This document shows positions 1 to 64,000 of a DNA stretch of 64,000 bases, piece after piece. The notes under the pieces are model-generated. The model saw nothing but the letters and a program-made list of their open reading frames with translations. It was not told where the DNA came from and did not search any database. The stretch comes from Promethearchaeota archaeon. Lineage in GTDB: Archaea; Asgardarchaeota; Lokiarchaeia; Sigyniarchaeales; SOKP01. The translations under genes were made by a program, and so were the position numbers. The DNA lies in assembly GCA_019057795.1 (NCBI GenBank), contig JAHLWS010000078.1, positions 138,857 through 202,856 of the forward strand, in the 5' to 3' direction. How positions within the stretch are numbered: position 1 is the first letter of the stretch; each line of letters begins with the position of its first letter.

Positions 1-1521
1 TTTCGAAAGAGCCCAAAAAAAGTCTACCAGGCCAAATCCGAATCGGTAATCGATGTACATTAGGCCGGTGTTATCTTGGAAGTATAGATCTTCTCCAAAG
101 TAATAACCTGGAATTCCTTTTCCCACTATTTTCCCTTCGATAATTGCAGGAACTGGACGAATTGGCGATACTTTTATGTTGGTAATTAATTCAACTATGT
201 TACTAGGTTCAAACTCGCTTCGATACATAAAAGAAGTTCGTCCTATAACTCCCAAACCCATAATGAAAAATCCAATAGCCCATAGAAGAATCAAATTGTT
301 TAATGTAATTAAGGTTCCTATGGATATCAAACCTATTAATCCCAGGATCCAGATGGCTGTCATTCCAGCTAATATTATAAGAATAATCGTTGGCAACTGT
401 TTAATGAAAATATCGGTAATGAATTCGCCGACCATAGATTTTCCTACTTGTTGTTCTTTAATAATTCTTGCCTCAGAAAAATCATATTCAACAGGTACTC
501 CATAGGTGGCACATTGTCCATTTAATCGTTGGATTCTTTTCGCAGGTAAAGGATGGGTGCTAAATACTTGAAAATATTTTGCCCAAGGATTAAAAAGATC
601 CCATCCTGCGGCTGCTTGAACTACTCTCTTCGAAACGCGACCATGATTGTCCATACTTTGCGCAGCTAACTGACTCGCTTTCTTCGGATCGAAAATCCCC
701 AAACCTCGAAGTCCTCTTACGCTTGATTTTTGCCTTTCTTTTATTTCAGCTTCGGTACCGCCCGCTATCAATCCATACGCTATTTTGACTAAAGCTGTGG
801 ATAATGTATTTGGGTTTTCAGTCAACTCAGCAGCGTGTTGATCCGCAAAATATTCTCGAATTCGACTAACGAATAAAGACACTAAGTATCCAATATAATA
901 AGAAATATAAGATACAACTGCGACGACAATTAATACTAAAACAATATAACTTCCTGCATCATCATCTTTAGAGCTTCTGAATAGGCCTGAAAAACGAACG
1001 GTGAAGTAAGCCCATCGGGCTATCGTTAATAAAATTAAAGGAATAGCAAAAACTACTGTCATTAAAATGAAATCATTGTGTACAACGTGTCCTAATTCGT
1101 GAGCAACTACTGCACTTTGTTCGCCTTCGTCTAAATAATGTAATATTCCGTCAGTGATTACAATTCTCGCGCTATTCTTTGTATAACCAAATGTAAAGGC
1201 TTGGGGGTTTAAATCGTGAATTATTCCCATTCTAGGTGTTTTAATCCCCCGAATTGCCACAACTTTATCTATTACATCTGCTAAATGTGGATATTGGTGT
1301 GCATAAACTTCGTAGGGAATCCAATCGATTCTGTAAATTAATCTTATCATTAATGGGGAAATTCCATATTGAAACAGTATGATTAAAACAGTAAAACCAA
1401 TCATTAAAGACAAACCTAATAGATTACTTGGTAAAAACCAAACTCCGATAGTAAAAACCAACGCATAGATAAGGCCAAATAAGAATAAAATTGCCATTGT
1501 TGATGCTAATTTCAATCCCAT
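1..1521 (-). CDS. htpX: HtpX/M48-family zinc metalloprotease with C-terminal extension (runs off window start)
   Basis: Hand translation from ATG at 1521: MGLKLASTMAILFLFG... with N-terminal TM helices, NPQAFTFG, VVAHELGH (HExxH), SRIREYFAD, FSTHPLPAKRI; absent from the ORF track because it is open-ended. Confidence 0.85.
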   Translation of the reverse strand, partial: MGLKLASTMAILFLFGLIYALVFTIGVWFLPSNLLGLSLMIGFTVLIILFQYGISPLMIRLIYRIDWIPYEVYAHQYPHLADVIDKVVAIRGIKTPRMGIIHDLNPQAFTFGYTKNSARIVITDGILHYLDEGEQSAVVAHELGHVVHNDFILMTVVFAIPLILLTIARWAYFTVRFSGLFRSSKDDDAGSYIVLVLIVVAVVSYISYYIGYLVSLFVSRIREYFADQHAAELTENPNTLSTALVKIAYGLIAGGTEAEIKERQKSSVRGLRGLGIFDPKKASQLAAQSMDNHGRVSKRVVQAAAGWDLFNPWAKYFQVFSTHPLPAKRIQRLNGQCATYGVPVEYDFSEARIIKEQQVGKSMVGEFITDIFIKQLPTIILIILAGMTAIWILGLIGLISIGTLITLNNLILLWAIGFFIMGLGVIGRTSFMYRSEFEPSNIVELITNIKVSPIRPVPAIIEGKIVGKGIPGYYFGEDLYFQDNTGLMYIDYRFGFGLVDFFWALSK

Positions 1522-1735
1522 TTCGATTCACTTAAAGTTCTAATTTTACTTTACTAATTTTGGATAAATTTATTTATTATTTTATAATAAATCGTTAATA
1601 ATATTCATGTAACATTAACTAATTAATATTTTCTATTAGATTTGTAAGTTTGACAATATTCAATATTCCGAAAAGAATAAAATAGAATTTTCTTACTAAT
1701 ATTTCAACAAGACTTGCAATATTCATTTAGGTGGT

Positions 1736-2365
1736 TTGGTTATAAATACCGATTTAAAGCGCTTATATAAAGTTACAGATAATCTTATTAAACAACAGTT
1801 TTATTTAAGTGGTAGCGATACAATTATCGGTAGAACGCCTGAAATATCAATTAAAATAAAAAGCTCTGGTCTAGTTGTTAAAAGATTTACGGATCTCTTT
1901 AACGATAATATTCAATTGTTTTTAGAAGGTAATTACCTAAGCTTTTTTCAACCTTTTAAAATAATTAAAGGAATTGACGATAATTACATAAGAGAAATAT
2001 ATCAAGATATACAAATCAAATTAACGGCAATGCATGGTACGGATTTTGATGTAGTAATTTTATATACAATTGTATTAAGTTCTTTAATTACAAGTATTCG
2101 AGACATACACTTTGATAAGTCAGTACAAGAAGTTATTAAAAGAGTATGGAAGAAATCAGATAAAATGAGCCAAAAACAAATTCAGATTGAATTGGATAAA
2201 TTGTATATGCATAATAACAAAAATGTTTCGATTTTATATAATATTTCCTATCTTGATGCGTTAGCAGAATCCTTTCATTTTATGAAGACTGCTCGCACAT
2301 GCAAAATCCAAAAAAGCAAATATATTAACCGTATTGTAAATTTGATACTTTTTTCAAAGAACTAA
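1736..2365 (+). CDS. hypothetical protein
   Basis: 209-aa ORF preceded by GGTGGT SD-like sequence; no recognised motif. Confidence 0.7.
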   Translation: MVINTDLKRLYKVTDNLIKQQFYLSGSDTIIGRTPEISIKIKSSGLVVKRFTDLFNDNIQLFLEGNYLSFFQPFKIIKGIDDNYIREIYQDIQIKLTAMHGTDFDVVILYTIVLSSLITSIRDIHFDKSVQEVIKRVWKKSDKMSQKQIQIELDKLYMHNNKNVSILYNISYLDALAESFHFMKTARTCKIQKSKYINRIVNLILFSKN

Positions 2366-2472
2366 GAATGTGATGATAAAACACCAAAAAATTAAAAAAA
2401 AAAATTTCTCTAACCAAATCCAAATTTGTTAGATGATAGAAAGCTTGTTTTGATTATATTTAAAATTGTTTA

Positions 2473-4422
2473 ATGCTTATCGATAATTGTAAGGCTAAAT
2501 ATATAATTGGTGATTATTTGTCCAACTATCGTAATGAAGACTTATCCATTTTAATGAATAAATATAGTAAAAAAAAAGTATCAATTACAAAAGCGATTAA
2601 AAATTTCATAAAACCAGGAGACCGGATATTTATAGATTCAGGCTGTGCAGAACCAATAGATTTAACTAAGAAGCTAATAGAATTAGGTTTAGAACTTCCT
2701 GATGTAGAAATCCTGCACTTTCTTAGTTTAAGCGATTTAGATTATTATGAAACGGCTGGTGGACTAGAAGATTTATTTAGACATAATGCTTTTTTTATAG
2801 GAAAATCACTTCGCAAATACATTAGAGACGGTCAAGCGGATTACACTCCAATTCTCTTATCTGAAATTCCTTGGTTATTTAAACTAGGTAAAATGCATTT
2901 AGATACCGCACTCATTCAAGTAAGCCCACCAGATAGATATGGCTTTTGTAGTTACGGTATTAATGTAGATATTGTTAAACCTATAGCAGAAAGTTCCGAA
3001 TATGTAGTAGCCGAAATTAACCCCAATATGCCCCGCACATTAGGTGACTCGTTTATCCATATGGACGACATAGACGCGTTTATTATTTCTAATCACGATA
3101 TTATTGAGTTCAGTTACGGAGAACCTGATGCTGTTTCTACTAAAATAGCAAAATTTGTAGCATCCCTAATAGAAGATGAATCCACTATCCAAATGGGCAT
3201 TGGTGAAATTCCAAATGCGGTTACTATCGAATTAGCAGATAAGAAAAATTTGGGGATACACAGTGAAGTTTTTTCAGATGGTATAGTAGATCTTGTCGAA
3301 AGTGGAGTTGTTACCTGTAAAAAAAAGACGATACATAAGGATAAAATAATCTGTTCTTTTGTTATGGGCACCAAACGATTATACGACTTTGTGGACGATA
3401 ATCCAATGGTAGAATTTCATCCGTGCGATTATACAAATGATCCGTTTATAATTAGCAAGAACAAGAAGCAAATTGCGATTAACGCGGCGCTTTCTGTTGA
3501 TTTAACTGGACAAGTAAATTCGGATTCGATTGGACATCAATTTTATAGTGGAATTGGGGGACAAGTTGATTTTGTGAGGGGCGCTGCTCGATCTAAGAAT
3601 GGGAAACCAATTATGGTTCTTCCTTCTACGGCCACTATGAAAGATGGGACTTTAGTCTCTCGAATCGTTCCATTCCTTCAACCTGGTGCGGGAGTGGTAG
3701 TAACTAGAGGTGATGTACATTACATTGCAACTGAGTGGGGGTTAGCTTATCTTTATGGAAAAAGCATACGAGAAAGAGTTCTAGAAATGATTAACATCGC
3801 TCATCCGGATTTTCGAGAAGAACTATTAGAACACGCGAAAAAATGGAATTATATCTATTCTGATCAGACCTTACCAGTTTCTATTGATGGTAGAATAAGC
3901 GTTTATCCCGAAAAATACGAAACTAAATTGGAGTTAAGGAATGGAAAAACCATCAAGATTCGTCCAGTAAAACCAACTGACGAAAGAATGATCCAAGAAC
4001 TTCATTATTCCTTAGATGATAGAGATAGGTATTTTAGATTCTTTTCTCCCATGAAAGATTTTCGTCACAAGAAAATTCAACCCTTAGTTAATATCGATTA
4101 TACTACAAATATGATATTAATAGGAGAATTTAACGAAAAAGGAAAAGATAATATTATTGCGATAGGGGCATTCTTTAAAACGTTCCAAGCCTCCTTCGGA
4201 GAAATTGCGTTTGTTGTTCATAGAGATTGGAGAAATTTAGGAATTACTAAATTCTTTTTAAATTACTTAGTACAAATTGCTAAAGAACTCAATTATAGAA
4301 CATTTGGCGGTTCAATTTTATTAGAAAATAAATCTATGCTCCATGTTATTAATACATCTGGCTATACATTAAAAATAAAAAAGATTGAAGAAGGTGTTAC
4401 TGAATTTGCCTTTGATCTGTAA
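2473..4422 (+). CDS. acetyl-CoA hydrolase/transferase family protein with C-terminal GNAT domain
   Basis: Motifs IQMGIGEIP, GIHSEVFSDG, VDLTGQVNSD, SGIGGQVDFVRGA, ATEWG; C-terminal IRPVKPTD...EIAFVVHRDWRNLG GNAT; true start may be TTG at ~2518. Confidence 0.9.
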   Translation: MLIDNCKAKYIIGDYLSNYRNEDLSILMNKYSKKKVSITKAIKNFIKPGDRIFIDSGCAEPIDLTKKLIELGLELPDVEILHFLSLSDLDYYETAGGLEDLFRHNAFFIGKSLRKYIRDGQADYTPILLSEIPWLFKLGKMHLDTALIQVSPPDRYGFCSYGINVDIVKPIAESSEYVVAEINPNMPRTLGDSFIHMDDIDAFIISNHDIIEFSYGEPDAVSTKIAKFVASLIEDESTIQMGIGEIPNAVTIELADKKNLGIHSEVFSDGIVDLVESGVVTCKKKTIHKDKIICSFVMGTKRLYDFVDDNPMVEFHPCDYTNDPFIISKNKKQIAINAALSVDLTGQVNSDSIGHQFYSGIGGQVDFVRGAARSKNGKPIMVLPSTATMKDGTLVSRIVPFLQPGAGVVVTRGDVHYIATEWGLAYLYGKSIRERVLEMINIAHPDFREELLEHAKKWNYIYSDQTLPVSIDGRISVYPEKYETKLELRNGKTIKIRPVKPTDERMIQELHYSLDDRDRYFRFFSPMKDFRHKKIQPLVNIDYTTNMILIGEFNEKGKDNIIAIGAFFKTFQASFGEIAFVVHRDWRNLGITKFFLNYLVQIAKELNYRTFGGSILLENKSMLHVINTSGYTLKIKKIEEGVTEFAFDL

Positions 4423-4442
4423 CATTCATTAAAACAATTAGT

Positions 4443-5732
4443 TCATTCCTTTTTAGCTTTTAAATATTTAGATATTTTCTTTGCTAACATTTCTTGTTTT
4501 TTCCAATTTCCATCAGCCAATCCTTTTGAAGTTAGTTCTGAAATTACCTTTCTAATTTTTTCTTCGACCTTTTTCACTTTCTCATTCGCAAAAACTGTAA
4601 GAGGTAAGGGCATAAAAGTGTGCGTATGTATATTTGCTCCCATATCAGACAAATCTTTCATTAATTTAATTGTGAGATCTACATCTTCCTCTGTTTCGTT
4701 AGGCAAGCTAAAAATAAAGTCTACATTTGCTAATAGGCCGTTTTCTATCGTCAATTTAACAGCTTTATAAACAGATTTAACAGAGTGACCTCTATTACAC
4801 AAGTCTAAAATTCTCTGACTTCCCGATTGGGCTCCAATTGTTATGTTATCATTAGTAGCGTATTTTAAAACCAATCCTAAAGTTTCATTAGTCACATGTT
4901 CAGGTCTAACTTCAGATGGAAACGATCCTAAGAATATCCTCCCTTTCGGTTTAATTATTTCTCTTATTTGAATTAATAATTCTTCTAATTGGGGAAGATT
5001 AAGCGTTTTTCCATCTAATGAGCCGTAAGAAAAAGCATTTGGAGTTATAAATCTTATATCTGTTTTATTAAAACTTTTCATAAATTTAACTGTTTTACAA
5101 ATTGAGTTAATACTTCTATGTCTTGGAAGAGTTCCCAAAATATAAGGTGTTTGACAAAAATAACAAACATAAGGACAACCCCTAGTTATTTCAATTGCTC
5201 CAAACTTTACATTTTTAACAGGTAAAGGAGGATATTTATCCAAATTGATCCATTGTCTTTTTTCAGTTAGTATAAAGTTATTACCTACATCAAGATAAGC
5301 AATTCCAGTTATATCATTAACATTCTCATCATTCTTAATCTTTTTAAGAATTTCTATTAGAGTTTCCTCGCCTTCGCCCTTCACGACTAAATCAAATCCC
5401 ATTTCAAGAGTTCCTTCTGGATCACCTGTTGGATGAGGGCCACCCGCGATAAATAAAGCTCGTTGGATATATTTTTTCCGTAATATTTTAATTAAATCAA
5501 GAATCTCCCATAATTGAGTTGTAAAAAAAGATATTCCTACTACAACTTTTTGATGATTTTGAATTATTTTTTCTAACTCGTCAATAAGGTTTTCATAGCC
5601 ACGAATAAAATAAATCTTAATGTCATCTAACCCGCGCTCAGTTTCAATGGCACCAATTAACGCGTTGAAACTATAAATATTTTGTTTTTGATACAAAACA
5701 ACTAATGCTATTTTTGATTGCAAATATAACAC
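4443..5732 (-). CDS. B12-binding domain/radical SAM protein
   Basis: AGGPHPT and GEGE cobalamin-binding domain; EITRGCPYVCYFC CxxxCxxC motif. Confidence 0.9.
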   Translation of the reverse strand: MLYLQSKIALVVLYQKQNIYSFNALIGAIETERGLDDIKIYFIRGYENLIDELEKIIQNHQKVVVGISFFTTQLWEILDLIKILRKKYIQRALFIAGGPHPTGDPEGTLEMGFDLVVKGEGEETLIEILKKIKNDENVNDITGIAYLDVGNNFILTEKRQWINLDKYPPLPVKNVKFGAIEITRGCPYVCYFCQTPYILGTLPRHRSINSICKTVKFMKSFNKTDIRFITPNAFSYGSLDGKTLNLPQLEELLIQIREIIKPKGRIFLGSFPSEVRPEHVTNETLGLVLKYATNDNITIGAQSGSQRILDLCNRGHSVKSVYKAVKLTIENGLLANVDFIFSLPNETEEDVDLTIKLMKDLSDMGANIHTHTFMPLPLTVFANEKVKKVEEKIRKVISELTSKGLADGNWKKQEMLAKKISKYLKAKKE

Positions 5733-5834
5733 AACACAAAATAAGATATACTCTTTTTGGTATTATATATTTAAAGTATATTTTAAATTAATTCATAACA
5801 AAAAAATCAAATAAAATGTCAGAGTGATATAAAT

Positions 5835-6284
5835 ATGTTATTAAATTGGTTTTTTGCAGAAACAGCACTTGAAGTAGGAAGATCCTGGTTTGACTTTTAT
5901 TCAATAGGCCACATTTGTTTTGGTATAGGTTTGTTCCTTTTCTTTTCGCTGTTCTATACTATACCCAAAAAACATGGTAAAACGCCTATTTTCTCGCTAG
6001 TCTTCGTATTTATTCTTAGTTTCGCATTTATAATTTTATGGGAAGTTTTAGAGAATTTCTTGTTCATTGGATTGGGATGGAAATTTGAGAACCGGCTCGA
6101 CAGTTGGCAAAATATTACAACAGACATCATAATAGGTATTCTCGGAAGTCTAATTTCTTGGCTCTTTTGTCACGAGGTTTTTGTGAAAGATAAAAACATT
6201 TGGGCTTATTATATTTTTGGTATTATCGGTTTTGGATTGTGGCTTGTTGTGTTTATTATACTACGCGCTCTTACAATAACCTAA
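5835..6284 (+). CDS. small membrane protein
   Basis: Several TM segments, FDFYSIGH and LWEVLEN motifs, DSWQN...D. Confidence 0.7.
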   Translation: MLLNWFFAETALEVGRSWFDFYSIGHICFGIGLFLFFSLFYTIPKKHGKTPIFSLVFVFILSFAFIILWEVLENFLFIGLGWKFENRLDSWQNITTDIIIGILGSLISWLFCHEVFVKDKNIWAYYIFGIIGFGLWLVVFIILRALTIT

Positions 6285-6375
6285 GCAAACCTTTTATTTC
6301 TAATATAAAACAATTTTTTTAATAACTTATTTTCTTTTTCTACTATAGATTTTATGGTTTAAGGAAAAACTGAAT

Positions 6376-7113
6376 ATGGTAAATATTAAAGATTTTATTG
6401 AATATAACAGGGGATCAATTCCATTAATTATCTCCGTCCCTCACGGCGGTACAACTAAATGTGACCATATACCTCAGAGAACTAACGGGATCCATGGATT
6501 AGATAAAGATACAATAAAATTAGCACGTGAGTTAATTGAAAAGATTAAAAATGTCTTTAAATTTAAGACGCCATCCTATATCATATCAAAAATCCAGAGA
6601 GTAAAAATAGATTTTAATAGAAATTCATCTGAAGCATTTGATCAAAAATCAGAATTGGCTAAGAGAATTTATCGTTTTTACCATAATAAGATAGAAGAAT
6701 TAATTTTATACAATTTAGAGACTTTCAATAGTTCAATGTTAATAGATATTCACGGATTTGAAAAAGACAAAAGACCAAAAGGATTTCGAGACGTTGAATT
6801 AATTTTAGGAACAAATAATTTAGAAACATTGTATCCTAATTCGATCCCCAAAAGGGATTGGGGTAAAAATCTTCGGGGGAAAATAGTAAAGAAGTTTAAC
6901 AATTTAAATATAGCCATAGCGCCCGGTCATCATTTAAGAAGAGAGTTTGTTTTGACAGGGGGTTATATCACGACGAAATATGGTGCAAGTCATATTAAAA
7001 ATAGTCAAACCATTCAAATTGAATTTTCTGATAAAATTAGACTATATGATAAAGAATTAAAAAATATAGTACTTTCAACGCTTGCAGATTTGCTATATAA
7101 AGAATTTGGATAA
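6376..7113 (+). CDS. N-formylglutamate amidohydrolase-like protein
   Basis: PLIISVPHGG, IDFNR, LIDIHG, GGYIT, IQIE motifs. Confidence 0.75.
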   Translation: MVNIKDFIEYNRGSIPLIISVPHGGTTKCDHIPQRTNGIHGLDKDTIKLARELIEKIKNVFKFKTPSYIISKIQRVKIDFNRNSSEAFDQKSELAKRIYRFYHNKIEELILYNLETFNSSMLIDIHGFEKDKRPKGFRDVELILGTNNLETLYPNSIPKRDWGKNLRGKIVKKFNNLNIAIAPGHHLRREFVLTGGYITTKYGASHIKNSQTIQIEFSDKIRLYDKELKNIVLSTLADLLYKEFG

Positions 7114-7297
7114 AAAGCACTATAGATTTTATTGTAAATATTAAATAGAATTTTTACTGTGTAAATAAAAGATTATTGATAGTAATTTCGCTTTATTGGT
7201 ATTTATTTTAATTTTAAGATAACACATGAAGAAATTTATATAAAAACACACCATATAGGATATAAGAAGTGGAATTATTTAGATTACAGAAATTTCT

Positions 7298-7633
7298 ATG
7301 AACGAGGAAAAAATTGACATTAGCGATTTAGAATCATTCATCAATGGTTTACAAGTCTCATTAGATATGCTTGCTGGCGCCGATCCTTCTAAATCAAAAG
7401 GATTTCAAGCCCAGTTAGCTAAAACAATATCGAACTTAAGAATAAAGAGAGTCGAGCAATTTGAGCCGTTACCTAAGATTTTAGGAAATGTAACGAAAGA
7501 AGACATTAAAAAGTACTTAACAAAAGAGTTAGAACAATTAATGCGTTATTTAGATACTCAAGAATACCCTAGAGGAAAATACGCTTTAGTAAAGAAAATC
7601 GTTCATTTAAGGGCTGAAATTAACCGAATGTAA
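7298..7633 (+). CDS. hypothetical protein
   Basis: 111-aa ORF, coding-like composition. Confidence 0.65.
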   Translation: MNEEKIDISDLESFINGLQVSLDMLAGADPSKSKGFQAQLAKTISNLRIKRVEQFEPLPKILGNVTKEDIKKYLTKELEQLMRYLDTQEYPRGKYALVKKIVHLRAEINRM

Positions 7634-7672
7634 TATGATGTTATTTCTAAACCTTACTTTAATTATATAAAG

Positions 7673-8443
7673 GTGATTAAAATTCTAATTGATGTGCACT
7701 GTCACGCAAATCTTTATTTGGATATTGACAAAGTTATTAATGAAGCTAAAAATGTAGGAGTTGAAAAGATCATTGCTGTAGCAATGAGTTCTATAAGTCA
7801 AAGGAGAGTCTTAGAAATTGCTGATCAATATAAAGAGATTTATGCTGCTTTAGGAGTTCATCCCGAGGAGGTGAAAATGAATAGAAACATAGAAAATCAG
7901 TTAGAATCAATCATAGACTTAATCAAAACCAAAAAAGAAAATATATGTGCTATTGGAGAAATTGGTTTAGATCACTATTTCGTTAAAGATAAAGAGTTAT
8001 ATCCTCTTCAAAAGACAATTTTTGATAAAATGTTATTGCTCGCTCAAGGTTTGGAACTCCCAGTTAATCTCCACACAAAAGGAGCTGAAAAAATAATTTT
8101 TGATACCCTGCCTTCATATAAAATTCCTAATGTCAATATTCATTGGTATTCAGGACCAGAAATTTTTTTAAAAAAAGGAATCGATAGAGGTTATTTCTTT
8201 TCTATTACCCCTGCTCTTAGTTATTCTCCACCGGTAAAAAAAACGGTTTTAACTGTGGATATAGAACATTTACTTCTAGAAAGCGATGGTCCAGTTAAAT
8301 ATACAAGAAAAGTTGGTACACCCGCTATGATAAGAGATGTTTTAAACACTATATCAAAATTAAAAGAAATTCCGGTAATTGTGTTAGAAAACCAAATATT
8401 AGATAATACAAGAAAAATTTTTCCTAAAATTTTTGAAAACTAG
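7673..8443 (+). CDS. tatD: TatD-family hydrolase/DNase
   Basis: IDVHCH, GVHP, AIGEIGLD, LLLESDGP motifs. Confidence 0.9.
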   Translation: MIKILIDVHCHANLYLDIDKVINEAKNVGVEKIIAVAMSSISQRRVLEIADQYKEIYAALGVHPEEVKMNRNIENQLESIIDLIKTKKENICAIGEIGLDHYFVKDKELYPLQKTIFDKMLLLAQGLELPVNLHTKGAEKIIFDTLPSYKIPNVNIHWYSGPEIFLKKGIDRGYFFSITPALSYSPPVKKTVLTVDIEHLLLESDGPVKYTRKVGTPAMIRDVLNTISKLKEIPVIVLENQILDNTRKIFPKIFEN

Positions 8444-9453
8444 CTACTATTTTCTTCCAGTAATTCAATTACTTCATCGGGAAATTGTTCTCCTTTATTT
8501 TTCATGCGTTCAAACATGTCCTTAACTTCAGAAATCGTATTTCCATAAATATGCAGAGAATTGCTAAAATCTAAGTAATGACCCATCCCTACGCCGAGCT
8601 GTTCAGCAACATATTTCTGAATTCGAATCATTCCATTTACATTTGCTTCCCACGCTCTAAATAAATCTCTGCTTCTCCAAGTTGTTTGCATTATTAATTT
8701 ATCATCTTTCACTCGCATATAAATTCTCTGAAGACAGGGAGGGTCGATATGAAAGGGATCAACAAGTGGACGCCATGTAATTGCTTGAGCTCTGCGCGAA
8801 TAAGGTTTTTCTTTCAATTTGTTAATTATATATTCAATTTGATCTATTTTTGGGAATTTAATTACTTCAATTGGTATCTTTTGAATTCCAACTTGCTCTG
8901 ATATTTTTTTATTTAAATCGAAGTCAACAAGATTTTTCAATTTCCAAATTATTGATTCGCCAGATGTCTGGACCTTTTCTGACTTCAATAGTTTTTGGTG
9001 TTTTTTGACAAAGTCATTATCAACTAATTCTAAATCGTAATTAACATGGATAGAATCCTCTAGGGAATAGGGAGAATAATTAAATATTCGATCGTGATAG
9101 GAATACGGAAAACTCGAGCCAGAATCCCAGATATAATGATCATTTACGCCCTCCATAATCTCTTCAATGTAACCACTTTGGATTGATCCGATTAAATAGG
9201 TATCTGCCATACAACCGTATACTTCAAAAGAGTTTCCATACTTTGATCTAATTTTCATTACTTTATCTTTACGCATAATCGGACTACTTATAGGATCTTT
9301 TATTTCTATTAATACAGTAGCATCTTTAGATGGAAGATCTTCTTGTTTATCGTACTCTGTTTTAATATCGTCACCGTTATATAAAACTTGAGCCACAGCT
9401 GAAAGCCACGCGTCTCGAACTGTTTTTTTGGAAATAAATATAACTTGAGCCAT
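8440..9453 (-). CDS. thyA: archaeal-type thymidylate synthase with internal insertion
   Basis: YSYHDR, DQIEY, SRRAQAITW, PPCLQ (catalytic Cys), RSRD, SLHIY. Confidence 0.85.
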   Translation of the reverse strand: MAQVIFISKKTVRDAWLSAVAQVLYNGDDIKTEYDKQEDLPSKDATVLIEIKDPISSPIMRKDKVMKIRSKYGNSFEVYGCMADTYLIGSIQSGYIEEIMEGVNDHYIWDSGSSFPYSYHDRIFNYSPYSLEDSIHVNYDLELVDNDFVKKHQKLLKSEKVQTSGESIIWKLKNLVDFDLNKKISEQVGIQKIPIEVIKFPKIDQIEYIINKLKEKPYSRRAQAITWRPLVDPFHIDPPCLQRIYMRVKDDKLIMQTTWRSRDLFRAWEANVNGMIRIQKYVAEQLGVGMGHYLDFSNSLHIYGNTISEVKDMFERMKNKGEQFPDEVIELLEENSS

Positions 9454-9556
9454 AATTTTAAACCTCTAAACATTCACTTAACATGTTAATTTTTTAGTAT
9501 TATAATTTTATTGTTAAAACTTTAACAAAATGATATTTTTGTTATACTATATCAAA

Positions 9557-9590
9557 ATTCGATTACATTCGATTACATTTATCGATTATA
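9557..9590. repeat. short tandem direct repeat ATTCGATTAC x2 plus a degenerate third copy in a divergent intergenic region
   Basis: attcgattac attcgattac attt atcgattata between divergent thyA and MoaD-like genes. Confidence 0.6.
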
Positions 9591-9695
9591 CATAAATAAA
9601 TAATAATTTTTTATTAAAAATTACCAACAATATTTTATATTCAAACTTATTTAGTCTTCTAAAGAGATTATGAAATTATTGGAGAGATTGATAAG

Positions 9696-9989
9696 TTGAT
9701 TTCTTTAAAATTTAGATTTGAACCTCCTTTTAACGAAATTACTAAGGGTACAAACCAAATTATTAATTTTGAGAATGAATTAACAATTAAAGAATTATTA
9801 GAATTTTTTAAAGAACATTTTGGCGAAAAATTCTACGAACTACTCTGGGATAAAAAAAAAAGGGACGAGTTTAGTTCCTTTCTTTCAATAATCATAAATG
9901 GTAGAAGTTATAGGGACGAAAATTTCTTAAAAACAGTTTTAAAAGATGGAGATGATATCTCTTTTTTGTATCTCTATTTTGGTGGATAA
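9696..9989 (+). CDS. MoaD/SAMP ubiquitin-like protein
   Basis: IIINGR...LKDGDDISF...GG C-terminal di-glycine. Confidence 0.85.
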   Translation: MISLKFRFEPPFNEITKGTNQIINFENELTIKELLEFFKEHFGEKFYELLWDKKKRDEFSSFLSIIINGRSYRDENFLKTVLKDGDDISFLYLYFGG

Positions 9990-10004
9990 ACTTATAAAGA
10001 CTAG

Positions 10005-11036
10005 CTATAGTAATAAGATTATCCACATACCTAACCCTGTCAATATAGGATTTAAGATATTATCGGATATATGCTCTATAGAGAAGTCTACTAATAAAAA
10101 CAAAATTACTGATACTAAAGCCATTATTAAGATTTTTATATAACTTATAGGCATCCAGAAGTGGTATAAATTCATAACTATAAAGACAATTAAAAACGTA
10201 GTAATGCCTCCAGCGATAAAGCCTTCTATTGTTTTATTAGAATTTTTTTTAAGCCTGTGCGTCCCATATTTTTTACCAATTAAACATGCTACCGCGTCAG
10301 CTCCCGTAGTAATTAACGCAACAGATGCTAAAATAGGAAATGGTGCAAAAACGAAGGGTATTAAAGATAAAACTAAAGGAGTTGATGCTATAAAAGTATC
10401 AAGTTCGCTTGGCCTCATTGCTAACAGCCAACGCTTACCCCACTTAGGCAAAATATAAAATTTATTTAATCGAGATAAATCAGCAATTTGGAACATAATT
10501 ACGAACCCCAAACCAAACGTGATTATTAACCAATAAGAAAAACTATATTGGTCTAAATTTAATTGACTTAAAATGCCTAAATTATCAAGAATGGTTCCTA
10601 ACGACCAAAAAAAAAAAATTATAAATGTTGTTAATAAATGTAAAAATTTTCTTCCAAATTCACTTTTAAAGTCATCAACCCACTTATCATTCACTTCTTT
10701 GCAATAAATACTATAATCTCTCTCTGCCATAATTTCAGGGTTTCTTTTTGAAATAATTGCATTATAAATCAAAAAAGCGCTCCAAATTCCCATTTCAATT
10801 AAAAAAAATGTAGATGTAAAAAACCACAAAAAGTTCAACGTGTTATTTGCTAATTGAGGGGAATGAAATTGAATCATAAACGGAAATAGAATTCCCGCCA
10901 TTAACAGCAGTAGAACTATTAATAGTTCGTTAAAAAACAAATGCTTTTGTATCTTCTCTCTTCTGTTCTTAAATACATAGATGAAAGTTATAATTGAATA
11001 ACCAATAAAAATCAAAGAGGATGGTAAATAATACAT
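10005..11036 (-). CDS. dolichol/phytol/diacylglycerol kinase family (CTP-dependent) membrane protein
   Basis: RKFLH, GADAVACLIGKKYG, KTIEGFIAG, SDNIL motifs. Confidence 0.8.
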   Translation of the reverse strand: MYYLPSSLIFIGYSIITFIYVFKNRREKIQKHLFFNELLIVLLLLMAGILFPFMIQFHSPQLANNTLNFLWFFTSTFFLIEMGIWSAFLIYNAIISKRNPEIMAERDYSIYCKEVNDKWVDDFKSEFGRKFLHLLTTFIIFFFWSLGTILDNLGILSQLNLDQYSFSYWLIITFGLGFVIMFQIADLSRLNKFYILPKWGKRWLLAMRPSELDTFIASTPLVLSLIPFVFAPFPILASVALITTGADAVACLIGKKYGTHRLKKNSNKTIEGFIAGGITTFLIVFIVMNLYHFWMPISYIKILIMALVSVILFLLVDFSIEHISDNILNPILTGLGMWIILLL

Positions 11037-11128
11037 TTTTAATCATTAAAGTCGAATAATTTAAATATTTTTACTTATTGTGTAAATTGATTAATCAGAA
11101 ACCTTCCCGAAACTTCTTTTCAAGATCT

Positions 11129-12235
11129 TCAAATCCAATTCAAAATAATTGTATAATAATCGAAATTAAAAAAAAACCTAATAAACAAATAGATAAGGCT
11201 ACTTCCAATAGGGATCAATAAATTATCGGATATATCAATTGGCTTATTAGTGAAAATATCAAAAAGTAAGAATGCAAAGGTAAAAATAACCGCCCAAGGA
11301 ATACCAATAAAAAAGAAGCATATTATAAAACAGGCAATAATTCCTGCTATTGAGCCTTCCCAAGATTTTTCTTTATTCCATCTAATTTTATTTTTCCCAA
11401 ATCTTATACCGATTTGACTCGTTGCTAAATCCGCTATAGAACTTATTCCTAAAATCGTTAAAAAAACCATAGGTGGAGTAATTAAGGCAGCAACCATCTG
11501 TCCTATTGCAAAATAGAGATAAGTACCATAACCCTTTTTCTCTTCTTCACTGAGTAAAATATTGCTGAGAAAGTTAAAGGGAAAAGCAAAGAATCTAACT
11601 TTTCGAGTTAGTTCGTTTGCTAATATGATAAAGCAAAAACCATAGAAAAAGAAAAATATAAGATAATAAAACCAACCTAAAGAAAATAAAACCTCACTAA
11701 TACTATTTGGCTCAAATAATATTTGTATGAACAAACTAAACATATTATTATCATCCGGAATCATCCCACTAATCGAACCAGAAAGGTTCATTACAAAACC
11801 AACGCCTAAATACCATACCACAAACAAACCTACAAAAATTAAAACATGAGGGATTTTTCTGTATGTATCTCCCCTAAGTTTACTTCTATTACTTGTTTTT
11901 TCCTCTAACGAATTCCAAAATTTTGATAAATCTTTGTTTTTAAAAACAAGCTTAAACAAAAATAAAATACCAGTCGATATAAAAACTATCGCACCAATTA
12001 TAAGCAAGGGGAGCCCTAACGCAAGAGAGAAAATTGGTAATGTGTCAGAATAAAGCGTTGTGTCTTGAAGCATTAGTAATTCTATAATTATAATAATAAT
12101 AAAAGTCAAAAACAAGGCGCCAAACCCAAAAAAATTGTTAAAAACTTCCTTTTTATACGAAAAATGTATGTAACTAAATAATATGATGATGTAAGAACAT
12201 AAGTTTAATAGAAACCAAAATAAAAATTCTACCAT
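11129..12235 (-). CDS. dolichol/phytol/diacylglycerol kinase family membrane protein (paralogue)
   Basis: RKIPH, IADLATSQIGIRFG, KSWEGSIAG, SDNLLIP motifs. Confidence 0.8.
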   Translation of the reverse strand: MVEFLFWFLLNLCSYIIILFSYIHFSYKKEVFNNFFGFGALFLTFIIIIIIELLMLQDTTLYSDTLPIFSLALGLPLLIIGAIVFISTGILFLFKLVFKNKDLSKFWNSLEEKTSNRSKLRGDTYRKIPHVLIFVGLFVVWYLGVGFVMNLSGSISGMIPDDNNMFSLFIQILFEPNSISEVLFSLGWFYYLIFFFFYGFCFIILANELTRKVRFFAFPFNFLSNILLSEEEKKGYGTYLYFAIGQMVAALITPPMVFLTILGISSIADLATSQIGIRFGKNKIRWNKEKSWEGSIAGIIACFIICFFFIGIPWAVIFTFAFLLFDIFTNKPIDISDNLLIPIGSSLIYLFIRFFFNFDYYTIILNWI

Positions 12236-12319
12236 ATTTAGTTCAAATTTAATTAATTAATTCCTAATATTAAATATAGGGGTTTTATTCTTTAATTAAG
12301 GTTATTTACATCAGTAAAA

Positions 12320-12922
12320 ATGAAAAAAATTATACTCGCATCAAAGTCTATCGATCGAAAAAAAACATTCAACCGTTTAAACATTCCGTTTGAAACTATA
12401 ATTACGGATATAGACGAAGGATATTACAAAGGAATATTTTCAAATCCAGTTGAATTAGTTAAAGAAATAGCTAAAGCCAAGGCGTTAAAAGCTAAAGATT
12501 TGTTAAAAAATAAAAATATGGAAGCGATAATAATTGCTGCTGATACAATTGTGGAATTTAAAGGTAAAATCATAGGAAAAGCGAAAAATAAAGCTCAAGC
12601 ATTTCAAATATTGAAATCCTTAATTAATCGCTCTCATAACCTAATTACAGGCGTGGCAATAACGGAGTTAAACGACCCAAAAGTCGTGGTTGATTACGAT
12701 TGTACTATTGTTACTTTTTTAGATATTTCTGATAATGAAATTCGGAATTACCTTAATACCGAGGAATGGAAAGGTAGAGCGGGCGCATATTCAATTAGAG
12801 ATAGAGCAAGTTTATTTATCAAGGAAATTCGAGGATCCCCCTCAAATGTTATTGGTTTACCAATGCAAAAAATATTTGAAATTTTAAAAAAAGATTTTGG
12901 CTTGAATTTATTTGATACTTAG
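12320..12922 (+). CDS. maf: Maf-like nucleoside triphosphate pyrophosphatase
   Basis: IILASKS, IAADTIV, GKAK, RAGAYSI, NVIGLP. Confidence 0.9.
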   Translation: MKKIILASKSIDRKKTFNRLNIPFETIITDIDEGYYKGIFSNPVELVKEIAKAKALKAKDLLKNKNMEAIIIAADTIVEFKGKIIGKAKNKAQAFQILKSLINRSHNLITGVAITELNDPKVVVDYDCTIVTFLDISDNEIRNYLNTEEWKGRAGAYSIRDRASLFIKEIRGSPSNVIGLPMQKIFEILKKDFGLNLFDT

Positions 12923-12959
12923 TTAAATTCGGGATAGATATAATAAAAAGATATATTTC

Positions 12960-13130
12960 TTAATTTTCTGAAATTTCTTTCCACATTTTTAAATTTTCAT
13001 AGAATTTTAACATTCTCTTAAGTCTACTAATCATTTCTTCATAGTAATCAAGATCAGCGTACTGATTTTTAACCAATTTATTGGCTAAAGCTAAATTGTT
13101 TTTATATTGTAGTATTTTATCCTCAATCAC
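12960..13130 (-). CDS. small hypothetical protein (56 aa)
   Basis: Hand translation from GTG: MIEDKILQYKNNLALANKLVKNQYADLDYYEEMISRLKRMLKFYENLKMWKEISEN*, preceded by AAGGT. Confidence 0.55.
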   Translation of the reverse strand: MIEDKILQYKNNLALANKLVKNQYADLDYYEEMISRLKRMLKFYENLKMWKEISEN

Positions 13131-13333
13131 ATACCTTTTTCGAATGGCTTTTTATTTAAAATAAAAAAATATCTGTATATTATCACGGTAGTTTTGAATC
13201 TAAAAAAATAATGAATAAATATCAAAAATCTACCTTAAATTAACATAATTGATATTTCTGAAATGAAAATATTAAATGCTTTTATAGATTAATTTCTTTA
13301 TAAAAAAATTACTACTTTAAAAAATGATGTAAA

Positions 13334-13678
13334 ATGACTAAACACTACAAAAATGAACAAATAATGAAAATTTTAACGGTACTAGGAGCAATAGTAGGAC
13401 TGGTATATATTATTAATGGTTTTGCTGGCTTAGCTGGAATGAGTTTTTTACCCATCATAGTCGACATTCAGCTTCTAGATAGAATAATCAGTTTAATTAT
13501 TGGACTCGTAATTGTTATTTTAACATTTCTAGTAGCTTTAAAACCAAATCAACCACTTCCGTTTCATTGGCTTGTATTAATAATCCTTGCGATATTGCTG
13601 GTGCTTTTTAGTGCGGGAATTTGGGCTTGTGTACTTGTAATAATCGCGGCACTAATTGGTTTAATTGAAGAATTATAA
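13334..13678 (+). CDS. small membrane protein
   Basis: 114 aa, almost entirely hydrophobic helices. Confidence 0.7.
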   Translation: MTKHYKNEQIMKILTVLGAIVGLVYIINGFAGLAGMSFLPIIVDIQLLDRIISLIIGLVIVILTFLVALKPNQPLPFHWLVLIILAILLVLFSAGIWACVLVIIAALIGLIEEL

Positions 13679-13725
13679 TTTTTTATTTTTTAAAATCAAT
13701 TTTTTTTTGATTTACTACATGTAGG

Positions 13726-14595
13726 CTAGATACATGCATTTTTTAGGAAATACGATACGATTTCTTCTGCAAGGTTGATATCCGTTACTTTTTGCAGGGC
13801 GGTGAACCCTGGAATTGAATTTACTTCCAAAATTAATAAACCCTTTTCGCTTTCAACGATATCAACACCAGCAATTTCTGTTTTTGTAATTTTTGCTGCT
13901 TTTATTGCTAGCGTTTTTAACTCTTCTGTGAGTTCTAATGGCTCCATTCTTGCGCCTGCATGAATATTAGTTTTCCAATTATCACTTACTCTATACATTC
14001 CAGCTATAGCTTTATCACCTAAAACTAAAATTCGGATATCTCGATTGTAATGTTCGATAAATTCTTGAATATAAAATACCTGGTTTAGTTGACTTAGAGT
14101 AAATATAACATTCTCTGCAAAGCCTTTATCGTTTATTCTGGTAATTCCAACGCCTTTCGAACCATATAACGGTTTTAGTACGATATCTCCTCCAAACGCC
14201 TCAAATGCCTCTATGGCATCGTTGGGATTTTCGCAAATAATCGTTTTTGGAGTAGGGATGTTATGCCGATCTAAATAAATTGATGTTAAAAACTTATCAC
14301 TAGCTATTTCTAGTGATTCTCGAGAGTTTATTAATTTAAGACCATATTCCTCCATAGCGTTTAGTAGATCAAGCCTAAAAAAGATCTTTTGAGTAGCAGC
14401 AGCTCCAAAACCTCTTACAAGAGCGCCATATGGATCGAGCTTTTCAAATTGTTCTTGAAATTGCTTATTGTCTATTTTAACTTTTACTTTTGATGGAACG
14501 AAATATTTAACCTTATATCCTCTTTTTTCAAATTCTTTAGATAAAATTTGAACTTCAGGATCTTCCGGCTTTGGAGTAATTATCATGGAATACAC
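13726..14595 (-). CDS. RimK-family ATP-grasp ligase
   Basis: DKFLT, PTPKT, LKPLYGSKGVG, YIQEFI, DIRILV, GVDIV, LEVNSIPG. Confidence 0.9.
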   Translation of the reverse strand: MYSMIITPKPEDPEVQILSKEFEKRGYKVKYFVPSKVKVKIDNKQFQEQFEKLDPYGALVRGFGAAATQKIFFRLDLLNAMEEYGLKLINSRESLEIASDKFLTSIYLDRHNIPTPKTIICENPNDAIEAFEAFGGDIVLKPLYGSKGVGITRINDKGFAENVIFTLSQLNQVFYIQEFIEHYNRDIRILVLGDKAIAGMYRVSDNWKTNIHAGARMEPLELTEELKTLAIKAAKITKTEIAGVDIVESEKGLLILEVNSIPGFTALQKVTDINLAEEIVSYFLKNACI

Positions 14596-14669
14596 ATTTT
14601 ATTACCTCTTAAAAAATTACTTAAATCAACTGACACTAAATAAATAAATTTAAGTTCTTATATATATAT

Positions 14670-15272
14670 ATGAAGTCAATGGATTCGAAAGACGCAGAAA
14701 ACGAAACGGAAAAATTAACAAAAGTACTTTCTATTGTTCAAAATCTTTACTATAAGAAGAAGGAACAATTAGACGATTTAAAATTAGAAATCTCTGAATT
14801 ACACATCGTTTTAGATTATTTAAACTCATTGATTTCAAAGCAATCGTTTTCAAGTGCAGATGAAATTTATTCGAAGCTTTTAAATCGTGAAGAGAAAACG
14901 ATTGATGATTATTTTAAAAAAGATATTTCACAGGAAGATTTTAATGGAACTAACATTAAAAGAAAAATTTTCTCGAGCAAAAATCAGAATGAAGAAGATT
15001 TATTATGTGTGCTTAACCTCTACGACTTTAAAAGAGTTGAGATAAAATTTATTGATCCTGAAAAAAGGGAGATACAAGAAACTTCAGAGAATTTTATTAA
15101 CATTTTTCTCAAGGGGGCACTTATTAAAATAAAAGAAAATAACCCTAATTTGAGCATTAATTACAATTTTTTCAAAAATTCCGATAAAGTTGAATATATT
15201 CACATATCTAATTTAAGTTCAATTGAAGACTATGATTTGATAACGGACAAAATCCGCGAATTATTATATTAA
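14670..15272 (+). CDS. hypothetical protein (host gene of cassette 1)
   Basis: 200-aa ORF; its last ~26 codons recur in diverged form at 18466-18561. Confidence 0.75.
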   Translation: MKSMDSKDAENETEKLTKVLSIVQNLYYKKKEQLDDLKLEISELHIVLDYLNSLISKQSFSSADEIYSKLLNREEKTIDDYFKKDISQEDFNGTNIKRKIFSSKNQNEEDLLCVLNLYDFKRVEIKFIDPEKREIQETSENFINIFLKGALIKIKENNPNLSINYNFFKNSDKVEYIHISNLSSIEDYDLITDKIRELLY

Positions 15273-15315
15273 GATATTATATTGATTAATTAAAATACAA
15301 AGAATTAATTATACA
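15262..15315 (+). repeat. direct repeat, left copy (matches 18604-18654 and 18664-18698)
   Basis: 15262-15312 equals 18604-18654 with 2 mismatches in 51 bp; 15281-15315 (ATTGATTAATTAAAATACAAAGAATTAATTATACA) is identical to 18664-18698. Confidence 0.9.
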
Positions 15316-15340
15316 AATTTTCATCATTGAATCTTTTTTT

Positions 15341-15398
15341 TTTGTTCTTTATAAATAACTGTGATAATTGTCTAGTAAATAATTTAAAACAATAAATT
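15341..15398 (+). promoter_or_regulatory. conserved cassette leader/promoter (TATA-like box + CTxTxATAATT + TAGTAAA + AATAAATT-ATG)
   Basis: Same blocks lie upstream of all three ~203-aa ORFs (also 48634-48691 and reverse strand 34721-34772). Confidence 0.7.
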
Positions 15399-16013
15399 AT
15401 GACGGACAATATTGAAGAACATTATATTGAATCAGAATATGAAGAAATTTTTAATGATTGGTATGAAATTGAGGGCGCAAGAAAAATAAAAGAACTTTCA
15501 CGCCAACTCCGAACTTTTTTCAATTACAAGACAGAATTAATAAGATATCGATTTCGATCCAGTCCAAATCTTGCCGAAAATTATACAAATAATAAATTTT
15601 TTGCTCAAAAACAAAAGATTGAATCATTATCTGATGAATTTATAACCCTTTTAAAAAAAATTAAGAAACATAGACAATCCCTTGAACAAGTAATTCGTTC
15701 TCTATTTTTTAATAATAATAAAACAGTATTAAACAAACTTTCAGAAATCACAGAGAAGTTGTCCATTCTACTCCACTATTTCTCAGAGGAATGCATTCAT
15801 GATCATCCAAGATTCCTCAAATTCATCGTTGTATTAGCACAAAACATTTGTTTGGTGAAAATGTGCTTGTATGCTGAATTCAGCGAATTTTATGGGGAAC
15901 TTGAAGTTAACTACAATGGTTTAAATGGAGAAATGGAGATAATATTAGAAGAAACGCTAGGAGATAAAATTAAAAAAACAAAAAATCAACTTGAGGAGAG
16001 ATTGAGGATATGA
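15399..16013 (+). CDS. cassette ORF A (conserved ~203-aa helical protein, unknown function)
   Basis: IFNDWYEIEG.RKIKELSRQLRTFFNY shared with 34112-34720 and 48692-49303; ATGA overlap with next gene. Confidence 0.85.
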   Translation: MTDNIEEHYIESEYEEIFNDWYEIEGARKIKELSRQLRTFFNYKTELIRYRFRSSPNLAENYTNNKFFAQKQKIESLSDEFITLLKKIKKHRQSLEQVIRSLFFNNNKTVLNKLSEITEKLSILLHYFSEECIHDHPRFLKFIVVLAQNICLVKMCLYAEFSEFYGELEVNYNGLNGEMEIILEETLGDKIKKTKNQLEERLRI

Positions 16014-18427
16014 AGGCATACACAAATGTATCACGGAAAACAGTGGAAGAGGATCGAGTAGCAGTCTGCCCAAATTTTGGGTGTGAGTTTATGACACGAG
16101 TTAAACCACTTAAGTTAAAGTTCTTAGGTTTTAGTAAGCATCCTAAATGCAAGAAACATCACATCCCTTTAGTTTACATAGATGAAAGGATCGGGGATTT
16201 CGTGGATGCTGCATTAGTATGCTTGTTTGATAAAGCAGGACTCCCACCACGTGAATTACTCGAGGGAGTAAAATCAAAATTCCCCAATGAAATTACCTCG
16301 TTTATAGAAGGATGGGTGTATAGCATCACGGTTGGAAGGGGAGCTCCCATTGTATCACGTTACATGGATGCCGTTTCGAATGCATATCTCAAGCAATTAA
16401 CCAAAAAACAGATAAAATCATTGAAAAAAGGAAATAATTCAAAACCAAATCTCGTGAAAAAAGCAATTAAGGATGGTCTGGATGAAATTGCACTTCAATA
16501 TACAAGACTACTTAAGCATCTTAGAGCCCATTCCGAGATCCTCATTGATCATCAAAGACTTAAATCACTTTCAAGAAGTCTCCAAAATTATTTGAATGAT
16601 TGGCATAAGGATATTTTAAAGTATAATGAAATCATAATTTTCTCAGAAAATAAGCAAGAAATGACTTTAAAAGATATCAAGTGCAAATATGATCAAATTC
16701 TTAATGTTGGCACCTGTCGATGCCTTCTTGGATTAAATCCAGAAAGTAAAAAAATTAAGAAAACAAAATTAACTGCGTTTGATCGGTTTTCCGCTTATAT
16801 AGAATTTTTTTCTGAAAGTATTACTGAAAAATTTACTAAGTCCGATATTAAAGGACTTAACTCAGATATTAATCCAATTAAAAAGTCAATAAAAAAAATG
16901 AAATCGTACGATAATTTTGAAAGTGGTAATAGTCAAAAGATTAAGGAATATTTAAAAAATCTTGATTGGGAGAATTTAACTAACAATTGGACATTATTAC
17001 ATAGAGAACATCATACACATCCTTACAAGGAAATTCTGCTTGATCCTCATAAAGATCCTTCCAATGAAAATCCTTTATGGAAACACGAAATTTGGTTGAA
17101 GCGAGTTTATGCTGATGAAAATTATAATTTTTCAGATAGTCTTATTTCTCGAATCACTGGTATTGCTCGCGACACAGTCAGAAAATACCGTAGGAAATTT
17201 AATATTAGCAATGGCTACTACAACACGACTCAAAAACCAAAACTTAGTAAAGAATTGATTGAGAAAAGGGAGAAAATTCGCAATTTTAATTGGAACATTA
17301 ATATTGATTGGATGATACCCGTCGGGATTCATGGAGATTTGTCAATTCTTAACCCAAACAAATATTGTAGTTTTGATAATCCTTTATACAAGCATAAGCT
17401 ATGGTTAAAAAGAGTCTACGAAGATGAAGAGCTTGATTTGAATGGAGTTGAGATTGCCAAAATATGCAGTCTTAAAGATCAGAAACCTATTAGTTATTGG
17501 AGAAAAAGATTAGGGATACCTAAAAAAAGAAAAGGTATTTTTCTAAATAAGTCAGGACATAAGTTGGTTCTCACTCCAAATTCCTATATACACCCTCAGC
17601 GTGGTAGACTCTATCAACGTGCTGAACATACACTAATCATGGAAAGATATTTAAATAAAAATCTATCAAGACGCCAATTAGCAACACATCCGGATTTGAT
17701 TCAGGGATGGTTAGGAGAAGAGGAGTATTTTTATATAAAAAAAGATTGTCATGTTCACCATATCAATTTTGTAGGTTTAGATAATAGAATCGAGAATCTT
17801 TGGTTATTTTCAAGTAATCGCGCACATGGATTAGTGGTTAATGAGCTACATCAATGCCTTTCAATTTTGATTAAGTTACATCAAATATTTTTTAAAGAGG
17901 GCATGTATTTTCTAAATGAAGATTTTGATTGTCTTCAGTTAGAAAGAGATGATATTCGGAGTAAGTTAAATCTTAATATTGTAATAAACCACTCTCTCTC
18001 TCGATTTTATGATAAGCGAAGAAATTCTTTTAGTGTAGCGATGTCTGCCTCCTATAACAATCCCTTTATTTCTCCAAAAAAAGGAATTGATTATGTTTAT
18101 ATGTATGAACATAGATATATCATCGAGCAATATTTTAGGACGCTTTTAAGAAAAGAGACTATATTACTAGAGGAGCACATTGATTATCAAAAAGCTCAAG
18201 AATTCATAAATCCACAAGGGTTTTTAAAACCCGATGCTATCGTGCACCATGTAAATTTCGATTCTCGAGATAATCGGTTATTAAATTTATATGTGTGTGA
18301 AATTTCTGAACATAGGCTTGTTCATGGATTAATTTACCAATTAGTCGAAAGATTACTTGATATGGGATTGATATATTTCAGTAATGGGAAATATTTTTTG
18401 GATAACACTTTGACTAATAAAATGTGA
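16010..18427 (+). CDS. cassette ORF B: conserved 280-aa N-domain + two HTH-like repeats + two HNH nuclease domains
   Basis: MKAYTNVSRKTV...CPNFGC...CKKHH N-domain; HVHHINFVGLDNRIENL and IVHHVNFDSRDNRLLNL HNH motifs, each preceded by EH.L/Y.IxE. Confidence 0.85.
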   Translation: MKAYTNVSRKTVEEDRVAVCPNFGCEFMTRVKPLKLKFLGFSKHPKCKKHHIPLVYIDERIGDFVDAALVCLFDKAGLPPRELLEGVKSKFPNEITSFIEGWVYSITVGRGAPIVSRYMDAVSNAYLKQLTKKQIKSLKKGNNSKPNLVKKAIKDGLDEIALQYTRLLKHLRAHSEILIDHQRLKSLSRSLQNYLNDWHKDILKYNEIIIFSENKQEMTLKDIKCKYDQILNVGTCRCLLGLNPESKKIKKTKLTAFDRFSAYIEFFSESITEKFTKSDIKGLNSDINPIKKSIKKMKSYDNFESGNSQKIKEYLKNLDWENLTNNWTLLHREHHTHPYKEILLDPHKDPSNENPLWKHEIWLKRVYADENYNFSDSLISRITGIARDTVRKYRRKFNISNGYYNTTQKPKLSKELIEKREKIRNFNWNINIDWMIPVGIHGDLSILNPNKYCSFDNPLYKHKLWLKRVYEDEELDLNGVEIAKICSLKDQKPISYWRKRLGIPKKRKGIFLNKSGHKLVLTPNSYIHPQRGRLYQRAEHTLIMERYLNKNLSRRQLATHPDLIQGWLGEEEYFYIKKDCHVHHINFVGLDNRIENLWLFSSNRAHGLVVNELHQCLSILIKLHQIFFKEGMYFLNEDFDCLQLERDDIRSKLNLNIVINHSLSRFYDKRRNSFSVAMSASYNNPFISPKKGIDYVYMYEHRYIIEQYFRTLLRKETILLEEHIDYQKAQEFINPQGFLKPDAIVHHVNFDSRDNRLLNLYVCEISEHRLVHGLIYQLVERLLDMGLIYFSNGKYFLDNTLTNKM

Positions 18428-18465
18428 TTTCTTATTTCTATCATCACATTGGATTAATATTTTAA

Positions 18466-18561
18466 TTAATCGAATACAATACTATTTCTAATTTAAGCGC
18501 TATCGAAGATTACGATTTAATAACCGCATAAATACGAGAATTATTAACTCGTGAGATGTAA
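18466..18561 (+). pseudogene. orphan diverged 3' end of the 14670-15272 gene
   Basis: LIEYNTISNLSAIEDYDLITA*IRELLTREM* vs KVEYIHISNLSSIEDYDLITDKIRELLY* (20/26 identical); no start, one in-frame stop. Confidence 0.85.
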
Positions 18562-18603
18562 TCCATCTATAAAATGCGGATTAGATAAAGTTTGAATAGT
18601 ATG

Positions 18604-18698
18604 TATTATATAAAGATATTATATTGATTCATTAAAATACAAAGAATTAATTATTTAAATTTAATTGATTAATTAAAATACAAAGAATTAATTATACA
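18604..18698 (+). repeat. direct repeats, right copies (tandem), including TTATATAAA TATA-like box upstream of 18743
   Basis: See 15262-15315. Confidence 0.85.
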
Positions 18699-18742
18699 GA
18701 GTTTTATATTATTTTTAATTAAAAATTTGGAGCGTATGAACA

Positions 18743-19558
18743 ATGGCTAAGAAGAAAAAATTTTTGATGATGCCTGTAATTCATTCAAAGTTTAACGATA
18801 AAACTCTCGAGAATATACTAATCAATAAATCGAGAACTCTCTTAACAGAAAAGAAGGGTGCTGTCCCCTCGTTTATTTTTCTTTCTGGAAGTTTTTTTGA
18901 TGTAAAAGGTTTTGTATACACGGGGCTTCGAGCATGGAAGGGTGCAGTAAAACCATCAAATAGCGATGAAGGTAGAAGGCCATTACTTGAAGCTACTTTC
19001 GCTTCTCTTTCAGTTTATCTAAGTTCATTACTTGCTCTACAAGCAGATTTTTACTTCGCTTACGAAGAGATCAAAGACATATTATTAGAAAAGAAAAGGG
19101 AAGATCTATGGACTATTGTATCAGAAAAATTACCATTTATTTCACTCCCTCCAAAAGAAATGTATGGAAGCCAAGTTTCGCCAATATCTCCATACTTTGT
19201 AATCGAACAAGATGATGAACTCATATTAGGGGAGATATATCCATCGGCTTATTTAACAAAAGTTATCTCTTCTATTAAGACCAGATTTTTCGTGTTTTTC
19301 CAGTATCAAGGATATTCCGCTTTTGGATTTTTCGATTCTTTACCTAAACATGCTAAGTTTGGTTTTGAGGAAAAAGCGAGAGAGTTTGAAGAAGAACCTA
19401 CATCAGAAAACCTACAAAAGTATGCTAATAATGCTAAAAATTTAAAAGAAGTTCTAATCGCGCTCATCGAAGCGCATAATAATGCGTATTTAGGACAGTA
19501 TTTAATTGAGGATTACGAACTCCTATTAAATAAACTACTAGAATCGGAGGACCTATAA
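18743..19558 (+). CDS. hypothetical protein, probably co-transcribed with small GTPase
   Basis: 271-aa ORF ending 1 nt before the GTPase start. Confidence 0.75.
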   Translation: MAKKKKFLMMPVIHSKFNDKTLENILINKSRTLLTEKKGAVPSFIFLSGSFFDVKGFVYTGLRAWKGAVKPSNSDEGRRPLLEATFASLSVYLSSLLALQADFYFAYEEIKDILLEKKREDLWTIVSEKLPFISLPPKEMYGSQVSPISPYFVIEQDDELILGEIYPSAYLTKVISSIKTRFFVFFQYQGYSAFGFFDSLPKHAKFGFEEKAREFEEEPTSENLQKYANNAKNLKEVLIALIEAHNNAYLGQYLIEDYELLLNKLLESEDL

Positions 19559-19559
19559 A

Positions 19560-20192
19560 ATGGTGAATATTGGGCTTTTGGGTGATATCTCTGTCGGAAA
19601 AACTAGTATTCTCCGTTTATTCGTAAGATATTTAAAAGTTGGTGACATAGAAAAAGTTAAGGGGGGACAAAAATGTACAGTAATAAAAGCAGATTTTTCA
19701 GGAGAGGCAACAGTGCCGGGAGGAGATAAAGAAGATAAACTTAATCAAAAAGAAACGAAAACAATCCATCCAAATAGGATTGTTTTTAGAGAAGATAAAT
19801 CGGGAAAAGCACATACAATCTTCGCACCAGGAGGAGATCGGAAACGAAGTGTAATTCGAATGGGAATTATAACGATATCCCGAATCGCAACCCAGATAAT
19901 AGCGATCTTTTCGTGCGATAGAGATGTAAAAACTCAATTTGAATTTTTCAACGATGTTCGATTTTTCCCAGATAAAATTAATCTTTGTATAAATAAAGTA
20001 GATTTACTTAAAGGCGATAAAAAGAATAAACTAGAGAAATTGGAAACAGAAATTATAGATTTTTTTAAGACAAGAAAAATACAAATAGTAGAGACCTTTA
20101 TAACATGTGGTGAAAGTGTGGAAGGGTTTGAGGATGTCCAGATTTATAACGACCGCGTCGTAGAGATGATCCTAAGAATTATTACTCAATAA
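19560..20192 (+). CDS. small GTPase (Ras-like superfamily, MglA-like G3)
   Basis: G1 GDISVGKT, G2 Thr in ETKTI, G3 region FAPGG, G4 NKVD, G5 TCG. Confidence 0.85.
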   Translation: MVNIGLLGDISVGKTSILRLFVRYLKVGDIEKVKGGQKCTVIKADFSGEATVPGGDKEDKLNQKETKTIHPNRIVFREDKSGKAHTIFAPGGDRKRSVIRMGIITISRIATQIIAIFSCDRDVKTQFEFFNDVRFFPDKINLCINKVDLLKGDKKNKLEKLETEIIDFFKTRKIQIVETFITCGESVEGFEDVQIYNDRVVEMILRIITQ

Positions 20193-20314
20193 CCAGTTTA
20201 AGTGGCATGGTAGAATCTCTGATCTTTTTCTGGAATTTGCGGGACTCTTCTTCGATTTTTCATTGTTCTCTGATTCTTCTGGAAATGGGGGCTAAAACCC
20301 CGAAATTTTTCTTT

Positions 20315-22708
20315 TTACTCTTCATAATTTAAATAATATTTACCCTTCTTGAAAGAGAGTAAACCAGATTGTATTAGCGGGCTAACGGTGTCTAATAAGC
20401 TCGCATGTACAGAATTGTGCCCCTTATGTTCTTCACAAACCCATAAGTTTTTTAATCGATTATCTAGGGTAACAAGGTTGATATGATGAACTTTATATTC
20501 TGATTTTAAGAATTTTCCATCAAGAAGGCTATTTTGAGAGATCCCCAATTCAAGATGTTTCGCTAAATAGTTTTCTATTACATAGCGATGTTCAAGCATT
20601 ATATTTTGTCTACTGAGCTTTATTGCGAATGGGTTTTTGTAATCATTTGGTATTTTTCTCCATATACGATCACCAGCGCTCTCGCTTCTCTTAATGGTGC
20701 GAATATTTCCCCATCGTTCATAATAAGTTGGAATTTTATGATGATTCCATCTCCATTTATATGCTGTGGACTCTGAAATGCCGCATACTTTCGCGAGCCG
20801 TGGATCTGTCAAGTTATATTGTTTTTCTCTGACGATGGTTTCCATCCAAAACTTATTTCTATAAAGTGGATTTTCTTTTGAGCAGTCCTTGTAGGGATCA
20901 ACTGTCATACTAACTTGTCCATATTGATTAGAATTTTTCCACACATTCCAATCGTTAGGGACATGATCCCAATCGAGTGTTTTTATTTGGTGTTTTATTT
21001 CTTTTATACTCATATCACCTTTAAATTCAGCAGGCTTAATTATTTCCTTAATTTCTGAGAGATCTAGCGTTTTATAATCGAATTTGTAGTTTACATTGTA
21101 TTTTCCCTCATTAAATTGGATTTGACTAAGTTTATATAAGCAACTAAAGCAATCATTTAAGCTTCTCTGAGCACCACTATGTTCAGATTTAGTTTCATAA
21201 AGCCAAAGGTTTTCTAATCTATTGTCATTAGGAATGTGGTTGATGTGATGAACTTCACATTCACTTTTTAAATATTTTCCATCGATAAGATATTTTTTGG
21301 ATATGTCCGATTCAGGATTTTCTTTTAAATAATTTTCCATTACCACATCATGTTCTTTTCGCCTTATTCTTCCTGATGAGTTTTGTGTTAATTCAGGATG
21401 ACGGTAATCCTTTGGCATATATAATTCTACATATCCCTTATCATTAATATACCGTCCTATTTCTGCTTTAGTTGGTATATCCAACTTTTTTCGCCAATTA
21501 CCGATGGTTTTATGACTTAGGTTGTAAAGTTCGCCGATTTTTCGATCACTTAAATCTAATCTATCATCATTATAAATACGATTAAGCCATTTTTCGCTTT
21601 TATATAAAGGATTTTTTTTAGAGCAGTCTTGTGTTGGATCAAGATTAATAGGATTTCCAGTTCTTCGGTCGATGATGGTCCAATCGGGAAATTCTTCAAC
21701 CCACTCTAAGTTTTTAATGTATTCTTTTATCCGTTCTTTCCCATCAATTGCTTTCTCTTCGGTGATATTATCACTCAAATCTTGGGAAATATCACTATTC
21801 TCTAAATTATCATTTCTGAAGTTGTCATTTACATTATCAAATTCCTTATTGAAATTTTCATCATCAAGATTTACTTCAAAATCTTTTAACCAATCTAAAT
21901 CATCAATCTCATTATTTTCAGAATTTTTATCATAATCTTTTAACCAACTTAAGTCATCAAAATCTAAACTTTCTTCTTTACCACGGATTTCCACAATTTT
22001 ATCATCTTTTAGGCTCTCTTCGAATTTATTGCCCATTTCATGATTATTTGTTCCGTCTTCAATCCATTCTGCGAATTCTTTATGAATTCTATTTTGTTCC
22101 TCTAATGTATCTTCTAGATCTTCTAAAAAATCCTTATTTGTATCATTTTCCTTGAATTCACTATCAACCTCTTTTGAATCATCTAAACCTTCATCAAATC
22201 CATCTTCAAACATCCTATTATCATCTATATCTTTGTTTTTATAATCCTCTAATTCTTTAGCAGGAAATTTGTTGAGGATTGTCTGTAATTCTAATTTTTC
22301 CACCTCTGTTAAATTTTCAATCTGAGTCAGTTTAATGATTTTTGATTTTTCACTTAATTCCATTTGGTCATTTTTATACAAATTATCTCTTAAATATTCA
22401 TTAAAATTAAACATATTAGCATTATCTTCATTTAATATTACCTCTATTATCTCTTCTTTTTTAAACTCCATAGAATCTTCTTGGTGAATTCCTCTGGGAA
22501 TATCAATTTTAGATTCTTGGTTAGGATCATTTTGATCAATTTCTTTGAGTTTTTCCTCAATTTTTTCATTTGGATTCCATTTTTCATTTAAACTGACTTC
22601 TATTTCCTGATTTGTTTCTAAATCATTATTATCATTCTTAATTTCATCCTTTTCTTTTTTAATTTCGCGAACACCATAATTATTCCAATCACTACCAAAT
22701 TCGTTCAA
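20315..22708 (-). CDS. acidic low-complexity N-terminus + two (HTH-like/HNH nuclease) units
   Basis: EVHHINHIPNDNRLENLWL and KVHHINLVTLDNRLKNLWV; L.W...DP..DCSK.NPLY..W repeat shared with 16010-18427. Confidence 0.85.
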   Translation of the reverse strand: MNEFGSDWNNYGVREIKKEKDEIKNDNNDLETNQEIEVSLNEKWNPNEKIEEKLKEIDQNDPNQESKIDIPRGIHQEDSMEFKKEEIIEVILNEDNANMFNFNEYLRDNLYKNDQMELSEKSKIIKLTQIENLTEVEKLELQTILNKFPAKELEDYKNKDIDDNRMFEDGFDEGLDDSKEVDSEFKENDTNKDFLEDLEDTLEEQNRIHKEFAEWIEDGTNNHEMGNKFEESLKDDKIVEIRGKEESLDFDDLSWLKDYDKNSENNEIDDLDWLKDFEVNLDDENFNKEFDNVNDNFRNDNLENSDISQDLSDNITEEKAIDGKERIKEYIKNLEWVEEFPDWTIIDRRTGNPINLDPTQDCSKKNPLYKSEKWLNRIYNDDRLDLSDRKIGELYNLSHKTIGNWRKKLDIPTKAEIGRYINDKGYVELYMPKDYRHPELTQNSSGRIRRKEHDVVMENYLKENPESDISKKYLIDGKYLKSECEVHHINHIPNDNRLENLWLYETKSEHSGAQRSLNDCFSCLYKLSQIQFNEGKYNVNYKFDYKTLDLSEIKEIIKPAEFKGDMSIKEIKHQIKTLDWDHVPNDWNVWKNSNQYGQVSMTVDPYKDCSKENPLYRNKFWMETIVREKQYNLTDPRLAKVCGISESTAYKWRWNHHKIPTYYERWGNIRTIKRSESAGDRIWRKIPNDYKNPFAIKLSRQNIMLEHRYVIENYLAKHLELGISQNSLLDGKFLKSEYKVHHINLVTLDNRLKNLWVCEEHKGHNSVHASLLDTVSPLIQSGLLSFKKGKYYLNYEE

Positions 22709-22824
22709 AAGAGAGTCACATTTACCTTTTTTAGGTTCTTAATACAAAATATTTTTAACATATTTAAAAAAAAAATTAGAAAGAATTAATTAAAATTATA
22801 AATCAGAATTTAGATCAGATTAAA

Positions 22825-23130
22825 ACTCAGATTATAGCTGTATTTTCTTTGGATCGTAAACTTGAAAGACAATTTGAATTTTTCAACGATGTCCGCTTTT
22901 TTCCTGATCATATACATGTGTGCATCAATAAGATTGATTTACTTGAGGGAGACAGAGATAAAGGTTTAGAAGATATTAAAAGCAAGATTACTAACTTCTT
23001 CAAACAAAGAAAAATAACGGTTTCTGACTATTTTATAACTTGCGGTGAAACTGTGTCCAATTTTGAAGAGGTTGAGGAATACAACAACCATGTTGCCGAG
23101 ATGATTTTAGAGATAACAATACCTCGTTAA
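22825..23130 (+). pseudogene. orphan diverged 3' half of the small GTPase (19890-20192)
   Basis: TQIIAVFSLDRKLERQFEFFNDVRFFPDHIHVCINKIDLL vs TQIIAIFSCDRDVKTQFEFFNDVRFFPDKINLCINKVDLL; lacks G1-G3. Confidence 0.9.
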
Positions 23131-23154
23131 AGCAATAAATTTATGATTTTTCTC

Positions 23155-23670
23155 TTATTCTTTTAACTTTAAGGCTAATTTTACAAACAATTTATGCATA
23201 TTGAGAGTATAGCCTATTAAAGAAGTTAATTGCACACGGTCGCTATTTTTATCAATTAAAAGATATCCTTTTTTTTCTAACGCTTTTAAATCTTCATTTA
23301 TATCTTTCTTGCGTCTCAATTTACTAACCTCATGAATTGAAGAAACACCCGAATTTTTAAGGCATAAGGTTAAGGTACATAATAACGTTGCTGCCAAACT
23401 CGGCTTTCCTTCAAATGGATTAGCTGAAATCAATTCCGAGATTTCAGGATCATAATTTAAAAACCAATGCGAATCTAATGGATTATACCTAATCTGAAAA
23501 CCTAGTGGTTCAAGATAAGTTGATAGTCCAGTAATTAGGTTTTGGAAATAAATAGATTTGTTCTTATGATTCGCATTTAGTTGTTCTAAAATCTCTTCTT
23601 TAGTAGCTCCTATTTGATATAAACTTTTCTTTCTACTTAATAAATGCATTAGGACTGAAATTTCATTCAT
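23155..23670 (-). CDS. ScpB/KITE-like tandem winged-helix SMC accessory protein
   Basis: Size, position after SMC and kleisin-like gene, two wH-like segments (ATKEEIL...; DLKALEKKGYL). Confidence 0.6.
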   Translation of the reverse strand: MNEISVLMHLLSRKKSLYQIGATKEEILEQLNANHKNKSIYFQNLITGLSTYLEPLGFQIRYNPLDSHWFLNYDPEISELISANPFEGKPSLAATLLCTLTLCLKNSGVSSIHEVSKLRRKKDINEDLKALEKKGYLLIDKNSDRVQLTSLIGYTLNMHKLFVKLALKLKE

Positions 23671-23682
23671 TTTTTTTTAACC

Positions 23683-24333
23683 TCAAATATATAATGTATT
23701 AGTATTTTTTTCATATTTTATTTTGCCTAACTGGAGTAGGTGCAAAAGATATACAAAATATTCGTAGACTTTAATTTGATCTAGCTCATCATCAAAGACA
23801 TCTTCAAAATAACATGGTAGTTTTTCTTTAATTTTATTAAAGAATAACGTCATTTTTTCAGTAAATTTATATTTTGGAATTTCTAATAAAAATTGGTCGT
23901 CTATTTTTCCTTTTTTCAAATGCTTAATCTCTAATTCTATTATTCTTTCTTTACAATAACGCTCTGAAGCGTATTCCAAGAAATTTAGCGACATTCCATC
24001 CAAGTAAAAAACTTTCCTCCAACACCCTTTAAAAATTTCGTATATCTCCTCGTCCTCAGGATGACCCTTCATAAATTCAAAGAACTTTTCATCAATATTT
24101 AAAGAACTGAGTAATTTCTTTAATTCCTCGAATTTTTCGTTGAGTAATTCGCACACATTTTTGTAGGTTAAGGAATAATTTTCGATGTTGAAAATACTAA
24201 GTGAATCTTTTAGTTCATGAAATAGAGGATTTAATTCTAATTCTAACAAGGAAGTTTTACCTGAAAGAATGTCATCCTTAATAATTTCGATCTTTTTATT
24301 TAATTCCTCTGATAAATCTATATTTTCTGTCAT
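23683..24333 (-). CDS. ScpA/kleisin-like SMC accessory protein
   Basis: C-terminal YFVYLLHLLQLGKIKY resembles the kleisin C-terminal wH; ATGA overlap with SMC. Confidence 0.65.
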   Translation of the reverse strand: MTENIDLSEELNKKIEIIKDDILSGKTSLLELELNPLFHELKDSLSIFNIENYSLTYKNVCELLNEKFEELKKLLSSLNIDEKFFEFMKGHPEDEEIYEIFKGCWRKVFYLDGMSLNFLEYASERYCKERIIELEIKHLKKGKIDDQFLLEIPKYKFTEKMTLFFNKIKEKLPCYFEDVFDDELDQIKVYEYFVYLLHLLQLGKIKYEKNTNTLYI

Positions 24334-27300
24334 TTGCTTTCTTTCACAATTTTAGGATTGAAAATTGTCGATACTTCGTTTTTGCCAACTCTGGCGACTC
24401 CAATTAACTTATCGGCAAGTAAATATAATGGATTTGAAGATTTTGGTAGAAATATTAACATTTGAATAGCATTCTGCTCAATCGTTGTTTTTATCATTTG
24501 ATACGAAGCTTCAGAATTCTTTTCGTCTAAAAACATTCCTGCCTCGTCAAACATACATAATGGCGAGGGTTTTATCTCTTGAAGCGATAAAATTAAGCTA
24601 ATAGAAATCATCGAAATTTGACCTCCACTTAAGGCGGTACAAGATTTTAATTTATCCTTAGAGATGGCGGCTTTAATATCTATTCCCAATTCTTCAAAAT
24701 TTCCTATTAAATCCAGAGTACAATATGCTTTAATGTTTGCGGAAATAAATTTTTGATTAATTTTTAAATTTAAGTCTTTTAATACTAATTTAAATTTGTT
24801 GTAATATGTTTCTTCAAGTTTATTTTCAGTTTTAATCGCAGCTTTTATATCTCTTTCTATGTCTTTCTGATTTTTAGTGATTTCTTTTAACCCCGTTAAA
24901 ATCTGTTCCTTTTCTACTAAAATCGAATCATCAACATCTAAATAATTCAACAACTTTTTGTCGATAATTAGAATGTCCTGGTTAATTTCCTCTATTGAGC
25001 GAATAGACATTTTTTTTTCTGAAATTAAGGGACCTATTTCAGAATTGATGCGTTCTAAATCGTTTTTCTTTGCTCCCAATTCAAGTTTTATAGAAGATAG
25101 CTTGAAATTTTCTTGCTCCAAGCTTAATTTTAGTTGAATATGCATTTTATCGATTTCGCTCTTATCTTTATAAAATGCAATTTTTTGGTCTTGTAAACTT
25201 AAGATAATAGCGTCAACCTTGTTAATTTCATCATCAATAGCGTCTAATTTTCTATAAATTTCAAATGCTTTTTTATCTGAGTTTTTGAAATTTACTTTTT
25301 TTGAATCGAAATCTTTTTTTAATATTCTTAATTCGTTTTTATGGGGGTTTATCCTTACATCAATATCTTTTAACGTTCCTAGATTGCCATCTAATTTCGT
25401 ATCCCATTTTTTTAAATCATTATTTAGATTGTTTAATTCGATAGGAATTTCCTTTATCCTTTCGTTCCATTTAAAAAATTCGGGTTCTTTTTGCGATTCT
25501 AACTCGTTTATTTTTTTTACTATATCTTCAATTTTCTCGTTTGTCTCTGTAATATTTTGTTCTAGTGAATAAACTAAATTATAAAACTGATTTTTTTTTG
25601 AAGTCAGTCTTTCTTTTTGTTTGAAATTGTATAAAAGGTCGTTAAACGATTCTTTTTTCCTGAAAATCTCGCCTTGCAACTTATCTATCTGAGATTGTTT
25701 TACTTTTAACTCTAAAATGTTATCGTTTAGCGATTCAATTTCTTTTTCCAAGAGGTTTGATTGTTCTTTTTGAGTTCCTGGACTTAATAACCCTTTAAGC
25801 CGTCTTATAAATGGACTTTCGTATGCGTATTTGTATGATATAATTTGTTTTCCTTTTAAAGTCACACACTTACCTTTGAAATTATGTATTCTATAAAGAT
25901 CTTTTGCAGAGAGGTAATCCCTGACAACAACACAATTTTTAATTTTTGAATAAATGACTTTTTGGACGTCTAAATCACCGCCAACAACTTTAATTAATTC
26001 CGCTAAATAGCCAATTACGCCCTGCGCCATAATCTTTGGTAATGGAGCAACTCTGACATCCTTAGGTATATATATGTTGCAATAAGCATTATATTTCTTT
26101 TTTAACTTCTCTACTAAATTTAGAGTATCCCAATCGTTCGCAATAAAGCTATTAAGTAACCTTTCTCCCAAAACTGATTCAATAGCATAGCTTAACTCGT
26201 CGTCGTATTTTAAATATTCAATTATTGGTCCTTTAACTCTATCGTCTAGTTCTCTTTTCTTAATTTCCTCTTTAAGAATGTTAATATTAGCTGAAAGAAC
26301 AATTTTACGTTCTCTTAACGCAGTTTGGAGTAACTTGAATTTTATAATTTTTTTTGTTTTTTCATATTCTAACTGTTCCACTTCAGATATTAATTTAAAT
26401 AAGCTTACGGTTACTTTCTTAAGGTCTTTATCGAGTTGGGTCAACAAATCTTTTGTAGGGTTTTCTAAAAACCACCTATTCTTTTCTAGTTTGTAATCTA
26501 TGTCACTCAAACTCTGAAAAATATCATTGATGTCTCTTTTAATATTTTTAATATTGTTTTCATTGTCTTGGATTTTCCTGACATTATTTTCCTTTTCATA
26601 GGTTAACTGGTTATATTTTTCTAAAAAATCTTGATTCTCTTTAATCTTTATCGTAATTTCATTTTGTTCTTTAATTAAATTATCAATTTTGCTTTTAATT
26701 GAAATTTTCTTCTTTTTAACTATGTCGATCTCACTTATTATGTTTTGCCTCTGCTTCTCTAGCTTATCTATTACTTTTTCATATTCAGAGATTTTTCCAG
26801 ATAAGATGTCTAATTCTTGCTTTGCTTTTATTTTTTCATTTTGCCACGCATCTATTTTTTTAACTAATTCTTTTTTTCTGTAATTTAATTCTCCTACTTT
26901 TTTTGATGAACTAATAAGGTTGCTATCTATTTCAGAAATCTTTCTCTCTTTTTCTTTAATTAAATTTTGATACTTGTCAATTTCATTGGTAATTAAATTT
27001 ATTTGATCTTGACTTTTTTTAACATTTAACTCGAGAACTTCAATTTCTTTCTGAAGCATGCTCTTATTTGCCCATAATAGTTCATCGTTATACTTTTTTC
27101 TAATTTCGAGTAATTCCTTTTTCTCATCTAATCGTTCTAATTTTGGTATTAAGAAGTCGAGGTTTATATTTAAAGAGTTTTTCCGGGTAATTAAAGATTT
27201 AAACTCTGTGTTTAATGTAAATACGCTATTTTTTTGTTGTAAAATCTCCTCTCGTAAACCTTTAAGCCCCATTCCCTCTTCTAAAAAGGAACAGAGTTCG

Positions 27301-27824
27301 ATGGGTTTTAAGCTTTTAATAGTATCGATTTTGCCTTGACTTACAAAGGCAAATTGATTATCTGGATTAATTTCTAACTTTGACACAAGTTTTTGAATTT
27401 CAATTGCGTGAACCTTTTTGAAATTCTTATCATTTTTTAACTGAATCTCAAAAGATGGAGATTTTCCTCTTATTACTGTCCTTCTTATTTTAACTACTTC
27501 ATTATGGTATTGAATATGAAGTTCCACCATAGCGTGATTTTGCCCATCTCTTATAAAATCAGACCATTTCTTATAACGCTCGTCTCTTTCGTTACTACCT
27601 AAAGCAAACTTAATTGCTTGAAAAATTGATGTCTTCCCGCTCCAATTCGGACCGATTATTAAAATAAAGCGAGGTATATCTTGATTTTTCCGAATCAAGA
27701 AATCTACTTCGTCTCTTTGAAAAGATAAGAAATTCTCTAAAATAACTTTACGGATAAAAACACTATTTTTTATCGCTTGACTTTTATCGTTTTCCTTAAC
27801 TTTTTTTATAGAAGAAACAGCCGT
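24330..27824 (-). CDS. smc: SMC-family ATPase (SMC5/6-like)
   Basis: N-terminal FIRKVILENFLSF lies upstream of the track start (frame open to 27830; candidate ACG start at 27824); Walker A GPNWSGKT, INPDNQFAFVSQ, coiled coils, hinge GPIIEYL, LSGGQ, MFDEAG. Confidence 0.9.
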   Translation of the reverse strand, partial: TAVSSIKKVKENDKSQAIKNSVFIRKVILENFLSFQRDEVDFLIRKNQDIPRFILIIGPNWSGKTSIFQAIKFALGSNERDERYKKWSDFIRDGQNHAMVELHIQYHNEVVKIRRTVIRGKSPSFEIQLKNDKNFKKVHAIEIQKLVSKLEINPDNQFAFVSQGKIDTIKSLKPIELCSFLEEGMGLKGLREEILQQKNSVFTLNTEFKSLITRKNSLNINLDFLIPKLERLDEKKELLEIRKKYNDELLWANKSMLQKEIEVLELNVKKSQDQINLITNEIDKYQNLIKEKERKISEIDSNLISSSKKVGELNYRKKELVKKIDAWQNEKIKAKQELDILSGKISEYEKVIDKLEKQRQNIISEIDIVKKKKISIKSKIDNLIKEQNEITIKIKENQDFLEKYNQLTYEKENNVRKIQDNENNIKNIKRDINDIFQSLSDIDYKLEKNRWFLENPTKDLLTQLDKDLKKVTVSLFKLISEVEQLEYEKTKKIIKFKLLQTALRERKIVLSANINILKEEIKKRELDDRVKGPIIEYLKYDDELSYAIESVLGERLLNSFIANDWDTLNLVEKLKKKYNAYCNIYIPKDVRVAPLPKIMAQGVIGYLAELIKVVGGDLDVQKVIYSKIKNCVVVRDYLSAKDLYRIHNFKGKCVTLKGKQIISYKYAYESPFIRRLKGLLSPGTQKEQSNLLEKEIESLNDNILELKVKQSQIDKLQGEIFRKKESFNDLLYNFKQKERLTSKKNQFYNLVYSLEQNITETNEKIEDIVKKINELESQKEPEFFKWNERIKEIPIELNNLNNDLKKWDTKLDGNLGTLKDIDVRINPHKNELRILKKDFDSKKVNFKNSDKKAFEIYRKLDAIDDEINKVDAIILSLQDQKIAFYKDKSEIDKMHIQLKLSLEQENFKLSSIKLELGAKKNDLERINSEIGPLISEKKMSIRSIEEINQDILIIDKKLLNYLDVDDSILVEKEQILTGLKEITKNQKDIERDIKAAIKTENKLEETYYNKFKLVLKDLNLKINQKFISANIKAYCTLDLIGNFEELGIDIKAAISKDKLKSCTALSGGQISMISISLILSLQEIKPSPLCMFDEAGMFLDEKNSEASYQMIKTTIEQNAIQMLIFLPKSSNPLYLLADKLIGVARVGKNEVSTIFNPKIVKESK

Positions 27825-27841
27825 TTTTTCTCATCCCTTAT

Positions 27842-29131
27842 TTATCTTTTTCCAAATGCTCGTTTTAAATTGTCAATACGCTTTTTAGCCTTTTCTAGAT
27901 TAATTTGAGCCATATTGGGACTATCGTTTAAAACGAAAGAATATTTAGCCAAAATCTTTCTATCATTGTCTTCTAACGGTTCTTGCTTATTCAACTTGTC
28001 TATTATAAGTAAAACCTCACCATAATTTTTAGAAGCGGCGCTTTCGTACAATTGACTTAACATAAAATCTGAAATTCTTTCTTCTTTTATCTGGGTTATA
28101 AAATTCTTTATATCATTAGTATTTATTATCTCATATCTTTCTTTCGTTGAAATTTTATTAATCAAATTTTGTTTGTCGTTAGTTCCTCCATATAGAACTT
28201 CCCTTTCAGTAATTGCTTCGGGAAGTGAGGGAAAGTATTCGCCAGATTCTATTAAATTAATTAATACATCTGTAATCTCGTTGCTTGATTCGTTTAACTC
28301 AGAATTAAGGAAGTGTTTAAATATACCCACTCTCAATAATCGATTTAGATCTTTAACTTCCCAATTACTGGTGTATTCTACTAAGGTTTTAATATCAAAA
28401 ACGATTTTTGGATTTTTTTCTGAAAAGTTTCTTAAAATAGTCTCCCTTTCGATTTTATCTAACAAAGGGATTTTTATGAACAAATCAAAGGCTTCAAAAA
28501 TCAACCTTGAATTTACTTCGATTTCTTGAAATTTATTATTGATCCAAATTAAAATTAACCCCTCTTTTATTAATGACTTCTTTTCTTTAAAAGAAACTAT
28601 AAAGAGTTCTAATAGATTTTTTTCTTTTAATAAAACCTCAGAAAAATTATGTTGATTAATCACTAACAATCTTTTTATTTTGTTTTCTTCTGTTTTATAT
28701 TCATTTATCTGGGGTCTTTTACTATTTTCGATTTCTTTTTTTTTAATTATATCCTTATTCTTAACAATATTTTCTAGAATGGATATAAAGTTGCTGAAAA
28801 AATCTTCAGGGGACTTAACGATTTCCTCTTGCTTTAATTCAATAAAATCCAAATAATAGTTATTTGAAATTAATTTTAAATAATCAATAATATCAGTTCC
28901 AGAATTTATGTTAATTAGAAGGACGCCTTTTGGTTGTATAAATTTAGCATAACTCTGAACAATCGACTCCTCGTGGTTTGTCAACATTATTTTCAAATAA
29001 TTAATAATGTCATTATATTTATCGCGATAGAAAATATCGTCTCGATCAATTTCAAATTCATTTGGAGTAATTAATCGAACATATTTAGAGAATTTTAATT
29101 CGTCATCTGAACGTTCCATAGAGAATTTCAT
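27842..29131 (-). CDS. degenerate (probably inactive) AAA+ ATPase-like protein
   Basis: QPKGVLLININSGT (eroded Walker A), FDLFIKIPLLDKIERETIL and T..W...DL..L lid motifs. Confidence 0.6.
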   Translation of the reverse strand: MKFSMERSDDELKFSKYVRLITPNEFEIDRDDIFYRDKYNDIINYLKIMLTNHEESIVQSYAKFIQPKGVLLININSGTDIIDYLKLISNNYYLDFIELKQEEIVKSPEDFFSNFISILENIVKNKDIIKKKEIENSKRPQINEYKTEENKIKRLLVINQHNFSEVLLKEKNLLELFIVSFKEKKSLIKEGLILIWINNKFQEIEVNSRLIFEAFDLFIKIPLLDKIERETILRNFSEKNPKIVFDIKTLVEYTSNWEVKDLNRLLRVGIFKHFLNSELNESSNEITDVLINLIESGEYFPSLPEAITEREVLYGGTNDKQNLINKISTKERYEIINTNDIKNFITQIKEERISDFMLSQLYESAASKNYGEVLLIIDKLNKQEPLEDNDRKILAKYSFVLNDSPNMAQINLEKAKKRIDNLKRAFGKR

Positions 29132-29364
29132 CTACTTGTTAAATAATTTTTTTGAACATTATTTTCATGACAATTATCACATATATATTTAGCGATAGCT
29201 CATCGCCCGACAAAAATAGATACATTAAAATATACGAATTTATAATACAAACTTCTTAGTTATTAAATTCACAAAGGAAATATATTAAAATCAAATAGAG
29301 TAAAGGAATTTACAATAATATTGATAATAAATAAAAGAATAGAAAATTTAATTTTTTAAGTGCT

Positions 29365-29619
29365 TTACTTCTTCCCTTCTATCCCATAAAAGCAAAAATA
29401 CGCGCCTTCTAAATCGTATTGTGAAAATAAGTCACAACCGAAACAGTTGCAACCATGATCTTCAACTTCTGACATTGGTTTTTTTGTTTTTCCCCGTGCG
29501 CAGAAAAGGGCGTGTGGCTCAAACTCATTTAACTTGTTCGGCTTAAATGACGGGCAAGGGCCACAGAAGCGTCTACAAACATTCATTGACTCTTCTGTAT
29601 CCGGTACTGGTTTTGGCAT
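29365..29619 (-). CDS. small Cys-rich protein (DUF2769-like)
   Basis: C...CGPCPS...LFCARG...GCNCFGC...YFC..G. Confidence 0.75.
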   Translation of the reverse strand: MPKPVPDTEESMNVCRRFCGPCPSFKPNKLNEFEPHALFCARGKTKKPMSEVEDHGCNCFGCDLFSQYDLEGAYFCFYGIEGKK

Positions 29620-29818
29620 TTCTTCTAATTCACCTTATCGGTTAATATTTTTTATTAGTTTTGTAATATTATTAATAAAGAGTTTAAACTATTATTTTAT
29701 ATTGATTGAATTAGAAGTAGCCAATTAAACTTTTAATTATTGTATTTATAACTTATTAATTTTGGATAAGAATGCTCATAACCTTAGGCTTCCATTATAC
29801 AAAACATAGGATGTTAAA

Positions 29819-30211
29819 TTAAATAACATGTAATGCTTGGTTTAAAATATCTAAATTTTTAACAAATTCTTCCTTAAATAGATGATAATACGTAAATTTT
29901 TGTTTTTTATATCCTTGTATTAATCCTGCTACTACAAGCTTTCTTAAATGATGAGATATTGTCGATTGGGACTTATCTAATATAGTTTCTAATTCGCATA
30001 CACATCTATCTTGTTCTTTTAAAGCGTTAATAATGATCAACCTTTCTTTAGACGCTAAAGCCAATGTGAATTTCTCAATCGCATCAAATGTTTTATTTTC
30101 TTCTAATTCTTTCCCAAATTTTAGCAAATTATTAAAGAAACCATTTGAGTTAGAGCATTCTTTACAAGCACATAGCATTATCTTAATTTCTGATTCGCGT
30201 TTTTCTTTCAT
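29819..30211 (-). CDS. arsR: ArsR/SmtB transcriptional repressor
   Basis: RLIII..L...DRCVCELE...SQSTISHHL..L; divergent from acr3. Confidence 0.9.
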   Translation of the reverse strand: MKEKRESEIKIMLCACKECSNSNGFFNNLLKFGKELEENKTFDAIEKFTLALASKERLIIINALKEQDRCVCELETILDKSQSTISHHLRKLVVAGLIQGYKKQKFTYYHLFKEEFVKNLDILNQALHVI

Positions 30212-30264
30212 AAACTAAATTCCTTTTTATATTTTACAAAATACTTTTATCTTATATATAAAAG

Positions 30265-30330
30265 TAAATCGATAAATATAAATCTATAACATTTTAAGGT
30301 TTCTTTACGCTCAAATCGACAACCTTAAAT
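30265..30330. promoter_or_regulatory. arsR/acr3 divergent promoter with putative ArsR operator; duplicated at 34826-34891
   Basis: Imperfect palindrome ATCGATAAATATAAATCTAT; 24-bp and 20-bp blocks recur identically 4561 bp downstream. Confidence 0.7.
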
Positions 30331-30387
30331 TTGAAGTACAACTTTTATCAAATAATAATTATTCAATCTTAAAGGAATTAAGTAAAA

Positions 30388-31474
30388 ATGAAATCAGAAG
30401 AACCAAAAGAAGAATCAAAAAAAATTAGTTATTTTGAAAAACTTCTTCCGTTATGGGTCGCATTATGTATAATAGCGGGCATTATTCTTTCTCAGCTCAT
30501 CCCTGAAATAAGCGAAGCTATTAATTCTTTACAAATAGGAGGAATTTCTATTCCCATTGGAATCTGCTTATTCCTGATGATGTATCCCGCTATGTTGAAT
30601 CTTCAATTTTCTGAGTTGAAAAAATTAGGTAAAAACCCAAAACCAATTATATTAACGCTTATATCTAATTGGGTCGTTGCTCCTTTCGTAGGGTTAGCAA
30701 TGGCAAACATTTTTTTACCTGGATATGAACAGTTAATAGTTGCAATCATTCTTCTAAGTTCAAGCCCATGTACTGCTATGGTCCTAATCTGGGGCTGGAT
30801 GGCAAGAGGGAATCAAGAACAAAATGTAATTAATACTAGTTTAAATACGATAACTATCATAATCGGTTATGTCCCTTTAGTCGCATTATTAACAGGCATT
30901 AAAAATATTCCTATAGATATCTTTCTTTTGTTGATTTCTTTGGTGTTTTTTATAGGAGTACCATTATTATTGGGTATAGTTAGTAAAAAAATTATTATTT
31001 CAATAAAAGGAGATGCTTGGTTTAACGATGTCTATAGACCAATTGTAGGAAAAGTTTCGATTGTAGCACTATTAACGACTTTAATTGTTCTTTTTTCCCT
31101 AAATGGAACTGTCTTGATAAATAATCCTGATCTGTTGCTCTTAATTTCTATACCTCTTTTAGTGGGATTTGTAATTGTTGTTAGTTTTAATATATTAATT
31201 ACAAAACTCTTTAAGTTGAGATATGAGGAAGCTGTTATTACGGTTATAATAGGGTCTTCAAGTCATTTTGAAATAGCTATTGCTACTGCGATTGCTATGT
31301 ATGGGATTGGCTCTATTGCGGCATTAGGAACTACCATGGGACTATACGATTCTTAGTTTTACTATGAACGGGTCATTCTGGGAAGTTCCTGTGATGCTAT
31401 CGATTGTATATTTGGGAGGATACTTAGGAAAACGAGGATTTTGGGAGAGTTCAAAGAGTAGGATTGAGAAATAA
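30388..31474 (+). CDS. acr3: Acr3 arsenite efflux transporter, join(30388..31345,31377..31474), 351 aa if spliced
   Basis: MMYP, NWVVAPF, SPCTAMV, SSHFEIAIA; conserved C-terminal EVPVML helix lies beyond a 31-nt insertion containing a stop. Confidence 0.9.
31346..31376 (+). other. putative bulge-helix-bulge (EndA-type) intron in acr3 mRNA
   Basis: 4-bp helix GACT(31340-43)/GGTC(31371-74), 3-nt bulges ATA and ATT, inner hairpin, outer stem AGGAACT/AGTTCCT; canonical cuts give GGA CTA TTC TGG GAA. Confidence 0.85.
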
Positions 31475-31556
31475 ATAATAATTTTAAATTTTTTTTTACC
31501 TTTAATTCTAGGAATATGCTAAACTCATTTCGTTAATAAAATAGAAAAGGGATTAT

Positions 31557-34115
31557 TTAGATAAATCTTATTATATCACCAAAAGTTTGCCTTAGCTTGT
31601 CGATTTGTTTCAGATCTCTCCAATTACATTTAGGAAGTTTTCTAAGACGATAATTATTCACTTTAAATAATTTCCTTACTTGTTGCTCAAACTCAGAATG
31701 TATGAATTCTACGTAGTTATCTCGTCTTATTGTATGATCTACAATAATATAAATATCAATATATCCACTATTTTTTAGATTTTGTTTAAAATTATCACTA
31801 GATTTTAAATGTTTATAATCGTTGGCATGGGATCCATTTCTAGGAGTTCTATGCCTGAATCTATCAACATATTCTTCTAGTGAAAAATGCTCGCGATCCC
31901 AATATTCCCCTGCAACGCTTAGAGTAAATACATCTTTTCCAATTTTTATATCGACATAAGCAAAAGCATCAAAATGCATGTGTCTATATCTCCGTAATGA
32001 TTTATAATCGCTAGGCAAAATATCAACAACCTGATCAAAAGGAAGAACTTCATATAATGAAGTTGGCCTTTCACCAAAATTCTTATGAAATAATCTTGAA
32101 AGTAAATAGCGCATTATCCTTTCATTCGTTATTTTACCTCCCGAACATATATCACATGATTTTAGATCTAAACTATAATCATCAGGTTTAGATTTAAATT
32201 TAAAACTTGGATGATACTTACAAGACCATAGAAAAACTTCTCTGGTTGGCTGTTTTAACTTCTCAATATGACTCAACGGGGTTTCCAGATTAAAATTAAA
32301 TTTATCACCCCGAGCAATTATTTGTTGGCTCGTTAATCTATGACTTTCATTATAACATTCAGCACACCAATTATTATAAGATCTAATACGTTCCATGCTA
32401 ATGCTAAATTCTCCATGTTTATTACAAATAAATGGGAACAGTATTTCTGAGACCTTTTGTTGTATATTGCGCGGTTTCTTTAATTCTTGATTTATTCGAG
32501 TTTTAAATTCAGTTTTAGTAAATTTAAATCTTGCATTTCTTAATTCCGCTTCTTTAACAAAATCTTGATATGAATGGGACTTTTCAATTCTTGAACATAG
32601 AGGACATTTAGCGCGATATAAATGTTTGTAAGCAACATTAAATTTTTCATGGTTGGAACATTTACAAGAAAGTTCAAATAATAAGTTTTCTATTAGAGTT
32701 CCTGTCAGCACAGTTTCTAAATATTCAAATATTTTCGTCTCCATATTAAGTCCTAAAGTATTGATTCTACTACAATAGGAATTCCATTTCTCAATTAAGC
32801 TAAAAACACGCTTTTCAGCACAAATTAATTTGTAATCAAGTATTAAATTAAAAAAAACAGTATAATTGCTTGGAAATTCTTGTTTCAGATTAAAAAACCA
32901 ATTATCTAAAACTTTTTCATCTATTAAGGAGTTAGGTCTCTTAAATTTATTAGATTTCAAAGTAGCGAAAGCTAAAGCTTCAGAACCATTAGATGTACCA
33001 TATAATTTCTCGGCAATTCTATTATCTGGTAAATCTTCTTGATATAATTTTATTTGTTTCACTAAATTTACAAGAAAATCTTTCGATATGGAACTACTAT
33101 TCTTTATATTTGGAAATTGATTCTTAATAAATTCCTTATAATGCTCTAAAGCTAAAACTTCGATTTTTTTGATTTTTCTTGGTCGATTTTCATTGGTTTG
33201 CTTCATGGAATCAAAACCTTCTTTTTCTTTTGGTTTACAATTTTCTAAATCCACAAATCTTTTTATAAGTTTAATCACATCAGATTTAGTAAATTTCGGA
33301 GTTAGCCCATTAGTATAAAATTCATGATATGCAGAAAATCTATCAAAAGCAGTTACCTTTGATTTCTTAATTTCTTTATTTTCAGGATTTAATCCGAGAA
33401 GGGATCTACACGTACCAATGTTTAGGATTTTATCATAATTACTCTTGATTTCTTTTAAAGTCAGTTCGGTTTTATTTTCTAACGATTTTATTACCTCAAT
33501 GCCCTTTATTATTTCTTTTTGCCATTCTTTCAAGAAATTTCGAAGGTTTTTAGAAAGCGGTTTAAGATTTTCATACTCAGAAAAGATTTTCGAATGAACT
33601 CGAAGGTGCTTAAGTATCCTCTTATATTGGATGGTTATTTCATCCATTCCATGTCTAATTGCCTTATTCACGAGATTTGGTTTAGAACTTTCTCCTTTTT
33701 TTAGTGCTTTAATCTGTTTTTTAGTCAATTGCTTGAGATATGTATTCGAAACCGAGTCCATGTAATATGAAACTATAGGAGCTCCCCTTCCTATTATGAT
33801 ACAATATACCCATCCCTCTATGAACGGGGTAGTTTCATGGGGGAATCTTGATTTTACACCCTCAATTAATTCTTGTGGAGGAAGTCCTGCTTTATCAAAC
33901 AAGCATGCTAACGCAGCATCCACGAAATCACCAATCCTTTCATTAACATAGACTAAAGGAATGTGATGTTTCTTACATTTAGGATACTTCCCAAAACCAA
34001 AAAATCTTAATTTAAGAGGTTTAACTCTAGTCATGAACTCACACCCAAAATTTGGACAGATTGCGACTCGATCTTCTCTCACTGTTTTTCGTGATACATT
34101 GGTGTATGCTTTCAT
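31557..34115 (-). CDS. cassette ORF B: conserved 280-aa N-domain + three zinc-ribbon repeats + PD-(D/E)XK/Vsr-like nuclease domain
   Basis: CSNH...CPLC, CNKH...CAEC, CKYH...CDIC; NERIMRYLL...HFDAF...AGEYW..EH. Confidence 0.8.
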   Translation of the reverse strand: MKAYTNVSRKTVREDRVAICPNFGCEFMTRVKPLKLRFFGFGKYPKCKKHHIPLVYVNERIGDFVDAALACLFDKAGLPPQELIEGVKSRFPHETTPFIEGWVYCIIIGRGAPIVSYYMDSVSNTYLKQLTKKQIKALKKGESSKPNLVNKAIRHGMDEITIQYKRILKHLRVHSKIFSEYENLKPLSKNLRNFLKEWQKEIIKGIEVIKSLENKTELTLKEIKSNYDKILNIGTCRSLLGLNPENKEIKKSKVTAFDRFSAYHEFYTNGLTPKFTKSDVIKLIKRFVDLENCKPKEKEGFDSMKQTNENRPRKIKKIEVLALEHYKEFIKNQFPNIKNSSSISKDFLVNLVKQIKLYQEDLPDNRIAEKLYGTSNGSEALAFATLKSNKFKRPNSLIDEKVLDNWFFNLKQEFPSNYTVFFNLILDYKLICAEKRVFSLIEKWNSYCSRINTLGLNMETKIFEYLETVLTGTLIENLLFELSCKCSNHEKFNVAYKHLYRAKCPLCSRIEKSHSYQDFVKEAELRNARFKFTKTEFKTRINQELKKPRNIQQKVSEILFPFICNKHGEFSISMERIRSYNNWCAECYNESHRLTSQQIIARGDKFNFNLETPLSHIEKLKQPTREVFLWSCKYHPSFKFKSKPDDYSLDLKSCDICSGGKITNERIMRYLLSRLFHKNFGERPTSLYEVLPFDQVVDILPSDYKSLRRYRHMHFDAFAYVDIKIGKDVFTLSVAGEYWDREHFSLEEYVDRFRHRTPRNGSHANDYKHLKSSDNFKQNLKNSGYIDIYIIVDHTIRRDNYVEFIHSEFEQQVRKLFKVNNYRLRKLPKCNWRDLKQIDKLRQTFGDIIRFI

Positions 34116-34720
34116 GAAGTCAATCTCTCCTCGAGTTGTTTTTTTGGATTTCTTATCTTTACTCTTGGTGCTTTTTCTAATAGACTCTCTAATTCTCCTT
34201 CTAAACTATGGTAGTTTATTCTAAGTTCCTCATAAAACTCGCTGAATTGTATATGTAAGCACTTTTTCACTAAACATATGTTTTTTGCCAATACAACTAC
34301 GAATTTGAGTAAGCTTAGATGATCATGAATGTTCTCATCCGAAAAATAGTGAATTAAAATGGATATTTTTTCTGTTATTTCTGAAAGTCTGATTATGGGT
34401 GTTCTATTATTGTTAAAAAATAGAGATCGTATCCCTTCCTCAAGAGTTTGAGTGCTGTTTTTTAATTTCTTAAGCATTGTTATGAATTCATGGGTTAATG
34501 TTTCTAATTCTTGCTTTCGACTGAAAAATTTATTGTTTCTATAATTTTCAGCAAGATGGGGATTGGTCCAAAATCGATATCTTATCACTTCCATCCTATA
34601 ATTAAAAAAAGTTCGGAGTTGACGTGAAAGTTCTTTTATTTTTCTTACACCCTCAATCTCATACCAATCATTAAAAATTTCTTCATAATCAGTTTCAAAA
34701 TCTTCCATATACTCTGTCAT
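34112..34720 (-). CDS. cassette ORF A
   Basis: Paralogue of 15399-16013 and 48692-49303; ATGA overlap with ORF B. Confidence 0.85.
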   Translation of the reverse strand: MTEYMEDFETDYEEIFNDWYEIEGVRKIKELSRQLRTFFNYRMEVIRYRFWTNPHLAENYRNNKFFSRKQELETLTHEFITMLKKLKNSTQTLEEGIRSLFFNNNRTPIIRLSEITEKISILIHYFSDENIHDHLSLLKFVVVLAKNICLVKKCLHIQFSEFYEELRINYHSLEGELESLLEKAPRVKIRNPKKQLEERLTS

Positions 34721-34825
34721 AATTTATTAACATCTTTTACTAACCAATTATCACAGATATATTTAAATAAAAAAGTGAGTTGAGAAAAGCGGACAATGCC
34801 TTTATATAATATCATAATTAGATAA

Positions 34826-34891
34826 TAAATCGATAAATATAAATCTATAGCATTTTAAACTGTGATGTAGGTCAAATCGACAACCTTAAAT
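34826..34891. repeat. second copy of the arsR/acr3 promoter-operator
   Basis: TAAATCGATAAATATAAATCTATA (34826-49 = 30265-88) and TCAAATCGACAACCTTAAAT (34872-91 = 30311-30). Confidence 0.9.
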
Positions 34892-34947
34892 GTGAAATAT
34901 TATACTATATATTGAACCATCATAATATGAAGAGTTAATTCAAAAAT

Positions 34948-35028
34948 TTGATTGAAGTACCTGTGATGTTATCCATAGTTTACTTAGGAAGATATCTTAA
35001 AAAGCGAGGATTTTGGAAATCCAATTGA
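34948..35028 (+). pseudogene. orphan diverged 3' end of acr3
   Basis: LIEVPVMLSIVYLGRYLKKRGFWKSN* vs exon 2 FWEVPVMLSIVYLGGYLGKRGFWES; 19/21 aa identical, 10 synonymous codon differences. Confidence 0.9.
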
Positions 35029-35049
35029 ATTTTAAATAAATTTTAAGTT

Positions 35050-36753
35050 TTGAATAAAAGAAATACTGTAATAGGTCTGAAAATAATGGCTGTAGCTTTT
35101 ATGCGTAAATTAGAGGAAGAACCAGAGACTTACGATTCGAAGTTTACTTCACTTACGAAAGGGGTGAATGTCAATGTTCATAGCTGGGTATTGGATCAAA
35201 TTCAATCAGATCAATCAATTTTAGAAATTGGGTCTGGGACGGGTTCATTAGCTTCAAAAATGGTTTCAAAAGGAAATATTGTTGTTGCAATTGATAATAA
35301 CATTCAAATGATTAATTATGCTAAGCAGAAATACTCAGATACTTTAAAAAATGGTACGCTGTTGTATCGATTAGGTTCATTTACGGATTTACCCGTTGAA
35401 AAGAGATCGTTAGATTTAATTGTCAGCACATTTCTATTATCAGAACTTCGCCCGTTAGAGCAACAAATATTTCTTAGAAACGCCTGGAAAGCGTTAAAAC
35501 CAAATGGTCGCTTGATAATAGCCGCAGAGTTTGTTCCATCAGGGTTTTGGAAGGTCAATTTTAAAATAAAAAGGTGGTGGTTCAAAAAAAAACTGCGTCG
35601 TCTTCGTTTAAAAAGTACCTTTTTAGTTAAATGGTTTTTCAATTATATTGAACCATTAGGTTTTAAGATCGGATACCAAAAGAAGTGGAAGCACGGTTCA
35701 ATTCAAGCAATTGAATTACTTAAAATTAACGATAACGGAGAAGACGAACCCGATTATTATCGTCCTAAAACAAAGAAGTTTAAAGGACTAGTTTCGCAAT
35801 TAAGAATTTATCGATGTCTTTTTACCGGACAGATAGATAGAGTTCCAATAGAACCTGGAATATATAAATCTGGTAATCCCAATCCCAACTCTCCTATTAT
35901 CGTAACGGCTAATTATGAGTATACTTATATAAAATTAATGCGTGATTTACAAAGTATTGATGCGTGGGTTTTATGTTTGGATTCTAATGGAATTAACGTA
36001 TGGTGCGCTGCTCGAGGAGATGATTTTGGCAATAAGCAATTACTAGAAGCCATTGAAGCAACAGATATTCGAGTAGTTTCAGAGAAAAAGACCTTAATTC
36101 TCCCCCAACTTTCAGCAGGAGGGGTTGCTATACCTCAATTACCAGAAAAATTTCCTTTCAAAGTAAAATACGGTCCTGTTTGGTCAAAAGATTTAAAACA
36201 ATTTTTATCCGAGCGACCAGTCCGAAAACCAGATTCTATGAAACTTGCCAAATTTACACTGTCTCATCGTATTCGGGCTGGAATCACACATACTACGTTT
36301 TTATTCCGAAAAATCTTTTTAATTCCGATAATTGCAATATTACTCTCGATTATCGCCTTGAATAACGTCACTATCTTATGGTGGCTTGGAGAATTAGTAA
36401 TATGGATCGTTCTCTCAAATGCAATAATATCAATCTTCTTTCCACTCTCTAAATTTACTCGTAAATTTATTACTAAAGCTGTATTTTTTGGATGTTTTAG
36501 CATATTTTTCATAGGGGCAATTTCTTGGATATTTCATAGTTCATATCTATATTTACTCTTGAACTTTGCTATATATTTCTGGATAACATTCTTTTCTACG
36601 ATGTCTTTTAGCGGTTATACGATGTCAACCAGTCCGAAAGACATTCAAGCAGAATATCCTGTTTTTAGAAAAATAAATCTTACTCTAATAATTTTAGTTG
36701 TAATTCTATTAGGAATAAATATAATATTTTTTATGTTAAATATAATAAATTAA
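35050..36753 (+). CDS. hgcA: class I SAM methyltransferase fused to HgcA-like corrinoid membrane protein
   Basis: ILEIGSGTG SAM motif; PGIYKSGNP..NSPIIVTANY, GINVWCAARG cap helix, LILPQLSAGGV, YGPV, C-terminal TM helices with FSGYTMSTS; likely start ATG 35086. Confidence 0.8.
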   Translation: MNKRNTVIGLKIMAVAFMRKLEEEPETYDSKFTSLTKGVNVNVHSWVLDQIQSDQSILEIGSGTGSLASKMVSKGNIVVAIDNNIQMINYAKQKYSDTLKNGTLLYRLGSFTDLPVEKRSLDLIVSTFLLSELRPLEQQIFLRNAWKALKPNGRLIIAAEFVPSGFWKVNFKIKRWWFKKKLRRLRLKSTFLVKWFFNYIEPLGFKIGYQKKWKHGSIQAIELLKINDNGEDEPDYYRPKTKKFKGLVSQLRIYRCLFTGQIDRVPIEPGIYKSGNPNPNSPIIVTANYEYTYIKLMRDLQSIDAWVLCLDSNGINVWCAARGDDFGNKQLLEAIEATDIRVVSEKKTLILPQLSAGGVAIPQLPEKFPFKVKYGPVWSKDLKQFLSERPVRKPDSMKLAKFTLSHRIRAGITHTTFLFRKIFLIPIIAILLSIIALNNVTILWWLGELVIWIVLSNAIISIFFPLSKFTRKFITKAVFFGCFSIFFIGAISWIFHSSYLYLLLNFAIYFWITFFSTMSFSGYTMSTSPKDIQAEYPVFRKINLTLIILVVILLGINIIFFMLNIIN

Positions 36754-36771
36754 AAAAAAATCATAAATCTG

Positions 36772-37107
36772 ATGAAAATGACAGAATCAAATCAAAATTC
36801 ATGTTGTAGTGACGGTACTGATACGGTACAAAATATCTTAAATGTTCTTGATATTAGAATTCTTATTAACGAACCATTATGTACTGGTTGTGGGTTATGT
36901 GGCGAAATATGCCCTTTTGGTTTACCTAAACCAAGTGATAATGGAAAATATGAAATAAAAAATCCAGAACTCTGTACTGAATGTAGTGCTTGTCAAAGAA
37001 ATTGTCCTACTCATGCTATTATTATGCGAGAGCATGTAGGTTGCGGATGTTTATGGGACGCGCGACAACGAGTAAAAAGCAAAGGAAACAGTTGTAATTG
37101 TTCATAA
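36772..37107 (+). CDS. hgcB: 2[4Fe-4S] ferredoxin, HgcB-like
   Basis: CTGCGLCGEICP and CTECSACQRNCP; extra Cys in VGCGC and terminal SCNCS; directly after hgcA-like gene. Confidence 0.75.
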   Translation: MKMTESNQNSCCSDGTDTVQNILNVLDIRILINEPLCTGCGLCGEICPFGLPKPSDNGKYEIKNPELCTECSACQRNCPTHAIIMREHVGCGCLWDARQRVKSKGNSCNCS

Positions 37108-37138
37108 AAACAAATTTAAAATTTAAATTAGATTAAAT

Positions 37139-37429
37139 TTGATAAGATCCATGACGCAACAAGACGATAATAAATTAAAAGTAGATATTTATGTTCCTTT
37201 AGACGCATGTGCGTGCATATGGGACGATTTTATGAATCGGATGTTTGAAGTACTTAATCCTTATATAAAAAATATTGACTATAATACAAAAAACTTGAAC
37301 TCCGAAGAAGCTCGCAAATTAAAGCTACATGGAAATTGCGTTGTTGTTAATGGTAAAATAAAATTTACTAGTTCCTACTTACTCAAAGACAAATTACCAA
37401 ATTTACTTAAGGAAAAAGATCTAATGTAG
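37139..37429 (+). CDS. small thioredoxin-like/metallochaperone-like protein
   Basis: VDIYVPLDACAC, CVVVNG. Confidence 0.55.
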   Translation: MIRSMTQQDDNKLKVDIYVPLDACACIWDDFMNRMFEVLNPYIKNIDYNTKNLNSEEARKLKLHGNCVVVNGKIKFTSSYLLKDKLPNLLKEKDLM

Positions 37430-37469
37430 ATTTTTATTTTAAAATAAATTTTGTGGAGGTTAAAAAAAA

Positions 37470-37826
37470 ATTAAAAAAATCAATTTTGAAATAAGCATAC
37501 CAACTAAGGGACTACAACAAGGAAAAAAGTATACTGTTTACGTTAAAGATAACGCTTCATTTATCGAAGCCTTAGCGATGGTTGATAAAATAGAGATGGA
37601 AGCACCTAATGAATCTATATTCCCAATAAATGAGGGGTACATTCACAATTATCTACAGCTGTTTGTAAATTTCGAAGATAATTCTATATATGATGATGTA
37701 GGAATTTATGCTTATGGCCCTGATGAAAATGGAATTATGCGTAGATTTAACCCAATTCGAGAAAACATAGAATTTAACTTGTATGACGATAGTGTAATCC
37801 AACTACAACCAGACGTTGGGTGTTGA
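37470..37826 (+). CDS. hypothetical protein, possibly beta-grasp/ubiquitin-like, ending in Gly-Cys
   Basis: Frame open upstream of track ATG (37578) to an ATT at 37470, 9 nt after GGAGGT; ends LYDDSVIQLQPDVGC*. Confidence 0.55.
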   Translation: MKKINFEISIPTKGLQQGKKYTVYVKDNASFIEALAMVDKIEMEAPNESIFPINEGYIHNYLQLFVNFEDNSIYDDVGIYAYGPDENGIMRRFNPIRENIEFNLYDDSVIQLQPDVGC

Positions 37827-38062
37827 TGAGAAAAAGTGAAAAATAGACTAGATATCTGAAATTTTAAGACATTTATTAGTAAAAAATACGGAAAAAATAA
37901 AGAGTATTTTGCCCATTACTTTAAGAAATACGAATTTTAATTTTTTGGATGAAGTCTTTCAATAAACGATAGTGAAAGATGGACAATAGGAATGCCTCCT
38001 AATATTCTACAATAAAAACATGAAATTTATCAATACGAACGTGAAAATAAGCTAAATTAAGA

Positions 38063-38518
38063 GTGAAGAAGAGAGATGATGTAAGTTTGGATAAAACTAA
38101 ATTAATTGTTCTTTGTACGGGAAATTCAGCACGCAGTCAAATGGCAGAAGCTTTTTTAAGAAGATATGCGAGCAAGCGTTTTGACATCTATAGTGCGGGA
38201 TTTGTGCCTAAAGGAGTTAATCCTTACACAGTTAAAGTTATGGAGGAAATTGGCTATGATATGAGTAGCCATAACTCAAAATCGTTAAATCAATATCTCG
38301 ATAAAATTCATTTTAAAATTGTAATCACAGTCTGTCAAAAAGCGGAAGAAATGTGCCCTATCATTCCCGGTGTGGAAATTAAATTATATTGGCCTTTTGA
38401 AGATCCGGCTTCGTTTGAGGGCACAGAGAATGAAAGACTTATCAAATTCAGAGAAATTCGAGATAAAATGCATGAACACGTTAAATTATGGTTAAAAGAA
38501 AGAGGAATTGTAAATTAA
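38063..38518 (+). CDS. arsC: arsenate reductase (LMW-PTP fold)
   Basis: LCTGNSARSQMAE, VITVC...CP, WPFEDP. Confidence 0.9.
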   Translation: MKKRDDVSLDKTKLIVLCTGNSARSQMAEAFLRRYASKRFDIYSAGFVPKGVNPYTVKVMEEIGYDMSSHNSKSLNQYLDKIHFKIVITVCQKAEEMCPIIPGVEIKLYWPFEDPASFEGTENERLIKFREIRDKMHEHVKLWLKERGIVN

Positions 38519-38575
38519 TCATTTTTAAAATATGAAATTTAAAAAACTGATCTTAATTTTATAACTCGATATTAA

Positions 38576-39532
38576 ATGGATTTCTTCTCTCATTTTTTAA
38601 TTGGAATATTAATTAGCATTTTCACTCTGAATAAATTGAGTTTTAGTATTGTCTTATATGCTGGTGTGATGTCTGTTTTAGCTGACTTCGACATCATTTT
38701 AGAACCATTACAATTAATAAAAAAATCAAATCTTTTAGCACATAAAGGAATTTCACATTCATTTTTTTTCGCGGCAATTATTACCGCGATTACAGGAAGT
38801 ATATTTTCAATAATTACAGGAGAACAGTTCTTTCTAGCATGGTTAATCGGATTCTTATTTTATAGTATGCACATTATACTCGATTTTCTTACAGCCTCCA
38901 AGATTCCGATATTGTACCCACTTTCAAAAAAAAGATATCGATTTTTTATCGATAGGGCAATAAATATTTTCTTAGCAACGATATCTGGAAGTATTATATT
39001 ATTTTACTTTATAATTTTCTTCCTCTGGCCAGAGTTATATTTTTCAAACTTGGTAAATTATTTTTTAGGTTTTTACATCGTGTATTTTACTTATCGAATT
39101 TTAACCAAAATATGGATCCAATTCAGATTACCTAAAAATATGTATTACATTCCAGGAATTTTTCCTTTCACTTATACAATTTACGAAAATAAGAAATCAG
39201 AGGAAATTTTATCATTTAAACTAATTAAAAAATTCCAATTTCGTTCGAAGAATTCTATATTAATAGAATCTGAGATAAAACTGTTTTCCAATGAAATGAA
39301 ATTGTTTGAAAAAGCAGTTTTGTTAAGTAAGAAATATGCTTTTTTTTCCAAATGGGAATTTATTATACCAGTTATCAAGAAAGATGAAAAAAACATCATT
39401 GTGATATTATTTTTAACCGAAAGTTTTATGTCAGGTCATGTGTACTCTCTTAAAATTGTATTTGATTTGGTTAAAAATAAACTAGTTAATGAGGTTGAAA
39501 GTTTCAATTATAGAGTAAAATCTAACAGATAA
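38576..39532 (+). CDS. membrane-bound metal-dependent hydrolase (YdjM-like)
   Basis: MDFFSH, ADFD, HKGISHS, HIILD, LYPLS. Confidence 0.8.
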   Translation: MDFFSHFLIGILISIFTLNKLSFSIVLYAGVMSVLADFDIILEPLQLIKKSNLLAHKGISHSFFFAAIITAITGSIFSIITGEQFFLAWLIGFLFYSMHIILDFLTASKIPILYPLSKKRYRFFIDRAINIFLATISGSIILFYFIIFFLWPELYFSNLVNYFLGFYIVYFTYRILTKIWIQFRLPKNMYYIPGIFPFTYTIYENKKSEEILSFKLIKKFQFRSKNSILIESEIKLFSNEMKLFEKAVLLSKKYAFFSKWEFIIPVIKKDEKNIIVILFLTESFMSGHVYSLKIVFDLVKNKLVNEVESFNYRVKSNR

Positions 39533-39673
39533 TTATAAAGAATAAAACTTACATTTTAGAAATAAATTTAAATTTATAAATATATTGGATTCAATTTGAT
39601 ATTAATTATGTAAATCAAATTATTAAAATAATAAATAATAATAATAAAAAAAAAAGATTTAATAAATATTCTA

Positions 39674-41050
39674 TTAATTAAACTCCCAGTCAGTCCAAGT
39701 TGGGGTCTGATACACTCCTGTTGCTATTTCAGAGGGGTAAATTGAGCCAAAGGAAGGTACTACGATTTTAGTTCCACCTGCTTGCCACTGACAAAATAGA
39801 GTATATCCATACGGATATCCTTCCAAGATATCGTGACTTTCTGTGAAAACAGCTAATCCACCTGCTCCTGCAAGAGGGTTTGCTGTTGTGATTGTTTCAA
39901 TTGTAGTGACAATTGTATCCGCGTTGAATGATTGTGCTTCGTCAAACGCCCAAGCATAAAGGTTTATAGCGTCGTAACTGCCTACTGCCGTATAAATTGG
40001 TTCATGATCATATTTTGCTATGTAAGCGTCCCAAAATGGGATGGATATATCAGTTTTATTTGTACGATGTAATGATTGTAATATGGTTTCAAATTCACAG
40101 TTACCATTAGAATCTGTCCAGAACGAATCTAATTGAGATTGAACATCGATACCAATTACAACAAATCCTGGTTCTTTTGCCTTATAAGAACTCATCATCA
40201 GTATACCACCTTGAGCAGAAATGACGGGAATTAATATTTGCGTTCCGTTATTTTGAATAAGGTCCATATAACCATCCATATCAGGTTGTAGTGTTGTGAT
40301 TGGATAAGCTACCTTAGCAACTACAGAAAATCCAAATTTGGGAAGATTTTCAACAAGCGCATCGACCAGAGGCTCTGTCCAATCTAAGTCTTCGTAGAGA
40401 ATACCAAATTTATATATCGGTTTGTCAGCATAAGCGGCACTTGATAATGCGCCAGCATAATATGCTAAAAAGGCAATAATTTCTGCCCCTAAAGAGGATG
40501 AGTTAATAGGCATATTTCTAAAGAAATATTTGTATCTATCGTAATCGTCAAGGACATTCTGGCAAAAACTATCAGTAGCAGCGCCTGTACCGATAAATGG
40601 AATAGAGGCATCCATGACTTCCTCTATATAGACTGCTAACGATTCAGTTCTGAATCCACCTAGAAGGAATTGGGCTCTCTTATAATTAATGATTCTTTCT
40701 GCGGCAGCAACTCCTTTGGTTACATCTAGATTAGGGTTAGATTCGTCAGTATCATCGGCTGTAATTCCAATGTAATAAGTTTTTCCGTCAACTTCAATAC
40801 CACCATCTTGGTTAATCTCGTACGCAGCCAAGATTGCGCCCTCTTTAGCGCCTTTTCCTTGAATGTCTGTCAATCCACCAAGTACGCCTATCCTAATGAT
40901 TTGATCTTCAGTTATGTCCGTTGGAGCACCAGGGCAATCTGCGGCAGTCCATTGGTACGGGGCAACTAATATAAATACAGTAACTCCAACACCGATACCA
41001 ATTACGGCGATGAGAACTATGGCTAAAATTCTTTTAGTTAATTTTTCCAT
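39674..41050 (-). CDS. livK: branched-chain amino acid ABC transporter substrate-binding protein
   Basis: N-terminal TM anchor, EINQDGGI, periplasmic binding fold; divergent from livHMGF. Confidence 0.85.
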   Translation of the reverse strand: MEKLTKRILAIVLIAVIGIGVGVTVFILVAPYQWTAADCPGAPTDITEDQIIRIGVLGGLTDIQGKGAKEGAILAAYEINQDGGIEVDGKTYYIGITADDTDESNPNLDVTKGVAAAERIINYKRAQFLLGGFRTESLAVYIEEVMDASIPFIGTGAATDSFCQNVLDDYDRYKYFFRNMPINSSSLGAEIIAFLAYYAGALSSAAYADKPIYKFGILYEDLDWTEPLVDALVENLPKFGFSVVAKVAYPITTLQPDMDGYMDLIQNNGTQILIPVISAQGGILMMSSYKAKEPGFVVIGIDVQSQLDSFWTDSNGNCEFETILQSLHRTNKTDISIPFWDAYIAKYDHEPIYTAVGSYDAINLYAWAFDEAQSFNADTIVTTIETITTANPLAGAGGLAVFTESHDILEGYPYGYTLFCQWQAGGTKIVVPSFGSIYPSEIATGVYQTPTWTDWEFN

Positions 41051-41320
41051 TTCATAATCACTTTTTTAGATAAATTTTTGTTTAACACTATCTAATTCAG
41101 ATAAACATATATTTAAAGATTTAGAATTTTTTCATTAACACTAATCAATATTTGAGAAATAAACAATCTTCAATTTTGTCCAAATTAAATATGAATAAGT
41201 TTTTTAAATAATGAAGTCAAATTATTTTTAATATAATTTATTATTTGTATTAGATAATTGACTATTAAGTAAATATTGAATGATATTTTATTTAGCTAAA
41301 ATTAATGGTGTTGATTTTAA

Positions 41321-42190
41321 TTGAGTGATGTTATATTAGATTTTTTGATATTCGGAACGATTCAAGGTTCAATTTATGCTTTGCTTGCTATTGGATTTTC
41401 TTTAGTATATGGCGTAGGGGGAATACTAAACCAAGCTCATGGAGCATTTTACGTAATAACCATGTACTTATTTTATTGGTTTTATATTAATTTTGCTGGT
41501 TTTGGCTTATTTGTAGGAATGATTGTTGGAATAATTGTATGTACTATTGTTGGAGGGTTGATTTATTTACTTCTTATTAAACCGATAAAAGATAGTCATG
41601 TAGGAGTGGTTATTGTAACATTTGCATTTGCTTTCTTTATTGAGCAATTTGTAAAAGTTACTGTTGATTCAATTTATCACGATATGCCTCCTCTCATACC
41701 AGGATCTATTGAAATTTTTGGAGTCAGTATCTATAATCATTATATTTTAATAGTAATAGCATCACTTTCAGTAATTACATTAGTTATCTTATTTATTAAT
41801 AAATCAAAGATCGGTAAGTCAATACGAGCAGTAGCTCAGGACGCAGAAGCAGCATCGCTGATGGGGATTAATGTCGATAGAATTCTTACCTATGCTCTTA
41901 TGATTTCTGCTTTTCTCGCTGCTGTTGCGGCTGTACTAAATGTTCCAGTTGATATTGTTGCCCCCCATATAGGATGGTCAATTCTTCTAAATTCATTTGC
42001 CATTGTAGTATTGGGCGGTTTAGGTAGCTTACATGGTAGCGTAGTAGGAGCTTTTATTATAGCATATGCAAGAAGTTATACAAATTATTTTCTTAGTCCT
42101 GTGTTAAGTGCTCTGATACCAATTATAGTAATTGTTGTAATGCTTGTATTAAGACCTAGAGGTTTATTTGGGAAAAAAGAGATAGATTAA
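41321..42190 (+). CDS. livH: branched-chain amino acid ABC permease
   Basis: GSIYALLAIGFSLVYG, GKSIRAVAQD..AA.LMGI, LGGLGS. Confidence 0.9.
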   Translation: MSDVILDFLIFGTIQGSIYALLAIGFSLVYGVGGILNQAHGAFYVITMYLFYWFYINFAGFGLFVGMIVGIIVCTIVGGLIYLLLIKPIKDSHVGVVIVTFAFAFFIEQFVKVTVDSIYHDMPPLIPGSIEIFGVSIYNHYILIVIASLSVITLVILFINKSKIGKSIRAVAQDAEAASLMGINVDRILTYALMISAFLAAVAAVLNVPVDIVAPHIGWSILLNSFAIVVLGGLGSLHGSVVGAFIIAYARSYTNYFLSPVLSALIPIIVIVVMLVLRPRGLFGKKEID

Positions 42191-42216
42191 TTAGAAAAAA
42201 ATAGAGTTTAAAAAAG

Positions 42217-43248
42217 GTGATAAAAATAGTAAAAAAATTAGAAGAAAAAATCTCTGGCTTTCCAAGCTACATGAGAGATTGGATTAAGACTTTTAGAGGT
42301 AAAATAACCATAGTTTGTCTTATATTATTAAGTCTTATTCCTTTATTAACTCAAAATCCTTATTTTATTGGAATCTTTTTAACGTTTATGATCTATACGA
42401 TTTTCGCTGCGAGTTGGGATTTTTTAGCTGGTTTTGTTGGACAAATTAGTTTTGGACACGCTATTTTCTTAGGGATATCAGGTTATGTTACAGCTTATAC
42501 TATTGTTAATTTCAATCTTGCATGGTGGCTTGCACTTTTAATTGGGGCAACAATAGCAGTGCTGTTTGGTTTAATTATTGGGATTCCAGCTTTAAGATTG
42601 AAAGGTCCTTATTTAGCTTTAGGAACGCTAGCTATGAGTTTAATATTATTTCAGGTTTTTATAATGGGGACTTTATCCAGATGGTGGGAAGGAACAATTG
42701 GAACAGAATTATTCGGAACTGATGGCATATCTCAAGTTCCCTCTATCTCTCAGATTCCTGCTATTGAATATTTTATCACCTTTTTGATAATGTGTATATC
42801 TTTATTAATTTTAACTCATATCACAAAATCAAATACAGGCACGATTTTTAAATCTATTCGTGATGATGAAATAGGAGCAGAGGCTTCGGGGATTAATCTT
42901 GCGAAATATAAAGTTTATGCATTCATGATAAGCGGTTTTTTCGCAGGTATAGCTGGTGGTCTTTTTGTAATGCGTTTTAGAGGTGTAAATCCAGGGATTT
43001 TTCAACCGTTATACTCCTTTTACGCGATTATCATTGTAGCTGTTGGTGGAATAGCTACAATTTCTGGATCTGCTATTGGTGCTTTTATTTTCGTATTTTC
43101 GGGAGAACTTCTAAGAGAAACATTAGATCTTTCATTATTGATTTTTAGCATCATATTAATATTATTCGTGAGATTTGCAGAACACGGAGTTTTAAAACCC
43201 GCACTAGAGCGTATTCAAGAAATGTGGGATATTCTATTAGGAAGATAA
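42217..43248 (+). CDS. livM: branched-chain amino acid ABC permease
   Basis: GQISFGHA, LRLKGPYLAL, IRDDEIGAEASGIN. Confidence 0.9.
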   Translation: MIKIVKKLEEKISGFPSYMRDWIKTFRGKITIVCLILLSLIPLLTQNPYFIGIFLTFMIYTIFAASWDFLAGFVGQISFGHAIFLGISGYVTAYTIVNFNLAWWLALLIGATIAVLFGLIIGIPALRLKGPYLALGTLAMSLILFQVFIMGTLSRWWEGTIGTELFGTDGISQVPSISQIPAIEYFITFLIMCISLLILTHITKSNTGTIFKSIRDDEIGAEASGINLAKYKVYAFMISGFFAGIAGGLFVMRFRGVNPGIFQPLYSFYAIIIVAVGGIATISGSAIGAFIFVFSGELLRETLDLSLLIFSIILILFVRFAEHGVLKPALERIQEMWDILLGR

Positions 43249-43278
43249 TGTTAATAAAATAATATGTAAAATTTTAAT

Positions 43279-44037
43279 TTGGAGATTTTTAAAATGGGAG
43301 TGATTTTAGAATTAAAAAATTTAACAAAAAAATTTAGTGGTTTGACAGCTGTTAACGATTTTAGTTTTGAAGTAAGCCGGGGAGAATTTACAGGCTTAAT
43401 AGGTCCAAATGGCGCTGGAAAAACTACATTATTTAACTTAATCTCAGGACATGAAAAACCTAATTCTGGAACAATTAGGTTTGATGGGCGTGATATTACG
43501 GGGATGAAACCTCATAAAATTGTAAATTTGGGGATCGCTAGAACTTTTCAACTTGTAAGATCGTTTCGATTTATGACACTTTTAGATAACATTGCAGTAT
43601 CTTGCCTTTCACCAAGAGGTAAAAAAGTAGCTAAAGAATATGGGATAGACGAATACGCGAGTTCTATTTTAGCTGCAGTTGGCCTCGTCGACAAAGCAAG
43701 AATACCTCCCATAATATTACCTCATGGTGATTTGAGAAAATTGCAAATAGGAAAAGCATTAGGCACTAATCCTCAATTACTTCTTTTAGATGAGCCATTT
43801 AGTGGGCTTTCTCACGAAGAACAAAAGGGTATAACAGATTTGATAATAAGATTGCATGATGATGGAGTAACTGTTTTTATGACAGGACATGTTTTACGAG
43901 AACTAATGCACCTAGTGCCTAGAGTCGTTGCTATGCACCAAGGTAAATATATTACCGAAGGTCCTCCACAAGAGGTTGCAAACAATAAGATTGTGTTAGA
44001 AGCGTATTTAGGAAAAGGAAGTGAACAACTTGCTTGA
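43279..44037 (+). CDS. livG: branched-chain amino acid ABC ATPase
   Basis: GPNGAGKTT, GIARTFQ, LLLDEP; likely start ATG 43294. Confidence 0.9.
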   Translation: MEIFKMGVILELKNLTKKFSGLTAVNDFSFEVSRGEFTGLIGPNGAGKTTLFNLISGHEKPNSGTIRFDGRDITGMKPHKIVNLGIARTFQLVRSFRFMTLLDNIAVSCLSPRGKKVAKEYGIDEYASSILAAVGLVDKARIPPIILPHGDLRKLQIGKALGTNPQLLLLDEPFSGLSHEEQKGITDLIIRLHDDGVTVFMTGHVLRELMHLVPRVVAMHQGKYITEGPPQEVANNKIVLEAYLGKGSEQLA

Positions 44038-44734
44038 AATGAGAAAAATTTATCATTATTATGGAAAAGCTAGAGCTCTCGAAGAGATTAACTTAACGAT
44101 AGAAGAGGGAGTTCTAGATGCCGTTATCGGTCCTAACGGAGCGGGAAAATCAACTCTTCTCAGAGTTATATCTGGATTAGAAGAACCAGATAGAGGAAAA
44201 ATTGAATTTTTGGGAGAAAGAATTGACGGCTTAAAAGCTCATAAAATCGCCAAAAAAGGAATAGCTCATTGTCCCGAGCGTCGTCGCTTATTTTATGATA
44301 TGAGCGTAATGGAAAACTTGGAAATGGGGGCATATGCTTTAAAAAATAAAAAAAAGTTTCACGATTTATTAGATTTTGTATTTGAAGTTTTCCCTCGCCT
44401 TAAAGAAAGGAGAAAACAAAGAGCAGGAACGTTAAGTGGAGGCGAACAACAGATGCTCGCAATCGGTCGTGCAATTATGGCAAATCCAAAATTACTTTTA
44501 TTAGATGAACCTTCATTGGGTTTAGCTCCTAAAATAAAGGATAGAATATTTGAAGCAGTAAATAAGATTAAAAAAGAGGGGACTACAACCTTATTAGTTG
44601 AACAAGATGCCATATTAGCAATGGAAGTTGGTGAAAACATACATCTATTGGAAGAAGGCAAAATAGAAATGAGGGGCACAAAAGAACAGTTAGAAAAAGA
44701 ACCTCGAATTAAAAAAGTATATCTAGGAATATAG
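44021..44734 (+). CDS. livF: branched-chain amino acid ABC ATPase
   Basis: GPNGAGKST, FPRLKER, LSGGEQQMLAIGRA, LLDEPSLGLAP. Confidence 0.92.
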   Translation: MNNLLEMRKIYHYYGKARALEEINLTIEEGVLDAVIGPNGAGKSTLLRVISGLEEPDRGKIEFLGERIDGLKAHKIAKKGIAHCPERRRLFYDMSVMENLEMGAYALKNKKKFHDLLDFVFEVFPRLKERRKQRAGTLSGGEQQMLAIGRAIMANPKLLLLDEPSLGLAPKIKDRIFEAVNKIKKEGTTTLLVEQDAILAMEVGENIHLLEEGKIEMRGTKEQLEKEPRIKKVYLGI

Positions 44735-44745
44735 GGTGATAAAAA

Positions 44746-46092
44746 ATGTCAGCTTCTTTAGAACGATTGTTAAGGGATGCAAGAATTGATTTAGTTTTAT
44801 CAAGAATTGAAAAAGATTCATCCGTTATTGGTGAAGTAATAAAAAATATGGATAGTGAAATCCGTTCTATCAGGTTTAATTCAATATTTGTGTTAGGTGA
44901 AATAGGAGAGAAATCTGGCGAAAATGCAGTACTTAAAATAACTGAATACCTAGATGATGATGATTGGAGTATCCGTCGAGAAGCAGTAAGATCTTTAGGA
45001 AAAATTGGAAAACTTGCTGAATCCGCAGTACTAAAATTGTCTAAATATTCTTCTGATAATGAAGCCTCTATCAGAACTGCCGTAGTTACTTCACTTGGAA
45101 AAATTGGTAAAGCTACGAACGAATCTCTAAATTCTCTTAAAAACGCGCTAAAAGATGAAAGCGAAGAGGTGCGTACTAAAGCAGCTAACGCCTTAGGTTT
45201 ATTGGGATCTGAAGCTTTCGAGGTTATCTCCGATTTAATGAGTAGTATTAGCGATCCAAGTTGGGCTGTTAGAACCGCTTCAGCACGAGCAATGAGTGGT
45301 ATTGGAAGAGGTACAATTAAAGCAATTCCTACATTGATAAGCGCACTTGATGACAAGGATTGGAGGGTTAGGTATCATATTGTTAATACACTTACTCAAA
45401 TTGGTGAAGCGTCTGTTTCTCATCTACTAAATACTTTAAACCATAAAAACAGAGTTGTTAGAAAATGTATAGTTGAAAGTTTAGGAGAATTAAATATAAA
45501 AAGTCCAGAAATAATTGAAAATATAGCGATAAAACTAAAAGATAAGAAGGAAGAAGTCAGAGGAAAAGCAGCCGATTCTTTACGGAGCTTAGGTAAAGAA
45601 GCCGTTCCTGCTTTAACTAACGCGCTTCAAAATGCTAATAAAAAGATGAAAATCGTCATAATTTCCGCGATTGGAGGGATTGGATTAGATGCCATTGAGG
45701 CAATCCCTCATTTGATAACTTCATTAAAAGGTGAAAAAACTTTAGTACGCGTAGAAGCAGCTCGAAATCTAGGCGCAATTGGTAAAGATTCAGAGGAAAC
45801 GTTAGTAGCTTTAGAAGAAGCCTTGAACGATAACAAAACTATTGTAAGGAGAGAAGCTGCTCTTTCGTTAGGTAAAATTGGAACTATTTCGGAGAAAGCT
45901 ATTCCTTCTTTATTAAGAGCTTTAGATGATAAAAAACCAGATGTTAGATGGAGAGCGTCTGAAGCCTTAGGAAAAATTAAAATAAACAAGCCTGAGGTAA
46001 TTTCAGCTTTAAAAAACCTAATTCATGACGAATGCGATTATGTTTGCGAATCCGCTGATTTCGCAATAGATAACATTACAGAAAATATTTAA
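44746..46092 (+). CDS. HEAT/PBS-lyase repeat protein
   Basis: Many L.D....VR..AA..LG.IG repeats. Confidence 0.9.
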   Translation: MSASLERLLRDARIDLVLSRIEKDSSVIGEVIKNMDSEIRSIRFNSIFVLGEIGEKSGENAVLKITEYLDDDDWSIRREAVRSLGKIGKLAESAVLKLSKYSSDNEASIRTAVVTSLGKIGKATNESLNSLKNALKDESEEVRTKAANALGLLGSEAFEVISDLMSSISDPSWAVRTASARAMSGIGRGTIKAIPTLISALDDKDWRVRYHIVNTLTQIGEASVSHLLNTLNHKNRVVRKCIVESLGELNIKSPEIIENIAIKLKDKKEEVRGKAADSLRSLGKEAVPALTNALQNANKKMKIVIISAIGGIGLDAIEAIPHLITSLKGEKTLVRVEAARNLGAIGKDSEETLVALEEALNDNKTIVRREAALSLGKIGTISEKAIPSLLRALDDKKPDVRWRASEALGKIKINKPEVISALKNLIHDECDYVCESADFAIDNITENI

Positions 46093-46172
46093 ATTCTTAC
46101 TCATTTTCTTTCAAAAATAAATTAAAATGAAAGGATGTAAAATTAATATAATTAAAATAGAAGGTTTGAAAA

Positions 46173-47858
46173 ATGAGTGAAAACCCTTATGCAAAAAAAC
46201 CTTGGTTGGAACATTACGACGAGAATGTACCCCATCATATAGATTATCCTAATATGAATATCTACGAATTTTTAGATAATTCTGCAAAGGATTTTGGCGG
46301 TCGAACTGCAATTTGGTTTATGAAAAACAAGGTCACATATAAAAAGTTCAAAGATATTGCTGATAGACTCGCAACTGCTCTCGTTAATTTAGGAGTTAAA
46401 AGAGGAGATATCGTAGCAATTATGATTCCAAACTTCCCCCAATTTATTTTCAGTTATTACGCTATATTAAAAGCAGGCGGAATTGTTACGGCTTGTAGCG
46501 TACTCCACACTGAACACGAATTGGCTTATCAGCTTAATGACTCTGGAGCAGAGATCCTAATAGCTTGGGACAACCAAGTTGACAAAATTAATAAAATAAG
46601 AGATAGAACCCGGTTGAGACATGTTATAATAACAAATGTTTTTGATTATACAATGATGGCGCCAAGAAACCCACCTGAGATCGCTGGAACGATGCAGTTT
46701 ATAAATTTAATTAATAAGACAAAACCTAATCCCCCAAAATTCGAAATAAATGCTAAGGAAGATATTGCGTGTTTACAATATACGGGAGGTACAACTGGAT
46801 TACCTAAAGGTGCAATGCTTACCCATAGTAATATAGTCTCCAATTGCATAGCAACTCACAAGTGGTTAGGTGCGGAAGTAAAAAGAGGTAAAGATACTGG
46901 GCTTACCAATTTACCCCTCTTCCATATATATGGTCAAACGGTATGTATGAATATCTTGATTTATAATGGCTCAACCATCGCTTTAAATCCAGACCCCCGC
47001 GATCAAAAGTCTTTATTCGAATTAATTAAAGCTACTCGTCCATCAATGTTTCCAGGGGTACCAACAATGTACATGCGTTTGTTAGAACGAGACGACTTAG
47101 AAGATTATGCAAAAGATCTTAAATCTATAAGAATTTGTAATACTGGAGCAGCACCGATGCCCCCAGAGGTTCTTAAGGAATTTGAAGAGAGGACAGGCGG
47201 TAAAATTATCGAGGGTTACGGACTGACAGAGACGTCACCGGTTGCTACTAGTAATCCTATTCAAGGAGAAAGGAAGATAGGTTCTGTTGGAATGCCAATT
47301 CCTGATACGGAACTAAAAATCGTAGATATTGACGATTATACCAAAATTATACCTCTTGGCGAATCGGGTGAAATTATGATAAAAGGACCTCAAGTTATGA
47401 AAGGTTATTGGAACAAGCCTGAAGAAACTGCTGGTCAAATAAAGGGTGAATGGCTTCTAACAGGAGATATCGCGAAAATGGACGAAGATGGCTATTTCTT
47501 TATAGTTGATAGGAAGAAGGATATGATAAATGTTAGCGGTTTTAAAGTTTACCCGAGAGAATTGGAAGATGTATTATTTGAACACGAAGCTATTGAAAAT
47601 GCTGCCGTAATTGGGCTTCCTAATCCGGATATACCCGGTAGTGAAAAAGTAAAGGCGTTTATCGTTCTTAAGGATGGATATAAAGAAAGTGAAGAAATGG
47701 AAGCTGAAATAAAGGAATTCTGTAGACAAACTGTCGCTCCTTATAAAGTTCCTAAATTTATAGAATTTAGAAAAGAACTTCCCGAAACCCTTATTGGTAA
47801 AGTTTTAAGAAAGGAACTCAAAGAAATTGAAGCCAGAAGGCGTGGAGAAGAAGTTTAA
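46173..47858 (+). CDS. long-chain fatty acid--CoA ligase
   Basis: YTGGTTGLPKG, EGYGLTE, GPQVMKGYW, TGD, VDRKKDMI. Confidence 0.92.
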   Translation: MSENPYAKKPWLEHYDENVPHHIDYPNMNIYEFLDNSAKDFGGRTAIWFMKNKVTYKKFKDIADRLATALVNLGVKRGDIVAIMIPNFPQFIFSYYAILKAGGIVTACSVLHTEHELAYQLNDSGAEILIAWDNQVDKINKIRDRTRLRHVIITNVFDYTMMAPRNPPEIAGTMQFINLINKTKPNPPKFEINAKEDIACLQYTGGTTGLPKGAMLTHSNIVSNCIATHKWLGAEVKRGKDTGLTNLPLFHIYGQTVCMNILIYNGSTIALNPDPRDQKSLFELIKATRPSMFPGVPTMYMRLLERDDLEDYAKDLKSIRICNTGAAPMPPEVLKEFEERTGGKIIEGYGLTETSPVATSNPIQGERKIGSVGMPIPDTELKIVDIDDYTKIIPLGESGEIMIKGPQVMKGYWNKPEETAGQIKGEWLLTGDIAKMDEDGYFFIVDRKKDMINVSGFKVYPRELEDVLFEHEAIENAAVIGLPNPDIPGSEKVKAFIVLKDGYKESEEMEAEIKEFCRQTVAPYKVPKFIEFRKELPETLIGKVLRKELKEIEARRRGEEV

Positions 47859-47954
47859 TCTGAGATATTACCCAACTCTTACATTTTATAACTATTTTTA
47901 TTTTAACAATTTATTTTTTAATTAAACCAATTTTTTCATTTCTACTCTTATATT

Positions 47955-48545
47955 ATGAATGTAGACGAAATACTTTCAGCTGTAAGAACTTTCGCATATA
48001 ATAATTCTGAAAATGACGATCTCCATGGTTTTAAACATGTTGAGCGAGTACTTAATTTATGTGTGCAAATAGGGACTGCTTTAAATGCGAATTTATTAGC
48101 AATTAAAATAGCTGCCTTACTTCACGATGTTGGTAGAATTCATGAGAAAAAAAATGCTGCAAAGAATCACGCTGAGTTATCCGCTGAAATGGCTGAAAAA
48201 TTTTTACAAAAAACTAACTTCAATATTAACATTGACGATATTGAAAATATTATTCACAGCATTCGAGCGCATTCTTTTTCGAATAAAATAAAACCTACAA
48301 CTCTTGAAGCAAAAATATTGTCGGACGCAGATAAACTAGACACGCTTGGAGCAATAGGTTTATACAGGACAATTATATATTCATTTAAATTGAAAAATGG
48401 TGGAATAGAGAAAGTAATTGAACATTTAGAAAAAAAAATAATAAAATTAAAAGATCGAATGTATTTAGACATTTCAAAAGAAATAGCAAAAGAAAGACAG
48501 AAAATTATCTTAGATTTTTATTATGAAATAAAAAAGGAAGTGTAA
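47955..48545 (+). CDS. HD-domain phosphohydrolase (host gene of cassette 3)
   Basis: HGFKHVERV, LLHDVG, HAELSA, SDADKLD..GAIG. Confidence 0.9.
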   Translation: MNVDEILSAVRTFAYNNSENDDLHGFKHVERVLNLCVQIGTALNANLLAIKIAALLHDVGRIHEKKNAAKNHAELSAEMAEKFLQKTNFNINIDDIENIIHSIRAHSFSNKIKPTTLEAKILSDADKLDTLGAIGLYRTIIYSFKLKNGGIEKVIEHLEKKIIKLKDRMYLDISKEIAKERQKIILDFYYEIKKEV

Positions 48546-48691
48546 TATCTAAATTTTTATACTTTTTTGAAAACCACCTTCATTTTTCTTTCCTTTCAAG
48601 TCCTATATTCGAACATAAAACTTCTTGTCACAATTTGTTCTTTAAATATAACTATCATAATTAGGTAGTAAAAGAATTATGATAATAAATT

Positions 48692-49303
48692 ATGACAAAC
48701 TATATTGAAGATTCTTATATTGGATCAGAATATGATGATATTTTTAATGATTGGTATGAAATTGAGGGCGCAAGAAAAATAAAGGAACTTTCACGCCAAC
48801 TCCGAACTTTTTTCAATTATAAGGCTGAAGTAATAAGATATCGATTTCGACCCAGTCCGAATCTTGCCGAAAATGATACAAACACTAAATATTACAGTCG
48901 AAAGCAAGAAACTGAATCATTAACTCGTGAATTCATAATCTTGTTAAAAAAGCTTAAGAAAAATGGACAAACACTTGAGCAAGGGATTCAATCTCTCTTT
49001 ATTTTCAATGATAAAGCACATTTTAATAAACTTTCAGCCATAACTGAGAAATTATCCATGTTACTTCACTATTTTTCAGAAGAAAGCCTTTACATTCATC
49101 CTAAATTTCTCAAATTTAGCGTGACATTAGCACAACACCTTTGTTTAGTGAAAAAATGCTTGAATGCGCAATTTAGCGAATTTTTTGAGGAACTTGAAAT
49201 AAATTACAACAATTTAGAAGAAGAACTTGAAGACTTAATCGAAATCACGCCAATTAAGAAGCAAAAATTAAAAAAGCAACTTGAGGAGAGATTAACTTCA
49301 TGA
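48692..49303 (+). CDS. cassette ORF A
   Basis: Paralogue of 15399-16013 and 34112-34720; ATGA overlap with ORF B. Confidence 0.85.
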   Translation: MTNYIEDSYIGSEYDDIFNDWYEIEGARKIKELSRQLRTFFNYKAEVIRYRFRPSPNLAENDTNTKYYSRKQETESLTREFIILLKKLKKNGQTLEQGIQSLFIFNDKAHFNKLSAITEKLSMLLHYFSEESLYIHPKFLKFSVTLAQHLCLVKKCLNAQFSEFFEELEINYNNLEEELEDLIEITPIKKQKLKKQLEERLTS

Positions 49304-52300
49304 AAGCATACACAAACGTATCACGGAAAACCGTGGGAGAGGATCGAGTAGCAATCTGCCCTAATTTTGGATGCGAGTACATGACACGAGTTAAGCCTCT
49401 TAAATTTAAGTTCTTAGGTTTTGGGAAGCATCCTAAATGCAAGAAACATCACATTCCTTTAGTATTTGTTGATGAAAGAATCGTTGATTTCGTGGATGCT
49501 GCCCTAGCGTGCTTGTTTGATAAAGCAGGACTCCCCCCAAGTGAATTACTCGAGGGTGTAAAATCAAAATTTCATAATGAAGTTACCTCGCTTGTAGAAG
49601 GATGGGTGTATTGCATCACGGCTGGAAGGTGTGTGTCCATTATTTCACGTTACATGGATACGATTTCTAATGCGTATCTCAAGCAATTAACTAAGAAACA
49701 AATTAAGGCACTTAAAAAGGGAGATGATTCAAAACCAAATCTCGTGAATAAGACGATTAAGGGTGGAATTGATGAAATTACTATTCAATATACGAGGATT
49801 CTCAAGCACCTGAGAGCTCATTCCGAGATTCTCATTGATCATCAAACGCTTAAATCACTTTCTAAAAACCTCCGAAATTATTTGAAGGATTATCAAAAGA
49901 CCATATTAAAGCGCAATGAGATCATTAATTCTCCAGAAAATAAGCGCGAAATGAGTTTAAAAGAAATCAAGAGTAATTATGATCAAATCCTAAACGTTGG
50001 GACATGCCGTTGTCTTCTTGGATTGAATCCCGAAAGTAAAGGAATCAAGAAAGCAAAAATAACTTCATTTGATAGATTTTCTGCTTATCTTGAATTTTTT
50101 AGTGAAGGATTAACTGGAAAATTTACAAAATCCGCAATCTGTGATTTAGTAAAAACTAAGTTCACTTATCAAGATAATATTGATATACTTGATGAGACAA
50201 AATATAAAATACCCTTTCAAAATCAAAAACCTAAAAGTATCATGACAGTTAAATGCACTCAAGAAGAACTTCTAGGCAAAATTTTTAAGTTCGGGGAATC
50301 TCTACAATTAGGAATTTTAACGATATATTATATTTGTGATATATTTCCAAAAAAGAATGAAATTGATAAGTTATTTTTTTCTGGAAAGGAATTAAGTCAG
50401 ATTCTTAGCAGATCAGAATATTTTTTTAATAATATTAGAAGGGAACTGTTAGACGAAAATTTTGTTCAATACTGCGGAACAATTTCTAAAAAAAAACATA
50501 GCTTTGTAAAAATTTATACAATTACAAAACAAGGCGCAGATTTTGCAGCGGAAATTATTGAGTCAAAAATACAAGAATTTTCTAATCTTTTTAATGATTT
50601 AACCCTCAGATTAGAACAGCGATATAAAGAATTAATGTCCTCAGAAAATAACATTGTTATTCGTTCAATAGAAGAAATCAACAATGATTTAAAAAAAAAA
50701 GCTGAAGAAAACAATGCTAAAATGCTCACTACATACAAATCTGATGAAAATAAAATAATTTTTAGATGTAAGGGATGCAATAAAGAATTTAAAGATATAT
50801 ACAAGAATATGAAAAGAAGACAAGAACCAAAAATAGCTTGCCCTTTCTGTTTTCCAGAATTAAGACCTAACACTTATATTCCTGAAGAATTAAGAGAAAA
50901 AATAGCAAAATATGTTTTAGTTGAATTAAGACAAATTACTATTTACAATTTAGTAGAAAAGGAAATTTTAGAAAATATAGTTTCTATAAGAGATTCTGTT
51001 TTCAGACAAATAGAAATCAAAAAGGTTCCGATTTTAGACAATAGAATTCAAGCTGATGCCGATTTTAGACAATATATTAAGAATTATATTCAACTTATCG
51101 TTAAGCTTCTTATAAAAATAAAATTATTAAATGAGACCAAACAAAAAATAAATATTACTGAAGTAGCAAAAGAAACTTATGATAAAAATATAGTTTCCTT
51201 AAAATCTTGGGTGGTTTTTTCAACGAAGATTATTCAGTATTTAAGACAAAATCTTGATTTTAATATTAGATCACGTTATCATGATACATTCCAAAAATCT
51301 ACTCAAGTATCGATTAGGAATTTTAGGAATTTGTATAAATTAATTGATGATATTACAATTACTTATTTGAAAAAAGATTTACAGATGAAAATAGATATTC
51401 ATTACAATGGAATATGTCAAGGAAATAATGGAACTTGTCAATTCAATATTGATTACAGATTCTTACCTGCTCTCTCCCATCACCATCTACTCAAAAGTTA
51501 CAAAAAACTCATAACAAGAAAAGAATTTAAATATATCCTTCCTCATACTATTCTAAACTTAAAATTTGAGAGAGCTATTAAATTAATGCAGACTCAAATT
51601 GGTGGATTAGGTTTAGCATGTCTGAATTGCCATTTTTCTAAACATCATGTAATATATAATTTTTCACCGATTTTTACATTTCTTCAGAAACTATCCTTAG
51701 AAAATATCAATGAAAATCCATTAGATGTTTTAATCAAATTGAAGTCATTAGTAAGCATATATTACAACCAAAAAAAAGAAAAAACTAAAATGTCTAAAAA
51801 TTACACTCAAGCTCAACAAAAAACAATGATAAAAGATGGTATTAGAAAATCGACTTTAGCATTCGTTAAAAAAAAATATAGTATTCAGTTTCTATTTGGA
51901 AATGATTATGTTTGTCCTATTTGTCGAAAAGCTAATATTAATGAACACCTCAATTGTTTTGTTGCTCATCATACTAATGAAGATATTTTTAGAGATGATC
52001 TTGAGAAAATAGAATTTGGTAAAGAATATAAAAAAAAGGATATTGATTGGTTAATTGAAAATCTAATTATTCAAGAATGTGTGTTTATTTGTATAAATTG
52101 TCATCAAATGCTTCATGCTGTAAATTTTCGAGATTATGCTCTTACTATCTTGGAAAGTAAAACCGATGAGATATTTGTAAGGAATTATTATAGTCAATTA
52201 GACAAACAGATAAGTAAATTAAAAAATAGAATCTTAATTTTAAAAAAAAAAATTGAAAATCATTTGATTCAAATTCCAAATCCGTTACAGTTAATTTTTG

Positions 52301-52668
52301 AAAAGGGAGACGGTTTAAAGAGAAATTTAATATGTATTTACTATATTTGTGAAATTTTTTCAAAAGATAAAGAGAATCCTTTCTTTACTTCTGGTGAGTT
52401 GAATTTTATTATTAATAAGGTGCGTTCATTTAGGAATTTTAAACATAAATTAATTCATCTTGATTATATACAAGCTGTTGAGAATTTTCAAAGAATTTAT
52501 CATATTACTCCTAAAGGTAAGGAAAAAGCAAGAGAATTGATTAATCAAAAATTAAATGATTTTCCGAAAAGATTCAGAGATTTAATTGATATTTGGGAAA
52601 ATAATTACGTAAAATATCAGCTAAAGATGAAACAAAATAAGTATTTTTTTGGAAAAGAAATTTTATAA
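49300..52668 (+). CDS. cassette ORF B: conserved 280-aa N-domain + two winged-helix-like repeats, zinc ribbon and two Cys-rich HNH-like domains
   Basis: IYYIC.IF...FF...EL...Y.IT..G twice; CKGC...CPFC; C..C...HH...CLNCH...H and CPIC...AHH...CINCHQMLH. Confidence 0.8.
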   Translation: MKAYTNVSRKTVGEDRVAICPNFGCEYMTRVKPLKFKFLGFGKHPKCKKHHIPLVFVDERIVDFVDAALACLFDKAGLPPSELLEGVKSKFHNEVTSLVEGWVYCITAGRCVSIISRYMDTISNAYLKQLTKKQIKALKKGDDSKPNLVNKTIKGGIDEITIQYTRILKHLRAHSEILIDHQTLKSLSKNLRNYLKDYQKTILKRNEIINSPENKREMSLKEIKSNYDQILNVGTCRCLLGLNPESKGIKKAKITSFDRFSAYLEFFSEGLTGKFTKSAICDLVKTKFTYQDNIDILDETKYKIPFQNQKPKSIMTVKCTQEELLGKIFKFGESLQLGILTIYYICDIFPKKNEIDKLFFSGKELSQILSRSEYFFNNIRRELLDENFVQYCGTISKKKHSFVKIYTITKQGADFAAEIIESKIQEFSNLFNDLTLRLEQRYKELMSSENNIVIRSIEEINNDLKKKAEENNAKMLTTYKSDENKIIFRCKGCNKEFKDIYKNMKRRQEPKIACPFCFPELRPNTYIPEELREKIAKYVLVELRQITIYNLVEKEILENIVSIRDSVFRQIEIKKVPILDNRIQADADFRQYIKNYIQLIVKLLIKIKLLNETKQKINITEVAKETYDKNIVSLKSWVVFSTKIIQYLRQNLDFNIRSRYHDTFQKSTQVSIRNFRNLYKLIDDITITYLKKDLQMKIDIHYNGICQGNNGTCQFNIDYRFLPALSHHHLLKSYKKLITRKEFKYILPHTILNLKFERAIKLMQTQIGGLGLACLNCHFSKHHVIYNFSPIFTFLQKLSLENINENPLDVLIKLKSLVSIYYNQKKEKTKMSKNYTQAQQKTMIKDGIRKSTLAFVKKKYSIQFLFGNDYVCPICRKANINEHLNCFVAHHTNEDIFRDDLEKIEFGKEYKKKDIDWLIENLIIQECVFICINCHQMLHAVNFRDYALTILESKTDEIFVRNYYSQLDKQISKLKNRILILKKKIENHLIQIPNPLQLIFEKGDGLKRNLICIYYICEIFSKDKENPFFTSGELNFIINKVRSFRNFKHKLIHLDYIQAVENFQRIYHITPKGKEKARELINQKLNDFPKRFRDLIDIWENNYVKYQLKMKQNKYFFGKEIL

Positions 52669-52674
52669 GACTAT

Positions 52675-52845
52675 GGATTTACCATTAGAAATAAAGGGGG
52701 AATCGAACAAGTAATTAACCATTTGGAAAATAAAATCTTGAAATTAAAGGATGGATTGTATTTAGAAGTCTCTAAACAAATCGCAGAAGAGAGAAGTAAA
52801 ATAATTATAGACTTTTATAACAAAATAAGAGAAGAAATAATGTAG
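52675..52845 (+). pseudogene. orphan diverged 3' end of the HD-domain gene
   Basis: GFTIRNKGGIEQVINHLENKILKLKDGLYLEVSKQIAEERSKIIIDFYNKIREEIM* vs GGIEKVIEHLEKKIIKLKDRMYLDISKEIAKERQKIILDFYYEIKKEV* (31/47 identical). Confidence 0.9.
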
Positions 52846-53169
52846 ATTTACTTGAGTTTCAATATCAAAATCACACCAAAGAGAATTTAATTCTTGATCT
52901 GACAATGAACTCACCATTTTTAATATTTTATAATAAAACACTTAGTTATGCTATGATCATAAAACGAGATTAATATTATTATGTAAGTCCAATTTTTATT
53001 GTTTTCTAATAATTCAGTCTAATTCTGAACCACAATTTTCGCACAATTTATACTCTTCAGTGATTTCTGAACTACTAAATTTGCAATATTTATCTGAATT
53101 TACTAATACTTCGGTGTGATCAATTTTTTACGAATCATCTAACTTGTAAATTTTATAAAAATTAGTTAT

Positions 53170-55710
53170 TTGAATAAGATATTTGTGATAACTTTTAAAT
53201 ATACAATTAACAAAATATTATTTATGTCCAAATCTAAATTAATAACAGGAATAATTTTAATCGTTGTTGGTGGTGGTTTAATACCAACAGGATTTTTTGT
53301 AAATCAAATGTTCGTCGACCAAATTGCTGGAGGAGTTCCTGACGCCCTTTTAGCTATTGAAGAGGAAGCCCTTCCATCTTTAGAAGAACAGTTACCCCCT
53401 TTAGCTACACCGGATGTACTTTTGGGTGTTGAAGACGGTGCGCTTACTTCCTTAGAAGAACAGTTACCCATTTTAGGTACACCGGATGTACTTTTGGGTG
53501 TTGAAGCAGAAGCACTTAAGACCTTAGAAGAACAGTTACCCGTTCTAGCAACACCTGCTGTCTTAGATGGTCTTAAGGAAGAGACAATAGAAGCATTACC
53601 TGCGGTAATTAACGGATCTGTGTCGGCCCAAATAATGAACGGAACTATTTATAGTGGTTTCCCCGCGGTTTTAGAATTATTTTTTAACGATCCCGATTGG
53701 TCAACCAATACAGGTGGGATTTTCCCTATTAGCGGAATATCTGAAGTAATAACTCTTGGTACGGCAAACCTTAGTTTCTCAGTAGCAGCCCAAAACGCAA
53801 TAATGATAGACGGAATTTCTATTCCTTCTGTTGCTGATGTTCGGGGGTTAATAAACGACACACAATTAGGTCTTGGCGTTCTAGGATTTCTTGAAATCTA
53901 TAACGCCACATTTGATCCTATTACAGGTCCATGGATGAACGATACGATTCAATTATTGTATAATGCAACATGGGAGCAACTTTCGGCTGTAGCAGGATAT
54001 TTAATTACATATATGTTCGATATTATAGTTCCAGATACTTTAGGAATGACGCCTCAACAATATGCGCCTTTTGTGTTCTATGGACAGTGGGCTAACGGAT
54101 CCATTGCCGAAGATGGAATTGATTTAAGTCTCTTCAAGGATACGCTACCAGAAGGTACTTTCGGTCTTGAAGCAGGCGTTCCAAATCCCACTAATATTAC
54201 AATATTCACATGCTTGGATCTTTGGGATGTTTCAAATTCATCCGCATTTGTAAACGATACTGGGATATTAAAATGGGTTGGTGCGATGAAAGGAGATGCA
54301 ACCCTCCAATTTGATTTAATGGTAGAATTTAGTCTCACTCCGCTTCAATTACCCATACTATTAAATTGGTTAGGGAATTTTATGACTAATCTCGTTCCAC
54401 TTTTGGTTTTTGACGAAACAGGGTATACAATACCAGAACTAGCACAATTCGCATTCTATGAACAATGGGCTAACGGTACTATTCAGGGTCAAAGTATTTT
54501 ACCTGATGGGTTTTTAAGTGAACTTGATCCACCTTTACTAGGACCTCCCTACTTCGAAGTTGGATTACCAAATCCTAGTAACCTTTCACTTACTAAAACT
54601 ATGAATTTATGGGATGAAGCGAATAATTACACTTTTGTTAATATGAATGGTATCTTAGTATGGGTTGGTGCGATGCAAGGAGATGTAATCCTCCAAGGTA
54701 ATTTAAGCGTAGTATTTAGTCTCACTGGAGATGAATTAACCATACTACTAGTTTGGCTAGGGAATTTTATGACTAATCTCGTTCCACAACTTATTGAGTA
54801 TGAAACAGGGTATACCGTACCAGAACTAGCACAACTCGCATTCTATGAACAATGGGCTAACGGTACTATTCAGGGTCAAAGTATTTTACCTGATGGATTT
54901 TTAAATGAACTTAGTGCTTCCTTTGCGGGTGCGCCATATTTCGAAGTTGGATTACCAAGTCCTAGTAACCTTTCACTTACTGAAACTATGAGTTTATGGA
55001 ATAAAACGAATGCTTACGCTTTTGTTAATATGGATGGTATCTTAGTCTGGCTTGGAGCAATTACAAACACATCTCTTCAAAGTGCATTAATAACAACTTT
55101 TGGCATATCTGCTGGTGAATTAACAGTACTTCTAACCTGGTTGGGTAATTTTTTCACAACCCGAGTTCCACAACTTATTGAGTATGAAACAGGATATACT
55201 ATACCAGAACTTGCTCAAGTTTCATTTTATGAACAATGGGCTAACGGTACTATTCAGGGTCTAAGTATTTTACCTGATGGATTTTTAAGTGAACTTGATC
55301 CACCTTTACTAGGACCTCCCTACTTCGAAGTTGGCTTAACAGAAGGTTCAACAGGCTTAACAGTTTCACAATGTGAAGCACTCTGGGATGAGACAAGTGA
55401 ATATTCACTCGTAAGTGCAAGTGGAATAAATAAGTGGTATAGCGTAAAAAAGTGGTATGAGGAAGAATCAACTACATATGATGATTTAAGAACTAATAAT
55501 GATGGTCTTTCTCATGAGCAAATGACCAGAATCATTGATTGGCTACCACAATTTAGGGATGAAATCGTAAATGCGTTAGCAAAGGAGGAAATGAGCTTAC
55601 CAGCGGAACCATATGCTCTTGGAACTGCACTCCTCATTGGTCTAGGTGTTGGAGGAGGAACATTAGCCGCTTTAGGCGTAGTACTATTACTACTATCGAA
55701 GAGAAAATAA
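53170..55710 (+). CDS. large membrane/surface protein with N- and C-terminal TM helices and internal repeats
   Basis: Three 24-aa LEEQLP repeats, four ~128-aa FY.QWANG units, many NxS/T sequons; likely start ATG 53224. Confidence 0.8.
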   Translation: MNKIFVITFKYTINKILFMSKSKLITGIILIVVGGGLIPTGFFVNQMFVDQIAGGVPDALLAIEEEALPSLEEQLPPLATPDVLLGVEDGALTSLEEQLPILGTPDVLLGVEAEALKTLEEQLPVLATPAVLDGLKEETIEALPAVINGSVSAQIMNGTIYSGFPAVLELFFNDPDWSTNTGGIFPISGISEVITLGTANLSFSVAAQNAIMIDGISIPSVADVRGLINDTQLGLGVLGFLEIYNATFDPITGPWMNDTIQLLYNATWEQLSAVAGYLITYMFDIIVPDTLGMTPQQYAPFVFYGQWANGSIAEDGIDLSLFKDTLPEGTFGLEAGVPNPTNITIFTCLDLWDVSNSSAFVNDTGILKWVGAMKGDATLQFDLMVEFSLTPLQLPILLNWLGNFMTNLVPLLVFDETGYTIPELAQFAFYEQWANGTIQGQSILPDGFLSELDPPLLGPPYFEVGLPNPSNLSLTKTMNLWDEANNYTFVNMNGILVWVGAMQGDVILQGNLSVVFSLTGDELTILLVWLGNFMTNLVPQLIEYETGYTVPELAQLAFYEQWANGTIQGQSILPDGFLNELSASFAGAPYFEVGLPSPSNLSLTETMSLWNKTNAYAFVNMDGILVWLGAITNTSLQSALITTFGISAGELTVLLTWLGNFFTTRVPQLIEYETGYTIPELAQVSFYEQWANGTIQGLSILPDGFLSELDPPLLGPPYFEVGLTEGSTGLTVSQCEALWDETSEYSLVSASGINKWYSVKKWYEEESTTYDDLRTNNDGLSHEQMTRIIDWLPQFRDEIVNALAKEEMSLPAEPYALGTALLIGLGVGGGTLAALGVVLLLLSKRK
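53380..53560 (+). repeat. 72-bp coding tandem repeat (x3)
   Basis: TTAGAAGAACAGTTACCC at 53380, 53452, 53524. Confidence 0.9.
54076..55335 (+). repeat. ~380-bp coding tandem repeats (four units)
   Basis: FY.QWANG codons at 54076, 54454, 54841, 55225 (spacing 378, 387, 384). Confidence 0.9.
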
Positions 55711-55823
55711 AACTTCCAAAATATATTCTACAAACAAATTCTTTTTTTTTTTCTACTAATATACTTATTATTTAAAGTATTAACCCTCATTTTTCTAAGA
55801 ATTTGTAAAAAGGAGGGATTTTC

Positions 55824-56066
55824 TTGAATATTATTTTTAGGTTTGCCACAGAGAAAGACATACCTCAGGTTTTAAGGATAGAAAACGATAATTTTGTAGA
55901 ACTATGGGCTGAAGAAATGTTTAATATGATGTTAAGAAAGGAATTTCTTCAAATTGTTGAAGAGTCCCATAATTTTTATGTTTGTGAAAATAGCAGTGAA
56001 ATTTTAAGGTACATCATCTGGGAAAATGAATATTTCTTTAATAAAGACGAAGGATTCTTGTATTAG
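55824..56066 (+). pseudogene. truncated RimI-like GNAT acetyltransferase
   Basis: IIFRFATEKDIPQVLRIE..F...W N-terminus only; acetyl-CoA-binding motif missing. Confidence 0.65.
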
Positions 56067-56200
56067 TTTAGATATGGGCCAGTTAATGATTCTTTGTTTC
56101 GTTTGATATCCTTAGGTGTTCCTACTGCAATAACTTTACCTCCTTTTGGACCACCTTCAGGTCCTAATTCGATTAAATAATCTGTATATGATAATATTTC
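56063..56200 (-). pseudogene. UvrA-like C-terminal fragment
   Basis: EILSYTDYLIELGPEGGPKGGKVIAVGTPKDIKRNKESLTGPYLN* matches the UvrA terminal motif; no intact upstream gene. Confidence 0.8.
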
Positions 56201-56403
56201 AAACCAATGTCCCTAATTGCTTTGATGAAAACGATATTTTTAGCTCTTGTTCACCAGTAATTTTACATGAGGGGCATCGTACTTTATCAGAATTGGAATC
56301 TAATATTGTTTCAGAGAAATAAGATCAAACTTATATATTATTAAATAGCAATAAATACAACATTTGGATTTTTTGAAAAAATAATGTTATAAATGTGAAT
56401 TAA

Positions 56404-56559
56404 ATGAAATGTAAATGTGTAGAATTTCCATTAAAAGAATCTAAAGCTGAACCTAGAATTAATGAGTGGTTAGAAAATAATAGCAACTTAAATATTAAAT
56501 TTATTAATCAAGCTATTGTGAACGGAATAAGAAGAGTTTGTTATTATTATGAAGATTAA
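56404..56559 (+). CDS. small hypothetical protein (51 aa)
   Basis: MKCKCVEFPLKESKAEPRINEWLENNSNLNIKFINQAIVNGIRRVCYYYED*. Confidence 0.55.
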   Translation: MKCKCVEFPLKESKAEPRINEWLENNSNLNIKFINQAIVNGIRRVCYYYED

Positions 56560-56589
56560 GATTAATCTTTCATTTTTTTTTCTTCCCTA

Positions 56590-57018
56590 TTATTTTATAT
56601 TCGGATTAATTTTATTCCCACAATCATAGCATTCCGCATCGTGAACGCAAATTTCACCCTTACAAATAGGGCATGTATAGAGCTCTTCTTGCTCTTTTAG
56701 CCATTTTTTAGCCCCAATTTCCTTAATTCTCTTTAGATTATTAATCATATTCACAAAATATTTCTCTTTATAATGCTTATCAATTTTTTTTAACTTTTCG
56801 CAAGGAAAAACTTCACATTCAAAACAAAATTCAATTTCCCTTTTCCTCAATAGAGAACAATCTCTTCTTATAAACGCACAATTTTTATTCCTAATACGGC
56901 AACCCTTACAGCCCACTTTATAGCCCCTCTCTTCAAGTAAATCCTTTTTCCAAAGAAGATATTGCCGGCAAGCACCACAATAAATTCCACATGGAGCTGC
57001 TAAATTTTTTTCATACAT
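56590..57018 (-). CDS. Cys-rich protein (DUF3795-like)
   Basis: APCGIYCGAC, CKGCR, FCFECEVFPC, CPIC...CYDC. Confidence 0.8.
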   Translation of the reverse strand: MYEKNLAAPCGIYCGACRQYLLWKKDLLEERGYKVGCKGCRIRNKNCAFIRRDCSLLRKREIEFCFECEVFPCEKLKKIDKHYKEKYFVNMINNLKRIKEIGAKKWLKEQEELYTCPICKGEICVHDAECYDCGNKINPNIK

Positions 57019-57048
57019 TTCTTATTTCTCCTCAAATTTTTTGTTTAT

Positions 57049-58065
57049 TTAATTTATTAAATTATAATATCCCTTTAACACTTTTAAAGCGTTCAATGTG
57101 ATCCACTTGCTTTCTTTGCCTATCTGCTCGACTCTTACTTGCATTCGTCCATTAAATGATTTTTCTAACTTCCATCGGCCATTTTTATTTTGTTTAGATA
57201 TAACCAAATCGAAAGCGTCCCTCATACGATCGTCTTTATATCCTAACCTTGTTAAAATATCTAAAACTTCCAAGGCATCAATTTTCCACATTAATGGAAA
57301 ACCAAATTGAGTCCACTCTTGCTTAGCTATAACATTCTGATCGTGACTTTTTTTGTATATGCGGTGATTGAGCAGATAATCTACTGCTCTATTAATTATC
57401 TCTTCAACTTCTTTTGATCTAATATTAGGAGGAATTTCTGAAAGTGCTTTCAAATTTTTTACAACTCCCATATGACATGTGTGTTTTCCCCAACATTTTT
57501 CCTTTTTCTCGTAAGGCCAACCACTTGGAGACTTGTCTGTTCCATCATCATATCGTTGATATTTCAAAATACATTCAATTCCATTTTGAACCCTTGAATC
57601 CTCCAAATATCCAAACTTTATAAGAGCCCATATCATATTACCTGTTAAACATGGGATCACTAGTTCAGGAGTACCTCCATTATCATCGCTACCACGAGCA
57701 GAAAACCCGCCACTTGCTCGATGTTGCGAATTGTTAAGAACAAATTCACAGGTCTTTTTGATTCGCTCATCATTTGCATCCGCATTGAGTTCTGCTAAGA
57801 GTATGAAACTCCACACAGTTCCTTTATATTTTGCTTTAATGTAAAAGTTATTACGGTTTAACCAATATTCACCATTTATTTGTTTGCTAAGAATTTTTGG
57901 GACAAGTCCAGATTTCATGATCTCTTTTTTTGCCAAAATTACCTCTGCATTATCTTCAAGTTTATTTAGAATTTCAGTTAAAGCAAAAAATCGAACTGAA
58001 GGATTATTTTCTTCTAAAAGCCAATCTATAGGGTCCTCATTCAATAAGGATTTCCAATTATTCAT
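57049..58065 (-). CDS. prenyltransferase/terpene-cyclase-like alpha-barrel protein
   Basis: Repeated Q...G.W motifs, PCLTGN, FGFPL.W..D.LE.L, SKWITL.AL. Confidence 0.7.
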   Translation of the reverse strand: MNNWKSLLNEDPIDWLLEENNPSVRFFALTEILNKLEDNAEVILAKKEIMKSGLVPKILSKQINGEYWLNRNNFYIKAKYKGTVWSFILLAELNADANDERIKKTCEFVLNNSQHRASGGFSARGSDDNGGTPELVIPCLTGNMIWALIKFGYLEDSRVQNGIECILKYQRYDDGTDKSPSGWPYEKKEKCWGKHTCHMGVVKNLKALSEIPPNIRSKEVEEIINRAVDYLLNHRIYKKSHDQNVIAKQEWTQFGFPLMWKIDALEVLDILTRLGYKDDRMRDAFDLVISKQNKNGRWKLEKSFNGRMQVRVEQIGKESKWITLNALKVLKGYYNLIN

Positions 58066-58272
58066 TTTTTTTCACTTTTAATTTTTAAAATGTTAATTAA
58101 ATAATCGAAATAATCTTATATAAATACAATAAATATGCCAAATTAACGACAAACTAAACTAAACTTGAAGAGAAAAAAAAGCTTGGGAATTTCAGTAAAT
58201 CAAAGGTAATAAAAATCAATCCTTTAATTACAAATGAATAATTTTTAATTCTGATAAACATATATTAAAACC

Positions 58273-59010
58273 ATGTCAAATGAAACACCACAAAATGAAA
58301 ATGATAAGAGTGATAAACCACTTCCTCTTTGGACAATAGCGCTCATCCCAGTATACATTTCTATCTTATTTATAATCATATTTTTCCCCCTCGCTCAAGA
58401 TTGGTCATGGATTGAAGCTTGGTTATTCATCATATCATTTGTTATTAACATGACAATCAGTTTCTATATCATAAACAAGAAGAATCCGCGAGTTCTTCGG
58501 AACCGGATGAAGGTGAAAAAGGTTGGTGTCACAGAGAAAACAAAAAGTTCGGCAGGATCAGATAAATTTATAATGCCGATTCTTGCTATCGGATTTATTG
58601 GTGCATTATTATTACCAGTATTCGATTACCGCAATCAATGGTCTACAATTCCTTTCACGGTGGAGATTATAGGTCTTGTAGTTACGAATATTGGTCTAAT
58701 AATCATGGATATCGCAATGGTACAAAATGCATACGCATCAAAACTACTGGATATAAACAAAGACCAAAAACTCATCGATACAGGGTTGTACAGTCATGTT
58801 CGCCATCCACTCTACTCGGGAGCAGTTTTAATGATACTTGGTATGCCCATTGCATTAGGATCGTGGATATCATTAATTCCCGCTGCAATCGGAGTATTAT
58901 CTTTAATAATCCGGATAAAATTCGAAGAGGAAATGCTCATTAAGGGAATGGACGGCTATATTGAATATCGAACTCGAGTAAAATACAAATTAATACCAAA
59001 AATCTACTGA
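58273..59010 (+). CDS. isoprenylcysteine carboxylmethyltransferase family membrane protein
   Basis: LIDTGLYSHVRHPLYSG, RIKFEEEML, Y.EYR.RV.Y.LIP. Confidence 0.88.
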   Translation: MSNETPQNENDKSDKPLPLWTIALIPVYISILFIIIFFPLAQDWSWIEAWLFIISFVINMTISFYIINKKNPRVLRNRMKVKKVGVTEKTKSSAGSDKFIMPILAIGFIGALLLPVFDYRNQWSTIPFTVEIIGLVVTNIGLIIMDIAMVQNAYASKLLDINKDQKLIDTGLYSHVRHPLYSGAVLMILGMPIALGSWISLIPAAIGVLSLIIRIKFEEEMLIKGMDGYIEYRTRVKYKLIPKIY

Positions 59011-59374
59011 CATAATGCTAAAATTTGAGCCATAGTATGGTCATCGATATTTAACACGTTTAAAGATTATCCATATAAGATTTTCAATTTAATAGCAAAC
59101 TTTTATTAACGATTTTTTGCTAAGTCTTTTTACGATATTGAGTAAAATATTTCATATTTAAATCTAATTGTTTCATATGCAATTTTAATTTGATAAAGTA
59201 TGTTTAATATTATTGAAATATTCTTTATTGGTTTAAGAATAAAAACTCTATTGTCAATAAATTAAACTAAGAAATCACATTAATTCTATATTCAAACGAT
59301 TAGAGAATATTATGAATAATTAGACAAATCTTTATTAGTTCTAATCTTTTTAAATCCTACAAGAGTAAAACGAT

Positions 59375-60028
59375 GTGATAATAATGGTAGAAAATGAGTC
59401 AACCGAGTTGGAAGATCTAAAAGAAATTGCCGTTGGGAAAATAAAAGTGGCGTTTAATCGTTCTATTGATGCCGAAGCAATACACACCGTCCTATGGGAT
59501 ATCACTGAAAAAAAAAGAAATACATTACTAAAATTCGCTTTAATAATTAGCTTATTCATCGTAATTTTTGCTTATTTTCCAATTCTTTACGGTGCTGTTA
59601 TTGTAATTTGGGTTTTTAGCTTCATAGCAGAAATTTTGGCGTTCGTCATAGCAGGAATCACTATTTACGGGATATTTCTTGCTGCTTATTCGAAAGATCA
59701 TAAGCAGATTATTTACGACGCCATTCTTTTGCGCAGGCAAGCTATGGATTTCCTCCAATATAAACTTGACAACCTGGATAAAATGGGATATATTAACGAA
59801 TTAAAATCCTTAGAGGTAAACGATAAAAACCTTAAAGAAAAAAGCTTAAAATACACGGAAAAAATGTCAACTAAAATCATAACAACAATTACTTATAAAG
59901 TAGACGAACTCGAAAAAGCAGGATTCAAAAAACACGTTATTACTCAAGATGCTGTGGATTTAGCTAACGTAAAACTACAAAAATTTAGCGCGTTAAGAAC
60001 TTGTGAAGCTTGGCTAAAATTTGACTAA
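59375..60028 (+). CDS. hypothetical membrane protein
   Basis: 217 aa with central TM hairpin. Confidence 0.65.
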   Translation: MIIMVENESTELEDLKEIAVGKIKVAFNRSIDAEAIHTVLWDITEKKRNTLLKFALIISLFIVIFAYFPILYGAVIVIWVFSFIAEILAFVIAGITIYGIFLAAYSKDHKQIIYDAILLRRQAMDFLQYKLDNLDKMGYINELKSLEVNDKNLKEKSLKYTEKMSTKIITTITYKVDELEKAGFKKHVITQDAVDLANVKLQKFSALRTCEAWLKFD

Positions 60029-60681
60029 GCAATTCTTTTTATTTTATAATAAATTCCAAACTCCCCAATAATCACAATTTATTTTTTTTTAGTAAAGTTT
60101 TAATTTGATCATAATTTGCTAACAAATTCTTGGAATATGATCCAAAAAGTCAAGATTTTGAATCACGATAGAAGAAAACCTTTAAAATCAACATTTTTAC
60201 TGGAATAGCTCTTTTTAAATGATTTAATATGTTCTATCATCATAGAAAAAAATCATTTTCAATAGTTTTTATATAGTTTAAAAACAAACTATTCTTAAGG
60301 ATTCCAGATAATTTGAGCTAACATTGGATTTCAAGGCGATAAAACGCTTCGTACGCCTGATTAAGCCCTCTATTAAACTCTAACAGGAGTTTAATTATCT
60401 CTTAACCTATATATTTCGGCTCAAATTAGAGGATCTTTGTTCTTTTTTTTATTATTGAATAATGTATTAATTTAAAGACGAAATACATTCTAATTTTAGT
60501 TTAACATCTTTTTGTGGCAGACTTTCTTAATCTTGGATTTTTTCCTTTTGAAATTACTATAATAATTTTAATTTTTTTGTACAAATATTTTTAAATAAAT
60601 TAAGGGTAGTTTTATTGTTAGATTTTGATTTAAGAGTAGATAATAATCAAATATTAACATAATTCTAAAAAGACGAATATT

Positions 60682-62151
60682 ATGGAAACAAAGGTAAGGT
60701 TCACATTTTTAGGGGGTGTGAATGAAGTAGGAGGTAATATTATTCTTTTAGAAGATTTTACGTATGATGTGAAAGTCTTACTTGATTTTGGAATTAATAT
60801 AAAAGATTTTAATGATCAATACGAAAGATTTGAAACACCAAATTCAATCAAAGAATTATTAAAGTTAAGATTATTGCCTAAAGCGGAAAGATTTTCAATC
60901 GATAATTTATATACTGATTATAAGGCGAATAAAAACCAAGATTGTAATGATTTGGAAACGAATATCGATGGAATTGTTGTCAGTCATCCTCATAAAGATC
61001 ATTTTTTTGGATTGTCATTTGTTAATAGAAACATACCAATTTATACGGGAGTTTTTACCAAAAAAATTATTTCTGCTTATTATAAATGTTCTAAAGATTC
61101 AATCACTAATAATTATGGCGGATTAAACTGGAAGTTGTTTCGTACGGGCGATATTCTTGATATTAAGGGATTAGAAATAATACCGGTGCATGTAGATCAT
61201 TCGATCCCAGCCGCTTATGGTTTCATCATTAAAACTTCTGGAGGTATTGTTGTTTACACTGGAGATTTTCGTATGCACGGCCCTTTAGCTTCTATGACTC
61301 AAGATTTTCTAGACGAGATAAAAAACGCTCTTAAAGTGCCACACCAACAAGAAAATAATAAAGGAGAAATTCAAAAACCCCGTGAAGCTAAGATTAAACT
61401 CTTAATTTGTGAATGTACTCACATCCATAAGGGAGCAATTGAGTCCGAAAATAATGTAGAACAAAATTTAGAACAGTTATTTACCAAACACCCTTTTGAT
61501 TTTTTATTAGTAAAATTTGATCGTTTAGATTGGGACCGTTTTAGGACATTTTCTTCAATTGCAAAAAAATTTGGATGGAAATTTATCATAACTGAAAAAG
61601 ACGCTTATTTTTATTACCTTTTGAACAAAGATGAAATTTACGAAAGTATGAAAAATCCGAATATAACCGCGGATGATCACATTTTAATTTTAACTATAGG
61701 AACTGTGAAGTATCGCTGGCAAGAAAAAATAAGACAAGCGATGTATAAAGAAGAGAAGGGACATCGTTTAATAAAATATAACGATTTAAAAGAGTTAAAT
61801 AGTGGTTTTTTCTTTTACATTACTTCATTGCGTAGAGATATTATAGAAAAATTTAATCCACATTTCAGGGGCGCATTTATTTCTTCTAGTATTGACCCTT
61901 ATACTGAAGAATTTATTGATAATAATAGGACTTTAAGTCGATTTTTCCGCAAAATTGGAATTCCTTCTTATAGAATACATGCTTCAGGACATGCGATGCC
62001 ACACCATTTAATAAACTTTATAAAAACGGTAAATCCTGAACATTTAATCCCTATTCACACTGAACACCCACATTTTTTTGAAACATTTTTTAGAAATTCA
62101 GACATTAACATAATAATTCCTACAAAAAATGAATCCATAAATTTACAGTAA
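60682..62151 (+). CDS. MBL/beta-CASP hydrolase, RNase J-like
   Basis: LGGVNEVGGN, SHPHKDH, VDHSIP, YTGDFRMHG, HASGHA, IPIHTEH. Confidence 0.88.
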   Translation: METKVRFTFLGGVNEVGGNIILLEDFTYDVKVLLDFGINIKDFNDQYERFETPNSIKELLKLRLLPKAERFSIDNLYTDYKANKNQDCNDLETNIDGIVVSHPHKDHFFGLSFVNRNIPIYTGVFTKKIISAYYKCSKDSITNNYGGLNWKLFRTGDILDIKGLEIIPVHVDHSIPAAYGFIIKTSGGIVVYTGDFRMHGPLASMTQDFLDEIKNALKVPHQQENNKGEIQKPREAKIKLLICECTHIHKGAIESENNVEQNLEQLFTKHPFDFLLVKFDRLDWDRFRTFSSIAKKFGWKFIITEKDAYFYYLLNKDEIYESMKNPNITADDHILILTIGTVKYRWQEKIRQAMYKEEKGHRLIKYNDLKELNSGFFFYITSLRRDIIEKFNPHFRGAFISSSIDPYTEEFIDNNRTLSRFFRKIGIPSYRIHASGHAMPHHLINFIKTVNPEHLIPIHTEHPHFFETFFRNSDINIIIPTKNESINLQ

Positions 62152-62216
62152 GGAGATTAAGCTAAAACTAATATAAAGGAAATTAAATTAATCAATCTTG
62201 GTGTAAAAAAGAATAT

Positions 62217-62360
62217 ATGAAGAAAAAGTGTTCAAAATGTGGAATGATCCGTTCGAATAAAGATCTTGTTAAGTTAGAAAATGCTAACTATATTTGCTTT
62301 TCATGTTGGAATCGAAATTTAAAAGAGAAAAATAAATCAAATAAAACTGACTCAAATTAA
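62217..62360 (+). CDS. small zinc-finger protein (47 aa)
   Basis: MKKKCSKCG...YICFSCW. Confidence 0.6.
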   Translation: MKKKCSKCGMIRSNKDLVKLENANYICFSCWNRNLKEKNKSNKTDSN

Positions 62361-62899
62361 AAAACTCATCTATAATTGAGTACAAGTTTAAAACTAATCA
62401 TAAGATATTAAATATGTATATTTTGTTAAGTTAAATTTTTTGATTTTAATATCCATTTGGCTGTTCTTTTGAGGTAAAAGTGGCATTTTAATTACGAACT
62501 TACAATCTTCCAAGTAAATATTGTTGTAAAACATGTTCTTGTACCGATCCCAATCGATATACTTATTTATATTATCTTTTTTAAGAGATTGGATAACCGA
62601 CATAAAATACCTCAATTAAATTATTATAAATTGAATAACCTTTCGCAACAAAAGCTAAATCGCTTAACTATAGTACGAGATACCTTTAATCTGTTGAATT
62701 ATTTAAAGGTGAAATGTGTAACACGCAATTTTAGACAATCCTAGCAACCAATATATTAATAAAAAATTGATATATTTATATGTTTCGGTTAATTTTAATT
62801 TCCCTTCATTTGTAAATTCCTTAAAATACCCCTAAAATATCTGTAAATTTACACCCTCTCCTTTATTATTAGTGTATTTATCTATTAAAACACATAGGG

Positions 62900-64000
62900 A
62901 TGAGACTGACCGAACAAATCCAGATAAAAAAGACAGCAAACCTCTCGTGCTTATGCCATTTATCAAAAAATGTCTATAATCTGGCAAATTATTACATAAG
63001 GCAAGAATTTTTTTATTTAGGAAACTGGCTAAGATACTACGATTTATGGTATATGTTAAAAGATAAAGAGGCGTATCAGAAACTTCCGTCACAAACAGCC
63101 CAACAGATATTAAAATTAGTTGATAAGAATTGGAAATCGTTTTTTAATTCCCTTAAAAAATGGAGGGTACAACCAAGAGAGTATCAAGGACGCCCTAAGC
63201 CTCCAAAATATAAGAAGAAGAACGGAGAGTTCGTGCTTATTTTCACTAATCAACAATGCCGAATCAAGGAGGGTTATTTATATTTTCCTGAAAAAGTCGC
63301 CATATCTCCAATAAAAACGCGTATTGAAAACCAATTACATCAAGTAAGGCTCGTTCCTAAAGGATTATATTATGTTGTAGAGATTATATACGAGAAAGAT
63401 GTAAAAAATCTGAAGTTAGATAAAAGAAGAATTTTAGGGATTGATTTAGGATTAGCAAATATCGTAACTATGGTAAATAATGTCGGATTACAACCTGCAA
63501 TTATTAAAGGCGGTATTGCCAAGTCCACCAATCAATTCTATAACAAACAATTAGCAAGATATAAAAGCGTTAAAGATAAGCGAGGGATCGCGTTTGAAAC
63601 GAGAAGAATTCAAAAGCTAACTAAAAAGCGAAATAACAAAATTAACGACCAATTCCACAAAATTTCAAGAAAAATTATTAATTATTGCGTCGATAATAAT
63701 CTTGGAACGATAATTATCGGGTATAATCGATTCTGGAAACAAAAAATAAACATGGGGCGGAGAAATAACCAAAAATTCGTTCAGCTTCCCTATTTCAAAT
63801 TGATTTTTCAAATTCAATACAAATCCAAATTAGTAGGAATCGATGTTATTTTAGAAAAGGAATCTTATACTTCTAAATGCAGTTTTTTAGATAACGAATC
63901 GATTCAAAAACATAAAAACTATGCCGGAAAGCGAATTAACAGAGGGCTATTTCGAAGTAAGAAAGGAATTATCTTAAACGCCGATGTCAATGCCGGGTAT
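62900..64000 (+). mobile_element. tnpB: IS200/IS605-family TnpB RNA-guided nuclease gene (runs off window end)
   Basis: Hand translation from ATG 62900: SKNVYN, LPSQTAQQ, PKPPKYKKK, GIDLGLAN (RuvC-I), IIIGYN, ESYTSKCSFLD, LNADVNA (RuvC-III). Confidence 0.92.

Follow-up and report, generated by a model that had tools for sequence, protein, structure and literature searches.

Nuclease-type cassettes bracketed by duplicated gene ends in an Asgard archaeal chromosome: candidates for free-standing homing elements

Four inserts in chromosomal genes of a Loki-type Asgard archaeon are probably free-standing homing-endonuclease cassettes that propagate through break repair and bring along a substitute end for the gene. 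The inserts reside in the window (the whole 64,000-nucleotide stretch of DNA that was analyzed) at the genes of a 200-aa hypothetical protein (locus A), a small GTPase (locus B), Acr3 (locus C) and an HD-domain protein (locus D). Direct repeats bracket 4/4 of these inserts, as found by window self-comparison and flank-versus-flank searches, with blastn scores of 55–100 bits compared to a null maximum of ~27 bits among random window segments; repeat-bracketed cassettes in the window are thereby confirmed as a real observation. The cassettes hold just two genes, for a small and a large protein (one gene at locus B), and are present or absent at precise sites among close relatives. The two copies of each repeat differ by a pS of 0.62–0.89, which is near saturation at synonymous sites, while pN is 0.11–0.26 and pN/pS is 0.12–0.31. 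Both copies have therefore evolved as coding sequence, as originally predicted, and fresh target-site duplications are rejected as the origin of the repeats. Empty-site relatives, which the original prediction proposed as a comparison, show which copy is native at three of the loci.

Locus B has the following features:
19560..20192, + strand, host gene for a small GTPase, of native type to ~19844 and of foreign type (nearest G008) from ~19848 to the stop
20315..22708, - strand, solo HNH/HTH protein of 797 aa, acidic at its N-terminus and lacking both the N-domain and the small partner found in the other cassettes
22824..23130, + strand, orphan of ~101 codons, native-type GTPase 3' end, open to its own stop

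The repeat at this locus (19887–20189 matching 22822–23124) spans 101 codons with 63% nucleotide and 58% amino acid identity. The orphan is 91–92% identical to the intact GTPase genes of relatives G020 and G042, the same level as the upstream part of the gene, whereas the working end is only 63–66% identical to these genes. Judged by these identities, the orphan is the native end and the working end is foreign. The switch from native to foreign type occurs at gene nucleotides 285–289 and the orphan begins near nucleotide 330; thus, the conversion tract extends at least 41 nt upstream of the orphan start, which points to repair rather than att recombination. A Campbell-type single crossover is likewise rejected at this locus, given that the switch point precedes the orphan start. 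Genome G020 is without cassettes A and B, and G012 still has a decayed, 88-aa remnant of nuclease B at this position.

Locus D has the same polarity and is organized as follows:
47955..48545, + strand, host gene for an HD-domain protein, of native type to ~48376 and of foreign type from 48377 to the stop
48692..49303, + strand, small protein of 203 aa
49300..52668, + strand, large protein of 1122 aa, with the N-domain and a long variable region that includes two HNH-like His/Cys motifs
52672..52842, + strand, orphan, native-type 3' end of the HD gene, starting a few bases after the stop of the large gene

The repeat (48393–48542 matching 52690–52839) is 74% identical in nucleotide sequence. 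Compared to the intact HD gene of G051, identity is 93.5% for the orphan and 72% for the working end, yet the working end is 99–100% identical among the three cassette-bearing genomes; by this comparison the orphan is again the native end and the working end the foreign one. The cassette and its recoded end are 98–100% identical between genomes with flanks of ~92–96% identity and have, therefore, spread recently. Genomes G051, G050 and G005 are without the cassette. Contigs of three metagenomes from three studies join 48375/6 straight to 52687 and, thus, represent the empty site, and the same three samples also contain both filled junctions. The HD gene of G005 is a chimera, with the first ~59 nt past the junction of foreign type and the remainder native, a loss scar expected from recombination between the two end copies. 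In a search of 154 genomes of the order, no sequence from a genome without the cassette exceeds 83% identity to the foreign HD end, and no donor is found; the top matches (80–82%) are HD genes of other genera. In one metatranscriptome, a few contigs map to the D large gene, with DNA carry-over as a possible source.

As alternatives, a local tandem duplication in which one copy decays neutrally and an assembly that is a chimera of strains are barely credible. Orphan A does include a stop codon and orphan C is mostly deleted, as decay would produce, but at loci B and D it is the orphan that matches relatives (~92–94%) and the working copy that diverges, and the low pN/pS is at odds with neutrality. 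Chimeric assembly is excluded, since independent genome assemblies contain the junctions of A, C and D as well, and metagenome contigs from three other studies bridge both D junctions.

Locus A departs from this pattern. Its features are:
14670..15272, + strand, host gene for a 200-aa hypothetical protein, with a native-type 3' end
15189..15324, + strand, left copy of the repeat, comprising the working 3' end and a downstream intergenic unit
15399..16013, + strand, small protein of 204 aa, the all-helical partner subunit
16010..18427, + strand, large protein of 805 aa, with the N-domain (aa 1–285) followed by helix-turn-helix (HTH) units and two HNH domains
18468..18707, + strand, orphan, comprising a piece of the host-gene 3' end and intergenic units

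The host gene is present in every fetched neighborhood of the adjacent core gene in the genus. The left copy matches 18468–18546 and 18604–18707, with 73–78% identity in the coding part and 87–93% in the intergenic part. Global alignment of the A flanks is uninformative, and empty-site relatives had to be included. The last 74 nt of the working gene are 98.6% identical to the empty-site genome G020 and are, thus, native. By contrast, the orphan is 92% identical to G008, compared to 77% for the rest of the gene; its 18468–18546 part is a foreign host-gene 3' end (G008/G056 type) that contains an in-frame TAA, and 18604–18707 consists of two tandem intergenic units, the first of foreign and the second of native type. 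The polarity of locus A is, on these matches, reversed: the orphan is the foreign piece and appears to have come in with the cassette. A second, less tidy event is needed at this locus, either co-transfer of donor flank or transfer in the return direction.

Locus C is more complex:
30388..31474, + strand, host gene acr3, with exon 1 at 30388–31343, a 31-nt insert at 31344–31374 and exon 2 at 31375–31474
31557..34115, - strand, large protein of 852 aa, with the N-domain, three Cys4 zinc-ribbon-like units and a conserved C-terminal domain
34112..34720, - strand, small protein of 202 aa
34826..35028, + strand, orphan, comprising a copy of the ars promoter/operator (34826–34899) and the acr3 3' end (34954–35028)

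The 3' repeat (31382–31450 matching 34954–35022) is 72–81% identical in nucleotide sequence, and the acr3 promoter region (30265–30338) matches 34826–34899 at 84%. The orphan is, thus, a promoter copy plus an internally deleted (mostly lost) whole gene, and the locus started as a duplication of at least the promoter and whole gene rather than of a 3' end, contrary to the original view of every orphan as a 3' end. The host genes were also predicted to be intact, which holds for acr3 only when the 31-nt insert is spliced out. Between G000 and G042, identity falls from 94% to 71–77% exactly at the acr3 junction, and exon 2 is part of the variable, element-linked segment. This drop is consistent with a foreign end, and all close relatives carry cassette C too; in about eight relatives, acr3 is followed directly by the next gene with no cassette. 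The proposal that a foreign 3' end restored each gene and displaced the native end is, thus, borne out directly at B and D by empty-site relatives and fits C, while A has the opposite polarity.

The 31-nt insert is of tRNA type, i.e., of the archaeal bulge-helix-bulge type, and may be an intron. It is located ~10 nt or less from the cassette junction and is found only in cassette-bearing genomes among those seen.

Flank duplication is not universal. The claim of 4 of 4 insertions between a host gene and its orphan end stands for the window, but no flank repeat is detected at the three other cassettes of the same genome, and among 17 cassettes in relatives there is one clear flank repeat (the orthologue of D) and two borderline cases. 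Terminus replacement is, thus, one outcome and not the rule, as most cassettes of the family are without flank duplication.

The cassette proteins belong to a family of Lokiarchaeia with at least 195 large-protein and at least 216 small-protein clusters. The 200-aa helical small protein is predicted to bind the novel 285-aa zinc-ribbon/helical N-domain, based on a modeled complex of the A small protein with its partner (ipSAE 0.78 compared to 0.01 for the best control). The two are read here as an accessory chassis common to many nuclease modules, while the conserved two-protein module could itself be the real actor. Neither the small protein nor the N-domain has a match in Pfam, NCBIfam, PADLOC or PHROGs, and their profiles find nothing credible among solved structures. 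Foldseek on the AlphaFold models gives a best E of 0.32. VIA-align gives a best Z of 5.9 for the N-domain (54 residues aligned, rmsd 2.4 Å) and 8.8 for the small protein (107 aligned, rmsd 3.4 Å), both at the background level of helical proteins, and an ESM Atlas feature search of the conserved module yields scores ≤0.80. A tyrosine-recombinase-like residue pattern in the N-domain was dropped, as there is no fold match whatever.

The C-terminal modules vary. Pfam HNH_3 (I-HmuI-type) domains and HTH units are present in A and B, and the module of the solo B protein is 40–43% identical to modules of N-domain proteins. Relatives with the N-domain carry LAGLIDADG_3, PDDEXK_5, HNH_3, RNase_T and winged-helix arrays. 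Of the four inserts described as nuclease insertions, only A and B have a Pfam nuclease domain; D has HNH-like motifs found by eye and one weak PHROG match, and C has no recognizable nuclease domain, with no family match for its tail in Pfam, NCBIfam, PADLOC and PHROGs and nothing credible when the C-type tail profile is compared to solved structures. Modules are linked to insertion sites: 9/9 cassette pairs with modules ≥72% identical reside at a common genomic site, compared to 0/14 pairs with modules of 25–38% identity. As close relatives are not independent, the shared sites partly reflect descent.

Large proteins that combine a conserved N-terminus with strongly varying nuclease C-termini and are preceded by a small partner also recall polymorphic nuclease toxins, in which a conserved delivery domain bears variable toxic tips. 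This reading is very improbable: no immunity gene follows the large gene, where the orphan or next core gene begins within 40–320 nt and no open reading frame separates the large gene from the host orphan; the orphans derive from various unrelated host genes rather than from toxin tips; and no secretion/export domain family is detected.

Small integrative elements are an improbable but somewhat better alternative, in which the two-protein module would act as a site-specific recombinase of an undescribed kind, with the gene-end copies as its attL and attR, as for phages that carry a replacement gene end. The order of gene, replacement end, insert and native end is that of att-site restoration, the D boundaries coincide within ~15 nt, and Arg, Lys, His and Tyr residues are invariant in the conserved module. 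However, no tyrosine or serine recombinase, integrase or transposase family is found in the cassettes (Pfam, NCBIfam and PHROGs), both conserved proteins are helical bundles without a recombinase fold match, and cassette B leaves the same signature without the module. No identical core is present at both junctions or common across loci, the inserts occur in both orientations, and at B the switch lies at least 41 nt away from the orphan start. Of the two models in the original prediction, the loci thus fit intronless homing and not an integrase att site.

Of the alternatives, the least unlikely is that the cassettes are cargo that does not move itself (e.g., a defense or conflict system) and is swapped passively between strains when flanking core genes recombine homologously, with occasional illegitimate joins leaving the duplicated ends as by-products. 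A conserved sensor-like module with swappable nuclease effectors resembles many defense systems; duplication is absent at most insertions; five of the seven cassettes in this genome reside within ~70 kb; and at site A the 5' module is only 56–80% identical between cassettes with flanks of 95–99%, and has, thus, been exchanged. Cargo of this kind is, nevertheless, unlikely, as PADLOC models give one weak match and nothing more, LAGLIDADG modules and sequence-reading HTH arrays typify homing enzymes rather than defense effectors, every module is tied to one site, and the junctions lie inside conserved coding sequence, with the insert starting exactly with the recoded end.

In the favored homing model, the variable C-terminal module of the large protein (DNA-binding units and nuclease) would recognize a single conserved stretch of coding sequence close to where one host gene ends, and would cleave the allele that lacks the cassette. 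A cassette-bearing copy would then serve as template for break repair, such that the cassette is copied along with the recoded 3' end of the donor. The recoded end would maintain gene function and no longer hold the target site, and the recipient's own 3' end would be left downstream as the orphan. In later rounds, the orphan could act as the right-hand homology arm, allowing the whole structure to be copied as one unit, and cassettes may afterwards decay or be lost by recombination between the two end copies. The loci directly show the structures, the native copies, the presence/absence polymorphism, the link of module to site and the loss scar, and from these we infer that the nuclease cleaves, that the recoded end is immune and that repair takes this path. 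The opposite polarity of A, the origin of C as a duplication of promoter and whole gene, the absence of a recognizable nuclease in C and the weak one in D, and the many cassettes without duplication stand against the model.

A close precedent is found in fungal mitochondria, where mobile endonuclease ORFs (mORFs) create gene hybrids with the same anatomy, recognized by the same native/foreign test, in atp6 of Allomyces macrogynus and in atp6, atp9, cox2 and nad3 of Glomus sp. (PMC3630166). In Endoconidiophora, cob and atp6 are likewise partially duplicated at their C-termini next to endonuclease genes (PMC6279837). The mORFs share with the archaeal loci the order of host gene core, inserted foreign C-terminus, endonuclease gene and native C-terminus, a native end that matches close relatives while the inserted end does not, and presence/absence among relatives. 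They differ in that the hosts here reside on an Asgard archaeal chromosome, the cassette forms its own unit of two genes that can point either way (an mORF is in phase with its host gene), the nuclease carries a conserved domain of a novel kind and has a partner protein, and one locus is polarity-reversed and another has a whole gene plus promoter.

Intronless homing in T-even phages relies on free-standing endonucleases (seg and mob genes). Similarly to the cassettes, the nuclease gene adjoins its target gene, break repair co-converts the flank, and donor alleles resist cutting, as those of the archaeal loci would. In the T-even cases, the flank is replaced cleanly and is not known to leave an orphan copy, whereas the displaced end is kept here. 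Prophages 21 and e14 integrate in icd and bring a replacement 3' end; as at the archaeal loci, a diverged, element-borne end maintains the gene and the native end resides at the far junction, but the archaeal inserts have no integrase and no shared core, are 2.4–4.3 kb, and carry nuclease genes instead of a phage genome. In collaborative homing, reportedly described by Bonocora and Shub (2009) and Zeng et al. (2009), a free-standing endonuclease is said to target the insertion site of an ORF-less intron. The proximity of the acr3 insert to the cassette junction is similar, although this insert is a putative intron of bulge-helix-bulge type and not a group I intron.

A homing nuclease can reside inside coding sequence by means of a self-splicing intron or an intein. 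Bringing a spare gene end is a third route, described for fungal mitochondria and with no archaeal report found; the loci reveal this route in Asgard archaeal chromosomes, with filled, empty and scarred sites all visible in nature. New here are the setting, Asgard archaeal chromosomes, and the carrier, a Lokiarchaeial family of 200-aa proteins and 285-aa N-domains with interchangeable nuclease modules. The two-subunit core, which has no known fold, is a possible source of new sequence-specific nucleases, and the cassette family is a possible marker of gene flow between uncultivated lineages, while foreign gene ends beside cassettes can mislead phylogenies and strain typing. It is tentatively suggested that Lokiarchaeia hold a large class of selfish elements, as yet undescribed, that enter coding sequence via a spare gene end, not splicing, and whose two-protein chassis mobilizes almost any nuclease or DNA-reading module. 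At acr3, nuclease cassettes and archaeal mRNA introns may cooperate. If true, such cooperation would be a route for archaeal introns into protein genes.

Four nuclease-type cassettes (A to D) occupy the window, which spans 138857-202856 of contig C78 in a draft genome of 4.95 Mb and 31% GC (G000). The cassettes adjoin a gene for a 200-aa protein (A), a GTPase gene (B), acr3 (C) and an HD gene (D). A 5' module of 1.5 kb, consisting of a small helical protein gene and the first ~285 codons of a large protein gene (the N-domain), is common to A, C and D at 78-81% nucleotide identity, and the 3' parts of these cassettes are unrelated to one another (window self-comparison).

Cassettes of G000 (window positions unless a contig is named).
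15341-18427, + strand: insert A, 204-aa and 805-aa proteins; 5' module 15341-16852
20315-22708, - strand: insert B, single 797-aa protein
31557-34777, - strand: insert C, 202-aa and 852-aa proteins; 5' module 33270-34777
48631-52668, + strand: insert D, 203-aa and 1122-aa proteins; 5' module 48631-50134
C78:122325-125821: further divergent cassette
C54:8577-11374: further divergent cassette
C41:15371-18948: further divergent cassette

The divergent cassette on C78, the fifth on this contig, ends ~13 kb before the window, and five of the seven cassettes of G000 fall within ~70 kb; some cassette fragments are also present. Homologues of the cassette proteins are annotated at source only as "hypothetical protein" of Promethearchaeota/Lokiarchaeota, and no published report of the family was found in the literature searched for homing endonuclease and Lokiarchaeota. 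The distribution of the small-protein family is patchy: 12 of the 24 genomes sampled in the genus have it, in as many as 9 matches each, and searches of other families in the order gave none.

The original prediction regarded all four inserts as nucleases. A Pfam-supported domain bears this out for A and B only; the case is weak for D, where the large protein shows a weak PHROG match and a pair of HNH-like His/Cys motifs, and no nuclease domain is recognised in C, whose large protein combines three Cys4 units with a conserved tail without a match in family searches. At least 195 protein clusters contain the N-domain, which is fused in them to HNH_3, LAGLIDADG_3, PDDEXK_5, RNase_T, treble-clef zinc fingers or winged-helix arrays. 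Cassette pairs with C-terminal modules at least 72% identical share a genomic site (9/9), compared to 0/14 for distant modules. AlphaFold models the N-domain (pLDDT 83) as a zinc ribbon (C20, C25, C47 and H50) followed by about eleven helices and the small protein (pLDDT 81.5) as a helical bundle, with no solved-fold match to either model above the helical background. The small and large genes overlap by 4 nt. A predicted complex of the small protein and N-domain has an ipSAE score of 0.78 compared to 0.01 for the best control. In the tool calibration, 58 of 80 solved complexes attained this mark, as did 2 of 110 mismatched pairs; the counts apply here only approximately, own alignments having been used for the prediction. 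At least 91% of the contacts agree across three runs and the partner pLDDT is at least 76; the modelling supports a putative binding of the small protein to the N-domain.

A duplicated host 3' end had been noticed at each insert, and direct repeats indeed bracket 4 of 4 in the window by self-comparison and flank-versus-flank searches, with scores 2-4 times the best score against random window segments. One copy is the 3' end of the functional host gene (working end), and the other is a diverged orphan beyond the cassette. Based on the pS (0.62-0.89) and pN (0.11-0.26) values, both copies diverged under coding constraint, as had been proposed.

Divergence between the two 3'-end copies at each locus.
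Locus A: nucleotide identity 73%, pS 0.89, pN 0.11
Locus B: nucleotide identity 63%, pS 0.84, pN 0.26
Locus C: nucleotide identity 72%, pS 0.77, pN 0.13
Locus D: nucleotide identity 74%, pS 0.62, pN 0.18

The duplication does not extend to every insertion beyond the window: no flank repeat is detected at the three other cassettes of G000, and among 17 cassettes of relatives with usable flanks, a clear repeat is found only in the D orthologue, with two borderline. Cassette B is devoid of the small protein and N-domain, has a nuclease module that shares 40-43% identity with those carried by N-domain proteins, and shows the same insertion signature as the others. Thus, the conserved small protein and N-domain module is dispensable for the signature.

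Matching neighbourhoods, drawn from as many as 20 genomes within the genus, were used to distinguish native ends (closest to cassette-free relatives) from foreign ends (donor type). The proposed displacement of the native end by a foreign end stands at B and D but fails at A, where the working end is native and the orphan foreign. At C, acr3 exon 2 travels with the cassette, as identity between G000 and its relative G042 drops from 92-98% up to the junction to 71-77% in exon 2 (52-91% in the cassette and 29-58% in the orphan region).

The B site is empty in the four closest relatives. Over 306 duplicated bases, orphan B is 87-92% identical to the intact GTPase genes of relatives, equal to the upstream part of the gene, compared to 62-66% for the working end (nearest match the relative G008, 81%). 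Informative sites place the switch from native to foreign sequence at nt 285-289 of the gene, and orphan B starts near nt 330. The conversion tract, therefore, reaches upstream of the junction, which is predicted by repair and not by an att crossover or single Campbell crossover. A decayed 88-aa piece of the B nuclease is retained at the B site of G012, where the fragment has a further two large genes as neighbours, of 454 aa and 806 aa (L061, G012:C32, 7757-11548); the site may be a collecting point for unrelated cargo too. In G015 (L062, G015:C212, 8435-10079), a block of a 271-aa gene and the GTPase gene is inverted relative to G000, with a short A-nuclease piece at its edge. Such an inversion would follow from recombination between the A and B nuclease genes, which lie in opposite orientations.

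Cassette D is present in G000, G020 and G042 and absent from G051, G050 and G005. Orphan D is 93.5%, 85% and 90% identical to the intact HD genes of G051, G050 and G005, respectively, compared to ~72% for the working end. Among the three carriers, the working end is 99-100% identical, whereas the adjacent upstream gene sequence is just 92%. The full-length cassette is likewise 98-100% identical between genomes compared to roughly 92-96% in the flanks, which points to recent spread. The empty allele is found in three metagenomes of three other studies, in contigs that link 48375/6 to 52687 with 10-11 native bases between; further contigs from these runs span each of the two filled junctions. 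The cassette-free HD gene of G005 is chimeric, foreign in type for ~59 nt past the junction and native in the remainder, which is the scar expected of cassette loss via recombination between the two end copies. A search of 154 genomes from the order did not reveal where the foreign end came from; outside the carriers, identity peaks at 80-82%, in other genera. In G052 (L079, G052:C252, 5545-7500), a full HD gene is followed ~1 kb downstream by a second partial copy (aa 70-193), with no long open reading frame seen between the two; an older insertion into the same gene, since decayed and with its left boundary elsewhere, may account for this arrangement.

At C, acr3 is not intact as supposed. 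The frame is restored, to a 351-aa Acr3 protein, only upon removal of 31344-31374, and these 31 nt are absent from cassette-free relatives (about eight genomes in which acr3 directly precedes the next gene). The insert lies within ~10 nt of the cassette junction in both cassette-bearing genomes with functional acr3 examined (G000 and G042) and may disrupt the presumed target of the nuclease. Nor is the acr3 remnant a mere 3' end: orphan C also holds a copy of the ars promoter/operator (34826-34899, 84% identical to 30265-30338, with two AAATCGA(T/C)AA boxes), the coding body between being deleted. The copy is upstream of a methyltransferase-corrinoid gene (35050) that directly follows acr3 in relatives, and it probably re-establishes regulated transcription beyond the inverted cassette. 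All three carriers (G000, G042 and G005) retain this copy, the duplicated acr3 being otherwise lost except for its 3' end in G000; the orphan regions of G042 and G005 hold the promoter copy only, to which G005 adds a decayed fragment of the upstream, divergent gene. Such retention indicates that the original duplication covered at least the promoter and whole gene.

The polarity of A is reversed. Working end A matches the empty-site genome G020 at 98.6% identity and G008 at 77%, the latter as distant as for the rest of the gene. By contrast, orphan A is 92% identical to G008 and 90.5% to G056, to which the gene body is only 77-79% identical, which marks the orphan as donor DNA introduced along with the cassette. 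At the right junction, an intergenic unit of ~40 nt stands twice in tandem, foreign-type copy first and native-type second; the left junctions differ between G000 and G042, and the whole native spacer is retained after the orphan in G050. Co-conversion of the donor's orphan or an untidy join can explain this locus. Between G000 and G042, site A is 56-80% identical in the 5' module, 83-92% in the 3' module and 95-99% in the flanks. The 5' module at this site was evidently exchanged between cassettes, and 5' modules appear to be swapped within genomes, since those of A, C and D are so alike, yet the site-A module diverges far more between close relatives than its flanks.

Mobile endonuclease ORFs of fungal mitochondria, including the Allomyces atp6 case cited in PMC3630166, share the cassette architecture and native/foreign pattern of these loci, the same native/foreign test having been published (PMC3630166; PMC6279837). 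The junctions in G000 fall in conserved coding sequence, and the sequence patterns fit homing by double-strand-break repair. A recoded end at the start of the insert would remove one half of the presumed target, and the orphan would offer homology on the right-hand side, so that the complete unit could be copied anew.

Follow-up and report, generated by a model that had tools for sequence, protein, structure and literature searches.

What is a gene pair whose second product joins one fixed domain to unrelated nucleases, and how has it come to stand several times over in one archaeal chromosome? The question is raised by a 64,000-nt stretch of DNA (here called the window) from Promethearchaeota archaeon (Archaea; Asgardarchaeota; Lokiarchaeia; Sigyniarchaeales; SOKP01), positions 138,857 to 202,856 of the forward strand of contig JAHLWS010000078.1 in assembly GCA_019057795.1. 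The window carries three two-gene cassettes, each with an ORF A (~203 aa) followed by an ORF B coupled to it via ATGA. These are probably free-standing homing-endonuclease-type mobile elements with a novel constant two-protein core of undetermined role. We observed a common anatomy, insertion polymorphism, foreign flank copies, and mosaic histories; nuclease class is tied to site, selection is purifying, and some copies have decayed. In their behaviour, the cassettes resemble a new family of selfish homing nuclease genes of plug-and-play type.

Constant core and variable C-termini

Cassette 1 lies on the forward strand (ORF A, 15399-16013, 204 aa; ORF B, 16010-18427, 805 aa), cassette 2 on the reverse strand (ORF A, 34112-34720, 202 aa; ORF B, 31557-34115, 852 aa), and cassette 3 on the forward strand (ORF A, 48692-49303, 203 aa; ORF B, 49300-52668, 1,122 aa). 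The ATGA overlap reported in a preliminary description of this DNA was seen in all three window copies, and the common leader of ~60 bp noted there is a 62-bp promoter/leader held in 39 cassettes. Its conservation begins ~62 nt 5′ of the ATG of ORF A, at the TATA-like box TTTAAATA. By this conservation, the promoter/leader (TATA-like box and short 5′ UTR) was placed at 15337-15398 for cassette 1 (forward strand), 34721-34782 for cassette 2 (reverse strand), and 48630-48691 for cassette 3 (forward strand). Every cassette forms an operon complete in itself, which has a TATA-box promoter and in which ORF A is translationally coupled to ORF B.

The three A proteins of the window are 66-67% identical to one another; A1, the partner protein, is helical and has an acidic tail at its N-terminus. 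The three B proteins align without a gap for 280 codons (72-79% identity) and cannot be aligned beyond, which bears out the indel-free N-domain described earlier, down to its exact end points: codon 280 ends at 16849 in copy 1, 33276 in copy 2, and 50139 in copy 3. The constant N-domain occupies 16010-16849 (B1, forward strand), 33276-34115 (B2, reverse strand), and 49300-50139 (B3, forward strand), and comprises a zinc ribbon (C-x4-C-x21-C-x2-H in B1) and a helical bundle. It is strongly basic, and its invariant polar residues besides the zinc ligands include Y263, K224, and D74.

A match of the core to a characterised family could have overturned the preliminary description. None was found for A or the N-domain among the Pfam, PHROG, NCBI-type, and PDB entries searched; Foldseek returned nothing for the core at E values up to 0.001, and the best VIA Z was 5.3. 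PADLOC-DB (2023 library) gave no match for A or the N-domain, only "HEase" for the LAGLIDADG C-terminus of another copy and weak HTH matches. The N-domain contains no Pfam domain and is a cytoplasmic-looking basic helical bundle (no dedicated signal-peptide tool was run). Structural modelling of the complex predicted that A binds the basic N-domain of B, with an ipSAE of 0.78 versus 0.00 for the best control, agreement between runs in at least 72% of contacts, and a partner pLDDT of at least 73. Of 80 solved complexes, 58 attained the ipSAE mark, as did 2 of 110 mismatched pairs; these counts are only a rough calibration because our own alignments were used. As to the role of A:N-domain, our leading guess, inferred and held with low confidence, is a shared DNA-binding or assembly/regulatory platform for unrelated nucleases.

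The variable C-terminus of B1 (16850-18427, forward strand) contains HTH-like segments and two HNH_3 nuclease motifs (Pfam, 3e-9; several PHROG HNH families), so that the double HNH named in the preliminary description stands. That of B3 (50140-52668, forward strand) contains wH/HTH-like segments, a zinc ribbon, and two Cys-rich HNH-like motifs (CxxC...HH...CxxCH). Here the earlier HNH-like call has weak direct support (PHROG HNH, 4.5e-4); this C-terminus clusters with its G042 orthologue and with its paralogue P0010, which matched PHROG HNH at 1.5e-12. The C-terminus of B2 (31557-33275, reverse strand) contains three treble-clef-like Cys/His fingers and a putative DUF559/Vsr-like nuclease. 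It had no family match in our searches, only a language-model lead to DUF4379/DUF559 clusters (0.93), and the PD-(D/E)XK-like fold proposed earlier remains a lead that has not been shown.

Pfam typing of 81 C-termini of the family gave LAGLIDADG_3 (10), HNH_3 (7), GIY-YIG (5), DUF4379 (5), intein (2), RNase_T (1), and many HTH matches. Family-wide, the classes are HNH, LAGLIDADG, GIY-YIG, and treble-clef/DUF559-like, with intein and RNase T forms rarer. Among individual copies, C54/P0012 matched LAGLIDADG_3 (Pfam, 2e-8), a PHROG endonuclease (8e-25), and PADLOC "HEase" (1e-7), C41/P0014 matched PHROG "homing endonuclease" (5e-7), and P0006, like P0010, matched HNH PHROGs. The family thus meets the criterion of carrying homing-family endonucleases (LAGLIDADG, HNH, GIY-YIG, or PD-(D/E)XK), copy 2 by its lead only. 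The C-terminal part of B consists of DNA-binding modules (HTH, wH, or zinc fingers) and a nuclease of one classical homing family; cleavage has not been shown.

Insertion sites and target duplications

All three window cassettes are insertion polymorphisms, and relatives have cleanly empty sites. For cassette 1, the site is filled in genomes G042, G050, and G041 and empty in G020, G008, G048, G052, G011, G044, G056, and others. For cassette 2, G042 and G005 carry the filled site and G008 the empty one; for cassette 3, G042 and G020 are filled and G051 and G050 empty. Contig C40 of G008 is syntenic and lacks all three. Such presence/absence polymorphism at one precise site among related genomes fulfils one criterion for free-standing homing elements; cassettes that were syntenic and fixed across relatives would have spoken against the preliminary description. 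G041 holds cassette 1 as a simple insertion, and some orthologous sites, which have diverged roughly as much as their flanks, are shared by far-removed members of the genus (G041, 73% throughout).

All three insertions lie between a native or native-like copy of their target and a foreign or replacement one. At cassette 1, the duplication comprises 75 nt at 75% and 59 nt at 93% identity. Its left, native copy (15192-15320, forward strand) consists of the last ~25 codons of a 200-aa host gene (15192-15266) and a conserved intergenic element (15262-15320), with ~76 nt of empty-site sequence deleted between them, and is 98-99% identical to G020 (empty site) and G042. The right, foreign copy (18468-18703, forward strand) consists of a pseudo 3′ end of the 200-aa gene with an internal TAA, a spacer, and the intergenic element, partly doubled at 18645-18703. 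It is 90-91% identical to the empty sites of another species group (G008, G048, G011, G004, G056, and G052) and 73% identical to the closest relative, G020. The duplicate gene ends differ by 10 synonymous codons, 4 non-synonymous codons, and 1 stop; since the differences are mostly synonymous, the second copy was once a gene end in a diverged genome.

At cassette 2 (63 nt at 78% identity), an SBF/ACR3-type transporter gene bears an attached replacement 3′ end (31382-31474, forward strand) whose element-specific tail, ESSKSRIEK before the stop, is common only to the filled alleles of G042 and G005. The displaced native-like 3′ end of the gene (EVPVMLSIVYLGRYLKKRGFWKSN and a stop) lies at 34954-35028 (forward strand), contiguous with native-like downstream DNA. 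At cassette 3 (147 nt at 75% identity), an HD-domain gene bears an attached foreign 3′ end (48393-48545, forward strand) that is 100% and 99% identical in the filled genomes G042 and G020 and only 77-78% identical to the empty-site relatives G051 and G050. The displaced native 3′ end (52690-52839, forward strand), whose frame is still open to its stop, matches the corresponding gene end at 94% identity in G051 and 87% in G050. The foreign copy is attached to the upstream gene at cassettes 2 and 3, whereas at cassette 1 it stands beyond the cassette, beside the downstream gene.

These contrasts between foreign and native flanks (91% versus 73% and 77% versus 94%) meet the criterion of co-conversion, i.e., transfer with flanking donor DNA. 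Assembly chimeras are an unlikely source of the foreign flanks, since the same structures occur in the independent assemblies G042 and G020. Both target copies deviate from the empty-site sequence, the left one of cassette 1 through its 76-nt deletion and the others through 22-25% divergence, and the recognition site is undefined. Duplication of the target is common and not universal: a repeat detectable by blastn flanks only ~10 of 35 cassettes with usable flanks, and the G041 insertion is a simple one.

The inserted segments contain no TIR, transposase, integrase, or additional ORF, and the six copies of the source genome have no ORF of at least 80 aa from the B stop to the host gene that follows, in agreement with the earlier statement that immunity ORF, transposase, and integrase are absent. 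The criterion for a transposon or IS is unmet, as there is no transposase domain, inverted repeats are only weak and scattered, and the duplications are diverged and 63-190 nt long. That for an integrase element is likewise unmet, with no recombinase domain and with repeats that are 75-78% identical and have no exact common core above 12 nt.

Distribution, histories, and proposed mechanism

The A+B pair is present six times in the source genome and in 20 of 42 genomes of the genus, at 0 to 9 copies per genome. This recurrence rules against a chance pattern and confirms the larger family suspected from the window. The other 22 genomes, many of them 99-100% complete, have none. Only ~100 clusters were found among 1.8 billion proteins, and the family is best read as restricted to one Lokiarchaeial genus and its near kin. 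Each cassette stands alone between housekeeping genes, without clustering in an island.

Nuclease class matches insertion site in all nine sites with two or more cassettes. The tree of A plus N-domain is scrambled relative to insertion site and incongruent with that of the C-terminus. In one orthologous pair, dS is 2.25 for A plus N-domain versus 0.28 for the C-terminus; in a second, it is 0.03-0.05 versus 0.62. At cassette 1, G000 and G042 share 95-99% identity in the flanks, 85-94% in the C-terminus, and only 52-70% in the N-domain. Judged by these comparisons of sequence, the A+N-domain module and the C-terminus have separate histories, and the module has been reshuffled among copies by gene conversion. 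Together with the unrelated nuclease classes across the 81 C-termini, these histories sustain the idea of a constant core with swappable nucleases. With dN/dS of 0.12-0.51, all three parts of intact copies are under purifying selection. Broken copies occur in G020 (a 190-bp deletion and a stop), G007 (C1), G011, and G023, so that, with 22 of 42 genomes empty, the criterion of invasion, degeneration, and loss is met.

Native and foreign target copies around insertion polymorphisms are the signature of homing-type mobility, and with them the modular system first described becomes a mechanism. In the proposed scheme, the long site that the C-terminus would recognise and cut in the cassette-free allele would lie either in a conserved promoter between genes or close to, or right at, the 3′ terminus of a conserved host gene. 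The break would be repaired off the cassette-bearing allele by homologous recombination, copying in the cassette and adjacent donor DNA. The cassette would travel with a diverged ("recoded") copy of its target, which would leave the host gene or the neighbour's promoter intact and presumably renders the occupied allele uncleavable. Following fixation, copies would decay and be lost, and the family would persist by moving between species of the genus. Gene conversion homogenises the core and passes it from copy to copy, its breakpoints falling close to the border of the domain, which also accounts for the sharp 280-codon boundary. Cleavage of empty sites and immunity of occupied ones are inferences; no cleavage has been shown, and recognition sites are undetermined. 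Homing also requires filled and empty alleles in one cell, and DNA exchange or polyploidy in these archaea is assumed. Under a single scheme, the layout of cassette 1 needs either replacement of the neighbour's promoter region or single-crossover (ends-in) integration. New relative to the preliminary description are the empty sites, the native/foreign target duplication, the tie of class to site, the reshuffling of the core, the purifying selection with its decayed copies, and the predicted contact of A with the N-domain, two proteins without a recognised fold or family in the searches made.

Alternative readings and known systems

A defence or conflict system, in which A:N-domain senses an invader or cellular signal and activates an exchangeable nuclease effector, would move as defence genes often do, and it would suit the constant part with variable nucleases, the patchy distribution, the horizontal transfer, and the purifying selection on all parts. 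We regard it as unlikely: a trans-acting effector has no reason to be tied to its site in nine of nine cases, the cassettes are solitary rather than in an island, and every window cassette brings along a duplicate of the target it occupies. In architecture, the effectors are of the long-site homing type (LAGLIDADG, I-HmuI-like HNH_3, GIY-YIG with HTH arrays, and an intein), and the only relevant match in the 2023 PADLOC library is "homing endonuclease", for the LAGLIDADG copy. Rather doubtful is an integrative element, with A:N-domain as a novel recombinase or strand-transfer machine, the C-terminus mainly a sequence-specific targeting or nicking module, and the chimeric repeats as att-like products of integration of a circular intermediate. 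Hybrid native/foreign duplications do fit a single crossover of circle and chromosome, the N-domain is strongly basic with invariant polar residues, and the constant core has no other explanation. Against this, the core shows no likeness in fold or sequence to a recombinase, transposase, or relaxase in the searches above, the repeats lack an identical core and vary in length by site (63-190 nt, 75-78%), the inserted DNA has no conserved right end (the leader comparison covers the left end only), and no circular junction was seen in the contigs examined, a weak test.

Two further readings have very little in their favour. Polymorphic toxins for cell competition, with a constant N-terminal trafficking part and variable nuclease tips, resemble the cassettes in their constant N-terminus, hypervariable C-termini, and recombinational tip-swapping, as in Rhs and CdiA. 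An immunity ORF follows none of the copies, however (a host gene comes next), the small ORF of the pair precedes B and is conserved rather than variable, the tips are homing-type enzymes with DNA-binding arrays, and each copy is bound to a place in the genome whose sequence it duplicates; the domain searches showed nothing related to secretion, within the limits already given for signal peptides. It is just as hard to credit an ordinary expanded family of cellular DNA-repair or regulatory nucleases, inherited vertically with differential loss. Purifying selection and the sites shared with distant members such as G041 would accord with it, but the flanking DNA is foreign, from another species group, the closest relatives have clean empty sites, genomes with none stand beside others with 7-9 copies, decayed copies are present, and the family is confined to ~100 clusters.

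The homing reading may be compared with the free-standing homing endonuclease genes of T4-like phages, the seg and mob genes, which spread by "intronless homing". These too are stand-alone nuclease genes with their own expression signals, between or at the ends of conserved genes, that combine a GIY-YIG or HNH nuclease with DNA-binding modules, vary in presence among relatives, and co-convert flanking DNA as they spread. Neither a 280-aa extra domain nor a partner protein is known to be needed by classical free-standing homing endonucleases, so the constant core is unexplained by the homing model. Every cassette, of any nuclease superfamily, has the zinc-ribbon/helical domain and the coupled 200-aa partner, neither of which is known from Seg or Mob; the cassettes reside in archaeal chromosomes, not phage genomes, and their cleavage is undemonstrated.

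Some mitochondrial homing endonuclease genes (HEGs), free-standing or fused at the 3′ side, duplicate the stretch of their host gene that encodes its C-terminus; Allomyces atp6 is a hybrid-gene case of this type. In fungal mitochondria, partial C-terminal duplications of cob and atp6 are flanked by LAGLIDADG and GIY-YIG ORFs (PMC6279837). The order of host gene, replacement 3′ end, HEG, and displaced original 3′ end is exactly that of cassettes 3 and 2. The cassettes differ from mitochondrial HEGs in residing in an archaeal chromosome rather than an organelle and in having a constant accessory module, which mitochondrial HEGs are not known to carry; what the foreign copy of cassette 1 restores is not a coding end but the region upstream of the following gene.

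NUMOD/IENR modules are DNA-binding modules shared across HNH, GIY-YIG, and LAGLIDADG homing enzymes, and the cassettes likewise present unrelated homing nuclease families drawing on a common pool of accessory modules. NUMODs are short motifs (~30-50 aa) in variable number, whereas in the cassettes a single fixed 280-aa domain always takes the same position and is accompanied by a separate gene for an obligate partner. Many defence systems, too, pair variable nuclease "effectors" with a part that is constant and "sensor-like". Rhs, CdiA, and swappable-effector defence proteins share with the cassettes an N-terminal part that stays constant and, beyond a sharp recombination border, highly diverse nuclease C-termini that recombination exchanges; the cassettes differ from them in lacking an immunity gene, a secretion domain recognised by Pfam, and a defence-island context, and in having homing-type C-termini that are each tied to a genomic insertion site.

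Cassette structure and family range

Each cassette consists of ORF A (~203 aa) and ORF B, which begins with a constant N-domain of 280 aa and ends in a variable nuclease C-terminus. The translated ORFs of cassette 1 lie at 15399-16013 (A) and 16010-18427 (B) on the + strand, those of cassette 2 at 34112-34720 (A) and 31557-34115 (B) on the - strand, and those of cassette 3 at 48692-49303 (A) and 49300-52668 (B) on the + strand. The preliminary description had reported an ATGA overlap by which A runs into B, a collinear stretch of exactly 280 codons followed by unrelated sequence, and a shared leader of ~60 bp, and these features were recovered. The overlap is present in 3/3 window cassettes, the three N-domains align without a gap at 72 to 79% identity (66 to 67% among the three A proteins), and alignment of the B proteins is lost directly past KFTKS at both the protein and the DNA level. 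Similarity starts ~62 nt 5′ of the A ATG, at a TTTAAATA box, and continues through the short leader. Box and leader are likewise conserved in 39 cassettes from the source genome (G000) and its relatives, so the leader is interpreted as an archaeal-type promoter and 5′ UTR, and it marks the left edge of the conserved cassette unit. Also ATGA coupled are two genes at 23683-27698 (- strand), which encode a 1122-aa SMC-like ATPase with a TTG start and a ScpA/kleisin-like protein of 216 aa. This fourth coupled pair of the window was rejected as a member, being unrelated to the family.

The suspected larger genomic family was found by tblastn of the whole assembly, which contains six A+B pairs: three in the window, one 16 kb upstream on the same contig, C78, and one each on contigs C54 and C41. 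A profile search of 1.84 billion representative proteins returned only 104 clusters with the N-domain, which forms the extreme N terminus of full-length members and is followed by 250 to 870 (once 1650) residues. ORF A is represented by 343 clusters at 90% identity, and those that are named are all hypothetical proteins of Promethearchaeota/Lokiarchaeota. Within the genus, the N-domain occurs in 20 of 42 genomes at 0 to 9 copies each and is absent from 22, many of them 99 to 100% complete. Of 16 genomes from the order but outside the genus, a copy was found in 1, as a distant 1919-aa protein (G037:C436, 25-6410, - strand) with the N-domain at its start. Directly upstream lies a 209-codon stop-to-stop frame of ORF A-like size and position, which the A profile no longer recognizes. 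A weak phage tail-chaperone-like match is found near the C terminus of the 1919-aa protein.

The C-termini had been described as interchangeable nucleases, and Pfam does place several nuclease families behind one N-domain. Among 81 family C-termini, matches were to LAGLIDADG_3 (10), HNH_3 (7), GIY-YIG (5), DUF4379 (5), an intein splicing domain (2), and RNase_T (1), with many to HTH or wH domains; about half had no Pfam match. In the source genome, B1 carries two HNH_3 motifs. A Cys-rich double HNH is seen in B3 and in the copy upstream on C78, a LAGLIDADG domain with two motifs in the C54 copy, and in the C41 copy a GIY-YIG-type “homing endonuclease” PHROG with an array of HTH modules. B2 has three treble-clef-like fingers and a tail tied to DUF4379/DUF559 clusters by language-model search only; this putative nuclease has no family match in Pfam (up to an E value of 5) or by phmmer against the PDB. 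Two further members are of unusual composition. P0020, like the G004:C54 copy, contains a whole intein, with the splicing domain enclosing LAGLIDADG_3, and P0022, like the G050:C71 copy, ends in an RNase T/DEDD exonuclease domain.

Site occupancy and flanking duplications

Genus genomes were searched with each cassette and its flanks. The cassette 1 site is filled in G042, G050, and G041 and empty in many genomes, where the two flanking host genes are joined directly and a single stretch of ~79 nt matches each of the two G000 junctions, left and right. The cassette 2 site is empty in G008. For cassette 3, G042 and G020 carry the insertion, and G051 and G050 have an empty site. None of the three window cassettes is present on a syntenic contig of G008; the single family copy of this genome is located elsewhere. 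Decay is seen in the cassette 3 orthologue of G020 (G020:C160, about 5095-6323), where 190 bp are deleted and the N-domain is interrupted by a premature TAA, and in a copy in G007:C1 (76171-77019), where an internal TAA splits ORF B. Broken or partial copies are also present in G011 and G023. In sediment metagenome runs X3 and X5, summed contig depth over window positions 14900-18900 is ~555 on the host flanks versus ~37 to 160 inside cassette 1, and contigs matching the right-hand target copy of cassette 1 continue into a G008-type host gene. Because contig depth sums organisms, this pattern is only a hint that cassette-free relatives and a donor-like lineage occur in the same samples.

Each window cassette in G000 is bracketed by an imperfect direct duplication of its target. 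The duplicated pieces are 15192-15266 and 18472-18546 (75% identity) together with 15262-15320 and 18604-18662 (93%) for cassette 1, 31382-31444 and 34954-35016 (78%) for cassette 2, and 48393-48539 and 52690-52836 (75%) for cassette 3. They correspond to the last 21 to 49 codons of the host gene, which encodes an unknown 200-aa protein, an SBF/ACR3-type transporter, and an HD-domain protein, respectively. Differences between the copies are mostly synonymous or conservative (at cassette 1, 10 codons differ synonymously and 4 nonsynonymously, and one is turned into a stop), which indicates that both copies evolved as coding sequence in diverged genomes. In a blastn screen of relatives, 35 cassettes had usable flanks, and about 10 of these showed flanking repeats; duplication is thus frequent and is not claimed to be universal.

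Comparison with other alleles identifies one target copy of each pair as foreign. At cassette 1, the left, gene-attached copy shares 98 to 99% identity with the closest relatives. Over its 195 nt, the right copy is 90 to 91% identical to the empty sites of G008, G048, G011, G004, G056, and G052, whose flanking genes are only ~80% identical to those of G000; its identity to the empty site of G020, a close relative, is just 73%. Cassette 3 shows the opposite arrangement. Here the displaced right copy matches the gene ends of G051 and G050 at 94% and 87% identity, whereas the gene-attached copy matches these gene ends at 77 to 78% and is 100% and 99% identical to the filled G042 and G020 alleles. 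The gene-attached copy at cassette 2 has a tail common to filled alleles only, and the displaced copy continues into native-like downstream DNA. In the transporter gene next to cassette 2, just before the conserved EVPVML C terminus and ~10 nt from the cassette 2 junction, a 31-nt insert with an in-frame TAG (31343-31373, + strand) interrupts the reading frame. The orthologue in G008 lacks it, RNA around the insert adopts a helix-bulge-helix-like fold (-21.7 kcal/mol, z -3.4), and the insert is probably a tRNA-type mini-intron.

In G041, cassette 1 is a plain insertion within a 59-nt intergenic element (…TATTGATTAATTAAAATACAAAGAATTAATTATACA…) 5′ of the 271-aa gene at 18743. The element includes a TTAATTAA palindrome, and its conservation across the genus is unusually high, above that of neighboring coding DNA; copies lie at 18604-18703 and 15262-15320 in the window and in the empty sites of relatives. 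It probably contains the promoter of the next gene, and the exact insertion point in G041 makes it a candidate nuclease target, promoter, or both.

History and predicted structure of the constant core

The two parts of ORF B have different histories. At 9 of 9 sites with two or more cassettes, those that share a flanking host gene family share the C-terminal class, and the DNA tree of A plus N-domain is scrambled relative to both site and nuclease class. Between the cassette 1 alleles of G000 and G042, flanks are 95 to 99% identical, the C-terminus 85 to 94%, and the region from mid-A to the end of the N-domain 52 to 80%, with a dS of 2.25 in the N-domain versus 0.28 in the C-terminus. The G000 cassette 1 N-domain is 79% identical to that of cassette 3 in the same genome versus 62% to its G042 orthologue. 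The reverse is found in an orthologous pair from G004 and G008, with a dS of 0.03 to 0.05 in A plus N-domain versus 0.62 in the C-terminus. From these discordant histories we infer that the core (A plus N-domain) is exchanged among copies by gene conversion and the nuclease stays with its site; the inferred breakpoints sit around the border between N-domain and C-terminus. Values of dN/dS are 0.12 to 0.51 in A, the N-domain, and the C-terminus alike, which indicates that all three are functional.

The N-domain model (pLDDT, 87) is a short zinc-ribbon hairpin with invariant C20, C25, C47, and H50, followed by a helical bundle with invariant D74, P79, K224, and Y263. The domain is strongly basic (pI 9.4 to 9.7; net charge, +16 to +22). 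ORF A (pLDDT, 81) is modeled as all-helical with a disordered, strongly acidic N-terminal tail. A:N-domain binding is supported by prediction of the complex, with an ipSAE of 0.78 versus 0.00 for the best control, although as a prediction and not a measurement. At least 72% of contacts recur between runs, the partner has a pLDDT of 73 or higher, and the predicted contacts map to the best-conserved stretches of both proteins. The predicted interface comprises N-domain residues 104-127, 153-192, and 238-244 and A residues 25-54 and 160-181. Of 80 solved complexes, 58 reached the ipSAE mark, as did 2 of 110 mismatched pairs; these counts apply only roughly here, since the prediction used our own alignments.

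Pfam, PHROGs, and PADLOC gave blank or generic results for A and the N-domain, and the best E values against PDB sequence profiles were 0.47 (N-domain) and 0.16 (A). Foldseek against the PDB returned nothing with an E value up to 0.001, a wide VIA-align search gave best Z scores of 5.3 (N-domain) and 9.3 (A), both under the chance level for helical bundles, and TM scores by shape in the ESM Atlas were 0.25 or less. A TFIIB-like N-domain (zinc ribbon plus two helical repeats) and a tyrosine-recombinase N-domain were both dropped for lack of a fold match. This absence does not prove a new fold.

Proposed mechanism and comparison with known systems

The data fit free-standing homing-endonuclease cassettes, each a site-specific nuclease gene sitting at its own target. 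Occupancy varies between close relatives; under this model a cassette would arrive with donor flank DNA, the diverged spare target copy would keep host function intact, and the cassette would decay after fixation. It is inferred that empty sites are cleaved, that filled sites are immune, and that the two kinds of allele meet by DNA transfer or polyploidy. The chimeric duplications could come from double-strand-break repair off an allele already bearing the duplication or from single-crossover (ends-in) integration of an incoming molecule with cassette and target DNA, and these routes cannot be distinguished. In agreement with the preliminary description, no transposase or integrase was recognized in the window cassettes, nor was a terminal inverted repeat or identical att core. 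Rfam and tRNA scans found no tRNA or known RNA in the window, so there is no tRNA target. Contigs from four sediment runs, a poor test for circular or excised forms, contained no cassette-end joint.

Other explanations are disfavored. Nucleases that differ from cassette to cassette might serve in defense; against this, the nuclease class is tied to the insertion site, the context is one of housekeeping genes, the architectures are of homing type, and PADLOC gave no match to A or the N-domain. Polymorphic toxins also combine a constant part with changing ends; here there is no immunity gene, and no secretion features were recognized. Simple descent of paralogs by vertical inheritance is disfavored by the foreign flanks and by clean empty sites in the nearest relatives.

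Homing in its classical form does not explain why one 280-aa domain and its partner accompany HNH, LAGLIDADG, GIY-YIG, and DUF559-like enzymes. At least four unrelated nuclease superfamilies have been recruited onto this constant pair of unknown fold. That one pair, shuffled and under purifying selection, serves them all suggests that it supplies something every nuclease needs in this host, which implies that present accounts of homing, or of nuclease control, lack a step that operates in Asgard archaea. Our leading guess, held with low confidence, is a common platform for DNA binding or assembly that includes a regulatory subunit; the core could also recruit recombination factors or act as a recombinase, and neither role can be ruled out. 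A bolder proposal, which we consider unlikely as it stands, is that the A:N-domain heterodimer is a “homing chassis,” a two-protein machine that accepts any site-specific nuclease and supplies a common step. It might hold together two break ends or two nuclease domains, recruit archaeal recombination machinery and bias repair towards cassette copying, or gate nuclease activity via the acidic tail of A. If true, a homing system equipped with a conserved accessory apparatus would be known for the first time, from the archaeal lineage closest to eukaryotes, and its constant part would offer a handle for building programmable nuclease fusions.

The foreign flank tracts (150 to 190 nt) are direct evidence, at the sequence level, that species of one uncultured Lokiarchaeial genus have recently exchanged DNA and recombined it by homology. 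The family is also a natural catalogue of about 80 long-site nucleases, and since the probable target locus of each is identifiable from empty sites, their biochemistry is directly testable.

A homing endonuclease gene is the minimal selfish element, one nuclease gene and nothing else. In the literature searched, we found no description of a two-protein core common to nuclease superfamilies, of its gene-conversion dynamics, or of a multicopy chromosomal cassette family in Asgard archaea. The free-standing homing nuclease gene with a target-end duplication is an already known kind of element. Such genes leave this pattern in fungal mitochondria (PMC6279837), and cassettes 2 and 3 are built alike, with a host gene, a foreign replacement end, a nuclease gene, and a stranded native end.

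What the first reader, a model, noticed from the sequence alone, without database searches (positions are those of the whole stretch)
31326..31390. Canonical bulge-helix-bulge intron inside a protein-coding gene (acr3)
Seen: the acr3 frame stops at MGLYDS* just before the conserved last helix, which resumes in another frame 31 nt later. The RNA can fold as outer stem AGGAACU(31326-32)/AGUUCCU(31384-90), central 4-bp helix GACU/GGUC, two 3-nt bulges AUA(31344-46) and AUU(31375-77), and an inner hairpin CG-A-UUC-U-UAG/CUA-U-GAA-CG. Known: archaeal splicing endonuclease EndA cuts after the second nucleotide of each bulge; mRNA introns of this type are known mainly from crenarchaeal cbf5. Applying that rule removes 31346-31376 and gives GGA CTA TTC TGG GAA GTT CCT (GLFWEVP), a full 351-aa Acr3. 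Inference: a spliced mRNA in a probable Asgard archaeon that pipelines would call a pseudogene; it could couple arsenite export to splicing activity.
Basis: partly seen in the sequence, partly recalled or inferred. Interest (0 to 1): 0.92.

Follow-up and report, generated by a model that had tools for sequence, protein, structure and literature searches.

The report
Mobile tRNA-type intron splitting Asgard acr3
The only arsenite-pump gene (acr3) of this Loki-type Asgard archaeon is broken by a 31-base insert shaped like the substrate of the tRNA-splicing enzyme, so its message very probably has to be spliced; the insert moves between genomes together with a replacement gene end and a rare neighbouring gene.

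Summary
Observation confirmed. The acr3 frame (30388-31356) stops at ..TTMGLYDS*. Removing 31346-31376 gives ..TTMGLFWEVPVML.., which all 110 uninterrupted sequences among the 120 best Asgard Acr3 hits carry.

The RNA folds as a bulge-helix-bulge (BHB): a 4-bp helix between two 3-nt bulges. Such a fit at the required place is expected by chance about 8 in 10,000 times.

The same insert (31 or 34 nt) sits at the same codon in 19 independent loci. These give 13 aligned sequence variants with compensatory changes in all three helices. Exon 2 is under the same purifying selection as in uninterrupted genes. The genome has EndA alpha and beta subunits and RtcB, and no other acr3.

No RNA data could be obtained, so splicing is inferred (confidence 0.85).

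New here: the intron is laterally mobile. Intron-bearing genes are scattered over the exon-1 tree (at least 9 changes). Against a 95%-identical intronless relative, the window carries a 3.6-kb insertion: intron, a foreign exon 2, two cargo genes, and then the displaced native exon 2. A very rare 852-aa zinc-ribbon protein family lies downstream in 15 of 18 informative intron-bearing loci and in 0 of 71 intronless ones. This fits 'collaborative homing', which is untested.

This scan has already noted BHB introns in Asgard protein genes on other DNA. In print I found only cbf5.

The parts
29819..30211 (-). arsR (130 aa), divergently transcribed regulator of the locus
   Evidence: Pfam HTH_5 (ArsR family), E = 5e-17
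30388..31345 (+). acr3 exon 1 (codons 1-319 plus the first base of codon 320)
   Evidence: Pfam SBF, E = 8e-37. 77-97% identical to Asgard Acr3. It is the only acr3 in the assembly.
31326..31390 (+). Complete hBHBh' motif. Distal outer stem 31326-32/31384-90; proximal outer pairs 31337-39/31378-80; central helix 31340-43/31371-74; bulges 31344-46 and 31375-77; inner hairpin 31347-70.
   Evidence: Sequence; MFE fold; pair counts on 13 variants; chance estimate
31346..31376 (+). 31-nt BHB intron. It contains the in-frame TAG at 31354-56 and shifts the frame by +1.
   Evidence: Removal restores GLFWEVP. Intron-bearing and intronless loci differ by exactly 31 nt (34 nt in three) between conserved anchors.
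31377..31474 (+). acr3 exon 2 (last two bases of the Phe codon, 31 codons, stop). It is foreign relative to exon 1.
   Evidence: pN/pS = 0.17 among intron-bearing alleles against 0.19 in intronless ones. Only 67% identical to exon 2 of the 95%-identical exon-1 sister L088, but 91% identical to that of L006.
31557..34115 (-). 852-aa zinc-ribbon protein, convergent with acr3. Candidate free-standing nuclease.
   Evidence: No Pfam, PHROG or PADLOC hit. 16 relatives among 5.8e9 proteins. A family member lies downstream of 15 of 18 informative intron-bearing acr3 loci and 0 of 71 intronless ones. Zinc-ribbon part related to DUF4379/DUF723. Conserved D / E.W..H / D..K pattern in the C-terminal domain.
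34112..34720 (-). 202-aa partner gene of unknown function, co-transcribed with the 852-aa gene
   Evidence: ORF. Homologues sit beside the large gene in L091, L092, L218 and L229.
34809..34899 (+). Second copy of the arsR-acr3 promoter/operator region, followed by ATG AAG AGT TAA (34927-34938), a remnant of an acr3 start
   Evidence: blastn: 78% identical to the promoter region of L088, same orientation. Sequence read.
34954..35028 (+). Orphan intronless acr3 3' end (..EVPVMLSIVYLGRYLKKRGFWKSN*). This is the displaced native exon 2.
   Evidence: 96% identical to the 3' end of the empty-site relative L088, and similarity starts at GAAGTACC. 77% identical to the window's own exon 2.

Best explanation
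Positions 31346-31376 are an archaeal bulge-helix-bulge intron inside the acr3 coding sequence. Shown: the DNA insert, its fold, its conservation with compensating changes, and the selection on exon 2. Inferred: the pre-mRNA folds so that exon 1 (GACU) pairs with the 3' part of the intron (GGUC), with a 3-nt bulge on each strand. The (alpha-beta)2 splicing endonuclease then cuts after the second base of each bulge, and RtcB joins U31345 to U31377. This recreates the Phe codon UUC and a 351-aa, ten-helix Acr3 arsenite exporter. The 31-nt intron is released, probably as a circle. Unspliced RNA would give a 322-aa protein lacking the last helix. A second layer is shown by comparison, though its mechanism is inferred. 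The intron is not vertically inherited with the gene. It moves between Promethearchaeota genomes as part of a block made of about 30-40 nt of exon 1, the intron, a replacement exon 2 and a downstream gene of a very rare 852-aa family. The recipient's own exon 2 is often left behind as an orphan.
For: (1) Excision by the BHB rule gives exactly TTMGLFWEVPVML, as in all 110 uninterrupted sequences among the 120 best hits. (2) The MFE fold gives the central helix, the 5' bulge and the hairpin, and the geometry falls at the required register with chance about 8e-4. (3) There are 13 aligned sequence variants from independent assemblies. 90.6% of cells pair, against 38-54% when partners are slid. The central helix and the three proximal outer pairs are 100% paired. 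Both-sided changes occur in the outer stem (A-U to U-A in L171, through synonymous GGA>GGU and GUU>GUA), the central helix (C-G to U-A in L007, through synonymous CUA>UUA) and the inner helix (U-A/G-C). (4) Length varies in the loop only: 34 nt in L171, L226 and L227. (5) Exon 2 downstream of the frameshift has pN/pS = 0.17, the same as uninterrupted genes at 0.19. (6) The intron is 86% identical among variants, while third codon positions nearby are 50-57% identical. Synonymous sites flanking the intron are more conserved than in intronless alleles. (7) The genome encodes two EndA paralogues. By inspection one has the Tyr/His/Lys positions and one lacks the His. It also encodes RtcB. Asgard EndA is described as the broad-specificity (alpha-beta)2 type (PMC5829648). 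(8) This is the only acr3 in an assembly estimated 100% complete. (9) Other genes of this genome carry similar inserts. A geometry-only scan found a 30-nt strict BHB in nadE that restores GYFTKYGD|SGVD, and the Pfam match reads through one TAG there. The single uL11 gene is broken by two short hairpin inserts. Mobility.
Against: In five of the 13 variants the second inner-helix pair is a mismatch, so h' next to the bulge is a single C-G pair followed by an internal loop, which is a relaxed motif. Overall covariation is modest because the introns are very similar (4 pairs with both-sided change; 11 of 500 shuffles reach that). The fold z-score is only -2.3. The EndA alpha/beta assignment rests on inspection of the sequences. 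My genome-wide strict BHB scan showed only a small excess over control geometries (22 against 12-18 in the 28-31-nt bin), so it does not by itself show a large mRNA-intron system.
Confidence: 0.85

Rival explanations
1. The gene is a pseudogene or a truncated Acr3. The insert is a DNA-level scar or recombination-site hairpin that is never removed from the RNA.
For: Gene callers produce 318-338-aa truncated products. The insert lies at a recombination junction. No RNA data.
Against: Exon 2, behind a stop and a frameshift, stays open in all variants, with pN/pS = 0.17, equal to intact genes. Compensatory changes preserve an RNA-type structure that includes G-U pairs. This is the only acr3 copy in the assembly. 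The true orphan copies show what a discarded 3' end looks like.
Confidence: 0.05
2. Split gene: a 322-aa Acr3 core and a separate 36-aa last-helix peptide that starts at the ATG inside the insert (31364).
For: An ATG in frame with exon 2 lies in most variants (MNGSFWEVP / MKGSFWEVP).
Against: The ATG is absent in L138 (CUAAGAA) and L229 (CUAGGAA), and no other in-frame start replaces it. The ATG lies in the 3' strand of the inner helix, which explains its frequency. In L047 exon 1 reads through the insert without a stop. I saw no ribosome-binding motif on reading the sequence. This model does not explain the exon-intron central helix and its compensatory change.
Confidence: 0.04
3. Translational recoding: ribosomes bypass the 31 nt (as in T4 gene 60) or shift frame.
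For: A hairpin and a nearby stop codon resemble bypass signals.
Against: By inspection there are no matched take-off and landing codons that would give GLFWEVP. The codon before UUC UGG is UCA, while the take-off codon would be CUA. A +1 shift cannot skip 31 nt. The precise BHB geometry and the covariation of the outer exon-exon stem have no role in bypassing.
Confidence: 0.02
4. Second layer (how the intron spreads). The linkage with the 852-aa gene and the orphan exon reflects an ordinary island or defence hotspot behind acr3. DNA is exchanged by homologous recombination, and the intron merely hitch-hikes in the founder allele. No site-specific nuclease is involved.
For: Cargo varies: CBASS cyclases plus an HNH-SAVED effector in L003/L221, and unrelated genes in L005 and L089. 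One intron-bearing locus (L093) has only ordinary genes downstream. The 852-aa family also neighbours AAA_15/21 ATPase and HEPN genes. No nuclease homology was confirmed.
Against: Left breakpoints fall within about 40 nt of the intron in every pair examined, rather than anywhere in acr3. Orphans start within a few codons of the intron site. The 15/18 against 0/71 association is very strong. Even family members without a full acr3 nearby keep an acr3 3' fragment within 5 kb.
Confidence: 0.45

Closest known systems
cbf5 pre-mRNA intron of Crenarchaeota (Watanabe 2002; Yoshinari 2006; Yokobori 2009, PMC2738675)
   Same: A short BHB-type intron inside a protein-coding sequence. The predicted cut lies between the 2nd and 3rd bulge residues. 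The host has a hetero-oligomeric, broad-specificity splicing endonuclease. Distribution is patchy, with gains and losses.
   Different: Different gene (an accessory arsenite transporter, not an RNA-modification enzyme). Different phylum (Promethearchaeota/Asgard). Here the motif is canonical rather than mostly relaxed. Here there is clear lateral transfer with a mosaic gene, a duplicated 3' exon and a linked neighbouring gene. Splicing of cbf5 was shown by cDNA, whereas this one is inferred.
BHB intron in the 5' UTR of Haloferax volcanii HVO_1309 (PMC7714728)
   Same: An EndA substrate in an mRNA.
   Different: That intron lies in the untranslated leader and does not interrupt the reading frame. 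It was shown by circRNA-seq and in vitro cleavage.
Archaeal tRNA and rRNA BHB introns, some rRNA introns carrying homing endonuclease ORFs (reviewed in PMC2738675; Asgard tRNA introns in bioRxiv 10.64898/2026.10.13.758758)
   Same: Same motif and the same enzymes. tRNA introns are of similar size. rRNA introns are mobile at the DNA level through an endonuclease.
   Different: The host RNA here is a messenger. The intron is too small to encode anything, so any nuclease would have to be encoded outside it.
Collaborative homing: group I intron in psbA plus free-standing F-CphI in cyanophage S-PM2 (Zeng, Bonocora and Shub 2009, as described in PMC6083498)
   Same: An ORF-less intron in a conserved coding motif, next to a free-standing gene that could supply mobility. 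The intron would protect the carrier allele. The flanking exon is co-converted.
   Different: The intron is a protein-dependent BHB intron, not a ribozyme. The host is an archaeal chromosome, not a phage. The neighbouring protein is not a recognised homing-endonuclease family, and its activity is untested. The mobile block carries a spare 3' exon.

Membership tests
Archaeal BHB (EndA-spliced) intron | [quoted passage not shown] | tested here: met
   GACU/GGUC flanked by AUA and AUU. The central helix is 100% paired in 13 variants, with one compensatory change.
Archaeal BHB (EndA-spliced) intron | Flanking helices h and h' of at least 2 bp | tested here: met
   Window: the outer helix has 3 pairs next to the bulge plus a 7-bp distal stem. 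The inner helix has 2 pairs, a bulged A, then 3+3 pairs. In 5 of 13 relatives the second inner pair is mismatched, giving a relaxed form.
Archaeal BHB (EndA-spliced) intron | Cutting after the second bulge nucleotide yields the functional product | tested here: met
   It restores GLFWEVP without a gap. Chance of this register is about 8e-4.
Archaeal BHB (EndA-spliced) intron | Host encodes a splicing endonuclease and an RtcB ligase | tested here: met
   Two PF01974 genes (97.7 and 70.5 bits) and one PF01139 gene (561 bits). Alpha/beta roles are by inspection. The specificity loop was not examined.
Archaeal BHB (EndA-spliced) intron | Intron absent from mature RNA, and intron circle present | not testable with these tools
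There is no spliced-junction contig in JGI metagenomes.
cbf5 intron family (Crenarchaeota) | Located in cbf5 at the catalytic Asp codon, in Desulfurococcales or Sulfolobales | tested here: not met
   The gene is acr3 (Pfam SBF), and the relatives are Promethearchaeota. Same kind of intron, but not the same intron.
Collaborative homing (intron plus free-standing homing endonuclease) | A free-standing gene is consistently adjacent to the intron-bearing allele and absent from intronless alleles | tested here: met
   15 of 18 informative intron-bearing loci against 0 of 71 intronless loci (about 1.4 kb of downstream sequence searched).
Collaborative homing (intron plus free-standing homing endonuclease) | The adjacent protein is a site-specific DNA endonuclease whose target spans the intron insertion site | tested here: inconclusive
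   Found: zinc-ribbon repeats related to DUF4379/DUF723 and a conserved D / E.W..H / D..K pattern. Not found: any Pfam or PDB match. The structure models were poor (pLDDT 36 and 47.5).
Collaborative homing (intron plus free-standing homing endonuclease) | Gene-conversion mosaic centred on the insertion site | tested here: met
   Window against L088: 95% identity up to about 31306, then 78% in the last 27 nt of exon 1 and 67% in exon 2. The native exon 2 is displaced to 34954.
Self-splicing group I or II intron | Ribozyme core | tested here: not met
   The insert is 31 nt, and there are no Rfam matches in the window.
Programmed translational bypass (T4 gene 60 type) | Matched take-off and landing codons flanking the gap | tested here: not met
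   By inspection: CUA before the gap and UCA before UUC UGG. No pair of matching codons gives GLFW.

The most novel reading that the evidence does not exclude
A protein-dependent BHB mini-intron and a free-standing nuclease form a 'collaborative homing' pair in an Asgard chromosome. The 852-aa zinc-ribbon protein would cut intronless acr3 at the conserved GLF/WEVP codons. Repair would copy the intron, a spare exon 2 and the nuclease gene from a carrier allele, pushing the recipient's exon 2 aside as an orphan. The intron would split the target and so protect the carrier. That would be a DNA-level route by which tRNA-type introns enter protein-coding genes in the closest archaeal relatives of eukaryotes.
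Probability: 0.4. Interest if true: 0.9.

Novelty: new variant of a known kind. Interest (0 to 1): 0.8.

Why it matters
In the papers I could search, splicing of an archaeal coding sequence by the tRNA-splicing enzymes is documented for one gene only, cbf5 of Crenarchaeota. PMC7714728 (2020) still says so. This case extends it to an ordinary accessory gene in Asgard archaea, the closest archaeal relatives of eukaryotes. It comes with unusually rich comparative support: 19 independent loci, 71 intronless orthologous loci and one near-identical empty site.

It has a practical side. Automated annotation truncates such genes, so metabolic and resistance inventories of Asgard MAGs are biased.

It also gives a concrete, testable picture of how such an intron is gained: by lateral transfer of a block with a defined junction, linked to a specific rare gene. 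Intron gain in protein-coding genes before the spliceosome is a long-standing open question, and this locus offers a natural occupied-versus-empty-site pair for studying it.

Tried and rejected
- Spliced-junction pattern in JGI metagenome contigs: 0 hits.
- Intron pattern in IMG/VR viral contigs: 0 hits, so there is no sign of a viral carrier.
Five real extra variants were recovered by filtering.
- Rfam and ARAGORN on the window: nothing.
- Covariance model R1 of the intron finds only the acr3 copy in the genome, so this intron is not a dispersed repeat family.
- First genome-wide BHB-plus-ORF scan: too lenient and timed out.
- Second scan (strict geometry, both ORFs at least 60 codons): 164 hits against 157-185 for control geometries, with a small excess at 28-31 nt (22 against 12-18). 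It yielded one convincing extra intron (nadE) but cannot count introns. The strict scan did not recover the two uL11 inserts.
- 852-aa protein: no Pfam, PHROG or PADLOC hit. Profile searches against PDB sequences gave nothing. AlphaFold models were too poor for a fold search (pLDDT 36.4 from a single sequence, 47.5 with 12 sequences).
- The idea that the 852-aa gene is a generic defence-island gene unrelated to acr3 came from contexts. I dropped it after searches showed acr3 3' ends in those same loci.
Full report
**1. Observation**

The acr3 ORF runs from 30388 to 31356 and ends ..GTTMGLYDS*. Its product is an SBF/Acr3 transporter (Pfam SBF, E = 8e-37), with a divergent arsR upstream.

The segment 31326-31390 can form:
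- a distal outer stem (AGGAACU/AGUUCCU);
- three proximal outer pairs (U-G, G-U, G-C);
- a 4-bp central helix (GACU/GGUC);
- two 3-nt bulges (AUA, AUU);
- an imperfect inner hairpin.

The bulges lie 3' of the central-helix strands. This is the topology of tRNA BHB motifs, in which the 5' exon pairs with the 3' part of the intron.

The unconstrained MFE fold recovers the central helix, the 5' bulge and the hairpin (-21.9 kcal/mol, z = -2.3).

Cutting after the second base of each bulge is the rule quoted for cbf5 in PMC2738675. It removes 31346-31376 and gives a 351-aa protein reading ..GTTMGLFWEVPVMLSIVYLG...

Among the 120 best database relatives, all 110 uninterrupted ones read TMGLFWEVP at this point. 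Ten others are called as 318-338-aa products ending ..MGLYDS..MGLYYS or ..MGLYAS, which means they are cut off at the same place.

A minimal BHB of this geometry occurs at 2.6e-4 of positions in this genome. For the three excision registers that give the right product, that is about 8e-4.

**2. The insert is real and conserved**

Between the anchors ATGGGNYTN and TGGGARGTNCC:
- intronless orthologous loci (71 in the later tallies) have 23 nt;
- the window and a set of other loci have 54 nt;
- three loci have 57 nt.

Counting genomes once, there are 19 independent intron-bearing loci. They come from MAGs of three genera of one Promethearchaeota family and from metagenome contigs.

Thirteen distinct sequence variants were aligned (A1).

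Both-sided changes keep a pair in all three helices:
- Outer stem: A-U to U-A in L171, made by two synonymous codon changes (Gly GGA>GGU and Val GUU>GUA). Six sequences have G-U there.
- Central helix: C-G to U-A in L007, where a synonymous Leu CUA>UUA in the exon is matched by G>A in the intron.
- Inner helix: U-A/G-C at the second pair, and the U.U mismatch becomes A-U, U-A or G-U in four variants.

The extra 3 nt of the 34-nt form lie in the loop.

The evidence is modest in amount, because the introns are 86% identical. In five variants the second inner pair is mismatched, which gives a relaxed h'.

**3. Exon 2 is translated in the joined frame**

Behind a stop codon and a +1 shift, exon 2 stays open in every variant. 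Over its 23 conserved codons, pS = 0.62 and pN = 0.11, a ratio of 0.17. Uninterrupted genes give 0.19.

Third codon positions are 50-57% identical among intron-bearing alleles, yet the intron itself is 86% identical. Synonymous sites right next to the intron are more conserved than in intronless alleles: 63% against 43% upstream, and 81% against 58% in the first four codons downstream. This is expected if those bases must pair.

The gene is the only acr3 in an assembly estimated 100% complete.

**4. Enzymes and other introns in the genome**

- The genome has two EndA-domain genes of about 200 aa. By inspection one keeps the Tyr/His/Lys positions and the other lacks the His. This fits the (alpha-beta)2 type reported for Asgard archaea, the type linked with relaxed substrates and with cbf5 splicing (PMC5829648, PMC2738675).
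- RtcB is present.
- My geometry-only scan picked a 30-nt strict BHB in nadE (G000:C69:3647-3676, minus strand). Its removal gives GYFTKYGD|SGVDFEPIG. The Pfam NAD_synthase match reads through one TAG there.
- The single uL11 gene is visibly broken after GGPPI and after GPAVGPTGIN by two short hairpin inserts, although my strict scan did not score them.
- Genome-wide, the scan showed only a small excess over control geometries. I therefore do not claim a count.

**5. Rivals for the nature of the insert**

- Pseudogene: contradicted by the selection on exon 2 and by the gene's single-copy status.
- Separate last-helix peptide from the ATG inside the insert: contradicted by L138 and L229, which lack that ATG, and by L047, where exon 1 reads through the insert. 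The ATG simply lies in the helix strand CUAUGAA.
- Ribosomal bypass: it has no matching take-off and landing codons.
- Self-splicing introns: excluded by size and by Rfam.
- What is missing is RNA.

**6. The intron is laterally mobile and sits at a recombination junction**

*Tree.* On a maximum-likelihood tree of 849 nt of exon 1 (85 loci), the 14 intron-bearing rows need at least 9 gains or losses. These are forced by well-supported branches. Most intron-bearing genes have a close intronless sister.

*Mosaic genes.* The genes are mosaics.
- The window is 95% identical to the intronless L088 over exon 1.
- It is 78% identical over the last 27 nt of exon 1 and 67% over exon 2.
- Its exon 2 is 91% identical to that of L006, whose exon 1 is under 80% identical.
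- In the six sister pairs whose alignment is usable (of nine printed), most clearly the three against L088, the extra divergence starts within about 40 nt upstream of the intron.

*Empty site.* L088 is an empty site. It aligns with window 29773-31340 and then with 34954-36092, so about 3.6 kb are inserted in the window. The insertion contains, in order:
- the intron;
- a foreign exon 2;
- an 852-aa gene and a 202-aa gene on the other strand;
- a 78%-identical second copy of the ars promoter, followed by ATG AAG AGT TAA.

Immediately after it lies an orphan, intronless acr3 3' end. The orphan is 96% identical to L088 and only 77% identical to the window's own exon 2.

*Orphans elsewhere.* Orphan intronless 3' ends lie 1.7-3.6 kb downstream in 7 of 12 intron-bearing loci with enough flank. 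They begin at TMGLFWEVP, FWEVP, EVP or PIML. In a survey of 400 genomes of the phylum, among the listed matches such short extra copies occur only in genomes with the intron.

**7. The linked gene**

- The 852-aa protein has no Pfam, PHROG or PADLOC match.
- It has 16 relatives among 5.8e9 proteins and 18 among 1.8e9 cluster representatives.
- tblastn finds the family, full length or as C-terminal pieces, downstream of the intron-bearing acr3 in 15 of 18 informative loci, mostly convergent and directly adjacent. It finds none in the 71 intronless loci, where about 1.4 kb downstream was searched.
- The two members I first saw in 'defence-like' surroundings also have an orphan acr3 3' end within 5 kb.
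- Its middle part is related to treble-clef zinc-ribbon repeats (DUF4379/DUF723).
- The C-terminal domain keeps an Asp, an E.W..H motif and a D..K motif across distant relatives. I read this pattern as Vsr/DUF559-like, but Pfam, PDB profiles and two poor AlphaFold models could not confirm it.
- Cargo is not uniform. CBASS genes follow acr3 in L003/L221, unrelated genes follow it in L005 and L089, and ordinary genes follow it in L093.

**8. Reading of the mobility**

The pattern has five parts:
- an ORF-less intron in a highly conserved coding motif;
- an adjacent rare gene present only with the intron;
- a short co-conversion tract on one side;
- wholesale replacement up to that gene on the other side;
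- the recipient's own exon left as the right-hand homology.

This is what 'collaborative homing' predicts. That process is described for the cyanophage psbA group I intron and the free-standing F-CphI (PMC6083498). In it the intron would protect the carrier allele by splitting the nuclease's target.

Another first-reader note on this window proposed this reading (e1-5565117). My tests add the mosaic analysis, the empty site and the 15/18 against 0/71 association. The nuclease activity is unproven.

The alternative is a recombination hotspot with a hitch-hiking intron, and it remains about as likely. I put homing at 0.4.

**9. What is known and what is new**

In print I found:
- coding-sequence BHB introns only for cbf5 (PMC2738675; restated in 2020 in PMC7714728);
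- one 5'-UTR case in Haloferax (PMC7714728);
- a 2026 preprint on Asgard tRNA introns that has no occurrence of 'mRNA' and uses protein-coding genes only as neighbours for matching tRNA loci.

Four further searches for Asgard mRNA introns found nothing.

This scan has already reported BHB introns in Asgard protein genes on other DNA and elsewhere in this genome, including one report with RNA support that I did not check.

Judged against the literature, this is the same kind of intron as cbf5's, but in a new lineage and a new gene. It has a canonical motif and a new feature: lateral spread as part of a defined block linked to a specific gene.

**10. Verdict**

- The intron interpretation is supported at about 0.85 without RNA proof.
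- The mobility layer is well shown as a pattern, but its mechanism is open.

Noticed in passing
G000:C69:3647-3676 (minus strand; locus L224): A 30-nt in-frame insert containing a stop codon lies in nadE. It has strict hBHBh' geometry, and its removal restores GYFTKYGD|SGVDFEPIG. It is a second candidate mRNA intron in this genome.
   Followed up: partly
L215 about 1830-1990 (minus strand; G000:C73): The only uL11 gene is broken in its N-terminal domain by two short hairpin-containing inserts, after ..GGPPI and after ..GPAVGPTGIN. My strict BHB scan did not score them.
   Followed up: partly
L219 about 6330 and L220 about 2310 (genomes G150 and G151): A second acr3 copy in two related genomes has TAG in place of the conserved Trp codon (GLF*EVP / GLF*DVP). 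That is the codon next to the intron insertion site. Both genomes also have an intact acr3. This may be a pseudogene or a target-site change.
   Followed up: no
L221 2423-6071 (= L003 4500-6879 and beyond): A CBASS-type defence set (two oligonucleotide cyclases and an HNH-SAVED effector) sits directly behind an intron-bearing acr3. A fragment of the 852-aa family lies further on.
   Followed up: partly
window 35086-36753: The gene after the orphan exon is a fusion of a SAM-methyltransferase domain with a CdhD/corrinoid-type domain and a membrane part, inside the ars locus. It is now driven by the duplicated ars promoter copy.
   Followed up: no
L016 (record DATKTW010000069.1): A contig labelled Candidatus Nanopelagicaceae bacterium (Actinomycetota) carries an acr3 that nests deep inside the Promethearchaeota clade (80% identical). 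This is probably a mis-binned contig.
   Followed up: no
L225 about 2830-2920 (minus strand): An orphan acr3 3' end of the 'element type' (..GFWETSEVRME*) has no intron. It reads TTIGLFWEVP (Met to Ile) and lies beside a 668-aa member of the 852-aa family, with no full acr3 within 5 kb. This may be an element copy outside its target.
   Followed up: no
L226 about 6690 (plus strand): Here the orphan acr3 3' end lies on the other side of arsR and on the opposite strand from the intron-bearing acr3. This arrangement differs from the window.
   Followed up: no

Follow-up and report, generated by a model that had tools for sequence, protein, structure and literature searches.

Bulge-helix-bulge (BHB) introns are rare in protein-coding genes, the classic case being cbf5. 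The cbf5 mRNA intron of Crenarchaeota (PMC2738675) relies on the tRNA-splicing machinery and is patchy among relatives, it is accompanied neither by a linked nuclease gene nor by a displaced gene end, and no mechanism of mobility at the DNA level is known for it. In the collaborative homing of cyanophage S-PM2 (Zeng, Bonocora and Shub 2009, as relayed in PMC6083498), an ORF-less group I intron of the conserved psbA gene, a self-splicing ribozyme, adjoins the gene of the free-standing endonuclease F-CphI, which has an Endo VII fold; the target implicated is the site where the intron inserts, and intron and nuclease gene are co-inherited. The WHO homing elements of Torulaspora and Lachancea yeasts, which target FBA1 (Coughlan et al. 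2020, PMC7282813), encode intein-derived LAGLIDADG/zinc-finger proteins from a gene lying directly 3' of the target, whose 3' end is replaced, and the displaced 3' fragments decay downstream of the nuclease gene. In these yeasts alleles abruptly lose identity at the target site, the history of the 5' part of the gene disagrees with that of its 3' part, and resistance is provided by substitutions in the new 3' end.

Here we have analysed a window of 64,000 nt from the genome of a Loki-type Asgard (Promethearchaeota) archaeon (G000), in which the locus of acr3, an arsenite-pump gene, resembles WHO elements and phage collaborative homing but has an archaeal BHB intron. The native left flank is the arsR regulator gene (29819-30211, minus strand; Pfam HTH_5, E = 5e-17), 95-98% identical to those of the relatives G028 and G001, followed by P (30265-30338, plus strand), the native arsR/acr3 intergenic promoter/operator stretch, which contains two AAATCGAYAA repeats and is conserved in relatives. 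On the plus strand, acr3 comprises exon 1 (30388-31345; Pfam SBF, E = 8e-37), a predicted 31-nt BHB intron (31346-31376) and exon 2 (31377-31474), a replacement 3' end borne by the element. A cassette of two minus-strand genes comes next, B (31557-34115, 852 aa) and A (34112-34720, 202 aa), the latter overlapping the start of B; acr3 and B are convergent, with the stop codon of B 82 nt past that of acr3. Beyond the cassette, and on the plus strand again, lie P' (34815-34903), a second and foreign ars promoter/operator copy, an orphan acr3 3' end (34954-35028, EVPVML...GFWKSN*), which is the displaced older end in decay, and the native right flank, a methyltransferase/CdhD(HgcA)-like gene (MT-HgcA, 35050-36753; Pfam Methyltransf_11 and CdhD).

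The reading frame of acr3 is closed by a stop at ...GTTMGLYDS* (31356), after which coding continues in another frame. Deletion of 31346-31376 in silico yields GTTMGL-F-WEVPVML, with the GTTMGLFWEVPVML junction exactly as in 51 of 51 intronless orthologues examined. The RNA of this stretch is predicted to fold (z = -3.8) into the canonical archaeal hBHBh' geometry, with two bulges of 3 nt each on opposite strands (5' AUA, 31344-46; 3' AUU, 31375-77), a central helix of 4 bp (GACU, 31340-43, with GGUC, 31371-74), an outer helix formed by G-C, G-U, U-G and AGGAACU/AGUUCCU, and an inner hairpin. If each bulge is cut behind its second base, as predicted, and the ends are ligated, GGACUAU would be joined to UCUGG, which encodes GTTMGLFWEVPVML. 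Across the 12 known alleles the central helix and the helix adjacent to it are 100% paired, with one allele showing a C-G to U-A compensation and pair 29-50 alternating between G-C and U-A, and 92% of the paired cells in the alignment are complementary vs 40-52% when the pairing is slid. The covariation is thin, since double changes occur at two pairs and shuffle controls match the observed values in 11-80 of 500 cases. Intron conservation is about 92%, with a length of exactly 31 nt in 12/12 alleles, next to 68-80% in the neighbouring exon 2, which indicates selection on the intron, although splicing alone could account for such selection. The protein encoded by exon 2 is conserved in every allele, and for the splicing machinery the genome has two EndA genes (PF01974) and a single RtcB gene (PF01139). 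The structure of the intron, the reading frame and the selection acting on exon 2 thus suggest that the intron is excised exactly by the host tRNA-splicing endonuclease and RtcB. In its patchy occurrence within a protein-coding gene and in its predicted processing the acr3 intron resembles that of cbf5, from which it differs in gene, in phylum and in its linkage to a nuclease gene and a displaced gene end.

The putative nuclease is the product of gene B. Its N-terminal ~290 aa (33246-34115) form a module common to six paralogues, to which it is similar only over residues 1 to ~290-313, its central region contains CxxC zinc ribbons, and a Vsr-like nuclease domain is predicted at the C-terminus (residues 599-852; 31560-32321). 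Foldseek, Pfam and HMM searches returned nothing for this domain, and leads to DUF4379, DUF723 and DUF559 came from the atlas. In the AF2 model (pLDDT 84.7) the predicted core is alpha-beta-beta-beta-alpha-beta with conserved acidic and histidine residues, and alignment of the C-terminal domain with VIA-align gave RAP (Z 7.3), I-Bth0305I (Z 7.2), Vsr (Z 7.0) and DUF559 (Z 5.4), where values of 7.0-7.3, over about 100-114 residues, are middling by the tool's own note. Residues D118, W141, H145 and D176 are invariant in 13 sequences. This domain may have a Vsr/I-Bth0305I-like nuclease fold. The EDxHD homing endonuclease I-Bth0305I and Vsr (PDB 3r3p, 1cw0) are among its best structural matches; nevertheless, neither has detectable sequence similarity to B. 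I-Bth0305I is encoded within a group I intron; B has a free-standing gene, is a much larger protein, and includes zinc ribbons as well as an N-terminal module that recurs in paralogues with an HNH domain. The gene has a dN/dS of 0.14-0.28 and its family is rare, with 9 hits among 1.84 billion representative proteins. Gene A, for which a Pfam search gave no family match, is kept beside B in three copies in the window, in G090 and in metagenome contig L088.

The intron was found in 9 of the 161 genomes of the class and in 7 metagenome contigs, amounting to 12 distinct alleles spread over three genera and metagenomes. The nuclease type encoded here, the copy-2 type, occurs in only 7 of the 161 genomes and every time beside an intron-bearing acr3. 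The preliminary description had proposed to look for co-occurrence of intron and cassette among acr3 orthologues, and the outcome supports a link: the nuclease gene lies just downstream in 10 of the 12 distinct intron alleles, and in all seven metagenome intron contigs, vs 51 intronless loci without cassette or orphan within 1.5 kb of acr3. These counts overstate independence, as the intron-bearing genomes of one genus are kin. The nuclease gene is missing from two intron-bearing loci, G122 and G146, the former still bearing the orphan end. Intron and nuclease gene thus appear to be inherited together.

The orphan end begins where the preliminary description had placed it, at the EVP codons near the intron site: the repeat 31382-31444/34954-35016, with 78% identity, starts at GAAGT, which follows the 3' splice site 31376/31377 after 5 nt (the two codons F and W). 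The description was equally correct in placing the cassette between the intact gene and the orphan. For a gene of ~1.06 kb, the chance that a random breakpoint falls within 6 nt of the intron is ~1%, and in six loci (G000, G091, G122, G149, G153 and metagenome contig L085) the orphan edges lie from -17 to +17 nt of the intron site. Upstream of 34954 the similarity to the intron is weak and not significant (475 of 2000 shuffles reach it). The orphan retains the native-type tail KSN*, its best matches are intronless alleles of the same genus, and it stands directly 5' of the MT-HgcA gene, the position of the native acr3 end in relatives. By contrast, exon 2 and its 3' UTR find their best matches only in intron-bearing alleles of other genera, with G090 (82%) above the sister genome G028 (77%), and the exon 2 tail motif GFWESSKSRIEK* is restricted to intron alleles. 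Between cassette and orphan we found a duplication absent from the preliminary description, in which 30265-30338 of P recurs at 34826-34899 within P' with 84% identity. P' faces MT-HgcA in one direction and A-B in the opposite one; among outside sequences it is most similar to P of other species of the genus (G024, G014), and it is no closer to the P of G000 itself. In G028 the orphan has been deleted, whereas P' is retained.

Comparison with empty-site relatives defines the extent of the imported DNA. The relatives G001 and G105 are 93-98% identical to the intron-bearing locus up to 45-190 nt before the intron and diverged after this point; against G001 the identity of G000 falls from 93-98% to 73-80% at about 31155. 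The last ~130-190 nt of exon 1, from about 31160, thus seem to belong to an imported, co-converted tract. The orphan of G149 is 92.7% identical to the native acr3 end of the empty-site relative G105. Across genera the dS of the nuclease gene is 0.4-0.8 vs more than 2 for the host acr3 (0.43 vs 3.05 for G028-G149), and it is 0.41 vs 0.21 in the sister pair G000-G028. The divergence from empty sites, together with the low nuclease dS across genera, indicates that intron, new gene end and nuclease gene move as one unit by break repair. Between G000 and G028 an identity of 95-98% gives way to 68-72% at 31389, and 95-99% is regained from about 35109; the left boundary is 14 nt into exon 2 and does not coincide with the intron, which could point to subsequent exchanges, or to cuts on the right-hand side of the intron, immunity then being set by exon-2 sequence. 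Together, orphan edges and divergence boundaries put the break or recombination point at the site of intron insertion or close to it. Over 36 nt to either side, intron-bearing and intronless alleles are not told apart by any exon position, which leaves the intron as the only consistent difference at the site. The earlier suggestion that the intron may be a scar of the event finds no support in the sense of a junction scar: the imported tract begins upstream of the intron, which is consequently inside the mobile tract and not at its edge.

We propose that the stretch from ~31160 to ~35030 is probably one selfish homing unit that invaded acr3, made up of the end of exon 1, the 31-nt BHB intron, the replacement exon 2, the A-B cassette, the foreign P' and the orphan acr3 end. 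In this mechanism the Vsr-like domain of B would make a double-strand break in an intronless acr3, at the intron insertion site or within ~17 nt of it. An element-bearing allele serves as repair template, with the left crossover in exon 1, 45-190 nt upstream, and the right join at or in the old 3' end, displaced downstream as the orphan, as the comparison with empty-site relatives shows. The new allele would remain functional through the exact removal of the 31 nt by the host tRNA-splicing endonuclease and RtcB, and it may be immune to its own nuclease through the splitting of the target by the intron, the least certain of these steps. P' may restore arsenic-regulated transcription of the downstream genes severed by the inverted cassette, and may also drive A-B. 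The distribution and the break-point data fit collaborative homing, in which the nuclease would cut intronless acr3 at this site and the intron would protect against it.

With S-PM2, as relayed in the above account, the acr3 locus shares an ORF-less intron in a conserved gene, an adjoining free-standing nuclease gene, an intron insertion site implicated as target and the co-inheritance of intron and nuclease gene. It differs in its short archaeal BHB intron, predicted to be removed by host enzymes, in its cellular Asgard genome, in the predicted Vsr-like fold of its nuclease and in the displaced gene end that each acr3 event left; moreover, cleavage and protection are here putative. The nuclease gene directly 3' of its target, the replaced 3' end, the decaying displaced fragment, the sharp drop in identity between alleles (the G000-G028 pattern; compare PMC7282813) and the discordant 5' and 3' histories are all as in WHO. 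However, the acr3 element is archaeal, includes a promoter copy and encodes a predicted PD-(D/E)xK, Vsr-like domain with treble-clef ribbons; a Pfam search of B gave no LAGLIDADG/zinc-finger match of the WHO/HO family, and the consistent difference at acr3 is the intron. Thus, the acr3 element works like a WHO element and is not a member of the WHO family.

The same likeness leads to an alternative which we regard as unlikely, namely that this is a WHO-like terminus-replacement element in which the intron is a mere passenger, co-converted as it lies a few bases from the break, while it is the replacement exon 2 whose sequence confers immunity. The position of the G000/G028 boundary agrees with it, as do the difference of 20-32% in exon 2 among alleles, the resistance of WHO elements via their replaced 3' end (PMC7282813) and the orphan of L085, which persists beside a resident nuclease gene with its junction uninterrupted (ATGGGATTATTCTGGGAGG); the recognition site therefore cannot lie wholly within ~-12 to +20, unless this orphan is tolerated or mutated. 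Against a passenger intron stand the lack of any fixed exon difference within 36 nt on either side, the existence of intronless alleles with at most 2 mismatches from the spliced junction over 30 nt, and the conserved sequence and constant length of the intron, to the extent that this selection is not explained by splicing.

It is quite improbable that the 31 nt remain unspliced, leaving acr3 either broken or as a split gene, with a 322-aa protein ending at the TAG and a last helix started from the ATG of the insert (MNGSFWEVP...). This ATG is kept in frame with exon 2 in 12/12 alleles, both compensatory changes of the central helix would equally be synonymous in the split-gene frames, exon 1 of acr3 contains stops in G122 and the gene appears split in G091; but the TAG is lost in G153 and L086, the ATG has no preceding ribosome-binding motif, conservation of the insert is no lower in its non-coding part than in the remainder, the predicted BHB cuts reproduce the orthologue junction to the base, and only in intron alleles are those wobble positions of the flanking exons fixed that take part in the outer helix. 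An origin without homing, by a tandem arsR-P-acr3 duplication that trapped the cassette and lost the interior of the second copy by chance while the intron arose independently, can be considered extremely improbable. P' and the orphan do resemble an acr3 gene with its interior deleted, and in G091 a second arsR still stands next to P'. Nevertheless, six loci would each need a deletion that ends no more than 17 nt from the intron site, P' and the orphan are closer to other species than to the copies of G000 itself, arsR' and arsR of G091 share only 68% identity, divergence across genera is far lower for the nuclease than for host genes, and an insertion, not a duplication, is seen against the empty-site relatives.

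The homing unit that we favour ties a BHB intron of a protein gene, physically and evolutionarily, to a nuclease cassette that crossed genus boundaries, and it offers a testable route for the spread of such introns between species, with empty-site relatives at hand for comparison. It also indicates that terminus-replacement homing in the style of yeast WHO exists in the archaeal relatives of eukaryotes. The compact parts of the unit, a 31-nt insert predicted to be spliced by the host and a rare putative nuclease family, are potentially useful. We further suggest, tentatively and as a reading that falls a little short of probable, that Asgard archaea harbour free-standing homing nucleases which mobilise BHB introns at the level of DNA, with the intron as immunity determinant. 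If true, a third intron/nuclease partnership would join those of group I introns and of inteins, and there would be a concrete explanation of how BHB introns reach archaeal genes, unexplained so far, in which a host-spliced intron has been recruited by a selfish element as a shield.

The acr3 gene of the window (G+C about 30%) carries a Pfam SBF domain in an open reading frame (30388-31356) that ends with GTTMGLYDS and a stop, and the conserved last helix, FWEVPVML...IEK and a stop, lies in another frame up to 31474. Convergent to acr3 and 82 bases beyond its end is gene B (31557-34115, 852 aa), which belongs to the same two-gene cassette as gene A (34112-34720, 202 aa). Beyond the cassette we find a second acr3 promoter/operator copy, P' (34826-34899), 84% identical to the native stretch P at 30265-30338, then 54 nt of unrelated sequence and an orphan acr3 end (34954-35028), 78% identical to 31382-31444; the next gene, from 35050, is methyltransferase/CdhD(HgcA)-like. 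Two further copies of the cassette occur within the window. Similarity among the six B paralogues of the genome is limited to A and the N-terminal ~290 residues of B, the remainder of B being variable, with HNH_3 domains in copy 1.

The RNA of 31320-31400 folds much better than its shuffles (z = -3.8), adopting a canonical helix-bulge-helix-bulge-helix with outer stems AGGAACU/AGUUCCU and UGG/CUG, a 4-bp helix GACU/GGUC, an inner hairpin and the bulges AUA (5') and AUU (3'). In archaeal tRNA introns each bulge is, as a rule, cut between its second and third bases; cuts predicted in this way would excise 31346-31376 and join GGACUAU to UCUGG. The predicted spliced gene encodes GTTMGLFWEVPVML, an exact match to 51/51 intronless orthologues examined (two genera and beyond), and this base-exact restoration of the orthologue junction is the strongest argument for a putative BHB intron. 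Twelve distinct alleles were found, each of 31 nt and ~92% identical, the adjoining exon 2 reaching only 68-80%, and in all of them both the central helix and the one next to it are paired. Covariation is thin and exceeds shuffle controls only mildly, with one compensatory double change (C-G to U-A, in G090, a genome of another genus) and a pair 29-50 that is either G-C or U-A. The genome encodes RtcB and two EndA proteins of family PF01974, on contigs C69 and C74, and an Rfam search of 30000-35200 gave no relevant match. We regard 31346-31376 as a BHB intron, predicted from its sequence to be spliced by the host.

The insert could also be read as the boundary of a split gene, in which nothing is spliced and acr3 re-starts at a conserved ATG within it. 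Such an ATG is present (31364-31366), in frame with exon 2 and kept in 12/12 alleles; its bases are also paired in the inner hairpin, and this pairing may explain its retention. The split-gene reading is weakened because the stop codon has been lost in G153 and because conservation extends to non-coding positions of the insert. Translational bypass or frameshifting was discarded, no matching take-off and landing codons being seen by eye and 31 nt including a stop having to be skipped. The idea that the intron arose as a diverged copy of the last part of exon 1 was rejected, the local alignment not being significant (1153 of 2000 shuffles equal it). In two other genomes exon 1 is interrupted, by one TGA and one TAG in G122 (L049:2435-3472) and by a break giving two open frames in G091 (contig L047), with intron and exon 2 intact in both; these genes could be pseudogenes or assembly errors.

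The preliminary description had proposed collaborative homing of intron and cassette, and across acr3 orthologues the two proved to be linked. A pattern search located the intron in 9 of the 161 genomes of the class (3/42, 2/10 and 4/54 in three genera). The C-terminal part of B is present in only 7 of 161, every time adjoining an intron-bearing acr3; these counts include kin and are not independent, so separate gains are fewer than the counts. Each of the seven intron-bearing metagenome contigs carries the nuclease gene as well, and both cassette and orphan are absent within 1.5 kb of all 51 intronless loci. Empty-site relatives of their own, with an intronless acr3 and no cassette, exist for at least the g1 clade and G149. 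Two intron-bearing genomes are without the nuclease gene: G122, with a beta-propeller gene in its place and the orphan still present, and G146, which has neither of these.

In intronless relatives such as G001 and G036 the methyltransferase gene directly follows acr3, so that the native acr3 end holds the position, directly before the downstream gene, that the orphan holds in the genome of the window. This genome is 93-98% identical to G001 across arsR and acr3 to about 31155 and 73-80% thereafter. In another genus, G105 and G149 are ~97% identical up to ~45 nt before the intron, and the native 3' end of the G105 gene corresponds to the G149 orphan (92.7% identity), 14.6 kb downstream. These divergence edges are variable and lie upstream of the intron, which is therefore placed inside the imported DNA; a variable left edge of this kind is what co-conversion during break repair would produce. 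The alternative offered in the preliminary description, that the intron is a junction scar of the same event, is thus rejected, the imported DNA beginning 45-190 nt upstream of the intron. A site-specific integrase acting at att sites was also rejected; the left boundaries vary and Pfam and NCBIfam identify no integrase in the cassette.

The proximity of the orphan's edge to the intron site, noted from the outset, is real. Relative to the insertion site the orphan starts at +6 in the window, at about -17 in G122, about -12 in the metagenome contig L085, -1 to -5 in G091, about +12 in G153 and +17 in G149. The sequence to its left differs between loci: P' in the window, arsR' together with P' in G091, and something else at the others. 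Such a constant right-hand edge joined to changing left neighbours would be expected after a site-specific break and its repair. A degenerate intron upstream of 34954 was not significant (475 of 2000 shuffles), the ATG there being absent in the sister genome G028, and ATG AAG AGT at 34927 as a remnant orphan start codon is likewise not conserved in G028. The orphan end of G091 (L047, reverse strand, about 9280-9465) lies within an intact ORF of ~61 codons with its own ATG (MIENLKVG...FWEVPIML...), behind an operator copy and a second, diverged arsR (68% nucleotide identity), and could be translated as a one-helix peptide. On the metagenome contig L088, a fragment just past gene A (7386-7463) resembles the C-terminal 26 residues of ArsR, with two further fragments of this kind ~4 kb beyond; another target gene may have left them as orphan ends.

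Mobility is indicated by synonymous divergence. Between G028 and G149, of different genera, dS is 0.43 in the nuclease domain and 3.05 in the host acr3 exon 1; between G149 and G153 it is 0.76 and saturated, respectively; between the sister genomes of the window and G028 it is 0.41 and 0.21. The sisters are 95-98% identical over arsR, exon 1 and intron, drop abruptly to 68-72% at 31389, remain low throughout the cassette and return to 95-99% at 35109. The first 68 nt of exon 2 are too noisy at nucleotide level for assigning an origin, the tail and UTR being informative. Exon 2 and UTR of the window match only intron-bearing alleles, best that of G090 (82%), and these share the tail GFWE[STNA]S...E, intronless alleles ending in GFWKS, GFWKSN or GFWKSE. 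The same pattern is reported for WHO elements at yeast FBA1, with a fall in identity at the cleavage site, a replacement 3' end and displacement of the former end downstream (PMC7282813). We consider it likely that intron, gene end and nuclease constitute one mobile unit. In G149, a CBASS-like island (L045:1426-7690), with two SMODS nucleotidyltransferases and an HNH-SAVED effector, separates the intron-bearing acr3 from a truncated nuclease gene, and an LRR protein gene (951 aa) lies beyond; defence genes seem to have come to use the homing site as a landing pad. A contig of G005 (C101; L032:1-557) departs from the gene order of the sisters inside gene A and continues into unrelated coding sequence, and is possibly a chimeric assembly.

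Neither B nor A of the acr3 cassette matched Pfam or NCBIfam, and B gave no match in phmmer against PDB sequences, none at E <= 0.001 when its model was compared with the PDB by Foldseek, and no usable one in an atlas search with its N-terminal module. The family is very rare (9 matches among 1.84 billion representatives); no relatives were found in the viral contigs searched, and the gene neighbourhoods of two distant homologues, P0004 and P0006, were uninformative. Near P0006, a Gtr1/RagA-type GTPase gene is called in two pieces of 237 and 60 aa (L082:6181-7123) and could be another interrupted or end-replaced gene. A first structure model from 6 sequences was unusable (pLDDT 41.7); once the rare relatives had been added to the alignment, AF2 modelled residues 599-852 with a pLDDT of 84.7. 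An all-against-representatives structural search ranked highest a RAP domain (Z 7.3), I-Bth0305I, a homing endonuclease (Z 7.2, the alignment covering 96 of its 98 residues), and Vsr (Z 7.0), Z of about 7 being middling for this search, followed by DUF559, VRR-NUC, TnsA, Hjc and restriction enzymes, all of the PD-(D/E)xK superfamily. These coherent matches agree with the language-model leads (DUF4379/DUF723/DUF559), with the invariant D118, W141, H145 and D176 and with a dN/dS of 0.14-0.28, and suggest that the C-terminal domain is a Vsr-like nuclease. Besides the long form, A plus an 850-aa B, short forms of 430-560 aa that lack both A and the N-terminal module occur in G149, G153 and L085. 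Long and short forms alike are under purifying selection; therefore the element seems to have the nuclease part alone as its core, and the shared A/B-N module looks like an add-on that has been joined to more than one kind of nuclease, HNH in the case of copy 1.

P' is a foreign copy, its match to the P regions of further species in the genus being about as good as that to the window's own P, and it is kept in G028 although the orphan exon is deleted there. Through P' the downstream genes probably regain arsenic-regulated expression; since it is divergent, P' may also drive A-B. In both P and P' an A/T-rich box is flanked by two AAATCGAYAA repeats, candidates for the ArsR operator; the motif is also seen before the orphan in G091.

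In the 36 nt to each side of the insertion site, no exon position sets alleles with the intron apart from those without it, and over 30 nt of the spliced junction some intronless alleles show at most 2 mismatches. For a recognition site that spans the junction, the intron would be the only consistent difference, and collaborative homing follows this logic (Zeng et al. 2009, as described in PMC6083498). Against certainty stand the divergence boundary between the sister genomes, 14 nt inside exon 2, and an orphan with an uninterrupted junction in L085; the chances that the intron protects its allele from the nuclease are about evenly balanced.

With this reservation on protection, collaborative homing is the best-supported reading of the acr3 locus. 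The system would work like the WHO elements and like collaborative homing in phages but be a member of neither, its nuclease being probably Vsr-like and its intron a predicted host-spliced BHB intron.
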